From Amoebophrya sp. A120 (Eukaryota > Protista > Dinoflagellata), in NCBI GenBank assembly GCA_905178155.1, contig CAJINV010000002.1, positions 7,470,743 to 7,534,742 of the forward strand: a stretch of DNA of 64,000 nucleotides, read 5' to 3'. Positions 1 to 64,000 of the stretch are shown here, in pieces; within the stretch, counting starts at the first letter, position 1, and each line of letters starts with the position of its first letter. Made by a program: the position numbers and the translations under genes. The notes under the pieces were generated by a model that was given only the letters and a program-made list of their open reading frames with translations, had not been told where the DNA came from and did no database searches.

Positions 1-3000
1 ACCGCAGGTCGCCAGGCTCCCGCGAAGCCGCGGGGTAGTTCTCCTTGTTGAACAGTTTACTTGTTTCCTCGACCTCTTTCTGGTTTCCCGCGGTTTCCTT
101 CTTGAGGTTTTCCCCGGGTTTGACCAAAACGTCGATGGAGCGGGAGGGTGCGGAGACGTAAATGGCCAGAAAGGAGGCGAATAAATGCAGGAGCAGCGAA
201 ACCTTTCCTGGGAACCAGGTCTGTCGCAGGTAGGAGTCCGCGCCGTAGGCGTATTTGCGCGGGAGTTTGTCCATCCTGCCCATGTGCGGCCCGCGCGACG
301 CAAAAATTGGCACCGTCGCGTCGGCGTTGCCGGCAGTCTCTTTTCTCCTCTGTTCCGCTAGTTCGTGTGCGCGCTTCTTCCACTTCAGTGCGCAGGCGCG
401 GACAAGCTCCTCGTGCTCGTAGAAATGCTCCACCTGCTGGTGCAACACACTGTGGTCCAGTTCCGCCATGAGACCGTCGGTCAAAATTCCTGCGAAGATT
501 CCCAGAATGGCGGGGCCCGCGAGAATCATAATCAGGAAGACGACGATGGTACCCTCGGGACTGTATTCCTTCACCATTCCCATGTTGCCTGTTGTGCGCG
601 AAAGGCGAAACAAGTGGGAAATACTCTATTTTCATTCTGTTACTGTTGTAACGCTTCTGAAGTGCAAAAACCCTTTATTTACTTCATGATGTGAACGAAC
701 ACGAAGGGGAAGGGGTCGCGATTGCCTCATGCGATGCAGCAAGAACCAAGACAAACTCACATTTGTTTGATAAGGAGAACAAAAAAAAGACTAAGAATAA
801 AAACAATCTAGCGCTATGACAAACGCTTCATAAGTGGCGCTCCTGTACTTACCAGTAAAAAGGCGGCTCGCGAACAGGCTTGCCATCCCGAAGCTGGTGA
901 AGCGCTGCGTCTCCCCCTCGTTCACGTTTCCGTTTTTCCGCTCGGTGAGAAAGACCAACCCGCCAATGACGAAAAAAATCATCAGGGCCAGGTAGTACGC
1001 GTGGAATAACGTCATCCGGTTTTTCCTCACCACATCCACGATGAGGCCAAACCCGGTATTGAAGGAACTGAAATAGAAGGCCGCCGCGAAGACGCGCGCC
1101 CCCATCAAATACTGCAGGTATGGCCGCACCAGGGCCGTGTTCGCGTTGTCCAGGAGCCGCATGCGGACTCCACCTAGCGTGAAGGAGAGCACGTGGGCCA
1201 TCCGGGGTAAAACCGTAAGTACCCACCCCCGCTGGACACATCAAGGCTCTTTCGAAGTAACGCATCACAAATTCGAGTCTGTGGTCGTGTAGACGTGGTT
1301 AGCTGCTAAAAATGGAGGCGCAATACACATCAACTGATAATGTCTGATCCTGGCTAGGGAATGAAAAATTGTTTTTACTACTTGGTTCCCGAACGTCATT
1401 AGATCCCACTCCCCATGGGGCTGCGAATCTAGCACACTCTGAGGAGCCTTAGCCTTTAGATTTAGATCATAATTTGCAAAAGAAATTATATCGTGGGGAG
1501 GATACGTTATCTGTCCCCATCAGGATATGCGTGATGATTGTGACGGTGAGGACGATGACCGTTCCCGCGTCCGGCTTTTTGATGGCGTAGTTGTAGAACA
1601 TCAACACCGGACTGACCCCCCTGCGATTCGGAATGTTGTTTGCGTACTCCACTTTCTCTTTCGACGACGTGCCCGGGGGCAGCCGGCGCCCGATCAGTTC
1701 GTCGTATTCTTTCCTCGACGGACTGTACAGGTACTTGGCTTTGTGGTAACTGTCGCCGTAGAAGTAGACCGCACACAACACGAGATAATTGTACAGGTAG
1801 ACGAGCAACACGAACACGTCGACCAGGAAAACGATCAGAGGCAGAAAAATGCGGAGGCCGTCCCGGGAAACAATGCCGGTGATGTACTTCATGCGGAACC
1901 ACTTCGAATCCGCGAGCTGCGGATTGACGGCCGGCCCGTACTGTGCGACCTCGTCCGCGAACTGCTCGAAAAATTTCTCCTTGGCTTTCTCGTTGTGTAT
2001 CGGAGCGACGTAGTGGGTTTCCACGGCGATCTCCGGGAACGCGGGTAGGCCCTTGCGGTAGGTGGTCTGTCGCACCGTGTCGTCTTCGAGCAGGACAAAG
2101 GGTATTCTCTGAAAATCAACCATCTGCATATTACACTGGTTTAAATGACAGAAGTCGCGACTTTGCAAAACTTTTGAAAAGGCGACCTTGCTCCGTGTTT
2201 TGCATAAAAAAGTGGATGGGGCGGGTGCTCCATTTTCAGGGAATAAAGGGCATCAGATCTCCGCAGTTCCAGGGCACGTCTTCCTTGTCAGGATCCACCA
2301 TGCGGATCGGCGCGTAAAACGCCGTGTAATCTTCTGTCGAAATGGACGGCAGCGGGTCTAGCAGAGTGGTGGAGCTCTTCGAGTTACCGTCTTCCGCGGC
2401 CTTTTTATCTTTTGCATCATCGCCGGCGTCGGATTTAGCTTTGTTCGAAGATTCTGCTCTACTCTGTTGCTCTTCCTGTTCCAGAGCGGAGGATGCAGAT
2501 GATCTACTTCTGCTTGTTGTCGCTTCAACAGCACGACGATCTTCGCGTCCGGCAACCGCAACCACCGCGAACGGTTCATCGCTGTTCCCTGCACCATCCC
2601 CCTGGTCGTTATTTTTAATGTTACCTGTATCGAGCACGTGGCGCACCTGGTCGCGCTGCTCCCTACTTCCGACAACCTCTCGCGTGCTCTCCAGACTTCC
2701 GCCCACCCCAAGATCGATCAGCGTCTTGCCGTCGGAGCTCGGGGTCTTCTTATCCGCGTTAATCCGCGCAGAGGTGAGGTCGGTGGAAATCAGTTTCTTC
2801 ACCTCTTTGTCCGGGGAAAACTCATCGCCCTTCGCTGCCTCCTCCTCCTCGCTGTGCCAAGACTCGCCGTACCTGCCCCCGTTCAACTCCCCGCTGTCGC
2901 CGTCCGCCCGCCACTGAAATTGCTGCCGCTTCTTCTCCACGCGGAGCCGCTCGTATTCCTCCTTCTTGGTCCGCTCCGCCGAGGCGTGGACCAGAAACGA

Positions 3001-6000
3001 CATGTCCGTCACATCCTTCGCACCCATGCACACGTTGGTAAAGAAAAACAGCCGCTCGAGCGAGGGCGCGCGGCCGTTCAGCAAGCTGTAGTTCATACTG
3101 AACAAGTGCTCGGTCCGCTGGGTCGAGGAGGTCACAAAATCCACGAACTGCAGCGTGTCCCCCGCCGGTTCCTCGCCTGCGGCTTTGCCTGTTTCCTCAG
3201 TGGCCTTTGTTTCATCTCCCCCCACTTCGCCGTCGCGATGGGACTCACGCAGGTGGAGCTCCAAGGCTGCTGCTGCACTGGCTGATTTTTTGTCGTCGTC
3301 TTTCTTGGCATCCGCTTTCTTGTCGTCGGTACTATCGTCTTTGTCTTTGTCATCGCCGTCATCATCCTCCAAATCAGCTTCTCCCGTTTTGATGCGGATT
3401 CGGCTACTTTTACCCAAAATGTCCTCGATCCGTTTCGGTGTTTTTGTGCTGATATCCAAGGACAGGGAGAATGGGTCGTTATATACGTACGCTACGCACT
3501 AGAACTGCAGCCCTATTTTTGAGCTAAAGAATCCTGCTCATACATCCGCGGAACTTCTTCATTTTTTTCATCACGCTAGAACAAAGTGAAGCAATTTCAT
3601 CAAAACTTACGTAACATAGCAACGCGGAAGCTGCAGCTCAACATCATAGAAGATCGCGCAACTACTACGACTCACTTGCATTGACCATGGATAGCTAACT
3701 CGAAGCAAGAAATCAGCATCGTGCAACTCGTCTCCGATCCCCGTTATTGCGAAAGGCTCGTATTTCAACCGGTCCAGCCCGCTCGTGTACACCTGCAGCT
3801 TTTCGGAGTCGTATCTTCGGAACATTGTGATGCCATCAGTGGAGAGCTTCAACTCGTCTGGGTTGAAGAAAGACTCCTCTTCCTGTAACTCCTCATCTGG
3901 CTCCTCGTGCAGAGATTTGTCGTTTTTGAAATCGACCACCGTTTGATGGAAATGCTCAGACAAGCCACCTGCAGATGAAGTCGCTGCCGACGCTTCTTCA
4001 TTTTTAGCTTCCGCTTTCTCTGCAAACGACGAGCTAGCTGGTGCAGCTTTTCTTCTCTTCGGCTGCCCGAGCTGCTCAATCAAGCGCCTGACCTTCCGAC
4101 GGTTTTCTTCGGGCGAATTATTGTGGTTGTGCTTGCGAGTGTGCTGTCTATGGTGCGTCGTGTGATGGGTCTGTGATGTCTGTAGAAGCGAAACAACGTG
4201 GCCGCGGTCGTCGGAGTCCGTTTCTAAGAACGACGATGCGCCTTGCTGTTCCAAAGCGCCTCTGTCTCGGCGGCCCGGAAAATCTCTACTATCTGCTTCC
4301 GTACCCGAAGCACTCCCTCTGCCCCGCAATATTTTCGCGAAGTCTGTCTCATCTTCTATCCCACTGCCGAATAGAACCTCCCACAATTTTGGCACGTGGT
4401 AGTTTGACAGCAACCCGAACATCGTTTCGGACTTGCGTTTCGATTCGGTCCACAGTTTTCGTCTCTGCCGTTGTTCACGGCGCGACAATTGCAGCATCGA
4501 CGAGGCTGCGGCCTTCTCCTTGCCCTGCGGCTTGGCGCCCGGCCCGTCCGAGACTTTTTCGCCCTTGATTTCCACTTCCGGCGGCTCCTCTTTCCCGCCC
4601 TTGATGGCGTCTGGCCCAGCCTCATCGCCGTCGTTATCGTACGGCTCCGTGGCGGCGTATGGATGTGTCAGAGTTGAAATCGACAAAGTTGAAATAATTT
4701 CTCATGCATAAAATGGATGCCAGTTGGAACCCAGATTTCAAGTTTTGCAAGACAAATTTTGGTGGTCACTAAATCCACTCTGTCATGCTTTTTAGGCAAA
4801 GAGGAGCGATTTTCTCATGCTACTTTAGCAGCTCGAGCTGTAACCCCAAACAGGCTTACAATCGGCCTCACTTGCCTGCTCTGCAACACACGTGCCTCGG
4901 GTCATGCATTTCATGCATGGCAAATCATTTCAACTTTGACGATTTCAATCCTGACACTCCCATACGGCGATGAGTTGGTGCGCCTGCATCGACCGGAGCA
5001 AGGAATCCTGACCGGGTACCAGCTCGGTCAGGTGGGCATCTAAGAGTGCGTGCTGGTACCAGGGACTGGAGTAGGCGTGGACGGCCCAGAACGAGAGGCA
5101 GATCGCGAGGAAACCGCGCCAGAAGTACCACAACCCGGGGCCGTGCATGTCCTCGAAAAACGTCTTGGTGCACCACTTCACAAACTCGCTGGTGTTGTTG
5201 GACTTCTCGATCCACTCCCTTTCCGGCAGCTCTGCCAACCGCACGTTCTCCGGGTCGTCCAACAGGCCGCGGTCCTCTGGTATTTCGGTTTCGTCCACGT
5301 CGAAATCGAAGGCGCTGGCGTAAATGCTGAACGAGATGGCGGCGATCACCGCGCCCACGGTGGAGAGGAACACGTTCCAGCCCCAGATCTGGTGCTGGTT
5401 GCCGGACTCCAGACTCACCATCTTCTGGAACATCTCCCACATCCCCATGTGCAAGGTATGGAAGCGTCAGGTTTGAAATCGTCAAAGTTGAAATGATTTG
5501 TCATGCAAAAAATGGATACCAGTTGGAAGCCCAATTTTCAAGCGGCGCATGACAAATCTTCGGAGCACCGGAATCCAATTTGTCATGCTGTTTGGGCACA
5601 GAAGACTGCTTTTGTCATGCTCTTTTAGCAGCTCTATCCCAAACCCTAAATAGGCTCACAATCTGCCTCCCTTGCCATCCCGGCAAGACAGGCACTTGAT
5701 GCCTTGCATTTTATGCATGGCAAATCGTTTCAACTTTGACGATTTCAATCCTGACAGATCCATACAAGGAATTGCAGTCGTACTGCTCTTCCGGCAGCAG
5801 TGCGTCGTAGGAAGACAGGTACTATCCTGTGCAAAAGTATCGTAGTCCTACTAATCGCATTCATGCATTACAAATGTCTTTCTCAAGTGGAATCCGCATT
5901 ACAAATTCTACATCTCTTGCTGAGGAGATTTGTCATGCGATTTATACTAGTACGATGCTTTTGCATTTCATAGATACAGGGTCGCGGAACCGAGCAGTAG

Positions 6001-9000
6001 GAAGCAAAACGCGAAAGCGTACGAAAACCGGAGCACGTGACGGTTGTTGTGGCAGCCGGTGATGATCGTGTTAATGGTGTTGTAGTACCGCATGGGCTTC
6101 TATGCATTTTTCACACATGTTTACTGCACACGTACCAAATGGAACAAATACGTCACAAAGGTTTAAAAGCTTGTCGGTGTCGTCACCATGCATTCTCAGG
6201 CTCATCAACGTTGGTCATTTCTTGTACGCCGTGCTGCATGGCAAGTTTACTGTGGATAGCTTGAAGAGCATCAGAATGCGGCCGCAAACGAGCAGCGTCA
6301 GAAAGGCGAGCTGCCGCTTCTCCATATCGTGCGGCGACTCCAGCTGGCACATGTAGCCGCAAATCCAGAAAAAGTCGGTCGGGTCCATGTAGGGCGGAAC
6401 ACTGGGCCACTCCTGGAAGTAGTTCTTCAGATTATTCGGCTTCAGGATTTCCCCGACCTTGCTTGCGGTGCCGTCGCCCTGCCCGATGATCCCAAAGAGG
6501 CAAATGACGAGGGCCAGGGCGGGTAGAAGCCAGGAACCCACGTCGACGAATCCGAAAAACGTGAAGGGGTAGTACGCGCAGTTGGCCTCGACCTCCTTGT
6601 TTCCCTCGGCCTGCCGCCTCCTGGCCAGGACGGAGGATTCGTTGTGCACTCGCGCAAAAAGGGCTATGAACTCGCAAAAATGGAACAGGATGATGAATCC
6701 CTCAGCGATCAGACAGTACTTGAAAATCTGCTCTGCCGGCTCGTCGGCAAATACATGCCGACTTTCAAATTCCTCATACTCGAAGCACGGTGTGGCGAGG
6801 GTGACGGGGATGAGGAACAGAAACTGAAGAAAAGTGTTGTAGACGGGGTGGTCCAGGAAGGTCACACGGCTCAGCAGCGTCTCCTTAAAGGTCTCTTCCG
6901 TTGATGCCGCGGCAGAAATGTTCAACCTGACGGCTCGTGATGAGTTACATGGTCTGACGGTTTCGTGACGTTTTGAAAAAAGAAAAGCGAAAATTTTACT
7001 GTGGCTCGGCACTACGATAGCTTCGGGCGATAGGCGGCAAAGCCATGCCGCGAAACACACCGCGAAGCACCATTGGTCCTACCCCAGGACAGTGTCTGCC
7101 TGGGGAGCGTGCACGCATGTCGCCACACGCGTTGAAAATTGTGTGGGCCCCCATAACACAAAAAGACGAAAGGGCAAACCCCAAATGCCCAACGACTGGC
7201 ATCCCACCAGCCAACGCAGGGGCGCGCAACGGCTGGACGTTGGCCATATTCTGGGTTGCCGCCTGACGTTTCCCATGGGCGCCTTTGGTGGTAAGTAGCT
7301 AGGTAGGCCCTCAGGTAGCCCAAGAATGAAATGACGCAATTTGACGGAATGGTGACAGAACCGTCACAAGTTGGAAGGCGGTTCCAATTTGGTTAGTGAC
7401 AGTTTTTCTTCCCCGATGGTATGCTCCGTTTTAGCGGAATTTCTGACGAAACCGTCACAAACCGTCAAACAACCGTCACAAACCGTCGCCAGAACGTCAA
7501 ATATCCTTCCCACAAACCGTCACTCATCTGTCACGAGACTACCAACCAACCAGCAAGGAGACACCACGGGTCCGTCAACCTGCGCGCCGAGCAAGATTGT
7601 GCACATGCTGTGCCCCCACTAAGCCGAAAGGAGAAGCGAAGCTTGCCGACCCCGCCTAAAGGGGAGGACGCCAAAACCCGCAACAAGGCAGGACACACAC
7701 CCAGAATCAAAACCGCTGCGGCTTGACCCTAGGATGAGCGCACCCGCGGCCCATATTTGGAACGAACCCGTTACACATCCACACACACCACAAAAACATG
7801 TGGGGATGGGCCCGGGTCAGCTCTGGAAATAGAAAGTTTTTATTTTTGTTTTTTTGAAATCGTCACCAAACCGGCACCTGAAAATTCTCATCCACCCCGT
7901 CGAGTCATAGAAATGGTCGAGCCACGTTGTTCGCTAGATCGCGCTTTCTCGCCGTCCTCGTCTGCCGCGTCGCCGTCGTTGTCTATGGAAGCGCTAGGTG
8001 GTGGGAAAACGAAGGACCTTCATCTTGTAATTCTATGTTGAGTGTGCGTTGCAATACAATCTTTGTCCTTGCTCCTGCTGTGCTACACACAAGCTGCTTA
8101 CATTGCAGGAGGCGTCGCCGCCGGTGGGGCTGGTTCTAGGCATAAGGACAAGTAGGAACCTCATCAGTACCGTTGCTGAAAGCATGACAGGCCCAGGCTC
8201 GCCACCTCGGTTTCTCGTATATAGTCGTACCCTAAAACAAAATGTCAGACTGCGCTTTTCCCGACAGGCAAAACTTGTGTTCGTGTGCCGTTTAGAAATT
8301 GTGGGTTGCTCTTCCAGAACAACGACTGCGTATCTTAGTGATGCAACGAATGTCGAGTGAGCGATGTCTTGTCCCAGCACCTTGTTACACACGGATTCAT
8401 ACTGTCCTCTTCCTTTGCCCCATCATCATCGTCGTCGCTGTCATCCACGGGCGGGAAACCGTATTCCAGATTGTGCACCTTTTGCAGCGATTCGACCACC
8501 AAGGCGCTGGAGCGCAGCGGTACGTGGGTGACCAGGTCCTCGACCTCCTTGTCCTGCTCCCCCAACAGCTCGTTGACGGTGTCGTGCATGTGCTCTAACC
8601 CGACATCCAGCACGGCCCCGAGAAATCCCGCGTAGCAACCCGCGTGCAGGTAGCACGCACAGAAAAACAGCACGGCAAAAAAGCCTAGTTGCGGCAGAAA
8701 GGAATCCGGTGGACCTAGCCCGATCAGCATGGTCATGCCGTAGGAAGTATCACGTACAAAAAACAAAGAATAACGGAGGTGGAAAACAGATTTGGTCATG
8801 CGATAACGGATGTTCATGTTGGTCATGCGATAGATGTAGTAGTAGTAGTGATTCCCAGCAAGGGGAGAGAAGGGGGCGCCAACTCTCACCTCACTAGCTT
8901 TTCACAACTTTCTTCATTGCGCGTTTGGGTTTGGGTAGATGCAGAAACAGAATCAATGCTTGTGATGAAGGCGTACCAGTAGATGTTTTCATGCGGTTTT

Positions 9001-10760
9001 CCTTTTCGTCATAAAGTAGTTTGCATCGGATTTACCCGAAAGATGGATCTGCTACTTCAGCTCGCTTATAATTCTTAGTGATTTCTGCGTGATAGTGAAT
9101 CGACCCCGCAATGGACTCTATCGTGGACACCTGGAACCGCAAGTATCTTCCGTACTCGTCTTTGGCGAACGCACGGTCGCTGGTGGGCTGAAAGGGTGCG
9201 TGCTTCTTGCCGTAGAAGGAATAGAGGTCGGACCCGTCCGCGAGCTCGTACCCGATCGTGCAGCGCTGCAACCACAACCCGATGCAGCCCTGCAGCAGCA
9301 GCGCGCTCAGGAAGATGATAAAGTAGATTTTCAGAACCGTTTTCTGGCTCTGCATGCAGTGCGAGATGATGTGCAGGAAGATGGAGTACTCGCAGCACTC
9401 GAGGAGAACGCGGAAGAGGAAAACCCAGCCTAGACTGCACAAGGCGTAGTGCTGCAAGGGCAGCACGTAGCTTGTCAGGTACTGCATCCACGACACCTTC
9501 TCGGGCATCAGGAGAAACCAAAAGCCGCCGAAACTACCGAGGAGCAACTCGAAGAGCGCGAAGTAGTCGTACCGAAAAAAGTGGTAAACGCCTTCCAGCA
9601 CGGTGGTCTCCGTGGCATTCTTCAGGTGGCGCTTGTCCTCCTGCCCGTCTTTTCGTTGGGCACGCATTTCCTTGACAAACTCCGGCGCCCCCCGGGCGGA
9701 CAAGGCGCGGAGGATCAGAAGACACGAGAACAGGGTCAAGGTGGCGAAGTCCCAAATGCGAAAGCGGTGGATGATTTGCAACGCGTGTGCGCTCTATCCA
9801 ACGGGAAAACTCAGCTCGTGTAACTGGAAGCAACCAAATAAATTATGAATATGCATCTCGAGGCGTCTGCGTCTGCATCAAACCCCCTCGGTACAACAAG
9901 GCAGAACCAATCGCAGTAGTTCCACATGGAGTTACTGACGTCGTAACAAAAGATACTTACACTAGTGTGGGGGACTAAAAGATCTCTAATATATGCTTTT
10001 TTTTTTCGGGGACCAGGCTTGTTGCTTTTTTTGTGTTGTTGACGAACGCGCGACAGTCCTTGCGAGCTGATTTTGGTCTTGCGTACATATTCGAGAAGAT
10101 AGGTATCGATGGAGTACTTCAAAAACAGATTCACCTGTGTGTAAGTGAGCGACAGTGGGGGAGGTAGTTTGAAGGACATTCCTCATGATCATCCTCTGGT
10201 CCACAACCGTATTAGGAACCACGAACCGAGAAAATGAAAATGAAAAAACCAAAACAGTGACGAGAACCGTATGTTGACTCTACAAGCTGAAGCTCAAATG
10301 CAAGAGTCGAGCCTTAGTACCTCGCACGTGGTTCCCTCCTGCCAGTCCGCCTTTGTGATACCCAGACAGGAATCGTGCATCGAGATCAAAATGGAATTCC
10401 TGCGCCAAAAATCGATCCGGAACTTTACCTGCGTGGCATAGACGTAGAAGTACAGGTAGAGCAACAGGTAGATGAGCTGGAACGCAATGACGAATTTGTG
10501 CTCCAAAAAAGCGTGCAGTTTGCGGGCAAAATCCATGTTCGTATCGCGATCCGGGGGACTGCTGCCTTGTGCGGTTTCTGCCACTTCGACCTGACCACCT
10601 TCGGCGGACGAGGCAACTTCGCTGACTTCCTCCTCAGTGTCGTACTCCTCCTCGGACTCAGACTCTTTCAGCGTCTCTCTCACCGACACCACCCGATCGC
10701 CAAACTGCAACATGGTTTCTGCCAGAGTCTCGCCATCCCAACGAAAAACATCCCCACAGC
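1..10760 (-). CDS. Divergent multi-repeat 6TM cation channel (Ion_trans superfamily, probably 4 repeats); multi-exon, 3' end outside window, 5' end uncertain
   Basis: Repeat I: S1 KLHAFLEHKFVIAFQLIYLLL (ORF 10294-10899), S2-S5 in 9032-9781, pore/S6 in 8335-8889. Repeat II: FLDHPVYNTFLQ...YYPFTFFGFVDV...GRILMLFK (6215-7060), S5 FSYAFAFCFLLLGSATLYL (~5980-6040), S6 in 4945-5454. Repeat III: 1467-2168, then GFGLIVDVVRKNRMTL...LVFLTE...RFTSFG (791-1201) spliced by GT-AG intron 589-852 to NMGMVKEYSPEGTIVVFLIMILAGPAILGIFAGILTDGL. A further S1-like helix YLRQTWFPGKVSLLLHLFASFLAIYV at ~150-230; frame open to position 1. Canonical intron 3499-3675 also joins ORFs in frame. Confidence 0.75.
2103..2245. 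mobile_element. Introner element (non-canonical intron), 143 bp
   Basis: TIR tattctctgaaaat / attttcagggaata (13/14); perfect 5-bp DR aaggg (2098-2102, 2246-2250); removal joins GDLMPF to VLLEDD in frame. Confidence 0.85.
4658..4964. mobile_element. Introner element family A, 307 bp
   Basis: ~55-60 bp imperfect TIR (tatggatgtgtcagagttgaaatcgacaaagttgaaa...); perfect DR cggcg (4653-4657, 4965-4969); removal gives MQAHQLIA-ATEPYDN. Confidence 0.92.
5457..5764. mobile_element. Introner element family A, 308 bp
   Basis: Colinear homolog of 4658-4964; perfect DR caagg (5452-5456, 5765-5769); removal gives EQYDCNS-LHMGMWE. Confidence 0.92.
5823..5972. mobile_element. Introner element family B, 150 bp
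   Basis: Ends tatcctgtgcaaaagtatcgta / tacgatgcttttgcatttcata; DR ggtac/gatac (mismatch at a Tyr wobble base); removal gives LLGSATL-YLSSYD; homologous to 44395-44544 and 49052-49196. Confidence 0.85.
6101..6258. mobile_element. Introner-like non-canonical intron, 158 bp
   Basis: Ends tatgca...tggata; DR gcttc/gcttg; removal joins RILMLFK to PMRYYNTINTIITG in frame. TIR otherwise weak. Confidence 0.7.
6928..7577. mobile_element. MITE-like element with short TIR, 3-bp TSD and subterminal repeats, 650 bp
   Basis: Ends tgacggctcgtgatg / caccacgggtccgtca; acc on both sides (6925-6927, 7578-7580); AACCGTCA(CA) repeats at ~7359 and 7450-7523, with inverted TGACGGTT/TGACGTT copies at 6955-6972; GC-rich interior. 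Confidence 0.65.
9795..10085. mobile_element. Decayed introner element, 291 bp
   Basis: Left end tatccaacgggaaaactcagctcg vs reverse complement of right end tacgcaagaccaaaatcagctcg; DR decayed; removing element+5 nt joins DTYLLEY to AHALQIIHRF. Confidence 0.7.
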
Positions 10761-10823
10761 ACCATGATGTCAACGAGGATAAAATGAATCTTGAAGCTCG
10801 TCCTCGCGGTAGAAACTTCGACA
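10761..10823. repeat. Copy 1 of triplicated host segment (has a 4-nt insertion, gaat)
   Basis: accatgatgtcaacgaggataaaat-gaat-cttgaagctcgtcctcgcggtagaaacttcgaca; otherwise identical to 12073-12131. Confidence 0.95.
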
Positions 10824-12072
10824 ACCAGCGCGCGACCATCGACCGATGCCACCTAAGAGCATCCCATCCGAAGGCCGCCCGACCTGACGCTCGCGGCAAG
10901 AACGTCGCGGCTTTTTCAAAACAAAAACCCGGGCGCCCTCTACCAACCCGCCCCCGCGAACCAGCGGCGAAGGGCTGACATTGCCGGGGGCGCAGCGGGT
11001 GGGAATTCTACTGGCCGGCGGGCGACGGGGTTGATTGGCCGGGCCTGCTGGGCACCCATGCTTTTTCCGCGCCCGCCCTTCTATCCCCAGGGCCAGGGCC
11101 GGGCGACCAGCACGCCCGGCGGAGAAGCTCTTCTATCCCCCGAAGAACGCGCTTTCTAACCGGCTGGGGCGGCCCTCGGCCCGGTTGGTCGAACAGGCAG
11201 GCCGGCCCGCCCGACGCGCGCGCGCAAGTGGGCTCCTGCTGCTGAGCCCTCCAAAGTCAAGGAGGGCACAGGCAGTACAGGGCGTCCGGCGGGCGGGCGG
11301 CACCGGAACAAGCCTGGGACACATTCACTGGGGCAGGCGGACGGCCCCGAGCGCCAGGGGGCTTTGCTTGCCAATCCGGGGCCAGCGTGGGTGCCTGGCT
11401 CCCATCGGTTGCCCCCGGCGGTCCGGCGCGGTGCCCTAGCGGCGCGCGGAGGCGGAGCAAGTCTTTCAGCCAACGGGCGTTACGCTTTCCTGCCGGGCGG
11501 CCAGCCGCCTTCCGCCTTGGAACAAGGCCAGCGGGCTGCACCTGGGAAAGGCGAAACACGGAAGCCATCGAAACGATGGCGGGCCCACGCCCAACGCAAA
11601 ATCGGTGCCCCAGGAAGCAGGAACACACAATGCGCGCATGCTCTTCCCGCGGACTCTCCTAACCAAGAGTGGGAGCGCGCGGTCGGGCCGTCCCGATGCC
11701 CAGGCCGGTGGCCCAAGAAATCCGGCGCCACTTTCGCACGCCCCTTCCCAAGACGGCGCCCCCCACCCTCCACCGCCTCTCTCCAACGCCACAAGAAACA
11801 CAACAGAGCCTCGGGTGGGTTGCCAGAAATCGAGCAGCGCGCGGCGGTTTCTGCTATCGAACAAACAGACATGGTCCCTCCACAAGACCTCCAGGCGCGC
11901 CCGCGAGTAGCTTCACTATGTTTACGAGCGCTGACTAAATTTCATCGAGTTCAATGCTTTAAAGGCCGAAATCGATCAAATTTAGCCAGCACTTTTGTGG
12001 CTAAAGCCAGCGCGCGCGCTGGCTAAAGCCATCAGCCGGGGGGGTTAATTTTTGGCACTATGTACCTCCTTA
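10824..12072. mobile_element. GC-rich insert 1 (1249 bp), probable decayed mobile element
   Basis: Bounded by repeat copies 1 and 2; very GC-rich, only Arg/Ala/Pro/Gly-rich ORFs; hairpin cluster at 11981-12027. Confidence 0.55.
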
Positions 12073-12142
12073 ACCATGATGTCAACGAGGATAAAATCTT
12101 GAAGCTCGTCCTCGCGGTAGAAACTTCGACATGGATCTTGTT
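12073..12142. repeat. Copy 2 of triplicated host segment (empty-site, IE-less form)
   Basis: Reads ...aacttcgacatggatcttgtt, which is copy 3 with the 13387-13495 element and one DR copy removed. Confidence 0.95.
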
Positions 12143-13336
12143 ATGGCGGGAGCAAAGTGATATTTTTGAAAATGATAAAAATTTCATCGATGGGTCTTGA
12201 GGTATTTGCGCTTACCATATTGAAAAGCAATGCAGGAAGAAAGCTACAAAGGCACGCAGGGTAACTAGCAAGAGAAGGAAGGCGCGGCGAAGCGGCATCA
12301 ATGCGGGGGAAGGACGGCCCGGCCGGTCAATGGCGTGCCTTAGAATGATGCGCGGGCGGGTGATTGGGGGGCGCCGTGATTTGCCTGCCTCAAAGACTAG
12401 TGCAGCAGCCGACCTGCTTGGCCGGGCAGGGATTGCGTTCCGGGTTCAGTCACTGCCCAACAATAAGGGGCCGCCGCTTTGGAATTGCTACGCAAATGAG
12501 GGACATGGGGCGGTGGCGGAGGGCGACGCTTGGCAACGGGTGGGCCAGTCCGCAGGCCGCAACGGTCCAATGAGGTGCGCGTAAGCTACAGCTAGTCCCT
12601 TGCTGGAGGGCCTCAGCCGCAACTAGGCGGGTTGCAACAATGTCGGCGCCGAGACTCCTGCCCGCCGTCCCTAGTAGCTAGGGCCTGCAGAGGACACCGG
12701 CGCCGGCGTTTTTCCTTGTGCCCAGTGCTTCCAGCAAAAGATGAAGCCGCAGCGACCCCTGCCGGGGTATCACTTCGGCGGGCTATGTTCTGCCGCCATA
12801 CAAAGCGGCCACTTCAAAACCCACGACGCGCTGCCCGGCCACGCCTCCGGGAGGCTGGTGCTTATTGGGTTGGGGCCTTCTCCGTTAAGGTGCAGAAACT
12901 CCATCGCAGGCCCCCCCGCCTGCAGCGTGGGCAGGGCTTCTCAGCCCTGTGCCGCCTCCTCCTCTGCTCGCCGTTTCGTCCCTGCTCTTCTCATCTTTTG
13001 CGAGCATTCCAAGCCGGGACTGGGGTGGGGGGATGTCTTGGTCGCAGCGGCAACGCGACCGCTATGGCCCGGCTCCCAAGGGGCCCGGCCTCGCCCAAGG
13101 GGCCAGGGGTTGCGCACTGGTTTTGTGATTTCGGGCTTCGGGCCAGCAATGCCCTTCGCGGCGTGCTTGCCGCGGCCCAATCACAACCCCGGAAACCACT
13201 TAGAGCGCGCAGGGGGGCCGACCCACGAGCCCTATGCAGGTTGTGCAACCTTGGGTGGACGTCGGGCCCCAAGTCCACCCGGACCTTTGGCAAGAACTGG
13301 AAAACCGAGCTTCTAATGGGGGACGCCGGGCACTTC
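12143..13336. mobile_element. GC-rich insert 2 (1194 bp), probable decayed mobile element
   Basis: Bounded by repeat copies 2 and 3; AT-richer first ~100 bp, then GC-rich; no recognisable intact ORF; no obvious homology to insert 1. Confidence 0.5.
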
Positions 13337-13505
13337 AGGATAAAATCCTGAAGCTCGTCCTCGCGGTAGAAACTTCGACATGGACCTATCCAGGAAAAAA
13401 CACCCATCCCCATCCAATTTGTCATGCAAAACATGTATAAAATCCACTATTTGCCATGCAAAAAATGGATGGGGATGGGTGTTTTTTCCTGGATAGGATC
13501 TTGTT
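13337..13505. repeat. Copy 3 of triplicated host segment, interrupted by an IE
   Basis: aggataaaatcctgaagctcgtcctcgcggtagaaacttcgacatggacc-[IE]-ggatcttgtt. Confidence 0.93.
13387..13495. mobile_element. Introner element, 109 bp, perfect 30-bp TIR
   Basis: tatccaggaaaaaacacccatccccatcca and its exact reverse complement; DR ggacc/ggatc; empty site visible at 12131-12142. Confidence 0.95.
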
Positions 13506-13674
13506 GCGGCCTATGCAGCTGAGAGGGCGAGGAGCAGATGCGCATGCCTAGCTCAATCTCCTCTAGCGGCTCACGAAAACTTGCTCGCCCCTCGTAGCAA
13601 GAGGAACAACCGTCGTCATCTTTAACAGATGAAGGACAGCGCCGTACAAAAAGTAATTTCCCATAACATATGAG

Positions 13675-15848
13675 TCAAGGAGTGCATACGTAAAAACGAA
13701 CTGAAATTCTTGGTATGGAGGGGCATCTGTAGTGATGTGAGAAGTTTGCCCTCCCGTATTCGTTCGGTTTTCGGGTATGCTGGGAGTAGAAGCGGTAAGT
13801 GAGGTAGATCACCATGCAGATAAGGAAGGTGCGCAGCAGCCACAGACCCTCGATTGCATCCATTCCGACGACGACTTGCGGACCAATCGCCGCTGCCTGT
13901 CCAATGTCCCTCGCAAAGAACACGTCGGGGCTTGGACTTTTGGACGATGCACGTGTGTATCTGTATACTACAACTTCTCGACGGCCGACAAAAAGTAGTG
14001 CTTCTAAACCTCATCTATCAAGCAGATTGCGGAAAAGTTGCCCAACTTGCTCCTCCTGATACCGAGACGCGAATTGGAATTGCAACGGAAATGGTGCATA
14101 GCGTCACGTTTTGCGCAAGTAGATTGAACGTCTGTCAAACTTTGCAGGCTGAATTGTGTTGAAACACCTCCACGAACTACCTCTGTTTATGCATATGCGC
14201 GAACTAATTACCCTTTCGAGCCGTCCCAGACAGAGTTCTTGCAATCGATACCGAATGGCCAGCATGTCATGTCGCGCGAAGCTGCTGAACGCAAGTCGAT
14301 CCGACAACCGGTCCGGAATGGGCGTGACGTTGGGGATTTGGAAAGGCGGTAGCCCCAGCGCCGTCGTCCTTTGCGCGGCAAGGGAAATTTGCTCGCCCGC
14401 TCCGCTTAATGCGGACGAACCGCCATCATCTGTCGAGCTCCCGGCTTCGTCCCGCTCTCTCCGGTCCAATTTTTCCTCCAGGGCGGAGATCGCCGCATCG
14501 ATATTCCAACTGTCTGGTATACTCTGCAAAAGTTACATCGCACTCGGTCTAGAACTTCATCTTGATACGATCATCCAACACAAATGAAGCTTCTAGCTAC
14601 CAGCATTCTTAGCACTATTACAGGTCATTTTCTCAACTTTCACTTCATCTTTGTGAAGTTTACGAATGCAGCTGCAGCAAGGTGTAGGTGGTCATCGTGG
14701 ACTGGTGCGATGCTTGTGCACTGCGTACCGCTCTTCCTCTTGTCGTCGCCCTGCAGTTGTTTCAACTTCTCGGACCGCAAGTAGCGTCCTTTTCGCGTTT
14801 TGTACACGGTAGTCGTTCCGTCTCCCGCACTGCTCAAGTGTTCAGATGAAGACGCATCGTGCTCAACAGAGGTGCTATCCATTTTGTGGCTGCTCGAATA
14901 GCTGCCCTTTTCCTCGTCCTCAGTCTGCGCCTCCTGTAGTCCCCCCGTAGCATCGAAATGCACAGCTTCGACGTTCCCAGCGACTGCTGCATCTGCAGAC
15001 GAACGCTTGAGCTCCTCGTCTTCGCCGGCTGTTCTGGTTCTGGAGGTCTCAACTGCGCTACTAGAGGACGAGGAGGAAGAGCTGCTAGTTTTTGTAGACC
15101 CAGAGGATCCTGCCGGTTTTTTTTCGCTGTCACCAGAACCTGACTTTGATGAAGACGACGAGCCTCCTCCTTCACCATCTGCTCCGTCGGCTGTCATCTG
15201 TTCTATGAATATGAAACACAAATCCACCGCACAAGTACATCAAAATGCCGAGAAGTACAAACTCAAAGTCTGTGAACTTGAAAGCTGCCCACATTTGTAA
15301 CGCTAAATGTAATATGTGCAGTCTGGGCAAGGACTTGTCATGCGAGAAAGCAACTTGTTTCGTGCAATCAGGGTACGGTAAATTCGCGCCCGGTGGATAT
15401 GTTCATGCTCTCTCTTGAATTTTTCCTTGTCGAAGACCTCGCTACCGATAATCACGTTCTGCGTGTCCAGCAACACGGGGTACTTGGGTCGGTGGTACCG
15501 CAGCCCCGTGCCCCCGCCGGCGAATATCATTCCGCGCGCCAGACCCTTGGACACGACGCAGAGCAGAAACTCTTTTTTCAGCGCCAGCTCGGGCTCGAAC
15601 ACCAGCTCCGGGTGAAATAACGTCATCAGCTGGTTCATCATGGTGGCTTCCGGGCTCATCTCCTTGATTTTGCAGGTCTCCGGCGTGTAGAATCGCTGCC
15701 GGCGGAGTATTGGCTCCCCAGACATGTCGTCCACGTCGATGACCTCGCCCGAAATCTCCACTGGTGCTTTGCTCGCCGTCGTGGCGGCGGGAGATGCGTT
15801 CTGCTTAGTCGCAGGAGCATCAGACGGTGGACTTTTCTTGTTTGCCAT
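13675..15848 (-). CDS. Multi-exon protein of unknown function (Ser-rich linker, one TM helix); may be the N-terminus of the channel gene
   Basis: ORFs 15303-15848, 14640-15227, 14104-14529 and 13675-13923 join in frame: REHE-QMTADG via IE 15204-15399, KRKS-DSWNID via intron 14514-14728, and probably NVT-RASSKSPSPDVFFARD via 13958-14100. TM segment LWLLRTFLICMVIYLTY. Confidence 0.6.
13958..14100. mobile_element. Possible decayed introner element, 143 bp
   Basis: Ends tatc...gcata; DR gtgtg/gcgtc (3/5); removal of element+5 nt restores frame; TIR weak. Confidence 0.4.
14518..14727. mobile_element. Decayed introner now forming a canonical GT-AG intron (14514-14728)
   Basis: Residual TIR tatactctgcaaaagttacatcgcac vs tacgcagtgcacaagcatcgcac; intron = G + element + CCAG, in frame. 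Confidence 0.7.
15204..15399. mobile_element. Introner element, 196 bp
   Basis: Ends tatgaa...tggata; perfect DR tgttc (15199-15203, 15400-15404); internal cttgtcatgc motif; removal restores frame. Confidence 0.8.
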
Positions 15849-18800
15849 TGTTCCTGTCCACGACGCGCTTGTTGATGGTTCCCGGGTCAGCGGGGGAGCG
15901 ATTGCGATTAATCACATTGGAAACTGCCCCCTCTCTATCGGCGCGCGCCTTCTATTTCCTACTTTTATTTGATTCGCAAATGGCTTCCCTTCTGCGCTTC
16001 ACATGAGACCGAAATTTAGAAAAACACATCCTCAATACCAGGCCCATTGAAAACACAAACGTACTTAAGCCGGTCTCGAGGTGCGCGATTCGCTCAAACC
16101 ATTGCCATTGTTCCCGGACTCGCTCGAGGTCTAGCTATAATTGCTTGGGCTTTGGGTTTAGATGATGATGGACAACTGTACTTGTTAATCCGGCGAGCCA
16201 CGAACAATAGCATCCCGAAGGTGGCGTTGCGCCAAGCAAAGGCGCTGAAATACAAGACGAGTACAAGCTTCTTTGATAGCTTGAAGGCACTGAAATACAA
16301 CGATTGACGTTCTTCATCTTCCCCGTAGAACTCTGGTTAATCAACACAACGATAACAACAAGAAATTCAAATTTTTCATTTTTGATTTTGCAAAGAAGCA
16401 CGCATCCTCCTACAGAAGTACTCTCTGTACGTGAAAGATTTCCGCGCAGACGCAGAACTTGTGGTTCTCTTTTGCTTATGCATAACTCATACCTTACAGA
16501 TTAATACAGGAGATGCGCCAAAAGTTACATCAACTACAACAAGAAACAACGCATACACGAGTTGTAGTACTTCCAAAGAGCTTCATCTTTCGGAGAGCCT
16601 GCAAAGCGTTCTGCTTCTGCTGGGTTTCCCATTCTCCTCGTTTTCATAAGCTGCATCTACGTTATCCCCCAAATTCTGGCGAGAAAAAAGTCACCCACCT
16701 CTGTACTTCATTCTGCCTGCATTGAAGCAATCGATAAAACAAAGAGGGAAAGCTATCCAGGTCGCCTGCTGCATCAAACAAAGGACTACCTTTACCTTAC
16801 AAACCAGTGCGCAGAGAAGATAAAGAAGCATGTCACAATAGTAGTTTACGCTTAGTTTTTTTACACGAAAAACGTACTAGAAATACTTAGCGAATTATTC
16901 CTTCATACCCTTACCCGCGGTATGAAAATATTTTTTTGTCTTCAGGTTCAGAGAGATACATATATCACGAAAAAAACAATTTGCTCAGTGGTCTTCAGAG
17001 CCTTGATGTCACGGCCGGCACAGCATCTCCCCTCGATGCGTAGGCGCTTCCGCTTGAGCAATCCGTCTGATGTCGCTTAACGTAATATGAAGCCGAAAGC
17101 TCATGCTGAAACGCGCAAAACGTGCACTTGCGTTTTTTTTTTCTTTTCTCAAAAAAAAACTTTTTGACACAACGACAGCGAATTGCGAAGGAATAAATCA
17201 AGCGAAGCTAATATATCAACATCCTACAGATCTAAGCAGTCAAATGGGAGCATAAAACCGCGCAGTCTCACGGGCGCTGTGCGCGACGATCAGGTTTTCA
17301 GCCGCGCAAGCAAAATTTATTTCATTTCTCCGTATCATGCCAACTTGTTATTATTTCAACTACCGAGATAATCGCGATCATCTGCGGAAAGAGAAAAGAC
17401 AAGGCAAAGATCCGAAGGAAACAAAATGAATCTATCGTCAGAAGTCCTCCTTCTTGACTCGTCAGACTGATACCACTGCAAATTTTTGCGAAGAAGTACT
17501 TATTTCAGTTTTAAATTTAATTTTCTGCTAACTTCATCTCGATTTTCGTATCCTCGGCCGGGTGGTCGGACAGTGGCCCACTCACTCTAGGACTATCGAT
17601 CTCCAGCCAAAAATGAAAAGCTCTTCGAAAAGGAAGAATTGTACAAGTTGATATCAATCTTTACGATTGAAACCAAAATTTTTCATTATTATCAAGCGCA
17701 AAAAGCAGGTAGACGTAAGTATACTACTCAGTTGTAAGTGATGAATCAACAACCAAGAGTGGGCGGAAGAGAAGCAACATATAGAAACTAATCTTTCACT
17801 TGCCGGATTGAAATAGCCCAACTCATTTTTGCAAAAATCTGGAGCGCGATACCAAAATTTGAGAAAGTTTTGCTGCATTCGCGCCAGTGGTTCCGGTCAG
17901 GGTTGATGTGCGACAGTAAGCTAGTAGGTATCCATGCCAGGATGTCTCCTAGGCTGATTAATATTTTCTCAAGTTCTTGAGCGTCTGCAGGAAACTTCCC
18001 CTGCGTTTTGCAAAAAAAAAAAGCGCTTGTGATCGACTTCACCTACCGCATGATCGCAATTTCGATCAAGCAGCGGGCTAGATATCAAGCAGCTACCTCT
18101 TCCTCCTCGTGTTCGAATGTGTTCAGCGCAGCTTCAGCTTCTTCTATTTTCATCTACTTCCTATTTCATCGTGTTCTAATCTTTTTAGAACTTTTGCCGG
18201 CACGCCTATTTCCCCTCGATCCGGCGGTGAACGTTAATGCAAGAACGGAGTTAACAAAGGTTAATTTTAATTGGCTGGAACTGGAAACATTAAAAAAAAC
18301 ATTTCTAACATCGGCAACGTGTAGTGCCTAAGTACTTCAAACAACAATAAGTATTTTTTTGAGGTGCAGCAAACAACTTTTAACATCCGCTAACAAGCAA
18401 ACAATATATACTAAATTCCCAATAAAGATGCTCCGCTCGTCGCCCCCTTGCGGGATCGAAAGAAGAACCAAAATTAGTCACACCGAGAAAAATGCCTCAC
18501 AAAGCCTTGTTCCCGTTGACGGTTAGTTTGACAAGGCTGCACGACTAGCGTGAAGATTTAGACTTATTCCCCTGCAAGCAATGAAATTGCGATTATCGCA
18601 GTCCCTCTTGGGATATACTTACATCAAAGAGCGTGACAGTTGGCAGGTGAGATGCAGTTCCTGCTCTTTTTTCCCTCGAGTTGCAACAGTATTTTTGCGT
18701 CAACTACATGATGTTGATAAAGAAATCTACATGTAAGATCTTCAGTCCGAAACGTCTAAAAGCAAATATTTACACTAGTGACTTGACTCTACGCACGTGG

Positions 18801-19386
18801 GTCGCCACGACCGGCTGAACTCCTTCGTTTGCAGCTTGGGAGGTTGTAGTAACCACCACAGCTGCACCGCCTTCGCCCGCAACTATATCGTAAAGAAGAT
18901 CATCATCATCAAAGCCCGTTCCTCTTCTTGCTCTTGTGGAAAATGAAAATGCATGCCAAGGAAGTTTCTTCTCCATCACTCGATTTGAATAGTTACGCAT
19001 GCAGGACTTGGTGGCCCTCGTAGACTTGATCTGCGTGCAGGATTTGTTAAAGCGCCCGCGTGCAAAGGTAGCAAGTGGATCTAGATAAGTTTATTAGAAC
19101 CGCCCACATGAGCATGACCTGCGATCTTTTGGTAAAGTGCTTCGAACGGCAAAGATGAGAGCTTTTCTTTCGGGTATGAATCTTGATTGTGAGCTCCCCC
19201 ATCTTCTGTGCCTCTTTTCCGGCCAGCCATATGATCAGTGCCTGTAGTTTCCGCAAGCTCTCCTGCGGTGCCCAAAAAGTCTGCGCCCAGCCCGGGGGAG
19301 TCGGATATCGAGTGCAGAAAATTCGCTGGTGCTGCACATAGGCTATATATAACATCATGACATGCAGCTGGCTGTTGTGCAAGAAT

Positions 19387-19776
19387 TCATCTATCACTCG
19401 CACGAGCAACCTGATCCAACTCGTTTATTTTTCCCACATCAAACTGAAAGCTATACGCGTTAAGATATGCATATGCAGGCTTGGGCTTCGGAAAACACGG
19501 TTCCGCCGCCGCCCTTGCCTGCCCGCCTCTTGCTGCATGATGCAAAAGGAAAAGGCACGACTCGTCTAAAAATTCTTCCGATAATGTTGATGAGTCACTA
19601 CAACAGGAGCTCGACTCGTGGTGCTGCAGCAGCGTAATTTTTCTCACTCTGATACTGAAGTAGTTTTTCCTTGGCTCGGGAATTTCCAGAAAAGTGTTTT
19701 TAACATTTACCGCCCACATGTTATGACTGTTTCCGACCGTGATGTTGCTCATGTTGCTTGCGGGAAAGTAGGGCAC
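19387..19776 (-). CDS. Putative protein or gene fragment with dinoflagellate-type VKNTF motif
   Basis: WAVNVKNTFLEIPEP near the N-terminus; downstream exon structure not resolved. Confidence 0.4.
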   Translation of the reverse strand: MPYFPASNMSNITVGNSHNMWAVNVKNTFLEIPEPRKNYFSIRVRKITLLQHHESSSCCSDSSTLSEEFLDESCLFLLHHAARGGQARAAAEPCFPKPKPAYAYLNAYSFQFDVGKINELDQVARASDR

Positions 19777-21749
19777 AGTGGCGCCTGGTTCGTCCTCTCG
19801 TTCCGGGTCCCAGCCATCCTCGTCGGGAGACTCGTTCTCTTCTTCATCCTGATTTTTCAGGTTTAGTTTTTGCTCCGTGTATCAAGATCCACCTCTGCGA
19901 TGTGCTACAGTTCAACTTTGGGTACTTAGGCCATGCAAATTTATCATGTGGAGGTGGTCTCAAAAGCACATAAGTAAGTAGCAAATATCAGTCGAAGAAC
20001 GTCGCACAATGTCCGATGTACCAATTCTGGAAACTCGGGGGTGAGGCTCGTGGGTCGTATCCAGCAAAAAAGCGCTCAGCTTGTTGAAAAATCGAGACTG
20101 ACTATGTACCAATAGATCATAAAGTCGACTCGTCAATGCACACAACTGTCAGTGAAAATTATGTGCTTGTCAGGCTGCGCGATGCAACTGGAACAGCTTA
20201 CTTCTACTTCCTTGCAAGAACTACGAGAGATTTTCCTGCCACAGCGCTTCTCGGCTGGATACCGTCGGGCTGGCAAGCGGCCGGATCTGGCGACATTAAC
20301 CGGTTCACAACGTACTCACCTGGACGATTTCGCGGATTCAAGACTGACTCAATGGAAGCAACGTTCATCGTATCATCAAACCGCTGCGATTCAACGCGCC
20401 TCTGATGGTGCGTGCAGAAAAGCAGGGCGCACCAACGTTATGCTCCCCGTAGATCGAGCTACAACATCAAGATTAAATGCCTAATCAACAACGATCGAAA
20501 CAAGGGAAATGTCATCTCCTGCGGACCTGATAGATTTCTTTGGTAGCTAGTCCGACTTGTACTTCATCAGTCTCAAATCATACCAGCATTCGACTGCATC
20601 CCCTGGCTTTGGAGGCCCATGCCTCCTGTTGTGGAAATTGTTTCCGTCGTTGGATTAGCGCTGCCACAGGGTGCGATCCCTTGTCTGCTCTGGGACTGTT
20701 CTCGGTCAAACGAAAAACCTCCCCCGCCATCAGCACCGCCTGCGCTTGGAAGTACCATTTGCATCGGCAGCGGCGTGTGGGAACTGGTGGGGAAGAGAGG
20801 TTGATGCCATGGAAAAAACCATTTGGCGCCGCTTTTGGACAACGTCAAAGTCAATGTAGTTCAACAACGAATGCAAAAATTACAATCCCGATCCGTCTAC
20901 CGATACCGTTTCAGTTGTACTTGTATTCGGTTTTTTCTTGAATAATGAAAATTTGGCACAAGAACAAGTCGTGCTGCTTCATCAGGTAAATGATGTGCAT
21001 CACGATCACTACCTACCTGCATTTTTTGATTGCGCGAACAAGTAGGCGTCAAGTTTCTTTCATGGATACTGTAGCGGAGGTTGTGATTGGGACGGTGTCG
21101 TGGTTTGAATTGGGAATGTACCTGGACAGGATTGGATAAGGATATGGATGCAGCAGCAAAAAACACCTCGCGACACATCAGAAGCTGCACTGTGTGACTA
21201 CTACTCTCTCAGATGGACATGACCTTACCAGCGAATCCCCCGGTGCACACTATCCAAGTGAAGAGGCAAAGGGTGAAGCAAGAAATGTCGAGAAATGGGC
21301 ACGCACTGCCACTGCCAGCACTGGACATTTTCACATATTACGCCTGACAAAACCACGACAGACACTATGTTGATGGCTTCATCTCCTTAAACGTCAATTT
21401 CATGTAGATTCAACATCATTTCCTTGCCACCTTGCCTCAACCTTTTTCCCATGGGTAGTCGTCGCGCCGGTCAGCCCCAGCAGGTGCGCTGTTTCCAAAG
21501 GTCTCAGCGGTGCGATTGGCGTAGGACAGATTAAGGGCGCGCCCCCTGTTGTGAGTGAGAAAGTACTACTAATCAGTTTCAGCACTAAAAATACATCACT
21601 AACGAAGTGTTACGCCTTCTGGTTGTTTCTCTATGCGAGCAATTTTGGCTCTGTTGCTTTGCCTTGTCAGGTCGACCTTCAATCATGGCTGAGCTATGCT
21701 TCTGTTTTTGTTGTGCTACCAGTTCCAGGGAGAAGAAGAGCAGTAGAGA

Positions 21750-24700
21750 TCAGTAGAATATCAAACTACATTTCTTACCCGAAACCAGCTGCTGACTGGC
21801 ATTCGCATTGCCATTATTCATCGCATTAGTCCCACCTCCTCCGTTCAGCAGCGCTGCGATTTCGTTGTTCACACAAGAAATACCACCGCAGGCCGAACTC
21901 GGCGGCCGATCCTGCAACCCCTCCATCGAGGCGCGGGAAAGCATCCCCGATGACGAGCGAGGGTCTGGAATATGCAGCGCGGGAAACTGGTTGTAGGTCT
22001 GCGGAAATCCCAGCGGCCCGGTGCTCAGATTCGTCGCTAAGGAGGTCGTCTGCCCGTTAGCGTTGCACGACGAGCCTCCATTTGTAGTCCCGGTTGCTGC
22101 GGAACCGATTGGCTGGGACATCATGCTCACGCTCCGGCTCTGCTACCAAAGAGAAAAAAACTGCGTTGGAAGCGACAGCAGTTGTAGTTTCAGTCGAGGA
22201 TGTGTTTCTAGCTGGCTTTCTCCTTTGAATTTCAACAAGATGTTAAAACCAGACCAATTCGTAAACTAATGAACATCTTCATGCTCTCACATCCTGCATC
22301 CTATCGCAGCAGCTGCACTTTTTCACAATGGATAGCGGTGGTCCCATACCATTCCCTAGATACATGCTCTGCCCGTTTTGCGACAGCGTCGATGCCATCA
22401 ACTGCGACGTGTGTTCTCCTGCTTCTTCGTCGATCGTCGCTGTCCCCGCGCGAAACAGGTTTGGGTTGTCAATGATGCTCGAGAAGTAGCTTTGCGTGGG
22501 GAACACCAGGTTTCCCCCCGCCATGGTTGTCGCGTTCGAAGCTTCGGACGCACGGGACTGCGTCGGCTGTAGCAGTTGCTCGTACGGCGTTGTACCCGTG
22601 TGTTGTTGCTGCTGCTGCTGTATGTGGTCTACTACGAGCGGGCTGATGCCACAAGCAAAAGAAGACCCAGCACCACCAGTAGTCCCATTGAAGTTGACAC
22701 TCAATCCCGCGGGGGCTCCAGATGAAGAAGCTGTCGTGCCGTTATTTGTAGTACCCGCTGCATTGTAGAACTGCAGTTGTTGTGCCAGCGCCGCGCCGTG
22801 ATTCGCAGCATCACCAAACGAGACAGTTGTCGTCCCATGAACATCAAGCGGACCGGAACCGTTGTAAGACGGAACAATCCCGCCCCCAGTAGAGGACTCC
22901 AGGGGCGATATTGCCATGGTGCCGATGCCGCTTCCGCTGACCACAAGATGCGGCTGGGGCTGTCCCAGCGGTTGGAGATGGTTCATTTCTTGGAAAAAGA
23001 ACGACCCGCCTTCAGCTTCCGAAGCAGCTGAGCCCGTACCTCCCGCCGTTGGATTGTAATTGGTGTACGAGTACGACCCCGCGCTGCTAAACAACGTGTT
23101 CAGCGAAGCGCTGGTCGTTTTGCTCGCATTCTGGAGCGAGTTCGACCCTTGAAAAGCATGCTGGTGGTGTACATCAGTATGACTCATTTTCTGATTGTGC
23201 TGTCCTTGCAGGAGTGCTGGGTCGTCGTCCTTGCGGTTCGTGTTGGTTGATTTCCTCCCATCCTCGTCTAGATCGCGCTCCAGTTGTTGCTGCACCTTTT
23301 GCAAGCCAAGAAGCATTTGAGCTTGTTGGTCAACATCGTCAGCAGAACCAACGTTGCAGTTGTTTCCACCGCGGCTAGAGGTATCAACGCGGTACGACCA
23401 CAGTTGACCACCACTTGGGTCCAAAGTAGTCTCCACCATCGAGTGTGTGCGACTCTTGCTCTGCTGTTGAAGATTGTGACTTATGTTGCTCGACACAACA
23501 GCGCCATTTGTGTATTTTTGACCGCCAAAAGCACTTCCCGACGGCATCACCATCCAGCGGTTAGTAGGTGGAACAGGCGGCGCCCCCGCACCAGCTGCAC
23601 CAGTTGCTTGATGTTGAGCGTAGGTGGAATGCGATGAGTTCACACTGGTGGTCTTCTGCAACGATTCTGCTTGCGATTGGGATTGCCCTCCACCTCCTGC
23701 AGTCTGGTTGCTCGCTTGTTCCCCTGCGAATGAACTTCCCGCGTGCTGCCTGCTAGAGCCGCCGTCCCCCTTAACGGTGCTAACGCTGAAGTTGTGGCTA
23801 TAGTGTTTGTTTCCGTTGGATGAAGAATTACCAGTAGGGCCTGCGAACATGCAGCTGCTCATACTCCCGCCATTGAAGGACGAGTAGTCAACGGCCCGAT
23901 TGGGCACCTCTCCACCGTAAAATTGCGACTGCTGTTGGAGGAGTCCGGTTGATGCTGAAAAAATTGCAGCTCCTGCATTATCGTAGGCGCCAGAGTTATG
24001 AATGTTGTCTCCCTGTTTGAATTGCTGACTCTGTAGCTGCATTTGATGAATTTGGTAGCCGTTGTTGTTGTAACCGGGGAAATTACTGTGGAGCTGTTGC
24101 TCGATCGCTGTCCCTGCTGCTGCGTTGTAACTGCTACTGCCGTTGATATGTGCAACTGAAGATGTAGACGAGAGCTGCATACCACTGCTCATGATCCCGT
24201 AAACTACTGCACTACTGGGTGTCGCGCCGTAGTCATCTCCTCCGGAGGTCGTCGCGCCTGCTCCGTTCTGATAAAACCCGCTCCCGAGTTGGGCTGTACT
24301 TGCTTGCTTAGATGACGACGCCCCATTTGATGCAGCGCCTTTGCTTTTCCCGATCTGCCCTCCGCCCTTGGAGCCCGCCCCTGCGCGAGCGCCATTGTTT
24401 GTCCGGCTTTGCGAATTTGCCGACTGGTCACCGTTTCCTCCGCCTTTGTTGCGGTTTCTCTCTGATTGGTCGTTGCTGCTGATTCCGTTGTTGTTATTCC
24501 CCCGTCTGTTTCGCCCGCCGCGGCCCCGGTTTTGGGTTCTGCCATTCGGCGCTGTTGAGACTCCGTTTCCCATCCCAGCGGACGCTGTTTTGCTGTCAGT
24601 GGTCGCCGCTGTCGACGTGTTGGGGCCATTTATCTTCGCTGCTCCGTTAGAACAAGAACCAAGACCAACATTCCCAGCACCTACCGCAGCGTGTGCTCTA

Positions 24701-26124
24701 CCTTTGTTCCGACTCGAAGAGGTTGGGCCTCCGTTATTTCCGCCTGTCGCCGCTGCAGAAGAACTTTTGCTCGGATTGTACGGCGGGAACTCTGTGCTGT
24801 ATCTTTTCGAAGACGTCGCAGACGCAGCAGCAGCTCTAACGAAGCTACTTTGGGGCTGTTCTACCCCCGCGCCCGCTGGTGCAGCTCCGCCGCCAGTTTG
24901 TGTTCTTTGTCTTGCACTAGAAGACACAGCCATTGACTCCGAATTTTTGTTGTTGTGTCTGCCATACGTACTCGTCGTGCTGCTCGTCTTGCTTAGAACA
25001 AGTCCGGTGTTGGACTTTGTCCTGCCGGCCGAACCCGCGCTGCTGGTAGCCGCGGTCAAGGGCTCGAGTGCTAGTACCTCCGCGCAAATCATGTTCCCGT
25101 CATCGTCCAGTTTCGGATTTTGCAACGCCCGCAGCTCCGCCTCCTCGTGCGCGTAGCGGCACTTGACGCCCAGCACGCAGTGCCCCTCGGCGTAAAACTT
25201 GCACAGCTTGGTCTTCAGAAACCCGGGGGTCGCCCGCAGCTCGTTCTTGGAGTGCGCAAAACTGCACATCTTCCCCTTCGAACAGCGACCGTACTCGAGC
25301 AGTTCGTCGCATAGCTTCGTTTTCTGCAGGTCGGGAAGCACTTGCAAATCCCGCTGGTCATGCGCAAACATGCAGGACTCACCCTTCGTGCAAACGCCCA
25401 TTAAATAGAATTTGCACATCTTCGTCTTACGAAACCTTCATTTTTATAAGGCGACTTTCTTGTTCGACTGCATCGTGAAGATCAGCTTAAACGTATCTTC
25501 GCGCTGCTCTTCTGCATCGGGGAGCTTGATGTAGTTCTTCATCATCACAGATCATTCATAAATTGCTACGAAGTTCTGAAGAGAGAAGTATTGTAAATGA
25601 GAGAAGATGTTTGATTTTGAAGAACGAGTAGAATGAAAGTCTAAGTAAGCATACTGTCCTCGCTTGCCCAAGATCTCTCCATTCAGCCCGATGACCTCCT
25701 GCTCAATGCCGAGCTCCTGTTGCTGTATCGCAAGCTGGTATTCATACTGCTGCTCCCGATCGTCGCTGGAGGAAGCGGTCGCGCTCGAAGATGTAGAGCT
25801 GCCCAGGGCCCCAGAACCCGGTCCTGCGGAACCTCCGCCCTGGGAGAAGGTTTGACCTTGTTGCTGGTAGTTTGTCCTACTTCCATAGGACGAATTGTTG
25901 TATTTGTAGTTTTGGTCTTGCTGTTGACCCACATCGTGGTGATACGCCGAGGTGGCACCACCGGCTGTACCATTGTGGTCCACAAACGCGCCGTTTCCGT
26001 TCATCGTGTTTGTTCCACCATTACTACCGTAAGTGGACCCGGCCATCGCCATAGCTCCACCACCATTCATGTTCGCCGCAGCGGTACTAGCAGGAGCTGG
26101 ATACTGGTTGAAGGGCCGACTCAT
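21750..26124 (-). CDS. Tandem CCCH zinc-finger RNA-binding protein (3 fingers) with long low-complexity tail
   Basis: FRKTKMCKFYLMGVCTKGESCMFAH, LQKTKLCDELLEYGRCSKGKMCSFAH, FLKTKLCKFYAEGHCVLGVKCRYAH (C-x8/9-C-x5-C-x3-H); GT-AG introns 25436-25654 and 22143-22290; 3' end uncertain. Confidence 0.9.
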
Positions 26125-27111
26125 GCCTCGCCCAGGCGGTGGTCGTGGGCCCCTGTAGAAGTACAGCGAGGAGATGTAGAAAGACTCCGACAAGCGGGCG
26201 TGCACACTGTTCTTTTGCGAATACCAAATATTGAAATTTCAAGCGGCAAGCGAGTCAAAATAAAATTACATAAAAGGCTGGTGCAATGCGTGAGTTTAAT
26301 TTTTCTCGAATTATTTTAATTTTGCTAATTGGAATTGCTATCCTTTTTTACTTTTTCGTATTTTTTCGCATTGGTATTCTACTCGTAGTCGTAACGTGCG
26401 TTGTGATCGCCCCGTGTCATTCCCACTAGCGCCGCCGCCAACGCAACAAAAGGGAAAACCAAAAGGAAGTGCTGAAAAGGACGGAACAGATACACAGCTC
26501 AGGCACACATGGAACCACACAGAAATTAATATGAAGCACAACCTCAACACAACAAAAGACATACAAGGACTGGACGATAAAGCTAAACTTGATGAAGCAG
26601 CGCGTTCCTAACTTTTTTCCACACAGAGATACACATTGGACATTAAAAACGCGCATTTGAAGACACAATAAGTACAGAGGTCAGGAAACAAGAGATAGAG
26701 AAAATTTGGCTCCACCTTCTTATTTGCGACAGAAATCAAAAATACTTTGTGTTTGTTTCGCATATTGGAGCAAGACTGGCTGGTAGGAGATTTGGGTACG
26801 AATTTGCCTTGCTGCCGCGATGGAACAGGAACACTCAAATGTACCAGATCAATCATCTGTGCACCAGCTGATTTACACGATTCGAAGTGAAGAATTGTCC
26901 GGCGTAGCCAGCGCATTACATGCGACACACGAACGCGCAATACGTGGTGAGTACCACTGGCACGACGACTATCATAGAGAAGAAAGATAATGGCTGTAGT
27001 AGCTGCTGACTGTGCACTAGCGGCTGATCCGTAGAAGTCACACGAGGATGTCCGCCCTCTGGAATAAGCAAGCGGGCTGGTCGCCTTGCAAACCTGTCAA
27101 ATGACGTAGAC

Positions 27112-27417
27112 TATGGATGTGTCAGGATCGAAATCGACAAAATCGAAGAACTTGTGATGCATAAAATGTAGAGCACTGAAGGCCTGCATTGGGCAGCAGG
27201 CATATGAGGCCGATTGTGAGCCTGTTTTGGGGTATGCAATGCGCAGCCAGAGTAGCATGACAGGAGCAGTCTTCTTTCCCCAAACAGCATGACAGACTGG
27301 ATTTTGGTGCTCCCGAAATTTGTCATGCGCCACTTGAAAACTGTGGCTCCAACTGACATCGATTTTGTGCATCACAAATTTTTCGATTTTATCAATTTCG
27401 ATTCTGACACTCCCATA
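27112..27417. mobile_element. Introner family A copy outside coding sequence, inverted relative to 4658/5457, 306 bp
   Basis: TIR tatggatgtgtcaggatcgaaatcgacaaa / attctgacactcccata; perfect DR tagac (27107-27111, 27418-27422); interior matches the reverse complement of 5457-5764. Confidence 0.92.
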
Positions 27418-27709
27418 TAGACTTTCCGCAACTTATCCGCAAACTCCTGGTCGATGTCCGCCAAGGAAAGCATCCATGTCAAATTTTGAGTCAAACCATC
27501 GAAGGTTACCTTCGCATGCAAAAACTCTATCTAGTAGGTACTGTGCAAAGCATCCACGGAAACTTGTGTTTCCGTGCTGCAGAGCAGATAGAAAATTCAG
27601 CTAAGTAAAAATCACAGCTTCTCTATGCGCGGCGCGTCAGAGCAGGTCACCGCGCTCGAGAGCTTGGGGCTCTTCACGCTCGCCTGCACGACAAGCAGCT
27701 TTATTGTTC

Positions 27710-30700
27710 TCAATCATGCGACATTAATGCACGCCAGCCGCTACTGCTCACGCTCTCCCTCGCGGCATCTCGTATATGCAAAACATCATATTGTGTGCCC
27801 TCATTTTCCGTCGACTCAAAATTCCACCCCATAAAAACCGACTCTCTTCCGCCCCCCGACGCCTTCTGTTCCTCCTGCACAACCGTGCCATCCTGGCCCG
27901 TCCTCGGTTGTTTTTCCAAGCGAAACTCTGGTTGCAACGCTTGCTCTTCCGCTGCAAGAACCCGCTGATGCAGAGAAGGTCTGAAAAACATGTCGTGAAA
28001 GTTGCTGCCGAGATTTTCATCCGAGAAAAGCTGTTCTGCCGGCCGTGTCGTGTAATTCATCTTTTTGTTTGTGTCGTCCCTATTTCGCACCATTCGCTCA
28101 CTAGCTGTTGCTGTGCCAGCACCACTTGTTTCACCATATTTCCATCCGTCCGCTTCTTCGTCCGCCCTGCGCATTTCGCCGAATCGGCTGCTCTCGACCA
28201 GGTAGCTGAGTGGGTAGAGCTCCAGAGATTCGGAGTCCATGTACAAGTCGTCCACTTCTGGCTGGATCACAGCCTGTGTAACGGGCGACACAAACTGCGA
28301 ATTGCTGCGGTTGCACTTCGGAACTTTCGCCTCCAGAAACGTCCGCAAAAACTTCAGCTGAGTGGGGCAACCAGTGGTCGCGATGAATTGCTGGGGCCGC
28401 GGGGCACCAGCACCCGGCACTGCAGAAGAACCTCCACGACCTGCAGCAGCAGGTGCAGTCGTTGCATTCGGATTCGCGCCCGGCGACGCGGACGACACGG
28501 CACCTGCGCTCGACGAAGCTGGTGGTGCACCAGATGCTGGCGTAATACCAATTTCGGACTGCAGCTGCCCTGCGGATGACGTTGAGGCAGCTGCCCCACC
28601 TCCCGTAACTTCCATTTCATCTCCCCCGATTTCCGGAAATTTCAGGCAGCTCCAGTCGATTTGTCCCGGAAAATTATTCAAGGAAGAATTACTGCTCGAC
28701 GAAGACGTTTGCAGCTCCAGGCGTCTTGCATTCTCCGCTTCAATCGCTTTTTCGAACTTTTCACGGTACCGGTGTGGCAGCAGAGCTTGTAAATTCTGAC
28801 CAGGCCCCGCCCGACGCCGTGTGAGATACTTTTGTGCTGGGGACAATGTCGTCGGAGTGGCACCACCTCCAAACACCGCAGACTCTGCAGGGACCGATGT
28901 GCTGCCAAAAAGTTCTTCACTGGTGGGAAGGTTCAGTAAAGAGGCCACGTAAGACTCCTTGAACAAGGAAGAACCGCTGGCAGGAAGAACGCTTCTCTTT
29001 GATTTTTGCTCCGTGCAGCTGATTATTTCCAAGCGGACGCGGTCTTTCCGCTTCATTTTTGTCTCAGTTTTATTTGCAACGGCCGGTCCTCGCGATGAAG
29101 AGGACTTTTCAGCTTGAGCTTGAGCTTGCCCATGCGCAGGCCCACCACCTGTAGATTTAGTTCTCCCTGTAGGTTTTTGCTGCAAGGCTTTCCGACCGAT
29201 GCCCGTTTCCGCGTCGAACTTGAGCAGCAATGGCCCGTGACTCCCGGCCACCACGCCAAGCCGCCCAGCTGCGGAGGTGCCAGTATTCATTTTGCGGGTA
29301 GAAACTGCTACAGCAGGAGGTCCTTTGCTTTCTTGGTCTACCGGGCTCGATGCCGCTGCATGATTTTCGCCCTCGTTTCTGCTTTTGTCTCCCCCTTTCC
29401 GAGAAGAACCGCTACTAGATTTCACGCCTTTACTGTGGCCAAAACCCGCTCGTCCACTACCTCCGCTGCTCTCGAAAACAACTGTGTTTGACTTCCCACC
29501 TCCGACCGGCGCAGCCGCAGCCAAGGAGGATGCAGCGGCCGCAGTCGTGTTTTCTAAGGCAGCTGCTGCGACCGGTGCAGCCGTTACGGACGATGCGGTG
29601 TTCCACGTGGCCTGTTGCGGAAAATTGACCCCCTTTCCGCCCCCGCTAGCTGCTGATGGACCCATGACTCTGCCTCCGGCGGCGCTCGTCTGCGACAGAT
29701 CTGCCGTAACGCCTAGATTCATCTGTTGTTGTAGCTGCGGCTGCCACGGACCACCAGCCGCGGCAGCTGCGCCTGCTGGTGGTTGCCAAATAAATGACGC
29801 ACCGGCGCTGCCACTGGGTTGATATCGCGTGCTTGCTGCACTCGCGCCGTAAAAGGCCATGTCGCTTACGTCATCACTCCTTGTTGCGCTTCGCTGCACG
29901 ATCATGCTGTTTGCGCCAGCGTGCTGCGCCAGCATCGAGGGATTGTTGTACACAGCGAGCGTTGTCGTGGTCGCACTGGCAGCTGCGGTGGAGGCATCTG
30001 GAGTGGTATTTGAAGCTCTAGCCGTCGCACTAGACGTCCCACCCTGAGAATTCTCTCCTGCCGTTGAGGGCGGCCACGCAGCGTAGGAACTGCCGATGTT
30101 CGACGCATTGTAAACGTTCCCGCCGACTCCGCCCTTGTAGCCAAGGGAGCCTTGCTGCCCCTTGCCCTCCGCCGCAGCTCCACCGCCCTTTGAAGTAGTT
30201 GCAGACGTTGCCGAAGCAATTCCACTTTGTTCGCCTGTTGCACTCATCATTCCACCGCCTGAGGTGGAAGAGTTGGCGGCAATTCCTAGGTATTTCCCGC
30301 CTTTCCCGGGACCGGCGCCGAGCCCGAGGACGCTTGCGCTATTATTTCCCGGACCGCCTTTGCCACTCCCCCCAAAGGCGGCCTGTTGCTCGACGGGGGG
30401 CTTCTCGGCGTGCATGGTGACCAGCCCATTCTGGTTGCACAGCGCTATCAAGCCCGACTCGCAGAGAATCTCGAACAGGTGTTTTTTCGCGGACAGTGCA
30501 TGGTAGTTCCGAAAACAGGACGAAAACATCTCTTGGATCTCCTGTAACCGATCACTCTTCAAAAGGTAAGCGTACCTCTCCGGAACGGAAACCTCAGGGG
30601 ACAGATGATGACGATCATGATCCGTGTGCAGTACCACGTTGGTTCCTCGACTAGCTGTAGTGCTGTGCACCCTACTGAGGCCCGCCTGGCGCTTGCCGTA

Positions 30701-33455
30701 CGAATTCGTCGGATTATCTTCGTCGTGCTGAAGGGTCGATGTAGCTGCGCTGTCCTGGGGAGGAATGTAGTCACTTCCCTCGTAAGCTGCATCATTGTTG
30801 CTGAAATTTTCGCCCCACATAGATGCTGGATCAGTCACTCGTCCCATGTTCATCGCTAGCAAAGGTTGCGTCTGCTCCTCCTGCGAGGCCGAAAGGGGAT
30901 CGTTCAATCGGCGCACCACATCGGCGTAAGTTGTAGTTCGGCTACTGCTCATCTCACCGCCTGGAGCTCCAGCTGCAGCCGAGACCACCTGCAGGCCTCC
31001 TGAGGAGGTAGGATCTACTTTATGTTCCTGATCCTGGCCGCCCAGAGTTGTCACCTGTTGACTTCTCGTCCCCCGTGACAGGTACTCCTGGAATCGTTCT
31101 GCAGAGTGAAACTGCGAAACAAGCGAAGGACAAAACAGGTCCACTGCCTTTCTCCGCAACTTCTTTCTGTTTGTCGGGGATTTTCCCTCGGCCGCGTGCT
31201 TCCTGTCGGGCTCCTGTGCAGCTTTATGTCCTTCCCGTTCGTTTGCGGCGCCCCTCGAACTCGATGGATCAGCGTCGGCTCCTTTGTGTTCCATATTATC
31301 CTCCGTTTCCACGAGTGGCGGCGGTGTTGGCGGTGCCCGCACGATCAATGGGCTTGGCAGGTTTAAATCAACAAATTTCGCTGCAGATGAAGTTGCTTGT
31401 GCGTCTAGCTCCACATCATTCCTTCCCTCGAACTCCGCGTCCTGAGCACTCGCAAGTACTTCTTCTCTGGTCTTTGCATTCTTTCCCCCGATGCTCCCCG
31501 TGTCTCGGCCTTCCAGTTGTTCCATCCAAGAAGCATGCTCGTCCATATCTTCGTCCACATCCACTTCCAGCTCAAAGTAAGGAGCCGCTTCGCGAATCAG
31601 GAACAGCAGCAGACCCAAGCCATTCGTGATCAGCTTCTTGGCTTCATCTTGAGGGGCAGCATGATCATGTAGCCTCGAGCTCGTCTCCACCTCGCGATGC
31701 CCCGGCCCACTTGCAGTCGTCGTTCTCTGCTGGGACGATGTGATTCGTGCGGGCTGTGTGTTGCCTGCTTCTGCAGAGGCACTCGCGCTTGTCCTCTGCT
31801 GGGAGGTTGATGCAGCAGAAGCAGGTTGGTGGCCCCCACTTGCTGTGATCGCATTTGACAAGGTTCCGCCCCCTTCCATTCCTGCCAGGAGGCCTCGCAG
31901 CTCTGCAATGGCGGCTTCCGCTGCCTTCAGCACGTCCAAAGCGGGATTCATGTCTGCGGTGTCTGCTTTATCGTCGTGCAACGAGCTGCTTGTGCTTCCC
32001 GCTGCTGCTGATACCACGTCTGGCGTTCTTGCGCCTTTGCCCATTTCCGCTTCTGGGGTCTCGTCCTGTTCCAGCTCTTCGAAGCTTTTTTTCCAACTGG
32101 AAAACAGCGTTCGCAAAAATTGCTCGATATGCAGGGCCGCTAGTAAGAGCTTGATAGAAGAGGCACAGGCAGTGGTCGAACCAGAGCTCGCGTAATTATG
32201 CCTATCCAACACTACTAGAGAATTATGCGACGGCGCTCCCCTGCTATTCTGCTCGCCCACGGCGGTCGCGGCAAGAGAAGACAGCTCCGCTTCCTCCGCC
32301 AGTGTTTTCTTGCACCACTCAATCGCGGGCTCCAGGTTCTGCTTTTTCAGGTCTTGCAAAATTTGACTCTGCTCGATCAGTAGTTCCACGTCCGTCAAAG
32401 CTTCTAGCAACGATGTGGCGCCACTCGGCGCCTCCTTGTCGTGCCCCGGCGAATAAATCCCTCCATCTGCTGCAATTGTAGCATTCTCGGCGAGCATCTG
32501 CCGCGCAGTGTCCGGGTAGCCTCGTTCAGCAAAGTACTCCGCCGTAAGACGCAGCGCCGCGAGGGTCGCAGGGGTACAACTGCTGGCGGATTTTTTGGTG
32601 CCCTTTTGGTCGGTATGGATATTTTTGTGCTGCGAAGCAGGAGCTGCGTCATCCACCTCGTAGGATGTTGAGGCCGCGTAGTTATTCCCCTTCATGCTGA
32701 GTGCGATCAAATGGTCCAGGCGTTGCGTAATTTTAGAAACCGTTTTTTCATCGGTTTTCATTTGTTCAATATGCTGACCCTTCAACATTTTCAACTTCGC
32801 TACGATTTTTCCAATTCGCGTTTGTGCCTCGGCCGCTGTTGCAATGCCCTTGGTTACCTGTGCAAAAAAGTTGTTCGTCGGTTTCCCACACGAGGTGGCC
32901 GTGGCATCTACCCACGACGGGTTTCGGGCAATGGAACAGCTTCCCACGCAAGGTGGTAGATAATTCCCTACCAACGGGCCCCGTTGGTTGTAGTGAATTA
33001 AATCGACAAGAAAAGGAAAAACTGACTAAGTTGCGTAGAAGGTGTGATTAATTTTCGGAGTTTGCGGGCATCTTCACACTATCGTGTTATTTCGTGAACA
33101 AAATAAATGACGACTTTCGTATACGAGCGTCATGGTCAACGTCAACATACTTTTACTATACTGCGAAGTAAAAGAAAAACACTCAACAGACTACCTTTTC
33201 CTGTTCAAGGTAGCCCTGAATGTGCCCCAGGTTGCGATGATGGTTTTGCAGTTGGATTTTGAAACTGCGACTGAGCTGCTCCGCAGGTACGCGCAACAAT
33301 GAATATTCGTATTTACTGTCGGCTTCAATCTTGCGGCTCTCGGAGATTATCTGCTCAGCAGACGGCATTGCGAGCTCATGGTCTTGCCCATCCACCTGCG
33401 TTGTGTACCGCTCATCAGCGAGGACACTGGCAGAAGACGGAAAAAAACGTGGCAT
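27710..33455 (-). CDS. MAEA: MAEA/Gid9/Fyv10-like CTLH E3 ligase subunit, greatly expanded
   Basis: YEYSLLRVPAEQLSRSFK (N-terminal motif), coiled coil ending ITQRLDHL, LisH LTAEYFAERGYPDTARQML, CTLH DVELLIEQSQILQDLKKQNLEPAIEWC, CRA YAYLLKSDRLQEIQEMF...LCESGLIAL, degenerate C-terminal CP...KVPKCNRSNSQFVSPVT; GT-AG intron 32858-33194. Confidence 0.8.
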
Positions 33456-34942
33456 CTTGGAAAAAAACGCGAATTTCTCAATTCCCGCCAGCACGCAGCT
33501 ACTCCTGCATCTAGAAACGATCAACCTTCATCAAAATATGTTTCGCGAATTAACAAAAATGTTGACCAACAAAAAAATATTTTTCTCAACAGTTGTCCGT
33601 ATCCGGCGAATTTGTCTTTGCTTCATGTCGACTACAAGCCGACGCACTTTATTGCGGTTAGCTACGCGTGCGGTCGTGCAGCGCAGGTGCCATGTTTCCC
33701 AAAAATTACGCTGCACCTTTATTCGCAATTCCACCACCCTCTCCTACGGGAAGTGCTACATTTTTGATGTAAAGGCATCTGATAGTGATACCACATATCA
33801 CAAACTGGGTGGACTGAAAAGAACGAGGGATTCAAAATGATTTGGAAGAAGCCGCCGGCTTCACACGATGAACCACGAAGTGACGACAGATAAAAAAAAG
33901 GATCGCTCTTCTTTTTTCTATGTGAGACTCGTCCTTGAAGAGAAGTCACGACGGCGGATCAATGAAGATGATCCTCTTTTACGTTCAGCGTTATTTTGCT
34001 TAGACATAACCTCCAGTAGTTCTCGAGAAGTAAAATGATGTAGTTCAGGATGTAGAAGCTCTTTTGAAAACACAAGGGCATGAGGGGGAAGCAAGTTCAA
34101 GTTGATTCCCACGCTATCCACCACAGACAGTAGCAAGCTGTGGCTGCACTGTGAATATTAATCGGGTCGTCCTCCTGCACATGCCGTGGTGCTTTTCAAT
34201 TTCTACACTTATTTTGCATGTCCACACACCATGCACCGGTGCAAATGGGAACTGAGTGATGTTTTGCACGCGGCTGCCAAAATCTATCTCATAATTGGTA
34301 GCTCCACCGAAGGAAGCTAGGGAAAATCCAAATTGATGTAGTTCCCGTTCGAAAACATACAAAAAAGTCAAAGTGCGACGGATGCAACGGAAAATAAATC
34401 GATGAGCCTTCTATTTTTGCTACCAAAGGGATCATCTCCCTTGTGTAGCACTCATGCGTTTTTACGATCAGCATCCATCGGTCTGACTTGCAGTGCCGTG
34501 GAGAAATATGATCGCGCAAATGGTAAATCAACACTGGAAATATCATTAATTTTCATCTTTTCGTGTTAATGTGCCATGATGATGAAGGTCACCTTCACTC
34601 GTAACGTGCGTTTCGTGTACGTCTTCCGCTTCCTCAAAAAATAATCACACTTGCTGCAGCAGTGTGATATTTACTCCCCCCACAGATCAGCCGTCCGGTC
34701 CTGTACAAGGTCTGTCAGAGTCATTGCAGGTGCCTCAAGTCAAAAAAACGGACGCCATTTTTGCCGCGTCTGCTGTCCCGCGCCTTTTTCCCCAACAAGT
34801 ATGACGCGTCCGCGTCGGTGAGTCGTCTGATGAATCTCTCGCACCCCTGGCATGCGAAACCGCGTCCTCCTGGAGTACCGACAAGAAGCTGCAGGATGTT
34901 CACTCTGCCGTCCGTCGCTTTCGCCCTGCCGCATACACCGAA

Positions 34943-37419
34943 TCACGTCAAGCTCGTCCGAAAGAATGGAATCCAGCCCCGCACCGTCCTACGCACCCAC
35001 CCGACGTCACTCCCGTCGATGCCGCAAACGCTTGCTGACGGTGTGTGTTTCGTGGGGTTACCGCAAGGGGGGCTGGTGGTCGGGCTAGTAGTACAGGTTG
35101 TACTAGTGCAACTTGTGTTGCTATTCGTCGCGTTCCCGTTGCCGCCCCCTCGCTTCAACTCCTCGACGTTCAGTGCGACCTTGTCCTTGATCTCCGTAGC
35201 TTTCAACTTCAGTCTATCATATGTAACAACGTCCCCAACTCCCAACCCCAAGACTTGTCATGCATAAGCATAAGCTGTGTTTCACGCGTAGTCCCATGAC
35301 GAGCGGTTTCTCATGCTGTCTGGGACTTTTACAGCTTTTTCATGCAGCTCTAATCAGCGTAAGACGCTAGATTTTTTGTGATTTGACGTCACTAGCCATC
35401 AAACACGACGATACTAGGGACCCAAACTTATTACGCGTGACTCCTCAATCTTCTCCATTCTTGTAGTTCGCAGGGTCGCCATCTTGAACGCTCTGGTGAC
35501 TGTACCTGTAGGGACGTTTTCACACAGGATACAGTTCGTCCTTGAATTCCGACGTCTTTTCCTTCCATTCCGCAGTTCTCAGCCGCAGCTCGTCGACCTC
35601 GTGGGAGACTTTGGATTTGATTTCATCGACCTCGTGGGACACTTTGGACTTGATCTCCGTCACTTCGTGCGAGACCTTCTCCTTCAGTTCGCAGGACTTC
35701 AGATCCACGTCGTGGAGAATCTCCTCGGCCTTGTGCGTGATTTCCTCGGCCTTGTTGGACAACACCCGGACGTATCAAACGTAAAAGTGTCTGGGTCTGG
35801 AAGATTCTGAGATTTGTCATGCATGTTTTGCATCACCCAGGATGTCTGTAATGCACGACCGCGCATCACAGATTTTAAGCTGGCTTCCTGATGCCTACTC
35901 CGCATGACAAACGCCCTCCCCGCGTAGCACAAACTAGACTCCTCTTGCTGGTCATGCAATGCAGATTTTTCTAGAGTCCAAATTTAGCATCACAAGTTCC
36001 AATGTTCCAGACCCAGACATTTTTACATTTGATAGGACGAAATCGTCGGTTTTCTCCCGGGTTTTCTCCTTCAGAAAGCTCGCCTCGTGCTGCATCTCCT
36101 GCAAAAAGTGGTCCCACTGCTCCCGGGGGATGAAGCCGGGGCTGGTTTCCCGGCTGGTGAACTCGATTTTTTCCTTCATCACCTCAAACCCGATTTTCGC
36201 CTTGTCCTTGGCGCGATTCAGAAACTGGTTCTCCAGGATGCCCTGCAGGTAACTCGTGCCCATCCAGCTGGAATACGTCGCCGCGGGGGAGGCAGTTGTT
36301 GAACTGGAACCTACACTAGAAGTAGCAGCTGCTTCACCACCTGCCGCGGTCGAGCCGCCGCCTTGGTCGCATGCTTGCGGCATCTTCAACCTATCGCTGC
36401 CACTAGTACTGGCGCTCGACAAAGTTGTTGTATAAGCCGCTGACGAATCTTCTCGTCCCGCGACTAATCCTGCAGCACCAGGACCTGGCGCTGAAGTCGA
36501 CTCTGCAGGTATGGCCGAGCCTGCCGGTGACGTTGTTGTGATTTCGGTCGTAGCAGCTCCTATGGTCCCTGCCGCGGCCCCCCTCGCAGCGGTTGATGTC
36601 GCGGTCATTGCAGCTGCGGACCCGGACGTGGTCGCTTCTGCTCCAGCAGATGCATTTCGAGGACTTCCGTTGGGAATAATGCAACTAGAGCTGCTGCTGC
36701 CTCCGCTCGAGCCGGTCCCAACCATCGCTGACGCCGTGTCCGGCTCGCCACCGGGTAGTTTCACGCGGATGCCGATGCTTGCCTGGTACAACGTCTTCGA
36801 GGGGTCGTCCGGGTGAACCGAATAGGTGCAGGTCTCCTCGGTGCGAAGAAAGCGCAGCAGCCCGAGATTCCGACTTTCGAGCGTTAGCGTCTTGTTCTTC
36901 ATATCCACCAGCGTGTCCTCGACGGCCAACCCGCGCATCTAATCAGGGTTTACAAGAAGTACAATCGCTGGGAGAATTTAATTTCAATTTCGCTCGACGT
37001 ACAAAGAACTACGAAAACACCAGAAACTGCATACTGTGACACATCTGATCTACGACGCAAAATTTCGAAAATGTTGGCAATGTGTGGAAGTGGAGAGAGG
37101 CACGATCTCGTTCTAGCCTGCTCTTCAAGATAACCATGCTATTATTTTTTTCATCTCGCGTTCTACTTCATCAACCCGAGGAGTTGACAATCTATATTAC
37201 CTTGCATCCGAATAGCTTCTCGATCCACGAGGGCATGGCATACTCCAGCGCCAGGAGTCGCCGGGTCCGCAAAGTTTGGTTCTCCGCGTCGACTTCCCGC
37301 GCGATAGGGTCGACGGACTTCACGTTAGGCGCCTGGGCGTTCGGATACTTTTGCCAAAAAGCTGCAGTGACATCCTCCCACCGGCTCTCATACACTTTCG
37401 TCTCTTCCTTGTACTTCAT
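34943..37419 (-). CDS. PRELI/MSF1 (Ups/Slmo-like) lipid-transfer domain protein with C-terminal 11-mer repeats
   Basis: WEDVTAAFWQKYPN...VKSVDPIAREVD...LRTRRLL...PSWIEKLFG, then EDTLVDMKNKTLTLESRNL...EETCTYSVHPDDPSKTLY; GT-AG intron 36939-37200; two IEs removed in frame. Confidence 0.88.
35215..35531. mobile_element. Introner element, 317 bp
   Basis: TIR tatcatatgtaacaacgtccc vs tatcctgtgtgaaaacgtccc; DR cagtc/cagtt; removal gives FKDEL-KLKATE. Confidence 0.82.
35581..35680 (-). repeat. Three coding 33-bp tandem repeats (KVSHEVxEIKS)
   Basis: KVSHEVTEIKS KVSHEVDEIKS KVSHEVDELRL in ORF 35520-35765. Confidence 0.85.
35773..36034. mobile_element. Introner element family C, 262 bp
   Basis: 34-bp TIR (31/34) tatcaaacgtaaaagtgtctgggtctggaagatt; perfect DR ggacg; removal gives TDDFV-RVLSNK; homolog of 44594-44861. 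Confidence 0.92.
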
Positions 37420-38539
37420 GATTTATTTTTCGACTGTGCCTGCTAACAAAAAAAAAACAAATATTTAGCGATGAGCAGAAGTCCTGACTCTTGCCAAGCA
37501 GAAATTATATCGCTATGTTGACAGCAAGGCGCTGGCGCTGACGTCTGGAGAACAAGAATTTAAAAGCGACTGCATCGACACTGCGGCTGCAAGAAAAGGT
37601 TTGTGAATTTAGCGATAGGCGCCTGACGTCGCTGCTCTGCAACTGATTCATTAGCCATGTGTCTTCATCAGTAACGCTGCTACGAATCATCGACCATCCC
37701 CGGATCAGTGACGCGGGTAAGTTAAAAGTTCTGAGGTACAAAAGAGAAAATAAAGATCCCACGTCTTGCAGTTGCCGAAAAAACAACATGTACTTATATA
37801 GAGCGGCGGGCCAGAAAAGATCATCGGTCATTCGACGCAAACCAATTTGGCACTGAGATGGAGCGCACACATGCTGACTACAAGCTCCAAATACATTATT
37901 CGTCCATCTTCGTGCTACTTCCATCTACGTGCCCGAATTCTAGACCGCTTCAGTACTTGCACTTTCTTGAACCGTTCTCATTTGGTTCCCGAGGTTTTGT
38001 TTTCTATAGGTTTTTTTTACTCCACGCCCAGTTTCTTCAAAATAAGTACGACCGACCGAACTTGAACACCTACGCTCAAGCCCCACACAGACGGAACAGA
38101 CTGCCTGTGGATCTCGACGCCAGCCAATATCCACTTTTGCGAAAGCCGCCCCGCCATCGTTGCTCCAGCGGAGACTGCTATCGACCGCGAAGTCGTCGAC
38201 GTCTTTTGATCATGGTCTTGTATATTAAACCGGCCGAGTACTAAAGCAACACCATTGCAAGATTTTGCACTTTCGTGTTTCAATGAAGCAAAAAATCCAA
38301 TCAATCTGGTTCCAACATGTCGTAGGAGAAGATGTGCCGTCATCCAGCAGCAAAATGCTCATGCTAACATATCAAACTCAAACCTTTTCGGAGTTTCGCA
38401 AAAACATTGAGAAAAGTTTTGCTGGCAGGAGAACCATCGGAAGGCTGTTATTTCGATTTCGTAGGCATTGGTTTGCACAAAAAATAAGTCGGTGTTTCTT
38501 TGTGGTTGGTGTAAAGAAATGTTTCGTCGTCTTGTTCGC

Positions 38540-39358
38540 TGGTAGCAATATACTTCCATGGCTGGTCGTAGTCGTTCTTGTCAGTTCTCGAGAGGTGCAG
38601 GTAGCTCCATTTGCGAAGATGAGCGCAGGAAAGAGAAAATAAAGCCTGAGGTAGATATCAAACGCGCTACCGTGTCCTGATGCACCACGTGCTCATGCAC
38701 GTTGCATCGCAGTTGTAGTGCCTCGTTCGTTCCAGACGTGCAGCCAAAAATGCAGGATAGAAGATGAGCATAGCCGCAACTAGTACTTCACTTCCCAATC
38801 CTGCACCACCTCCGCGTCGGAGCAACACACCTTATTTTCATAGAAGACGAAAAATCATTTCATATTCATTCCAGAAGGTGCGTTACTGACGCATCGAAAT
38901 CAATGGTGGTGGAGGTCATCTTTTTGATATATCTCAACCTCAAAGTCAAAACATAAAGAAACGATTGAAGATGAAATGAAATAAAACCTTGTTCACATTG
39001 TCCTCCAATTGATCATTCCCCTCGAAAGGAAGTCGTCACACAAAAATCTAGCATCCCACCGACGCCGGGTGGCTCATTGGGCGGGAAGATTCCTGTCAAT
39101 GGGTGTGGTTAGATTAGGTTCACATAGTACCACTAATACGTGATGATCGCAGTGTAGATGATTTGCTATGACGAGTAGCGAAACAAATGCAAATGCGAGC
39201 TCTAAAATGCCGCACCAGGTGCCGCAATGAAAAGCAAAAAACCGAAGTACCGTCTTCCCTCCCGCCGAGCCGGTTGCTTTTTTGGCCGCATCTTTCTTCT
39301 GCTGGCCCTTCTGCGTCAGGAAGCTGCGGTACAGCTCCGATGTGGTGGAATACAACAT
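38540..39358 (-). CDS. Possible small multi-exon basic protein
   Basis: Coding-like segments MLYSTTSELYRSFLTQKGQQKKDAAKKATGSAGGKT (39358-39250) and RKWSYLHLSRTDKNDYDQPWK (~38550-38615); junctions not resolved. Confidence 0.3.
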
Positions 39359-40043
39359 TTTTTTTGGTGTTTTCTTTTGTCACGTCCGGAAACGAAACAA
39401 GAATTTTGCTTTTCACAGTAAAAAAGTCCTAGTCCTACTGATACTTACTACGACTACCTCCTAGTATGAAGCAGTATTAATTTCGAAACAGCAATAATTG
39501 CGTTGTGGTCAATGAAACAGCAATGCGGATTGATCCAATCAAAGGGCTACACATATGAAGGAACTGCTTACAAAGAGATGAAACGCAATGGCCGCATTTT
39601 CATGCTTTCTTTTCTTTAGAATTAACAAAAATGCCTTGAAAGTTACAAGGGGATCAGCAAACATGGAGGAGAATGTTTTGAAAGTGCAACTGATCAGCCG
39701 GAGTTTGTAATGGTTCCGTATCCATTTCTTGCTTTTCGTGCACAGGTAGTAAAGGAGTAGAACACGACTTCATCGTAACACCACGACCAGATTTGCAATC
39801 CACTCGCACTTGTGCGAGAGGTCGCACTGATATTTTTATTGCTTCGACGTGTATTGTACTTGTAGTACCACCAGAACTTAAACTAGTCGCAGTGCACATG
39901 ATGTTCTGTTCATGCTGCCATCGTGGCGAGGATCGCAGCGCTTCATCTCTAATATCACTATCTAAGAAGTATTGTATAGTTAATTTTATTGTCAAGTTAT
40001 GACTCTATTTGCTTTTGATTTTTCGCTCTTGCAAATTGCAACT

Positions 40044-42540
40044 TCACAAAATGACACAGCAACCTCCACCAGAGGGCGGTGGCGGTCGCGTCGAACTTGC
40101 CGCCCGGAGTATGCAAGGAAAAGTCTTCTTGTTGTTCTGCTGGCGGACCCTGCGACTTGATGTCTTGAAGACTATTTAAAAATTTTCTTTCCCGCTGTAA
40201 TGTGGTAATGCATTCTGATCGAACTCGCTCTCGCAGAAACAAGGTGTTCGCTCCTAAAAGCTAAAGCAGCGGCCAAACCAGCCGGCTTATAAATTATATT
40301 CGATCAGTGCTCGTGTAGAGCTAGAGAGAGACCCACACCCACGTCCTGCCAAGAACAAGAAAGTAAACGCTTCCCTTTCATACCCCCGCCCCCCGCCACG
40401 CCGTTGGCGTTCATAGGTTGTTGCACTATGGCAGCACCAGGACCTCCCCCGCCAACCTGGACCGGCTGGAACAGCTGCACGTTCTTCATCATGCTCGGCC
40501 CCACCTGGGAAACCGTGCCGCCAAACCCGTTCACCGAGGCGAGACAGCCCTGCACGACGCTGGGCTGCGTGGCGACGTTGCCGTGACAGCCGACCCCGAT
40601 GGTGTTGAAGACCCAGGACCCCCGGACCGGGCCGCGGAAGATCCGGGCGAAAATGAGGCAGCTGGCCAGGACCGTCTGCTTCTGCAGGCAAAACCGGCAA
40701 AATTCATGCTTGTTTTTCGCTGCGCAGAGCCGCACATACGCGTCGGAAACGTGCTGGAAGGAGCTATCCAGGAAGAAAACTGCGGTAGTGTAGGCGTCTT
40801 GGCGCAACAACATGTTGACTTCATCGGAAACATACGGGGTAACAGCATGATAAATTTGTTCAGAATAAAGCTCGTCTGTCATACGCAGGTAGCACATGAA
40901 AACACGTACGAAATTAATGGGACGCTAAGCCAAAGCCTGGCGAGCATGACAAGTACGCCTAAGGATAGTATCGTATGTATATGTTGCATAGAGGTTTGGA
41001 TTACAGACTCACACTTAATAGGCAGTCTCTCTTGCATATGAGTGCCGGGAACTGTACACGTTGACCACGACGTACATCTGCGCGACAACGGGCGGCAGCC
41101 GGTCGAGATCCAGATCGATCTTCTCGTCGTCGCCCTTCCCGGCGCCGGTCACGTTGTCCCCGTTGTGCCGGACCGCGCCCTGGAGGAAGGACAAATTTGC
41201 GTAGTTCACCACGTCGATCAGGTTGTTTTGGGCATCGAAAAGCAGCACGGAGGCATCCAAATCCACGCCCCCGCGGACGCCCGGCGTCTCCCACCCGAGG
41301 CCGATGAAGAGGTCCGAACCGTCCTGGAAGAGGTGCTGGGGGATCTCGAGGAAGTCACCCTTGCTCATGTTAAACTTCTTGTCCATAGACATGATCATAT
41401 TCGTCGATGCGGGGTCCAGAATACCCGAGATATTCAACGCCCGACGCACGTCCGGCAGCGATTCCTCGAAGTTTCTGCCTTCGGGTATGAAAAAGAAGTA
41501 GAGCGCGGATCGCGATAAAGTAGGATCGTTGAAGTTGTAGAGCTAGAGGAGTACTACCTCAAGTTGAAGTTCGAATTGACGATCATAGACATAGATGAAG
41601 ATTTGTCAAGTCATTTTTAAAAAGAATCTTTATGTCATTTCTATCGTCTCAAATAAATGGTGACGCTTTCTTCATCATGCTGAACCTTGTAGTGTATGTG
41701 TAGTATGGAGACATACGAGATCATAACAAAAGCAAATCGTGCAAGCCGTCTTGGTTTTGGTATCAATTTCTTTTTCATCTTTACGTCGCTGTCCTCTGCA
41801 TCTTCACACGACAAGCTCGGCCCAAATTCCGAAACTTCCAGGCGTGATTCTTTAGGATTGGATTGCGTGGAAATGGAAATGTTGGACTTTCGTATGTAAA
41901 ATAATTTGGGAGAAGCTACGAAAAAAAGTCTAAGCGAAAGTTGTCCACTTGCACAAGCAAGTCAAGAGTATAGAAATACATCCTCGACCCCCGGTGGCTT
42001 GTACAGAAACCCGAGCACCATACCGGTGAAGTCTCCCTTCCGCATCGTAACCGGGCACACGGCCAGTGGCTCCGGCTTTCCAACCTCCAAGACTGTGACC
42101 TTCGCGTTGGCGACGCTGCTCAAATTTCCGCCCTTGAAAGCGTTCAGGACGAAGACCAGGATGGACACTCCCGGATGCACGAGGTCGATGTCGATCTGGA
42201 CGCTTTCGTCGAACCCCGCACCCACTCCAGTCTTGTTGTCGCCCGAGTGCATGATAGCCCCCGCCATGCAGATCTGCTGGTTGAAGTAGCAGGCGTCCAA
42301 AACCTGGCCGCCGGCGTTGCAGCACACGACGGAGCAATCCAGATCCACCGGAGAATTTCCCTCGACGAAGTCCCAGGACAGCCCCACGGTCAAATCGTGG
42401 CCGTTCGGACTCAGATACACATTCACGTCCGTCCCACCCACCTGAGCGACGCGATCATCCGACGGTGGCATCTGGGAGGCGCCGCCCTCCATCTGGAGGC
42501 TGATTTCATCCGGGTTCGCGATTTCGCCCCTTGGGTACAT
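40044..42540 (-). CDS. Double TerD-domain stress protein with C-terminal CaaX (GGGCCVIL)
   Basis: LTVGLSWD...VDLDCS...HSGDNKTGVGAGFDESVQIDI and FIGLGWE...VDLDAS...HNGDNVTGAGKGDDEKIDLDL; mini-exon NHAWKFRNLGRAC (~41810-41849); IEs 40765-41038 and 40110-40382 removed in frame. Confidence 0.9.
40110..40382. mobile_element. Decayed introner element, 273 bp
   Basis: tatgcaaggaaaagtctt vs tatgaaagggaagcgttt; DR decayed (sense GGGGG/CTCCG); removal of element+5 nt yields ...GGGGAASSTRPPPPSGGGCCVIL*. Confidence 0.75.
40765..41038. mobile_element. Introner element, 274 bp
   Basis: tatccaggaagaaaactgc vs tatgcaagagagactgc; DR ggagc/tgagt; removal restores the TerD motif VNVYSSRHS-FQHVSDAYVRL. Confidence 0.8.
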
Positions 42541-43621
42541 GGTGAAATTCTGGTTGCGGCCGGAGCCGAAAGGTCTGGCTCACACGAAATCCGACTCGTG
42601 CTGTGCTGTCACGCGATCGATGTCGATGAGGTATGAAATAAAGCAGCTCCGAATGAAGAAATATCTTATCATGTTGACGTGTTTGTTTCATCACCCACAT
42701 AGTCACCGTCACTCTTCCTGTTGGTCGCTCTCTCAAGGTTGAAGTTACGCTTACGAGATCGAGAAAATTGAAAAAGCACATACACGACTGGCGCTCTGTT
42801 ACATTAAAATGGCACTATTTCGACCTGTAGAAGATGTTGTGTTCGATACTCAGTAACTATGCTTTAGGTTTAGCTTATCCCCCTGTTGAGTAATAATACT
42901 TATCAATTACTCTTCGGTGTCACACAGGTTTTCACCATCACCCCCGCCCCCATCTACCTCTGTCTTCTGTGGAAGACGGGGCGGCCACGACAGCAAAGAA
43001 CACGACAGTCGTTGCGCCGTGCTTTGATAACTGATTCTTGTTCTTCTTGCTGAGTATTTGCCGAAAACCGTTTTTACGGGGTCATTGTCATATTTACCTG
43101 TATAAAGTTGTCAAAACATGTAGCGCGACCGCTGCGGCGCCTTAGCCTTGACTACAAAAATGCGCAAAATGGTAGTTCCTGTGCGTCTACGTAACGCTAT
43201 GTGCTAAATGGAACAATGTCCGTGATGAATGAAAGCATACAGAGCCAACTAGAGGATACCAATGCAAAAGATGATTGAAGAAAATAATGTACAGATTGGC
43301 TCCTCCATCCTCTCCGCACTACGGCACTTGATGTTGTTCTAAGTTCCATTGCGAAACTGGAAAAAGTTTGTGAAAATGTAATTGCGCCGCCTGTCGGTAG
43401 CAGCTTCGGGAAAATGAAAAGGCAAAGGTAAAGAAATCACACAAAGCGGCGACATCAATCATACATGAGCCCTAAAAAACGATAGCCTCGACAGACCCGT
43501 GCGAGCGCAACATTTACTGTGCACTCTACGGCGTGTGTGCCCTGCGGATCGGTTCCTGCGAGCAGGTTCTCGAGAATGAACTGGCAATCTTCCGAGAAAA
43601 ACTCTTATGTAAAGATCAAGC

Positions 43622-45984
43622 TTATGACCCGAACAACGCTGATCCGGCGCCCCGCATGTTCCCTCCACCTCCCCCGTTCGCCCTCGCGCCGCCGGGGCGG
43701 AAGAACGAGTCGTAGGCTTGCGTCAGTATTTGCATTCCCTGCGCCACGGCCGGTTCCACGAGGGGCTTCACCACCGGAAGCACCATGTCCGCAACGGGTT
43801 TCAGGATCGGCTGCACCAGCAGCACGTTCGCCAGATAGATGCTACCACCGGCGGCACCTGGTGAATATTTTTTTTTCAACATCGAAAGCTGAAACAAGAT
43901 TTACCAGCATATGAAGCCTAGCAAGCTCAAAATAGCGAGAAGGGCACTACCAGCTGCAAATTATCATTGCACTGGTCGAGCAACCACGTCGTCAAAACGC
44001 ATCAACATCCACACTAAAAATTCATTTCCCATGAGTACCTATCGCCGGCAGGAAGGGTTCTGCCCCCACTGCGTGCACGGTGCGCGTAACCGCCTCGGCG
44101 CCGTAGAGATAGAATTTCCCGATCTGGAACAGCGTGTAGGCGGATCCGACGCACGCGCCAACCCCCGTGAAAACCGCTTGGGAGAGCATCAGATACCCGT
44201 CGTACGCGAGCACGTCCGGCGTCGTCGAATACATGTAGCAGGCGGCCGCGGTCCCCGCGGTCGCCAGCGCCGCGTTTCGCTCCGCACGGTGGATGTTCTT
44301 GGACTTCCGGGCCAGACACGCGTCGAAGACACAGAACGTGTTCAAAAACAGCCTCAACCGGTCCATTTCCGCCGCGCGGTCGTCCGACACGGCCTATGCA
44401 TTGCAAAAGTATTGTATTAGTGTAAATTGCATTACAGATTTTGGCAAGAAGGAAAATGGAATTTGTAATGCTGTGTTGCCTTAGGAAAAAAATTTGTCAT
44501 GCATGTTTGCAATTCGTACGAGTACGATACTTTTGCACAGGATACGGCAAGCATCTCCGCCATGTTCAAGAAACACTGCTCGTCATCGGTGATTATCGAC
44601 TGCAAAAATGTCTGCGTCTGGAAGATTGCCAGGTTTGTCATGCATATTTGAATGACCCATTACGTCTGTGATGCATGCCCTAGCATCACAGATTTTTAGA
44701 GGGCTTTGTGATGCCTGTGCCTCTACCGCATGAGAAATGCCCCCTCTCTGTAGCACAAACTGGAGTCCTCTTGCTGGTCATACAATCCAAATTTTTTTTG
44801 AAGCCAGAGACAGCATTACAATTTTAGAATCTTCCAGACCCAGGCATATTTGCAATCCATAGTGATCTCGATGATCCCGAGCGTGTCGCCGTGCGGCGGG
44901 TTGATGATCAGGGAAGGGTGCCAGGGCTTCAGAATCTTCCACGTCTTACCGCCAGCGCAATACTTTGAACCGATGGTGCCGCCGGTCCACCACGCGCCGC
45001 TGTCGTCCTTCAGTTCCGTGCGGAGGATGGGCATCTCGTGGGCGAAGTTGGTGAAAGGTATCCTGTGCGAAAATTGTACGTAGTACCGCAATAGTCGTAC
45101 AAATTGCAATCTTGGTCTTGCGGGTCCTCGCCTGGTTGTGTCGGCATTTTTACCTAGTTGACCTGGAAGGTTTTTCACATGCAATTTGTACAACTAGTCT
45201 GCGATCTAATCATAATCTCTATGCAATGCATAATGTCCGGAACAAACTTGTTCGACTGGAACACCGTGTACTCCGCCGTTGCGGGTTTGTCATTGTCGTC
45301 GTTCCACTTCATGTTGATGCGGGCATGGACGTAGAACGGCACGGAGTTCTGCATCTCGTCCTTCACCGCCTGCGGCATGTTGTCGATCGACTCGTCGGCC
45401 CCCGTCCCATCGTCCAGTTGCTGGTCCGGATAGGATTTCTGGGGCAGATAAATGTGGTACGCGGGCTCGATCGTTCCGTTCAACCACGAGTTCGACTTAT
45501 TCGCGGCCACATCCGGGCGCTGAATGATCGCGACCACCTTATTCGTGGTAGAATCCCTTATGAAAACGCACAACTTATCGCCATTTTTCGTCCCAGAGAA
45601 GCTGTGCGCGTCAATCTTCCACTGCGGCTTTACTACGGTTTTTGTGCTATGCTCCGACGGCTTCGCGTGCATCTGCATGGCGAATCGCCGTCCTTCGTTA
45701 ACTTTCAAAGGGTCCAAGACCTCCCTGTAGTAGCTATTCCCACCCGCCTTGGTAAATTTGTCCCCGAGCTGCTTAAACTCATACGCGACAGCCTTTCTGT
45801 AGCTGAATTCGGCCCGCTTGTCCCACGGGCGGAGACATGTATCGACCGCGGTAACTTCGTGGTGGTGGGCGATTTTAGGAGCTTTGTCGTTTCCCTTCTT
45901 CGTCGGGATCGCTGGCGACTTCGAGGACGAACTCCCGGTGGAGCCCCCCTTGGTCTTCGATTTTGATTTCGCCATCTTTGCCAT
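43622..45984 (-). CDS. Hypothetical protein; N-terminal half possibly tubby/LURP-one/scramblase-like, hydrophobic C-terminal helices
   Basis: ORFs 45175-46026, 44816-45193, 44432-44641 (part), 44022-44390 and 43622-43897 join in frame via three IEs and GT-AG intron 43858-44038. Fold guess rests only on motifs such as IRDSTTNKVVAII and YHIYLPQKSYPDQ. Confidence 0.65.
44395..44544. mobile_element. Introner element family B (inverted), 150 bp
   Basis: tatgcattgcaaaagtattgta / tacgatacttttgcacaggata; DR cggcc/cggca; removal gives AEMLA-VSDDR. Confidence 0.88.
44594..44861. mobile_element. Introner element family C, 268 bp
   Basis: TIR tatcgactgcaaaaatgtctgcgtctggaagatt; perfect DR gtgat; removal gives GIIEIT-DDEQCF. 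Confidence 0.92.
45059..45232. mobile_element. Introner element with decayed DR, 174 bp
   Basis: Ends tatcctgtgcgaaaa ... gcaatgcata (family B-like termini); removal of element+5 nt restores frame NKFVPD-x-TNFAHE. Confidence 0.7.
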
Positions 45985-47307
45985 GGCTTGATTGTGCACT
46001 TCTCCTTTAGAAGATGTTCGCGACAAGATTCAACTATGTGTGACCATCGTGTGTGGAAACCAGGCTGGCTGTCGTTGCCAAATTCAGAAGTGGAAAATAA
46101 TCTACGTTGCGTTTATACAATTCACTGTGCGATTAGAGTTATTCGGGTAGTACAGTTTTATTTTGTCTTAATCAGGGAGAAACAACTATGCCGTCTCTGT
46201 TTCAACTTTCATTCTATGTACACTTATGCGAAAAACCTTCGGAAAAGTACGAAGAGCGACTTTGCTACAGGAACGATTTAACGCCAATGTGATACTGTAG
46301 CTGAACGACAACGATATTCAATGAAAATGAACGAAATGGCTACGAATTGCTTTCGTACGCAGACGACCGAGACTAGAGCTGCGGCTCACGCTTCACTTAC
46401 CGAAACCAAAGGCAAGTAATTAGCTTTAGGCTATCTTGTTTGCATACCGAATAACGTCGTGGTTTTCATTTACATTTTCGTATCACCGAACCGATCTTTT
46501 GCACATTATCTTCGACATCATTTTGCCTGCACTTTGGGGGCTCGAAAAAAAGGCTCTACAATCCTGCTACAGAAGCGAAAGCATACCACTGTTCGGATCA
46601 TGCTGACGTGGCGCGGCACCTCCGTCGCTGTCCGGAGCCAATGGCACGCGTAGCAACCAGTCGAGCAGATTTTCTAATTTTGCACCAAGTTTTTTAGAAG
46701 GTCAGTAGTGTCCGGTCGTAGCGCAACAGTACTTTTTTTGAAACGGCGATCTTTCGCAAGAGTTCAGTCCAGCACTCATCAACGGTGGAAAAGAATAGTT
46801 TTGCTAAAGTAATTCATCAAAATTCGCTAAAGTAAATAACACTAATCTGGTTGAAAAAAAGTCGTTACCCACAACCCATAGTACAGTGTAGTTTTTGCTT
46901 AAGGTAGTATTTAAAATTGATGAAACGAGTGTACAGCTAAACATTCCGAAAATTGTCAAGAAAATAAGGAAAAAGTCTGTTTACTCATTGATGAATGCAA
47001 CTCCGCGAAATTTAGCGCGCCTGACCTTGCGCACGAAAAACGAACTGTTGCGTGCATACTTTCCTCCGGAGCGGAGGTGGTCTGTTTACGTGCATTGTAC
47101 ACTACTGCAGAACAACTCTTAGTGTTGCGATCAAAACATCGGTTTTGGCAGGCGCACCACGTGCTAAAATCACAAGTCGTTGAGCTGCTCTTGAGGGTAC
47201 GGTAAGCTGAGCGTCCCTTGCGGCGAAGGAAAAAATCGAGAGCGCATGAGCAGCTTCGCGGCCAAAAAGAGAAACCAACGACAAGGCAAAACAAGAATCT
47301 GCTGATC

Positions 47308-50202
47308 TTACATCTGGGATAGGATCTCCAAAGCTTCCTTCAGAGAGTCGATCTCCTCCTGGCGTTTCTTCTGCTTCTCCTCGAAAGAGACACCTGGAAA
47401 GTTTTTTGAAAGGTTGAAAGGAAAGGGAAACCGATGTCGGTGAAATTCAGGATGTCATTTTGCTTTCTGAACTCCAAATACAAGCAGTTTCACAATTCAC
47501 GAGAATGCCTACAAGCGCATCTTCTATACCCTTGGCGATGCACTTGGGGTCGATGACCTCCCGCTTTTCCTTCAGGTGGTTCTCCAGGGTGGCCTTGTAC
47601 TCCTGCAGGGCATCCTTGGCGTTCAGCAGGTCCTCTTTCTTCTGCGCCAGGTCCTCCTGGGTGCTGTTGAGCGAGGATTCCTTGCTGGCCTTGGAGGTTT
47701 CCGCCTCCGTCATGAACTTGTCGTGCGCGGTGGCTGCCTCGGACTCCGCCGTAGTGGTTTCGCGGATCAGCTGGTCCATCTGGGACTTGATGACCTCCAA
47801 CAAACCCAAAACGCCGCCGCCGCCCATGCCCTTGTACTCGCCGCCCTCGAAGGCCGGCTGCTTCACCTGCAGGAAGGCGCCCTCGACCTTGCTGTAGTAG
47901 CTCTGGAGCACCGTCATGGCCTGGTCCACGGCCTTGGACGCCGCGGTGGTCTCGGTGATGGTCTTCTCGTTGTCCGCTTTCTCAGTCGCCCGGTTCTTCT
48001 TGGCCTCGGCCATATCGAGCTTCAACTGCGCAATCTCCTTGGTGAACTTCTCCTCCGCAGCGGTCAGCTGCTCGACGTTGGAGGTCAACTTCTCCACCTT
48101 GGTGCTCTCCTTCGCGACCTTGGATTCGAACTCCTCGATGGCAGCCTTGTTCTCAGCCATCTCCTTGTCGCACATGCCCTTCTTAGTCAGCTCGGCCTTC
48201 TCCTCCTCCTTCAACTTGTTGATCAGCTCCTGGATCATCTTGCGGATCTTCACAAACGGGTCGGCTTCGGCTAGTATGGGATGGAAAATGAGAGGAGGTT
48301 TCGGTAGGATCCGTGATAGAAAAGTGTGAGCAGACGTATGCCAAGAAAAGCAACGTGGCTCGCGGCTAAGAAACATTGCATGCAAAGAAAAGTGGATCAT
48401 GAAACATAAGATATCCTTTTTCAGCATCGCATTCGCAGCTGAGTCAATGCATGAGCATGTCTTTATCTATGACTCCACCAAAACATCACCCACATCTCGT
48501 CCCCATTTCATACCAGATTCCGCGAGTTCCATGAGGATCTTGGAGTGCAGCTTCGCGCCCCGGGAGCGCAGGAAGTTGGTCAATTTGTTATCGCTGTCGT
48601 CGTTGCCGGCCTTCTTGGCGGACAGCTGCAGGAAGGAGCCGAGCGATTGGGCCTCATCCAAGTGACCACTGCCGGTCTGCACTTCCGGGGAGCTCATGAT
48701 GGAGATGGCCTGGGCGATAGCCTCCAGTTCCTCTTCACGGGACTTTTGCCGGGCTTCGTAGTCGGTGGTCTTCCGTTATCCATAGGAAATCTACCAGTAC
48801 CCTACAGGACGTCCCAATACATGGCAAGTAGATATGCATGATGTTGCCCTCGGTACGCAATTTTCTTCCCACACTCACTTGTTCGAGTGCATACTTGCTA
48901 AAAATCGTCGCATACTCCTTGGTCGAAAAAAACGACTTCAGACTACGCCTCTCTGCTTCTGCGTCCTGTACGGTATAATAGATTTGCAAAACGTATCTGC
49001 TTGCAGTCACCGACGATCTCGGCCAGGTACTTTTTGTCGTCAGCCATGAACTATTCTATGAAAAAGTATCGTACTCGTACTGCAATCATGCATCGCAAAC
49101 CTTTTTTGTAAGGTAAATCAGGATTACAAATTTTATTTCTCATGCTTAGGAAATTTGTGATGCATTTACACGAGTACAATACTTTTGCAGTTCATATGGA
49201 CTGCTCCTCCGTGGTCAGCTCCTTCTTGGCGTTCCCCTCGTCCGCTTGCGCGGTGGACTTGTTCTCGGTCTCGGCAGCCTCCATCTTGGCGGCGGCCTCC
49301 TGCTTCTGCGTAGCGTCCTGCATGTTCATCTCGAAGTGGTGCTGCTTCTCGGATTCCTCCTTCTGCAGGTCCTGCTTCTCCTGCGTGCTATGCAACACAA
49401 AACTGTATCGCAATAGTGGAAATCGAAATCGAAATAATTGTACGTACAAATTATTTTCGCACGTTTTCATCCGGATTCAGACAGAAAAATGCGTTTTTCA
49501 TGCCACAAATTCGCTACTCCCACAAACACGATATAACTTTTGCACAGGATACTCAAAGTCTTTCTGCAGGTCCTGGACCATCTTGATCACGGTGTCGGAC
49601 TGGCGCTCGGAGGCGGAGGTGAAGGGGTCCTTCACCTCTTGCAACGTCTGCATCAGACTCTGGACTGCGTCCCAGTGCTTGCCGACGCGGCCCTTGTTGG
49701 ACAGCTGCAGCAGGGAGACCGCGGCCTCCTTTTTCTCCGGGACGGCGGACAGGACTTCGACGGCCTTGTCGCAGGCATAGATGGAATCGGACAGGTCGGT
49801 GTGCTCGGCGACGAAGGCAGCGTTCTCCTCGGCCCGCACCTTCTTCATGGCCTTCTTGTTTTCCTTCATTTTCTCTTGCGTGTCCACCGCCTCGTTGATC
49901 GCTTCCGTTGCGGCCGCGATGCGCTCCTGTGCGTCGACGATCTGCGCCTGGAACTGCTGGATGGCGCGCTCGGACTCCTTGATGTCGGCTTCCTTCTCCG
50001 CCTGCGTGTCGGAGCACCATGTGTTGAAGGCCGCGAACGCGACGGATTCCTCCTGCTTTTCCTTCTGGCCCCGGCCCTCCATCTCCTTCAACATCTCGAT
50101 CACCTTGTCAATGGCCGCATTCTTTGCTGACTCCAGCTGCTTCAGATTCGTCGCAGAAGCGCTGGTGGCCAGCGCCGAAAGAGCCACGAGGGTGGACCGC
50201 AT
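47308..50202 (-). CDS. Secreted all-helical coiled-coil protein of an abundant dinoflagellate family (trichocyst-matrix-like, tentative)
   Basis: Signal peptide MRSTLVALSALATSASA; two homologous halves (AIDKVIEML...WC / DPFVKIRKMIQELI...MCDKEM) each ending C-x-RxEE(L/I)xxLxxA(I/L)xI; strong C/G third-position bias; five introns, four IE-derived, plus GT-AG 47394-47529. Confidence 0.8.
48275..48512. mobile_element. Decayed introner now forming a canonical GT-AG intron (48271-48513)
   Basis: Residual TIR tatgggatggaaaatgaga vs tatgaaatggggacgaga; intron = G + element + CTAG; gives ELAES-AEADPF. Confidence 0.65.
48777..48995. mobile_element. Introner element, 219 bp
   Basis: Shared inverted core aaatcta...tacc.tacaggacg; DR tccgt/tctgc; removal gives GDCKQ-KTTDYEAR. 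Confidence 0.78.
49052..49196. mobile_element. Introner element family B, 145 bp
   Basis: tattctatgaaaaagtatcgtactcgt / acgagtacaatacttttgcagttcata; DR tgaac/tggac; removal gives TTEEQS-MADDKKYL. Confidence 0.88.
49389..49551. mobile_element. Introner element with decayed DR, 163 bp
   Basis: Ends tatgcaacacaaaa / ttttgcacaggata; removal of element+5 nt gives LQKDFE-QEKQDLQKEE. Confidence 0.75.
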
Positions 50203-50925
50203 CTTTAGTTTCAGGAGTCGCCAGATGAACCAGTGCTGCAGAGTGGATCTTTTTCTGCCTCTGTCTGGCTGACACACAACTCTGTGGTTCACCTATTCGA
50301 GTTCGAGAACGAAACGGAAATAAAATGGCTCGCGCGGGCCACTTAAAAGAAGACGCAGGATTCCAAAAGAAGCAAAAAGCTAAAAACGTGCCTTGAACGG
50401 AGAAACGAAAACAAAATTTACAGCTCAGGATCAGGATCACCGTTGCAGCAAACTCAAAAAGACCGTTGCAGCAATCTTCAGACATCGTGCCGATAGTGGC
50501 GACGACTTAGTACCACGTCGATGAACAGGAGCATATCACCTCATTCGCGGCGAATAAGCCTTTTGATGATGTTCAGCTTTGATATAATACCACTTGTTGG
50601 CCAATTTACAAGCACAGATTTTTGCTTGATTCCGCATAAGTACTAGGTCGGAAAAAAACAACCTCTGTTTCGTGGCGGTTGCGGCAGGCGGCGTACCCAT
50701 GAAAGCTGATGGTGAAGTCGGAAAAGAAAACACAATTCGTGTAGCGTTCGTCACGTTCAAACTCAAAGCGAAACGACAGGAGCATAATGCAGCGTAGAAA
50801 TGCTTTTGAAACTAAGATATAAAGCCCGCTCGGATGAGTGCTTGAAAAGAATGTTCAGACGGAGCCAGTGGCTATCTGAGAAATAACTGCCTCCCCTTTC
50901 TTCTGCAAGTGCGGCTGCAACTGAG

Positions 50926-52101
50926 TCACCAATCCTCCAACACTGAGCCCTTCCTCTCCCCGACGTTTTTCGAGGCCCTTTTCCCGACCGCTTCATTCAC
51001 TTTCCGCACTTTGTTCAACCTGCCAACCACCGTTGGGTTGACCACTTTCTCTTGCACCTGCTTCTCTAAAGCGGGCTTGACCGCGTTCTCGAACTTCCCC
51101 ACTAGCTGTCTCGCTCTCGCCTCCAGCTTCTCCACGGACAGAGCACTGCCGGGGTCGGCCATCTGAGACAACACGTCGATCTGCGCTTTCACCGTTTCTT
51201 TGTTTTCTTTGGAAAGCTCCTTCTCGATCAGCGGCTTCAGCGTCAAACTTTCCTTGGTCAGGTTCTTCTCCTGCTGTACGTCGCCTTGAAACTTGCTGCG
51301 AGCATTGGAAATGCCAGAACCTGGTTGCGGAAAATAATCTTAATCGCGGTGGCGCCATTTGCAAGAAAAATGCAAAACCCACTCGAACATCTGAAGGAAT
51401 TTGACGGGCAGGCATTATTATTACCACTTTCATTTTGATGAACATTTTGATGAACAAACTACTGTGTACATAAACTACGAGCACGAAAGCTTACAAGGAG
51501 CAGCATGGTAAGCAGTTCCACTGAACGGTACCGACATCTGCCAGCATTTTCGCGATCTTCTTCGCACCTTCCTCGTTCTCAAAGTTCGTTTTCTTCAGTC
51601 TTTCGGCGAACTCGTGCGTAGCGGTGGCGTTCTCGTTCAACTGCTCGATGCGGAATGCTTCTTCAGTCGCATTCTTCCCGAGGGAGTCCAGCTTCGTGCG
51701 CAGTGCGGCCTGAGGACGAGGATAAGATTTGATGCTAATCTTTTCGCAAGCTGTACTAGTTCAACATCTGTACTACTCGGATAGCGATTGATCATTTATC
51801 GCATGGGCTGTCACAGGAAGTGCGTGCATACTCGAATCACATGACACGATTAAAGATTGCTTCTGCTTCACGAGACGTATATGGTCTCACACTAACTCAC
51901 CATGGTCCCTTCCAATGTAGCGAATTTGTTTGTGATGTCAACCGCGAGCTTGTTTTCGTTGTCTGCGCCAATCACGACACCTTCCACGGGGCATAGATGC
52001 CTCGTCTGTGTTGCTAGTTGCGACACCAAATCAGCAACCACTCCGTGGAGTAGCACACGGAGAACACGCATGCCACCAGCCCGCCCTGACAAGAGCAACA
52101 T
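50926..52101 (-). CDS. Hypothetical multi-exon helical/coiled-coil protein
   Basis: Exon ending FATLEGTM|GTGAGT (~51900), exon AALRTKLDSLGKNATEEAFRIEQL... (51500-51710) after an AG, final ORF 50926-51246; start uncertain. Confidence 0.5.
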
Positions 52102-52812
52102 GGCGGTTATCAGTGTCGGCCCGAAGCCCTACTTCCGCGATGAACCGTACGCGTTCGCTGCGTTTTCGATGCCTCCCAAATCACAGCGGACGGGCTCCGT
52201 CATTACCTCATGCTGTACTCTTCTGCTGCCGCTCTGCCAGCCGTGACGGCATGGTGGCAAGCAGCCGTGCCGTCACACGGCGCTGTGTTAGTCTGCCCCG
52301 GACGCAGCCCCGGAGGTAAGTAGAAGTACGTGTTACTTCCCAATTGCTGCACGCACTAGTTACGCCAGGCGGAGTGACTTGGACGTCTTCATTACGCGGC
52401 CTTCTACGCTACAACGCTTTCGAACTTTTGTTTAGGCTGACATTCAATGAGTTTGATACAGAAGCCACGACGAGGCGATTAGAGAGGAGGTACGTACGAA
52501 TGAAACGATAAACGATAATGTATCACTTGCATATGCATGTTGAGGGGGAAACGAACTTGAGTTTCCGTTCGTCGATGATTTCGCGTGGTAGGAGCCGGAG
52601 CTGCTCGGTGATGTCGATATTAGTGAAGACCTTCGACCTGCAAACAAAGCGCGCGCCATCCCTTACAGCAAAGAGTGCTACTTCTCAAGGTAGCATCATT
52701 CAAGTTTTTTTCGGCCATTCTTATCATTAGATCGCTTGTCCTCAGTGTCTGTGACGAGTTCAAGTGTCCTACCTCTTTTGGGTATAGCAAGGATCTTGGT
52801 GTTAGATTGCCC

Positions 52813-55800
52813 CTATGTTGTCCCACATTCTCGCAAAAACTGATCAATCAGTTCCGCTTCTCTTGCAATTCCCAGCCTCCTGTCCAGGCCGGCAGACACC
52901 CAACAAGCTTCTATCTTTTCCACCACGGTTTCCCGCAGCGTGTCGGAAAGCGTTCCCAACTTTTCGCCACTACTCGCCCCTTCGTCGAAGAATGCGGCGG
53001 TCCACAGAAAGGTCCAAAACAAAGCATTTCTCGCCGTGGGCAGCGTCGCCAAAAGCGCTCGGGCTGTGCCAGACAGATCATTTTTCCACATCATGGACAC
53101 GCGGTGTTTGAGTGCAGCGACGATAGCGGTAGTGTTGGCTTCAGGAAGAGAGCTGTGTGTTGGATCCTCTTTCTCTTGATGCTCGGTGACCGGGCAGGGT
53201 GTGGTATCTGTGACATCAATATCATCCCGCCCATCATTTTCCGCCGTTCTTTCCGTCGCAGGGTAAACACCCGTCGCGGCTACTAGACCCTTTCCACACT
53301 TGTCCGAAAAAGGCGAAGGGCTACCATCTATTCCAACGTCTTCGCCGACACTTCTATCCTGCGTCGCCATCTCCCTTCCCCAGACCACCGGGCGCAACGT
53401 TCCGCAAAATTTCTCTGGACAGTCGAACTGCTGCAGCCGGACCATGCGGTGAAGAATGCGAATCGGGAAGTTCTGTTTCCGAGGAGCTGTTTTCCCGACA
53501 AAGAAGAGGCTTTTCTCTACCGAAAAATGCCCGTCGAAGGAAACTGGGTAGCGCGACACGAGATTCAATTTTCCAAGTAGAGCTGATTTTTTCGACAATT
53601 TCGCCTCCTGGGGTAGTTGTCGCTCTTTTCCCGTTACTCTGATACTGCTCTCGGGGGCTGCATCGCTGTCTTCTACGTTCTCAACCTTATGGTGGTCCAC
53701 CTTCTGCATCTCATCCTGCTCATCGTCATTTTCCGCTAGCAAGCTCTTCGCCACGATTTCCGCGTTTCTTTCCTCCGTTTTCTCAGCTTCCGCAATTTCC
53801 AACTGGTCCCCGAGACAGAGATAGTACGACATCGCCTTGTTATTCGACAGAAGCCAGTGGTCATTTGTGTTTCCCAGTTGCGGAATTTGGTAGGACCATG
53901 AGGAAGCGCGCCACTGGCGGGGCGTGAAAGAACCCATCAAATTCAGCGGCCCCGCGTGGTATACACGCCCGTACGGCTCGGTAAAAGGAGCGAAGATGAT
54001 GCCAGGTCGAGGCTGAGTCGTATCCGGGGAAGACAGGCTGCCCAGGCTGCGCCGCAGCTCAGAAGCTGGCAGCGCAGGAAAATACCTGATCAGCGGTCGG
54101 ACGTGCTTGACGCAGGCCGAGAACACGTGAAGGAAAAGCATGTCCACGTTCGGATTAAAAGGATCGTCGCAAGAATTCGCATCAACTGAAGACAGCACCT
54201 TGTCCGTGCCGCTGGGTCTCACGTCCGTCAAATCTTCGTCTTCCGCAGAGCTATATGAAAGCCCTACGGCAGCTTTCGACGCTGCGTCTGGAGATGGTGA
54301 GCTGGCTTCTTCAGTGTCTGCACGAAATTCATCAACGTCCCTACGCGACGACAATTTCGTCTTCAAGAAAGCTGCAAAATCCAGCAGCGCTCGCTCGGTA
54401 AAGCATCCCGCTTGCAAGGGCTCCAACAAGTAGCCTTCGGACGCCGCAACACGGTGGCTGTGGACCAGACCAAGCCAGAAGGACCTTGAGTCGCGATCTT
54501 CGAAATTCTGCTCCTGAGCATCGGTATTTGTTTTCTTGTCAAGCATCATGAACCTGCTGTAGACAAACCGTTTGAAATTTTCCGGAATGAAGTAGACATC
54601 TGACTCGAGAAAGCAGTGCCACTTCATCACATTCGTTCGTGCGGAAGCCGCAGAAGAAGGCTCCACCTCCGCTACGTTCGCCTGGTAAACTGCATCTGCC
54701 ACTGCGACCATGCCGTAATGCGTTTTCTGCAGCAGGTTCCGTGTCGGCGCTGCCGCCGGCCCGCTGCCGCCGCTAGACGAGGGTGGTTCTCTTCTCGACC
54801 CGCGATTGCTGACACCGTTTCGTCCTGCAATTGTAGCCAAATCCATGCTTCCTGGCGCTTCTGACGATGATGTGGTGGGGACTTCTTTATCGACGTCACG
54901 AGAGATCCACTCATCCACACGAATCGGAGTGTGGGGGAAAACCTCCTGCAGGTTCAAGATGCGATGTTGAACCGGTGCTGCCGACGAATCACGCTGGCCA
55001 GCGGCGTCGCTGTTTGAATTCGCATCGCTTTCTACCTTTCCAGCAGATCGAAGTCGCTCGCGCAGCGACTGAACGTCTCCCACAGCGCTGCTGACCACTA
55101 TGCTCCTCACACCGTCGCAGTACGGAAAGGTTGCTTCGCGATGCTCGGTAAGGAGATCCTGCTCCTGGGGCCAGACGAGAAAAACGTGGCACGAAACGTG
55201 GATTGCTGCGCTTGCCTTATCAAATAATGGGTTTTCATTTTGCGCTTCACCAGCAGCTCCTGCAGAAATGGACGCTCCAGGTGATGTACTTTCTGGCGGT
55301 TGTAGTGCCTCCAGTATCTGTTTCCGTTCCTCCTCGTAAAGCTTCAAATCTGCCCCGGCAAGCAGATCATCCACTGCGCGCTCGGTGCTCTTTGGCCAAC
55401 GCGCGTGTGAAAAAGGTGCAGCAACCGGCTGTATGCGGCATAGGCCTGAATCTGCTTCGTGGTATAGTCGTTCGCTTTCGCTAGTATCTGCCGACGCAGC
55501 AACCTCAGCAAGCTCCATCTTCAGATTGTGCGAATAGGATTGCGGTGTCGTCTCCGCACCGAAAAGTTTGAAAATGAAATGGTCAAGGGAGTGCTGTTGA
55601 GCGAGAGATCGTCCTTGCTCAGTACTAGACGTAGCGCCATCTTCAACGGTAGCTGTAGCACTAGCAACTACACCTCCCCCTGTGCTGCCAGCCGCGACGA
55701 CATCAATCGTTTCTTTTTCCCTCCGCAACATGAAGCCCCAATCTTGCCGGATTTTGTCCTTATTGCGATTGAGCTCCTCTTCGTCGAGCTGTTCGCGCAG

Positions 55801-57912
55801 CATGTCCAAGCGCGCCGTCCAGGCCAGCTCTGCATATTCCATGATCCAGGACGGATTTCCGCAAAAGTGGCTGAACACGTAGAACTTGTGATGTTTTCTT
55901 GGCACAACTATTGACGTCGAGCTCGAGCCTATTCCTTTGGGCGGACGAGAGGACCATGCGCTTCCGCTTTCTACTCCTTCGGTGTAATTATTCCTGCGCT
56001 TCGGAACGAAAGTGCTCCGCACGGTGCTGCCGGTAGTGAAGAGGGCTTCTGCTTCTGGTGGTCTCCTTTCGGCGGGGGACGAAGGTGCAAACATCCTCAT
56101 CTCGTCCCGGTTGTAGGCGGCTTCGCTTAAAAACCTCGGCCTCGTGAACGTATTCTTCAACTGCCCCATCATTTCGCAGTGCAAAAGGACGCAATCCTGG
56201 CCGTTGGGGTTGTACAGAAACGTGTTGGGAAGGAGTTTCTTCAGGTCTTTCATTGGCTGCTTTTCGCTCGATGTTTGAGTTTCACCCCGTTCGTCATCTT
56301 CGCGTCCTCCCACCATTGAGCTTACTAGTGCCTGGTCGTGATGAAAATCCAACAGTCGAGATTGACAGCTTGAGTGCGGGGCAAAGGTGTCGTTGCTCGA
56401 TTCAACAGTGCTTCCTCTCGTGCCATCCTGCCCAGGGTCCGAATCTTGGCGTTGCCGGGCGTCAGCAAAAGTTTCTCGGGAAGATACATTGTCCTCGACT
56501 CCTCGGGTTTCACTTGCCCAGGCGGGCGATTCATGGTGAAGAAAACTCGCAATCACGGTACACGTCTCGAGAACTTCGGTCGTGTCAAAGCGAATGCTAG
56601 TTCGAGGATCATCTTCCGCGAGAACGCTATCAGGAACGCCGCCGTATCCACACAAGCCTAAACTTTCCAAACCGACGCTCCCAGCAACATTGGTCCCCGG
56701 CAGCCCGGATTCCAAGAAGTGCGCTTTGCCGGCGAATGCGCTGTAGTAGGCGAACATTTCGGACATGGTGGGGAAAACGGAACTCCAAGTTGATGGTGTC
56801 ATCTTTACGTTGACATCCCCCGATAATTGGCTTCCCGAACCTGCCGAGCTGATTTCATCTGGTGTGCTGCTGATCGTGCCCTCATCTTCAGATCTTGCAG
56901 AAGACGCTGTCGTCTCGAAAATGCAATCACTCCAAAATTCGAACCAGCGCTGTATGATGATCTCCATTTGCCAAGTTGCGGTCGTGTGAAGAGACGGTCC
57001 AGCGGCCGAGACAGCAGACTCCGTTTGTCTGTGGAGATCCGCCTGATGTCCTTCGCTAATTCGACCTCCATCAGCCCCATGCTCGGATGAGTGATCGTTT
57101 GCGTTTGCGGAAGGCTCACTACTACTTAAAGTTTTCTCCGCAGCATCGCTCCCATAGCCGTACGTGTTGATGCGCGACCAGAGCTTCTCGTGACAAAGCA
57201 AACCCAGAAGTGCCTCCCCGGCCGGACACGTCAGGTGGTAGAGATTATTTTTCAGCGTGCTGGAGGCGCCGGCGCCAAAGTTCTCTTCATCTCCGTACAA
57301 CAGTGCGAAGTAGGAGAGCACACGGACAACGGAACTCGCTCCTGCTGCCGCGTCGTGGTAGTCGATAAACAAATGTCGACAAAGCAGGTCGGTGTCCAGA
57401 TCTTGGTCCAAGAAGCGCTGTGCGATTTTGTGTTCTACGAGATGTTGAGCGCTCTCGTTGCTTGCTCCAACAGTGGCGCGGCCTACTTCGTGCCCATGCT
57501 GTTCGAGCTCTGTGGTCGGCGTTGTAGCGAAGCCGCGAACCGCTCCGGAGCCTCTCCATGCCCTCGCCCCGCCGGATCGCAGCTGCCCAAACGAAAGCCC
57601 GGCTCTGCGCGCAACTCGGAACACGAGCTCGAGGTTGTGCCTCAGCGTAGTGCCTTTCCAGCAGTCGCATTTTGATTTTGTAAGAAGACTTCTTGCCTGG
57701 ACAACTGTAGAAAATGCAGACGGCGAAGGACTTGCACCAAAAGCTGTCAAATGAACCAGTATCCCAGTTGTAAGCGCTACAAAAAAACGAGGCACCATAA
57801 TGAAGCAGCTTCGGCCGACGCCTCTGCTCCTCGTTTTGCGATCTGAATTCATCATGAGTTTACATCCGTCGTATGTGTAGGACGGACGGGGCAACGCGCT
57901 ACCCAACAGCAC
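52813..57912 (-). CDS. Large secretory-pathway protein with GT31/Fringe-like (core-1 beta-1,3-galactosyltransferase-like) domain
   Basis: Uninterrupted 1699-aa ORF; hydrophobic N-terminal segment FFVALTTGILVHLTAFGAS; motifs in order VSCHVF...HREATFPYCD, NLLQKT, WHCFLESDVYFIPENFKRFV, FWLG, AGCFTERALLDF, YPVSF. Confidence 0.7.
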   Translation of the reverse strand: MLLGSALPRPSYTYDGCKLMMNSDRKTRSRGVGRSCFIMVPRFFVALTTGILVHLTAFGASPSPSAFSTVVQARSLLTKSKCDCWKGTTLRHNLELVFRVARRAGLSFGQLRSGGARAWRGSGAVRGFATTPTTELEQHGHEVGRATVGASNESAQHLVEHKIAQRFLDQDLDTDLLCRHLFIDYHDAAAGASSVVRVLSYFALLYGDEENFGAGASSTLKNNLYHLTCPAGEALLGLLCHEKLWSRINTYGYGSDAAEKTLSSSEPSANANDHSSEHGADGGRISEGHQADLHRQTESAVSAAGPSLHTTATWQMEIIIQRWFEFWSDCIFETTASSARSEDEGTISSTPDEISSAGSGSQLSGDVNVKMTPSTWSSVFPTMSEMFAYYSAFAGKAHFLESGLPGTNVAGSVGLESLGLCGYGGVPDSVLAEDDPRTSIRFDTTEVLETCTVIASFLHHESPAWASETRGVEDNVSSRETFADARQRQDSDPGQDGTRGSTVESSNDTFAPHSSCQSRLLDFHHDQALVSSMVGGREDDERGETQTSSEKQPMKDLKKLLPNTFLYNPNGQDCVLLHCEMMGQLKNTFTRPRFLSEAAYNRDEMRMFAPSSPAERRPPEAEALFTTGSTVRSTFVPKRRNNYTEGVESGSAWSSRPPKGIGSSSTSIVVPRKHHKFYVFSHFCGNPSWIMEYAELAWTARLDMLREQLDEEELNRNKDKIRQDWGFMLRREKETIDVVAAGSTGGGVVASATATVEDGATSSTEQGRSLAQQHSLDHFIFKLFGAETTPQSYSHNLKMELAEVAASADTSESERLYHEADSGLCRIQPVAAPFSHARWPKSTERAVDDLLAGADLKLYEEERKQILEALQPPESTSPGASISAGAAGEAQNENPLFDKASAAIHVSCHVFLVWPQEQDLLTEHREATFPYCDGVRSIVVSSAVGDVQSLRERLRSAGKVESDANSNSDAAGQRDSSAAPVQHRILNLQEVFPHTPIRVDEWISRDVDKEVPTTSSSEAPGSMDLATIAGRNGVSNRGSRREPPSSSGGSGPAAAPTRNLLQKTHYGMVAVADAVYQANVAEVEPSSAASARTNVMKWHCFLESDVYFIPENFKRFVYSRFMMLDKKTNTDAQEQNFEDRDSRSFWLGLVHSHRVAASEGYLLEPLQAGCFTERALLDFAAFLKTKLSSRRDVDEFRADTEEASSPSPDAASKAAVGLSYSSAEDEDLTDVRPSGTDKVLSSVDANSCDDPFNPNVDMLFLHVFSACVKHVRPLIRYFPALPASELRRSLGSLSSPDTTQPRPGIIFAPFTEPYGRVYHAGPLNLMGSFTPRQWRASSWSYQIPQLGNTNDHWLLSNNKAMSYYLCLGDQLEIAEAEKTEERNAEIVAKSLLAENDDEQDEMQKVDHHKVENVEDSDAAPESSIRVTGKERQLPQEAKLSKKSALLGKLNLVSRYPVSFDGHFSVEKSLFFVGKTAPRKQNFPIRILHRMVRLQQFDCPEKFCGTLRPVVWGREMATQDRSVGEDVGIDGSPSPFSDKCGKGLVAATGVYPATERTAENDGRDDIDVTDTTPCPVTEHQEKEDPTHSSLPEANTTAIVAALKHRVSMMWKNDLSGTARALLATLPTARNALFWTFLWTAAFFDEGASSGEKLGTLSDTLRETVVEKIEACWVSAGLDRRLGIAREAELIDQFLRECGTT

Positions 57913-58709
57913 AATGAAATTGCCGCTCGGTCATCAAGGTCAAACGTGAGGCACTACACCTATCCTTACTTGCCGTTCAGGGGAAGACAAGAAAATGCAT
58001 CTACTCTCATCGTCACCTGCAGAAGAGGTTGACTCATGGAACTTCCACACCACGAACGAACGAACCAACATCAGAACTTTGAAAACCACGCTTGATCTTC
58101 TCAGACGCGATCATCCGACGCGGGGCCGGGGGACCGGCAACGTGACAGGAGGTGCTGACGAATAAAACGTCAGAACTGTGAAACCACCTACACCTCATTT
58201 TTCAATAGATACGGTGTTCTAATTTGATCGCGTCGACGTCTGTCACGACGATCTTATTTCGATCTCCTGGTCCTGCTTTATTCTCAACTGCGAACTATGC
58301 GGCTGTGCTTGGTTCTTTGTGTTCTTCTTCTTCTTTACCAGCATCTTAGAATGACCCACTTTTCTTTTTTCCCCACCTTCTCCCGCATCTTCCATCCCCT
58401 GGCACAACACTGGTGTGCGCGTCCTCGCGAAGTTTGTATTGCTCCAGCTTACCGATCAACGCGCCCGTCGTTTGGCTTCTGCGTAGAGCGTGCAGGCCTG
58501 TCTTGGCCGTCGGAAACAGATCGTGCGATATCCCATGATCGTAATGCGGTCGTGCCGGCCTTTGCTGCTTTGCCGAGGCGACATGGCCGGTACCTGTGGT
58601 CATGATGGAAAAGAACAGTGGAGCCAGTGTCTCGCAGTTTTTGACTTCGTCGACCCATATTGGTTGTACCCAGCTGTAGAACAAGAAAACGCGGCACCAA
58701 TCTAGATGT

Positions 58710-60950
58710 TCATGTTCCTGGACCAGCGCGAACGAAGAGACCAACAAATAACAACCACACACACACTGAACAAAAAATATTAAAGCACTCGACTTTATTC
58801 AGAATACCACTCTCCACGATCAACGGCGGCGGCACGTTGACCTTCTGTGCGCGCCACAGGAAGGGTCGCATGTGCCGGATGTACCAGTGGCGCCTGTTGC
58901 GGATGATGCCGTGCCGCAACGGGAAGGTGACCCGGTGTTGCCGCAAGAACTGGCTGGGCTGCTCCGGCAGCGCGATGAGTCTCTTGAACATCTGCTGGTA
59001 GAATTTCCGAGCGGTGATCGGCCTTCTCTCTGGCAAATACCGCTGCTCCAGCTTCACCAGCTCGTCCCGCAAAATTTCGCACGTCGCAAAATCCTTCTCG
59101 ATTAGCTTGATCGTGATCTGCCGCGAGTCTAGAGTACTAGGGGGCTGGTGGTCAGCAGAGGGCCTGGTAGCAGTAGGAGCTGCAGACGTAGAAGAGCTGC
59201 CAGAGTTAGAGGGACTTCGAGAAGAAGTTGCAACAACATCACCAAATCTGTACTCGTCGTTCCGCAAGACCGCCTCGACGGCTTCTTCGAGCAAAATCCG
59301 TGCGGAGTCCCGGGGCTCGTAGCCGTAAAGACCCATTCCGAGGTGCTGCATGATGATCGTGTGCCTATCTCTCCCCAAGGGAAAAGTTTCGTTCGAGATT
59401 GCATTTTTCGTGGCCCCAGCTCCACTCGTGGATGTAGAGAAAAACCTCAGAGTCGCTTTGCTTTTTTGCAAGGGTTTTTTGGAAGATGTAGTAGATGGAA
59501 CTGTTGCGGGCACCGCACGCAGCGAAGATCCGCTGTGGCCCGCGACGACGTTCCTTGACTCGTACAACTCTTTACCTTCTCCAAAGCTCCGACTGCGGAA
59601 TGAATCTTCAGCGGCAATGCGCGAACTCTGTCCAGGCAACCACGACATTGTGGACCCGAACGACGCAGTTGCACTTGAAGATGTTGAGGCCCGCTCCTCT
59701 TCCTCGGTCAGAAGCGCGCTTTTGTCAAACGCTAACGTTTTCCGCAGCCCCTGCTTCACGCAGTGTCGGAGCCGTTGCGCCGCATCCAGCGCCGAACCCT
59801 GCCAAAAGTACGGCGTTATCAAGAAACTCAGCCGGTCGCAGAGTTCGTGCAGTGCAGGGGTGTCGTCCGAGCAGTCAAAGTGACTTTCTGTTGATGAAGA
59901 ACTTTCATTGGATCCGCCTCCCAGCAGCTCCTGTTCCGCCAGATCGTGCTCGTCTTCTCCAAACCGCCACGCAGACGCATGACCTGATGTTGAAGGCGCA
60001 GTCGGTACTGTGACCACATCCCCGATGTCCAGTTGCGGGCTCGCCTGCTCAAAATACGTGCGATTCCGCTTTTCCAGGATCCGCCGGGACTCGCGGAACA
60101 CGTCCTTCACCTTCTCTTCGCCGATGCTTTCCAAAACATCCAACGAGAAACCCCGGCTGGGAAGAAAGTTGGGAATCATCGGGACCAACCAGCTGGTCGT
60201 TGTACTAGAATTCGTTCTTGCAGATGATGAAGATGAAGATCCTCCGGGACGAGATGATGAGGAGCTGCTGGCACCACTACCGGTGCTGGTGCCAGCAAAC
60301 GATGTAGGTGCTTGCTCATCTGCAAATGCGCTAAAACCCCTCTTCCCCCGGTCCCCGGCGTCCTTCCGGTACCGAAACAGGTCTCCGTGGTGGACTTCCA
60401 CCGACCCGAATCCCGGAAGTTCAAATTCGGCTATCTTACCCCGGTACCGCGGCCCGCGCAAAGCGTCGGCGAACATGTTGGTGCTCTGGTTTGTTTCTGT
60501 AGCGGTGCTGCACTGCGCGCCGGTGCTGCTGCTTGAGGTCGCAGAGGAAGATGAAGAGGATCCTCCTGAGGAGGTTCCCCCGGTCGTTGTACAAACACTC
60601 TCTGCTCCACCATGTCCATGACCAGCAACATCTCCGGGTTCGAAGTGAATCCCGAACCGCTCATTGGCACGCTGGTGCGCGGTCTTCAGCGTCTTGTCGT
60701 ACTGTCCCCCGCTGGGGTTAAGCATCTGGGGGCTCTTCTGCTCCAGTTTTGGGCCCAACTGCCGAATGTAGTCGACGTGGAGCTTATTGGCCCGGTCCCG
60801 GAACCGAGAAAACCGGTTCTTGCCGCCGCCCTGCCAGCCCGGCGCAAACCGGTGGTGCGCGCGGGAGAGCTTGAACAGATTCGGGCGGTGGGAGGAGGAA
60901 GAGCAAGCTGACGCGGGGACGAAAACAACTACCTGGGAAACGAACGACAT
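58710..60950 (-). CDS. Macrodomain-containing protein with basic termini, possibly mitochondrial
   Basis: Macro motifs VEVHHGDL, LDIGDVVTV, FLITPYFW, HLGMGLYGYEPRDSARILLEEA; Arg/aromatic-rich N- and C-termini; 3' end may have another exon. Confidence 0.7.
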   Translation of the reverse strand: MSFVSQVVVFVPASACSSSSHRPNLFKLSRAHHRFAPGWQGGGKNRFSRFRDRANKLHVDYIRQLGPKLEQKSPQMLNPSGGQYDKTLKTAHQRANERFGIHFEPGDVAGHGHGGAESVCTTTGGTSSGGSSSSSSATSSSSTGAQCSTATETNQSTNMFADALRGPRYRGKIAEFELPGFGSVEVHHGDLFRYRKDAGDRGKRGFSAFADEQAPTSFAGTSTGSGASSSSSSRPGGSSSSSSARTNSSTTTSWLVPMIPNFLPSRGFSLDVLESIGEEKVKDVFRESRRILEKRNRTYFEQASPQLDIGDVVTVPTAPSTSGHASAWRFGEDEHDLAEQELLGGGSNESSSSTESHFDCSDDTPALHELCDRLSFLITPYFWQGSALDAAQRLRHCVKQGLRKTLAFDKSALLTEEEERASTSSSATASFGSTMSWLPGQSSRIAAEDSFRSRSFGEGKELYESRNVVAGHSGSSLRAVPATVPSTTSSKKPLQKSKATLRFFSTSTSGAGATKNAISNETFPLGRDRHTIIMQHLGMGLYGYEPRDSARILLEEAVEAVLRNDEYRFGDVVATSSRSPSNSGSSSTSAAPTATRPSADHQPPSTLDSRQITIKLIEKDFATCEILRDELVKLEQRYLPERRPITARKFYQQMFKRLIALPEQPSQFLRQHRVTFPLRHGIIRNRRHWYIRHMRPFLWRAQKVNVPPPLIVESGILNKVECFNIFCSVCVWLLFVGLFVRAGPGT

Positions 60951-61229
60951 TGGAGCCGCCCTTAGGGAAAAATCATGTACAGTTACACCAGTAGCAGTAC
61001 TACATGAATATGCTGAAAGCTCGCAAATTGATTCCCCATCCGAAAATCAAACTAAATGCTGATGGGCGCCCTTGTACTAGTTGTAGTTCTTCAGCATCCA
61101 TGCCCATGAAAAATAACACTTAGTCGCATGCTGACCATCGGATTTTTCTGGCCGGCAGCGCATTTAGAAAGTCAACAAAACGACTACGGGCCAAAACATA
61201 GATTGAACAATAGGACGCTGTCAGGCTAC

Positions 61230-62800
61230 TCGGACTATACGAGCAGGCATGCCTGCGGGGAGTAATATTGACACCGGCCCCCCCGAGGAGCCGAATTGGC
61301 GACCCCGGACCTAGTAGGTACACGACAAGGACAGGGCGCGGGGCATGCAGCTGCTCTGCGGGCAGGCTGGCCTAATAGCCGACACAACAAACCGGGCAAG
61401 CCACAAAACACGGCGCCCAATTATGGCCATCGCGACGGAAAAGGGCAGCACGGGCGACGCCACACAACGCGGGGCCGGAACGGGGCGACACCTCCAACCC
61501 TGGGCCCACCTTGCCAGAAGTTGCAAAGTGAGTCGAAGGCCGCAGGCTTCGCACTGGCAGACCGGGGCCGCCGCGGGGCCGCCCAGCCAGAAGCCAAAAG
61601 AAAGCGGCCGGGCGCGCAATCAGGTTGGCGCGCGCCGGCCAAAAGGCGGGAAGGCAAGGCCGGGGGCACACAAAACAAAGGGCCCGCCCCTGAAAGGGCC
61701 GCGGGCCGAGGAAGCCGGCAGATCCAGAAGGGCCGTCGGCGGCCCCCAGTTAACACAAAAAGTAAGAGGCGCGCCGGCTGGGCTGCGGCCCCCCGGATGG
61801 AGATATCTGCGCGCCGCTTGGATATCTTCTAAGTACATGGGAACGGTACTGGTTCCAAACAAAGGGCGCGCGCCTGGCCCCGGGCTCCGCCCCACCCGGG
61901 GCCAAAATAAGGCGCCGGGGCGCCTCGCCGCCTGCCTGCGTGCTGCCATACCAGAAGGCGCGCGCGCGCCGGGCCGGAGGCGCGCAAAGGTCTCGCCCCC
62001 CATTATTGGGCGAGGGAGGGGCGGGGCGGCAAAGTCGCCACAAGGAAGCAAGCCCCCGCCCGGACGACTGTCGCCCGAGTTCGCGCGCTGTCGAACGAAC
62101 ACGGGGGCGCTTGGTCAATCGCAGGGCTCGGGGGCGCGCAACGCGCTCCCTTAGAAGGGTGCGCGCTGGCCAATGGGGGCGCGCACGCCGGGCGGTCTTC
62201 TGCGGGCCGGGGGCCTCGCGCTCTTGAGGGAGGCCAATAGGGCAGCGCTCGCGCCCTGAAAGGGAGGCGGGCGCCGCCTCTTCGATTGGGGGGCCCAGTG
62301 GACCTATCGCCGCAAATGTGCCGGCCCGCTATGCCACCCCTAGCTTTTATTTACCCGGCCAGGCGAAACCCTGCCCCGAGACCTTGGCGGCCTCCCATTG
62401 TTTGCCCGGCCGGGAGACCGCAGGGCGGCACGATGCAAGGGGCGGGGCGAACTGCCTGCGGCGGGGCCCTCTGTCCCTCCTCGTTAGCTCGGGCGCGGTA
62501 GTGTTCACGCGTGCGCTCCTCGTTGTGCCAGAGAATACGGTCGGGGTGAGCTGCTCGATGTCCTGGGGCCGGTGGCCAAGAAACAAAGGCGCCGCCGCCG
62601 GGCTTCCCCACCGCGCTCCCCCATGCTGCAGGCCCCCCGGTTTGGGGGAGGGGGGGTTCGCTCTGGGCGCCGGCGCCGGCCGCCGCGGCGCTGTGGCCCC
62701 CCTCCGGTTGCGCGAGCTCGGAAACTGGGGCGCAGGGCTCTACCAGCGCCGTCGACTTGGTTGAAAGGGTCCCTCGTCTCCTTCGCCAACGTCCCGGCCT
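61230..62800 (-). mobile_element. GC-rich decayed element, possibly an LTR-retrotransposon integrase remnant
   Basis: Composition like the 10.8-13.3 kb inserts; PPSPNNGG...FVWNQYRSHVLRRY in ORF 61750-62118 loosely resembles integrase HPQSNG...WDQYLPHVLFAY. Boundaries approximate. Confidence 0.35.
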
Positions 62801-63464
62801 GTGCGAACAATATCGCCCGCGTCAATGTGATCGCAGGCAGAAAATATATAGTGACTCGCGAGCGGAAGGCTAATAAAAAGAATAGCGGCGCCGGTGGTCT
62901 CCTACTTCCGACTGTTCGGCGGTTGTTAGCGAACAAACATCGGCGAATACGGCAGAAGTGCTCGTTTGCCACATGCTCTTCGTCGGGGTGTGGTGGGGCA
63001 ACGCCCAGTATTCATTGTGATCCGACTACACTTAGGCAAGCACTCTACCTATGTCACAAATGCCGCCGGCTGGGAGTAGGCGGAACTCTAGCTTCTCTGT
63101 CTTCCAACTTGAGTCTTGATCTTGCTTCCACGTCGATACATGTATCGCGTCTTTTGATTATATTCATGTTTCAGCTTCTCGTAGTCACTAGGTAAGTTCG
63201 CAGCTTGAGCTTACACTATCACGGAAGTAGCTTTATTTCTCTGTCGTATTCATGATTACATACGTAGGTCACTGGGCATGCACTAATCTAACTTAGAAAA
63301 TGAAAATCAAAATGCTGGTAATGCAGCAACATTTGAGCAATCGTACATGTAGAAAATATGAAGTGCTCTCAAAGTAGATTGAAAAGCCATATTAAAAAGA
63401 TCACAACACACCACGAGATCGACCATCATACATCAACACCCCCAATGCGAAAACCTCCCGTCCA

Positions 63465-64000
63465 TCACCGCGCCGAATTGGTGGAGTGCAGTCGCAGGCT
63501 AGCGGATCTCCGAATGCTACTGATTGCAGTCGTCTTTTCGGCTACCGAAACCGGTCGGCTGCGGTTCACCGAACCCGAACGGCTCTGACCAGAGTTGTTA
63601 GCTGACGAGGTGATGTTGCTCTGGCCCATAGACATCGACGGCGCTCCCTGGAGGTCTCTTCTGCTCGGCGTGAAGGACCGGCGAGAGTCGGAGTTTTTCG
63701 TCGTCGCCGCCATCTTGCCACTCAGACTCTGCCACTGCTTCTGCTGATTGAGATTGTGATTTCCCGTCATGACATCAAAGTCATCTACTTGCAAAAGCGT
63801 CGGACCGCTGCGGATTTCATGGCTAGCTGTAGCCACAGAAGGTTTATTTCCGGGCGCCGTCGACGCTGCTACCTGCCCGGCAGAGGGTCTGCTATTTCTC
63901 GCGCTCAGGTGGTCCATACCAAACTCATCATTTTCCTCTGCGAAGGAGACTGCGTCGTGGACTTGTTGAAAGGAGCGTGAATTCGCGTAGTTGGAGGACG
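63465..64000 (-). CDS. 3' end of a Ser/Arg-rich low-complexity protein (5' part outside window)
   Basis: Frame of ORF 63465-63917 remains open to the window edge (...SFAEENDEFGMDHL). Confidence 0.6.
   Translation of the reverse strand, partial: SSNYANSRSFQQVHDAVSFAEENDEFGMDHLSARNSRPSAGQVAASTAPGNKPSVATASHEIRSGPTLLQVDDFDVMTGNHNLNQQKQWQSLSGKMAATTKNSDSRRSFTPSRRDLQGAPSMSMGQSNITSSANNSGQSRSGSVNRSRPVSVAEKTTAISSIRRSASLRLHSTNSAR

Follow-up and report, generated by a model that had tools for sequence, protein, structure and literature searches.

Short elements with inverted TAT...ATA ends, lying in a 64,000-nt stretch of DNA from Amoebophrya sp. A120 (the whole stretch that was analysed, hereafter called the window), are absent, together with exactly five further nucleotides, from contigs of likely RNA runs; their junctions are non-canonical, they form multi-copy families, and their insertion duplicates 5 bp of target. 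The best explanation, which we hold with moderate confidence, is that these terminal inverted repeat (TIR) elements have spread by DNA transposition and are removed by a relaxed spliceosome in a -1/+4 register. In the mRNA sense, the cut likely precedes TAT by 1 nt and follows ATA by 4 nt, and catalysis by the spliceosome and a spread driven by a transposase are likewise likely components of this explanation.

Introner Elements of the Window

In a homologue search, an exon of the window (216 aa) was 100% identical to protein P0001, whose source name is Amoebophrya sp. A120; an orthologue in strain A25 showed 74% identity. The window elements are Amoebophrya introner elements, and their existence is no surprise, because they have already been published for this very strain. 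The initial annotation had pointed to a report of non-canonical introners with inverted and direct repeats in Amoebophrya (Farhat et al. 2021), and this link was borne out, with A120 identified as the host through P0001. According to the accessible sections of that paper (PMC7789003), A120 introner elements have TAT ends and direct repeats, the inverted repeat is composed of TAT, about 7 nt, and AAA, the direct repeats are 3-5 nt long with one example of 5 bp, and the elements number 29,850 copies with a mean length of about 240 nt. The same sections report no transposase in A120, and describe nearly all spliceosomal proteins and the U2, U4, U5, and U6 snRNAs as present and U1 snRNA as not found. 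Amoebophrya strains Kv and AT5 were described as using GT-AG in the accessible part of another study (PMC12005148).

The initial annotation listed 21 elements with TAT...ATA ends and a 5-nt duplication. TAT indeed stands at all 21 starts; the 5-nt repeat, in turn, matches at 4/5 or more positions in 13 of the 21 (5/5 in seven, 4/5 in six, 3/5 in two, and 1/5 in six), and three elements are closed by GTA, not ATA. Over the 23 intronic elements, 74/115 positions of the duplication match. A scan of the window for TAT..ATA pairs lying 80-600 nt apart, with an inverted repeat of at least 9/14 and a flanking repeat of at least 4/5, found 13 such pairs; 30 local shuffles yielded 2.8 on average and 8 at most. 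In the sense direction, all 23 intronic elements begin with T, A, and a pyrimidine. An A is likewise constant seven bases upstream of the acceptor (23/23), with 19 of these elements selected via that end, and the ends of elements outside the RNA-supported set were chosen partly by frame. The profile compiled from 50 ends has T at 0.95, A at 0.95, and T at 0.91, followed by A at 0.64, 0.72, and 0.86 at positions 11-13. Scanning the window with this end profile yielded no further convincing elements, and no match was found in Rfam.

Three families take in 8 of the 25 elements, the other 17 being singletons within the window. Family A consists of the elements starting at 4658, 5457, and 27112 (73-78% identity, 27112 inverted), family B of those at 5823, 49052, and 44395 (75-77% identity, 44395 inverted), and family C of those at 35773 and 44594 (77% identity). 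The proposal of at least three families, with A and B occurring both ways round, therefore holds for the DNA, and an inverted copy that is intronic is present in family B only. For family A the two orientations are shown only at the DNA level, because no open frame of more than 89 aa spans the junction of the inverted copy at 27112..27417 (repeat 5/5, no strand assigned).

Removal from Likely Transcripts

Contigs of two runs, X1 and X2, which come from one sample and whose RNA status was guessed, were compared with window positions 1-16000; 15 of the 21 contig joints were displayed, and the counts given here rest on those 15. Eleven are element joints, each missing exactly the element plus 5 nt. 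Two correspond to canonical GT-AG introns on the minus strand (589..852 and 10135..10320), which serve as controls for RNA origin and fix the coding strand. In a single contig, one canonical intron and three elements are missing one after another, the record coordinates being contiguous. The flag 'between: not known' is attached to 7/11 RNA joints, among them all those that set the bounds of the -1 register. The joints 4657/13386 (on opposite strands) and 5844/5936 were rejected as element joints and likely represent other copies of the families.

Seven of the nine listed elements in positions 1-16000 appear among the displayed joints, all of them skipped as element plus 5 nt: 2103..2245 (143 nt, repeat 5/5, skip of 148 nt), the family A introners 4658..4964 (307 nt, repeat 5/5, skip of 312 nt) and 5457..5764 (308 nt, repeat 5/5, skip of 313 nt, with GT..AG on the non-coding strand), the family B introner 5823..5972 (150 nt, skip of 155 nt, cut range -1..+1), 6101..6258 (158 nt, skip of 163 nt), 9795..10085 (291 nt, repeat 1/5, skip of 296 nt, cut range -1..0), and 15204..15399 (196 nt, repeat 5/5, skip of 201 nt). 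The same contigs revealed four elements that were absent from the earlier list, namely 1199..1527 (329 nt, repeat 3/5, skip of 334 nt in both X1 and X2, with contiguous contig coordinates), 3453..3693 (241 nt, repeat 4/5, skip of 246 nt), 8748..9094 (347 nt, repeat 2/5, skip of 352 nt, cut range -1..+2), and 13905..14250 (346 nt, skip of 351 nt, cut range -2..-1). All 11 lie on the minus strand. Retention of the elements in mRNA, an outcome that the initial annotation had considered, was thus checked on likely-RNA contigs over 1-16000, where 7/9 listed elements are skipped. Cryptic GT-AG junctions, the other outcome considered there, did not appear in these contigs: 11/11 element joints are non-GT-AG on the coding strand. 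None of the 15 displayed joints belongs to the element at 13387..13495 (109 nt, no strand assigned), which has a long perfect inverted repeat and lies in a repeated block that contains no ORF. Of the raw-read runs, X8 contributed 0 reads and X9 241, all of the latter falling on a TAG microsatellite near 8840, so that neither run is informative.

Restoration of Reading Frames and Proteins

Among the 21 listed elements, removal is supported by contig skips in seven, by proteins in nine, and by frame alone in three. Removal is thus supported for 19/21, and the elements at 13387 and 27112 are not demonstrably introns. Only removal of the element plus 5 nt, as compared with +0, +3, +4, and +6, rebuilds long ORFs (1714, 543, 468, 466, and 686 aa): the ORF of 1714 aa is reduced to 614-711 aa by the alternatives, that of 686 aa to 274-442 aa, and another of 485 aa to 192-203 aa. 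The three introners with frame-only support, all on the minus strand, are 35215..35531 (317 nt, in a PRELI-domain gene), the family C introner 35773..36034 (262 nt), and 14518..14727 (210 nt, repeat 1/5, GT-AG in the -1/+4 register), where the end that restores the frame is 14727 and the ORF measures 485 aa after removal vs 352 aa if the element is retained.

The introners supported by proteins also lie on the minus strand. In the coiled-coil gene, P0001, which is an annotated protein and not a read, agrees with the removal of 48275..48512 (238 nt, repeat 1/5, GT-AG in the -1/+4 register, protein range -3..-1), 48777..48995 (219 nt, protein range -2..0), the family B introner 49052..49196 (145 nt, protein range -2..+1), and 49389..49551 (163 nt, repeat 1/5, protein range -1..0). 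A gene model at 44-46 kb from which three elements are removed, namely 44395..44544 (family B, inverted relative to 5823 and 49052, with an equivalent GC-AG register), 44594..44861 (family C, 268 nt), and 45059..45232 (174 nt, repeat 1/5), is collinear with P0019 across the three junctions (51% over 402 aa), apart from a gap of 2 aa near 44395. No homologue of the exon at 45385-45984 was found among longer proteins. The introner at 40765..41038 splits a TerD domain, whose Pfam halves (4-114 and 119-181) lie on either side of it, and after its removal the TerD model aligns without gaps. Near the end of the same gene, 40110..40382 (repeat 1/5) is a likely introner: its removal gives a C-terminal CCxx like that of the homologues P0012 and P0013, and the frame does not discriminate between removal and retention, the retained form giving an ORF of similar length. 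The TerD and P0019 homologues are too distant to constrain the cut register, and the TerD homologue search did not return the protein of the window itself. Of the conserved domains that were said to be rebuilt by removal, TerD and the coiled coil were confirmed, by the gapless alignment and by P0001, respectively, and the label 'channel' found no support in a Pfam scan of the exons.

Terminal Stem, Direct Repeat, and Orientation

The initial annotation suggested that removal is guided by the terminal stem. In the corresponding alternative to our explanation, which we regard as unlikely, a paired terminal stem positions the cuts with or without the spliceosome, for example through a structure-specific nuclease and a ligase, and such positioning by a stem has been proposed for euglenid nonconventional introns. 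Young elements do fold strongly, with z of -7 to -13 predicted for 4658, 5457, 35773, and 44594; however, 4/11 RNA-supported introns (1199, 6101, 9795, and 15204) have predicted terminal pairing probabilities of 0-0.1 and do not surpass shuffled sequences in folding, so that a conserved terminal stem of the euglenid type is missing from their predictions, although fold predictions on old elements can miss stems stabilised by proteins. Watson-Crick pairs can form at the outermost three positions in 22, 22, and 20 of the 23 intronic elements, and the terminal pairing probability is at least 0.5 in 13/23. Further in, at positions 4-7, pairing is limited to 9-15 of the 23; folding is also no stronger on the sense strand than on the antisense strand, and the mean pairing of the first position is similar on the two (0.56 vs 0.51). 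The hairpins joining exon boundaries that Farhat et al. proposed, together with the U1 snRNA that was not found (PMC7789003, accessible sections), would suit positioning by a stem; the cut, however, does not lie symmetrically to the stem, and it places TAT at donor positions +2..+4. Guidance by the terminal stem is hence weakened, not refuted.

The direct repeat appears to be similarly dispensable. Exact skips were found at 1199, 8748, 9795, and 13905, where 1-3/5 of the duplicated bases match, and exact splicing at such repeats indicates that the direct repeat does not guide the cut but is a trace left by insertion. Because 6/21 listed repeats match at 1/5 and 4/11 RNA-supported introns are without a predicted stem, neither the duplication nor the predicted stem looks necessary for removal. 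The decay of both, with splicing that stays exact, suggests that the machinery likely reads short end motifs and the distance from them. A dispensable duplication is possibly a small advance, which makes the splicing question testable with existing data. As for orientation, removal independent of it, as the initial annotation had it, would follow from the symmetric ends and is weakly tested by one inverted intronic copy (44395), which itself has a GC-AG option.

Position of the Cut

When the duplication is perfect, the junction can slide over six positions; decayed copies show which copy of the duplication survives, and decayed duplications thereby constrain the position of the cut. An offset of -1 (in the mRNA sense, counted from the T of TAT) fits 15/15 ranges (11 from RNA, 4 from protein), an offset of 0, i.e., a flush cut, fits 13/15, and an offset of -2 fits 11/15, with about six junctions discriminating between registers. 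Since all ranges include -1, we infer an intron of the form N-TAT...ATA-NNNN, and this register would place TAT at donor +2..+4, like GTA, which points to a relaxed spliceosome. Among the RNA junctions, 13905 alone excludes a flush cut; at 48275, offset 0 would replace an Ala that is present in 8/8 aligned proteins.

More unlikely still than positioning by a stem is a default cut that is flush (0/+5), or that varies from -1 to 0, and shifts by one base for a GT donor. At both of the junctions that exclude a flush cut (13905 and 48275), the base at -1 is G; a cut that is flush by default and moves to an available GT would therefore also fit 15/15, whereas a single -1 rule needs no exception. 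Position 5 of the duplication is matched in 19/23 intronic elements vs 10/23 for position 1 (p = 0.013 in a single Fisher test made post hoc), and as identity at position 5 makes -1 and 0 equivalent, this match would suit a cut wavering between the two. The published intron types, in contrast, are in keeping with -1: in Table S4 of Farhat et al. (PMC7789003, accessible in part), which depends on how the aligner places ambiguous junctions and in which CT-AC is GT-AG reversed, none of the nine predominant non-canonical A120 types starts with TA, although CT-AG, AT-AG, and TT-AG are among them, 9/9 have T at +2 (GT, CT, AT, TT), and 9/9 A25 types start with TT. In seven large published families (n = 1,994), GT accounts for 27%, AT for 18%, AG for 29%, and AC for 18%; these splice-site counts fit the model and are inseparable from aligner preference.

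As the initial annotation maintained, most elements offer no GT-AG pair in the element-plus-5 register. A GT/GC/GA-AG pair occurs in no equivalent register of 20/23 intronic elements, and U2-type donor and acceptor sites are confined to GT-AG in 2/23 and a GC-AG option in 1/23 (44395); the only two elements with GT-AG (14518 and 48275) have it exactly in the -1/+4 register. A drift to canonical sites was considered and is unsupported: G at -1 is found in 5/7 decayed vs 5/16 other elements, a difference without significance (p = 0.17), and the acceptor is AG in 4/23 sense vs 3/23 antisense. No statement of a fixed register or of a branch point was found in the accessible literature, and the fixed -1/+4 register is possibly a new, small advance.

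Stems with direct repeats favour template switching by reverse transcriptase. That such switching at the stems and their flanking repeats, or alleles of precise DNA excision, produced the joints seen in contigs of guessed RNA status and without a DNA control is nevertheless very improbable, given that skips are exact where the repeat is 1-3/5 and the stem not predicted, that one contig misses a canonical intron and elements in series, that conserved proteins require removal, and that Farhat et al. counted 66,565 RNA-supported introns, >60% of them non-canonical (PMC7789003, accessible sections).

Insertion and Proposed Mechanism

The filled site at 13387 has a paralogous empty site near 12135, which contains one copy of the 5-mer. 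The single 5-mer in the empty paralogous block demonstrates, in this one case, that insertion duplicates 5 bp. No transposase was found among the 32 ORFs of the window. The initial annotation knew of no mobilising machinery, and this view needs qualification in light of the accessible part of Gozashti et al. 2025 (PMC12130899), where most of the families in the 41 of 58 A120 rows covered are classed as TIR DNA elements, with lengths of about 107, 149, 260, and 305 bp among them, and where the origin of splice sites, as called automatically, is not the same for all families. Family 38 of A120 is listed there as 'Ginger, 5-bp TSD, TA/TA termini', a label that puts a candidate mobiliser already in print, but the text of the same paper describes this family as without homology to known Gingers or their termini.

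In the mechanism that we propose, short non-coding elements with TAT...ATA inverted ends would spread by DNA transposition, and their insertion would duplicate a 5-bp target, the enzyme most plausibly being an integrase-type (Ginger-like) transposase that acts in trans. A relaxed U2-type spliceosome would keep the donor +2 U and +3 A, which are supplied by TAT, so that TAT at intron +2..+4 would take the place of U-A in the canonical GUA donor; intron +1 and the last two bases would come from the target and vary, and the acceptor would be set by its distance from the closing motif. Removal of the element plus 5 nt would restore the coding sequence whatever the target sequence, and the presence of the same motif at both ends means that either orientation would present a donor. 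After insertion, the duplication would decay, as would the predicted stem in old copies, and splicing would stay exact. In a stricter and more tentative version, about which we are slightly more doubtful than hopeful, the Amoebophrya spliceosome may have dropped +1 G and the terminal AG in favour of an N-U-A donor and a ruler acceptor 4 bases past ATA, with the invariant A seven bases from the acceptor possibly being the branch point.

If this ruler reading is true, the symmetric transposon ends would be both transposase sites and complete splice signals, insertion would be scarless in either orientation and at any target, and the +2 U/+3 A rule would unify A25, with its TTA ends and TT-starting introns, with A120. 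The window offers a real and densely populated example of a published system, from the very strain in which that system was described, and its old elements, whose duplications have decayed, naturally mark where the cut falls. Should the -1/+4 register apply throughout the genome, one rule would cover tens of thousands of 'variable' junctions, their annotation would be fixed, and concrete predictions would follow (donor +2 U, branch position, and changes in U6, U5, or Prp8). Splicing without GT-AG and without detectable U1 snRNA is the question on which the register bears.

Comparison with Known Introner Systems

Introners of Micromonas and Aureococcus, which are derived from MITEs, resemble the window elements in being non-autonomous TIR elements that duplicate their target and leave the mRNA (nearly) unchanged; they supply or co-opt GY and AG, however, whereas 20/23 intronic elements of the window have neither pair (PMC11282704 and PMC9860276, accessible parts). 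The introns of Fritillaria borealis and of euglenids likewise derive from transposons, have TIRs and target site duplications, and are removed without GT-AG. According to the accessible part of the same source (PMC11282704), the introns of Fritillaria borealis keep AG-AN motifs and the nonconventional introns of euglenids keep a conserved terminal stem, in contrast to several RNA-supported introns of the window, for which such a stem is not predicted.

The A120 families of Gozashti et al. (PMC12130899, accessible part) belong to the same class of TIR DNA elements, and family 38 among them combines a 5-bp TSD with TA/TA termini; the window elements are without an ORF. The A120 introners of Farhat et al. 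share with the window elements the organism, the end of TAT, about 7 nt, and AAA, an example of a 5-bp repeat, a length of about 240 nt, and non-canonical junctions. In the accessible sections of that work (PMC7789003), the repeats are 3-5 nt long and the splice position relative to the hairpin is called 'variable' (Fig. 3) or unknown, whereas in the window the repeat always measures 5 nt and undergoes decay, and a single -1/+4 register fits all informative junctions.

Internal motif and flanking bases of the elements

An internal motif, GCATGACAA with its variants, is common to unrelated families of introner elements in the window, as exemplified by the copies inside elements at 5498-5506, 13419-13427, and 35815-35823, and it often lies about 40-50 nt from one of the element ends. 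With variants that were picked after inspection, 35 of the 43 motif matches in the window fall within elements, which make up 9% of its length; GCATGAC was found 21 times inside elements vs. 5 times outside. The motif may be a binding site for a transposase or other protein.

Among the 23 elements regarded as introns, G or C stands directly 3' of the terminal ATA in 19, and position 5 of the 5-nt flanking duplication was kept better between the two copies than position 1 (19/23 vs. 10/23). This flank bias and position-5 retention may reflect either a target preference or selected redundancy of the junction.

Distribution of elements and their host loci

Elements are clustered in some genes of the window and absent from others. 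Removal of seven elements and one canonical intron from 1-7080 leaves an open frame of 1714 aa that contains several hydrophobic segments, and no Pfam match was obtained for its tested exons. Long uninterrupted minus-strand ORFs that carry no element were found at 22279-25437 (1052 aa, with CCCH zinc fingers), 27710-33025 (1771 aa), 52813-57930 (1705 aa), and 58710-61046 (778 aa). High-scoring end-motif pairs at 21251-21457 and 22144-22334, whose flanking bases match at only 1-2 of 5 positions, could be old elements.

The element at 13387 is housed in the third copy of a ~50-nt block present three times within 10770-13500, at spacings of 1308 and 1249 nt. The spacers are GC-rich, the depth of likely-RNA contigs over this region is near zero, and two plus-strand ORFs there had no Pfam match; the region is possibly a decayed mobile element. 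When the element at 27112 is removed together with five flanking bases, a protein-like frame of 89 codons opens on the plus strand of the region 27030-27610 and a frame of 83 codons on its minus strand.

Two neighboring TerD-domain ORFs occupy 40050-42580 on the minus strand. The predicted product of the spliced one ends in CCxx, as do the homologues P0012 and P0013; this ending is similar to a lipid-modification motif.
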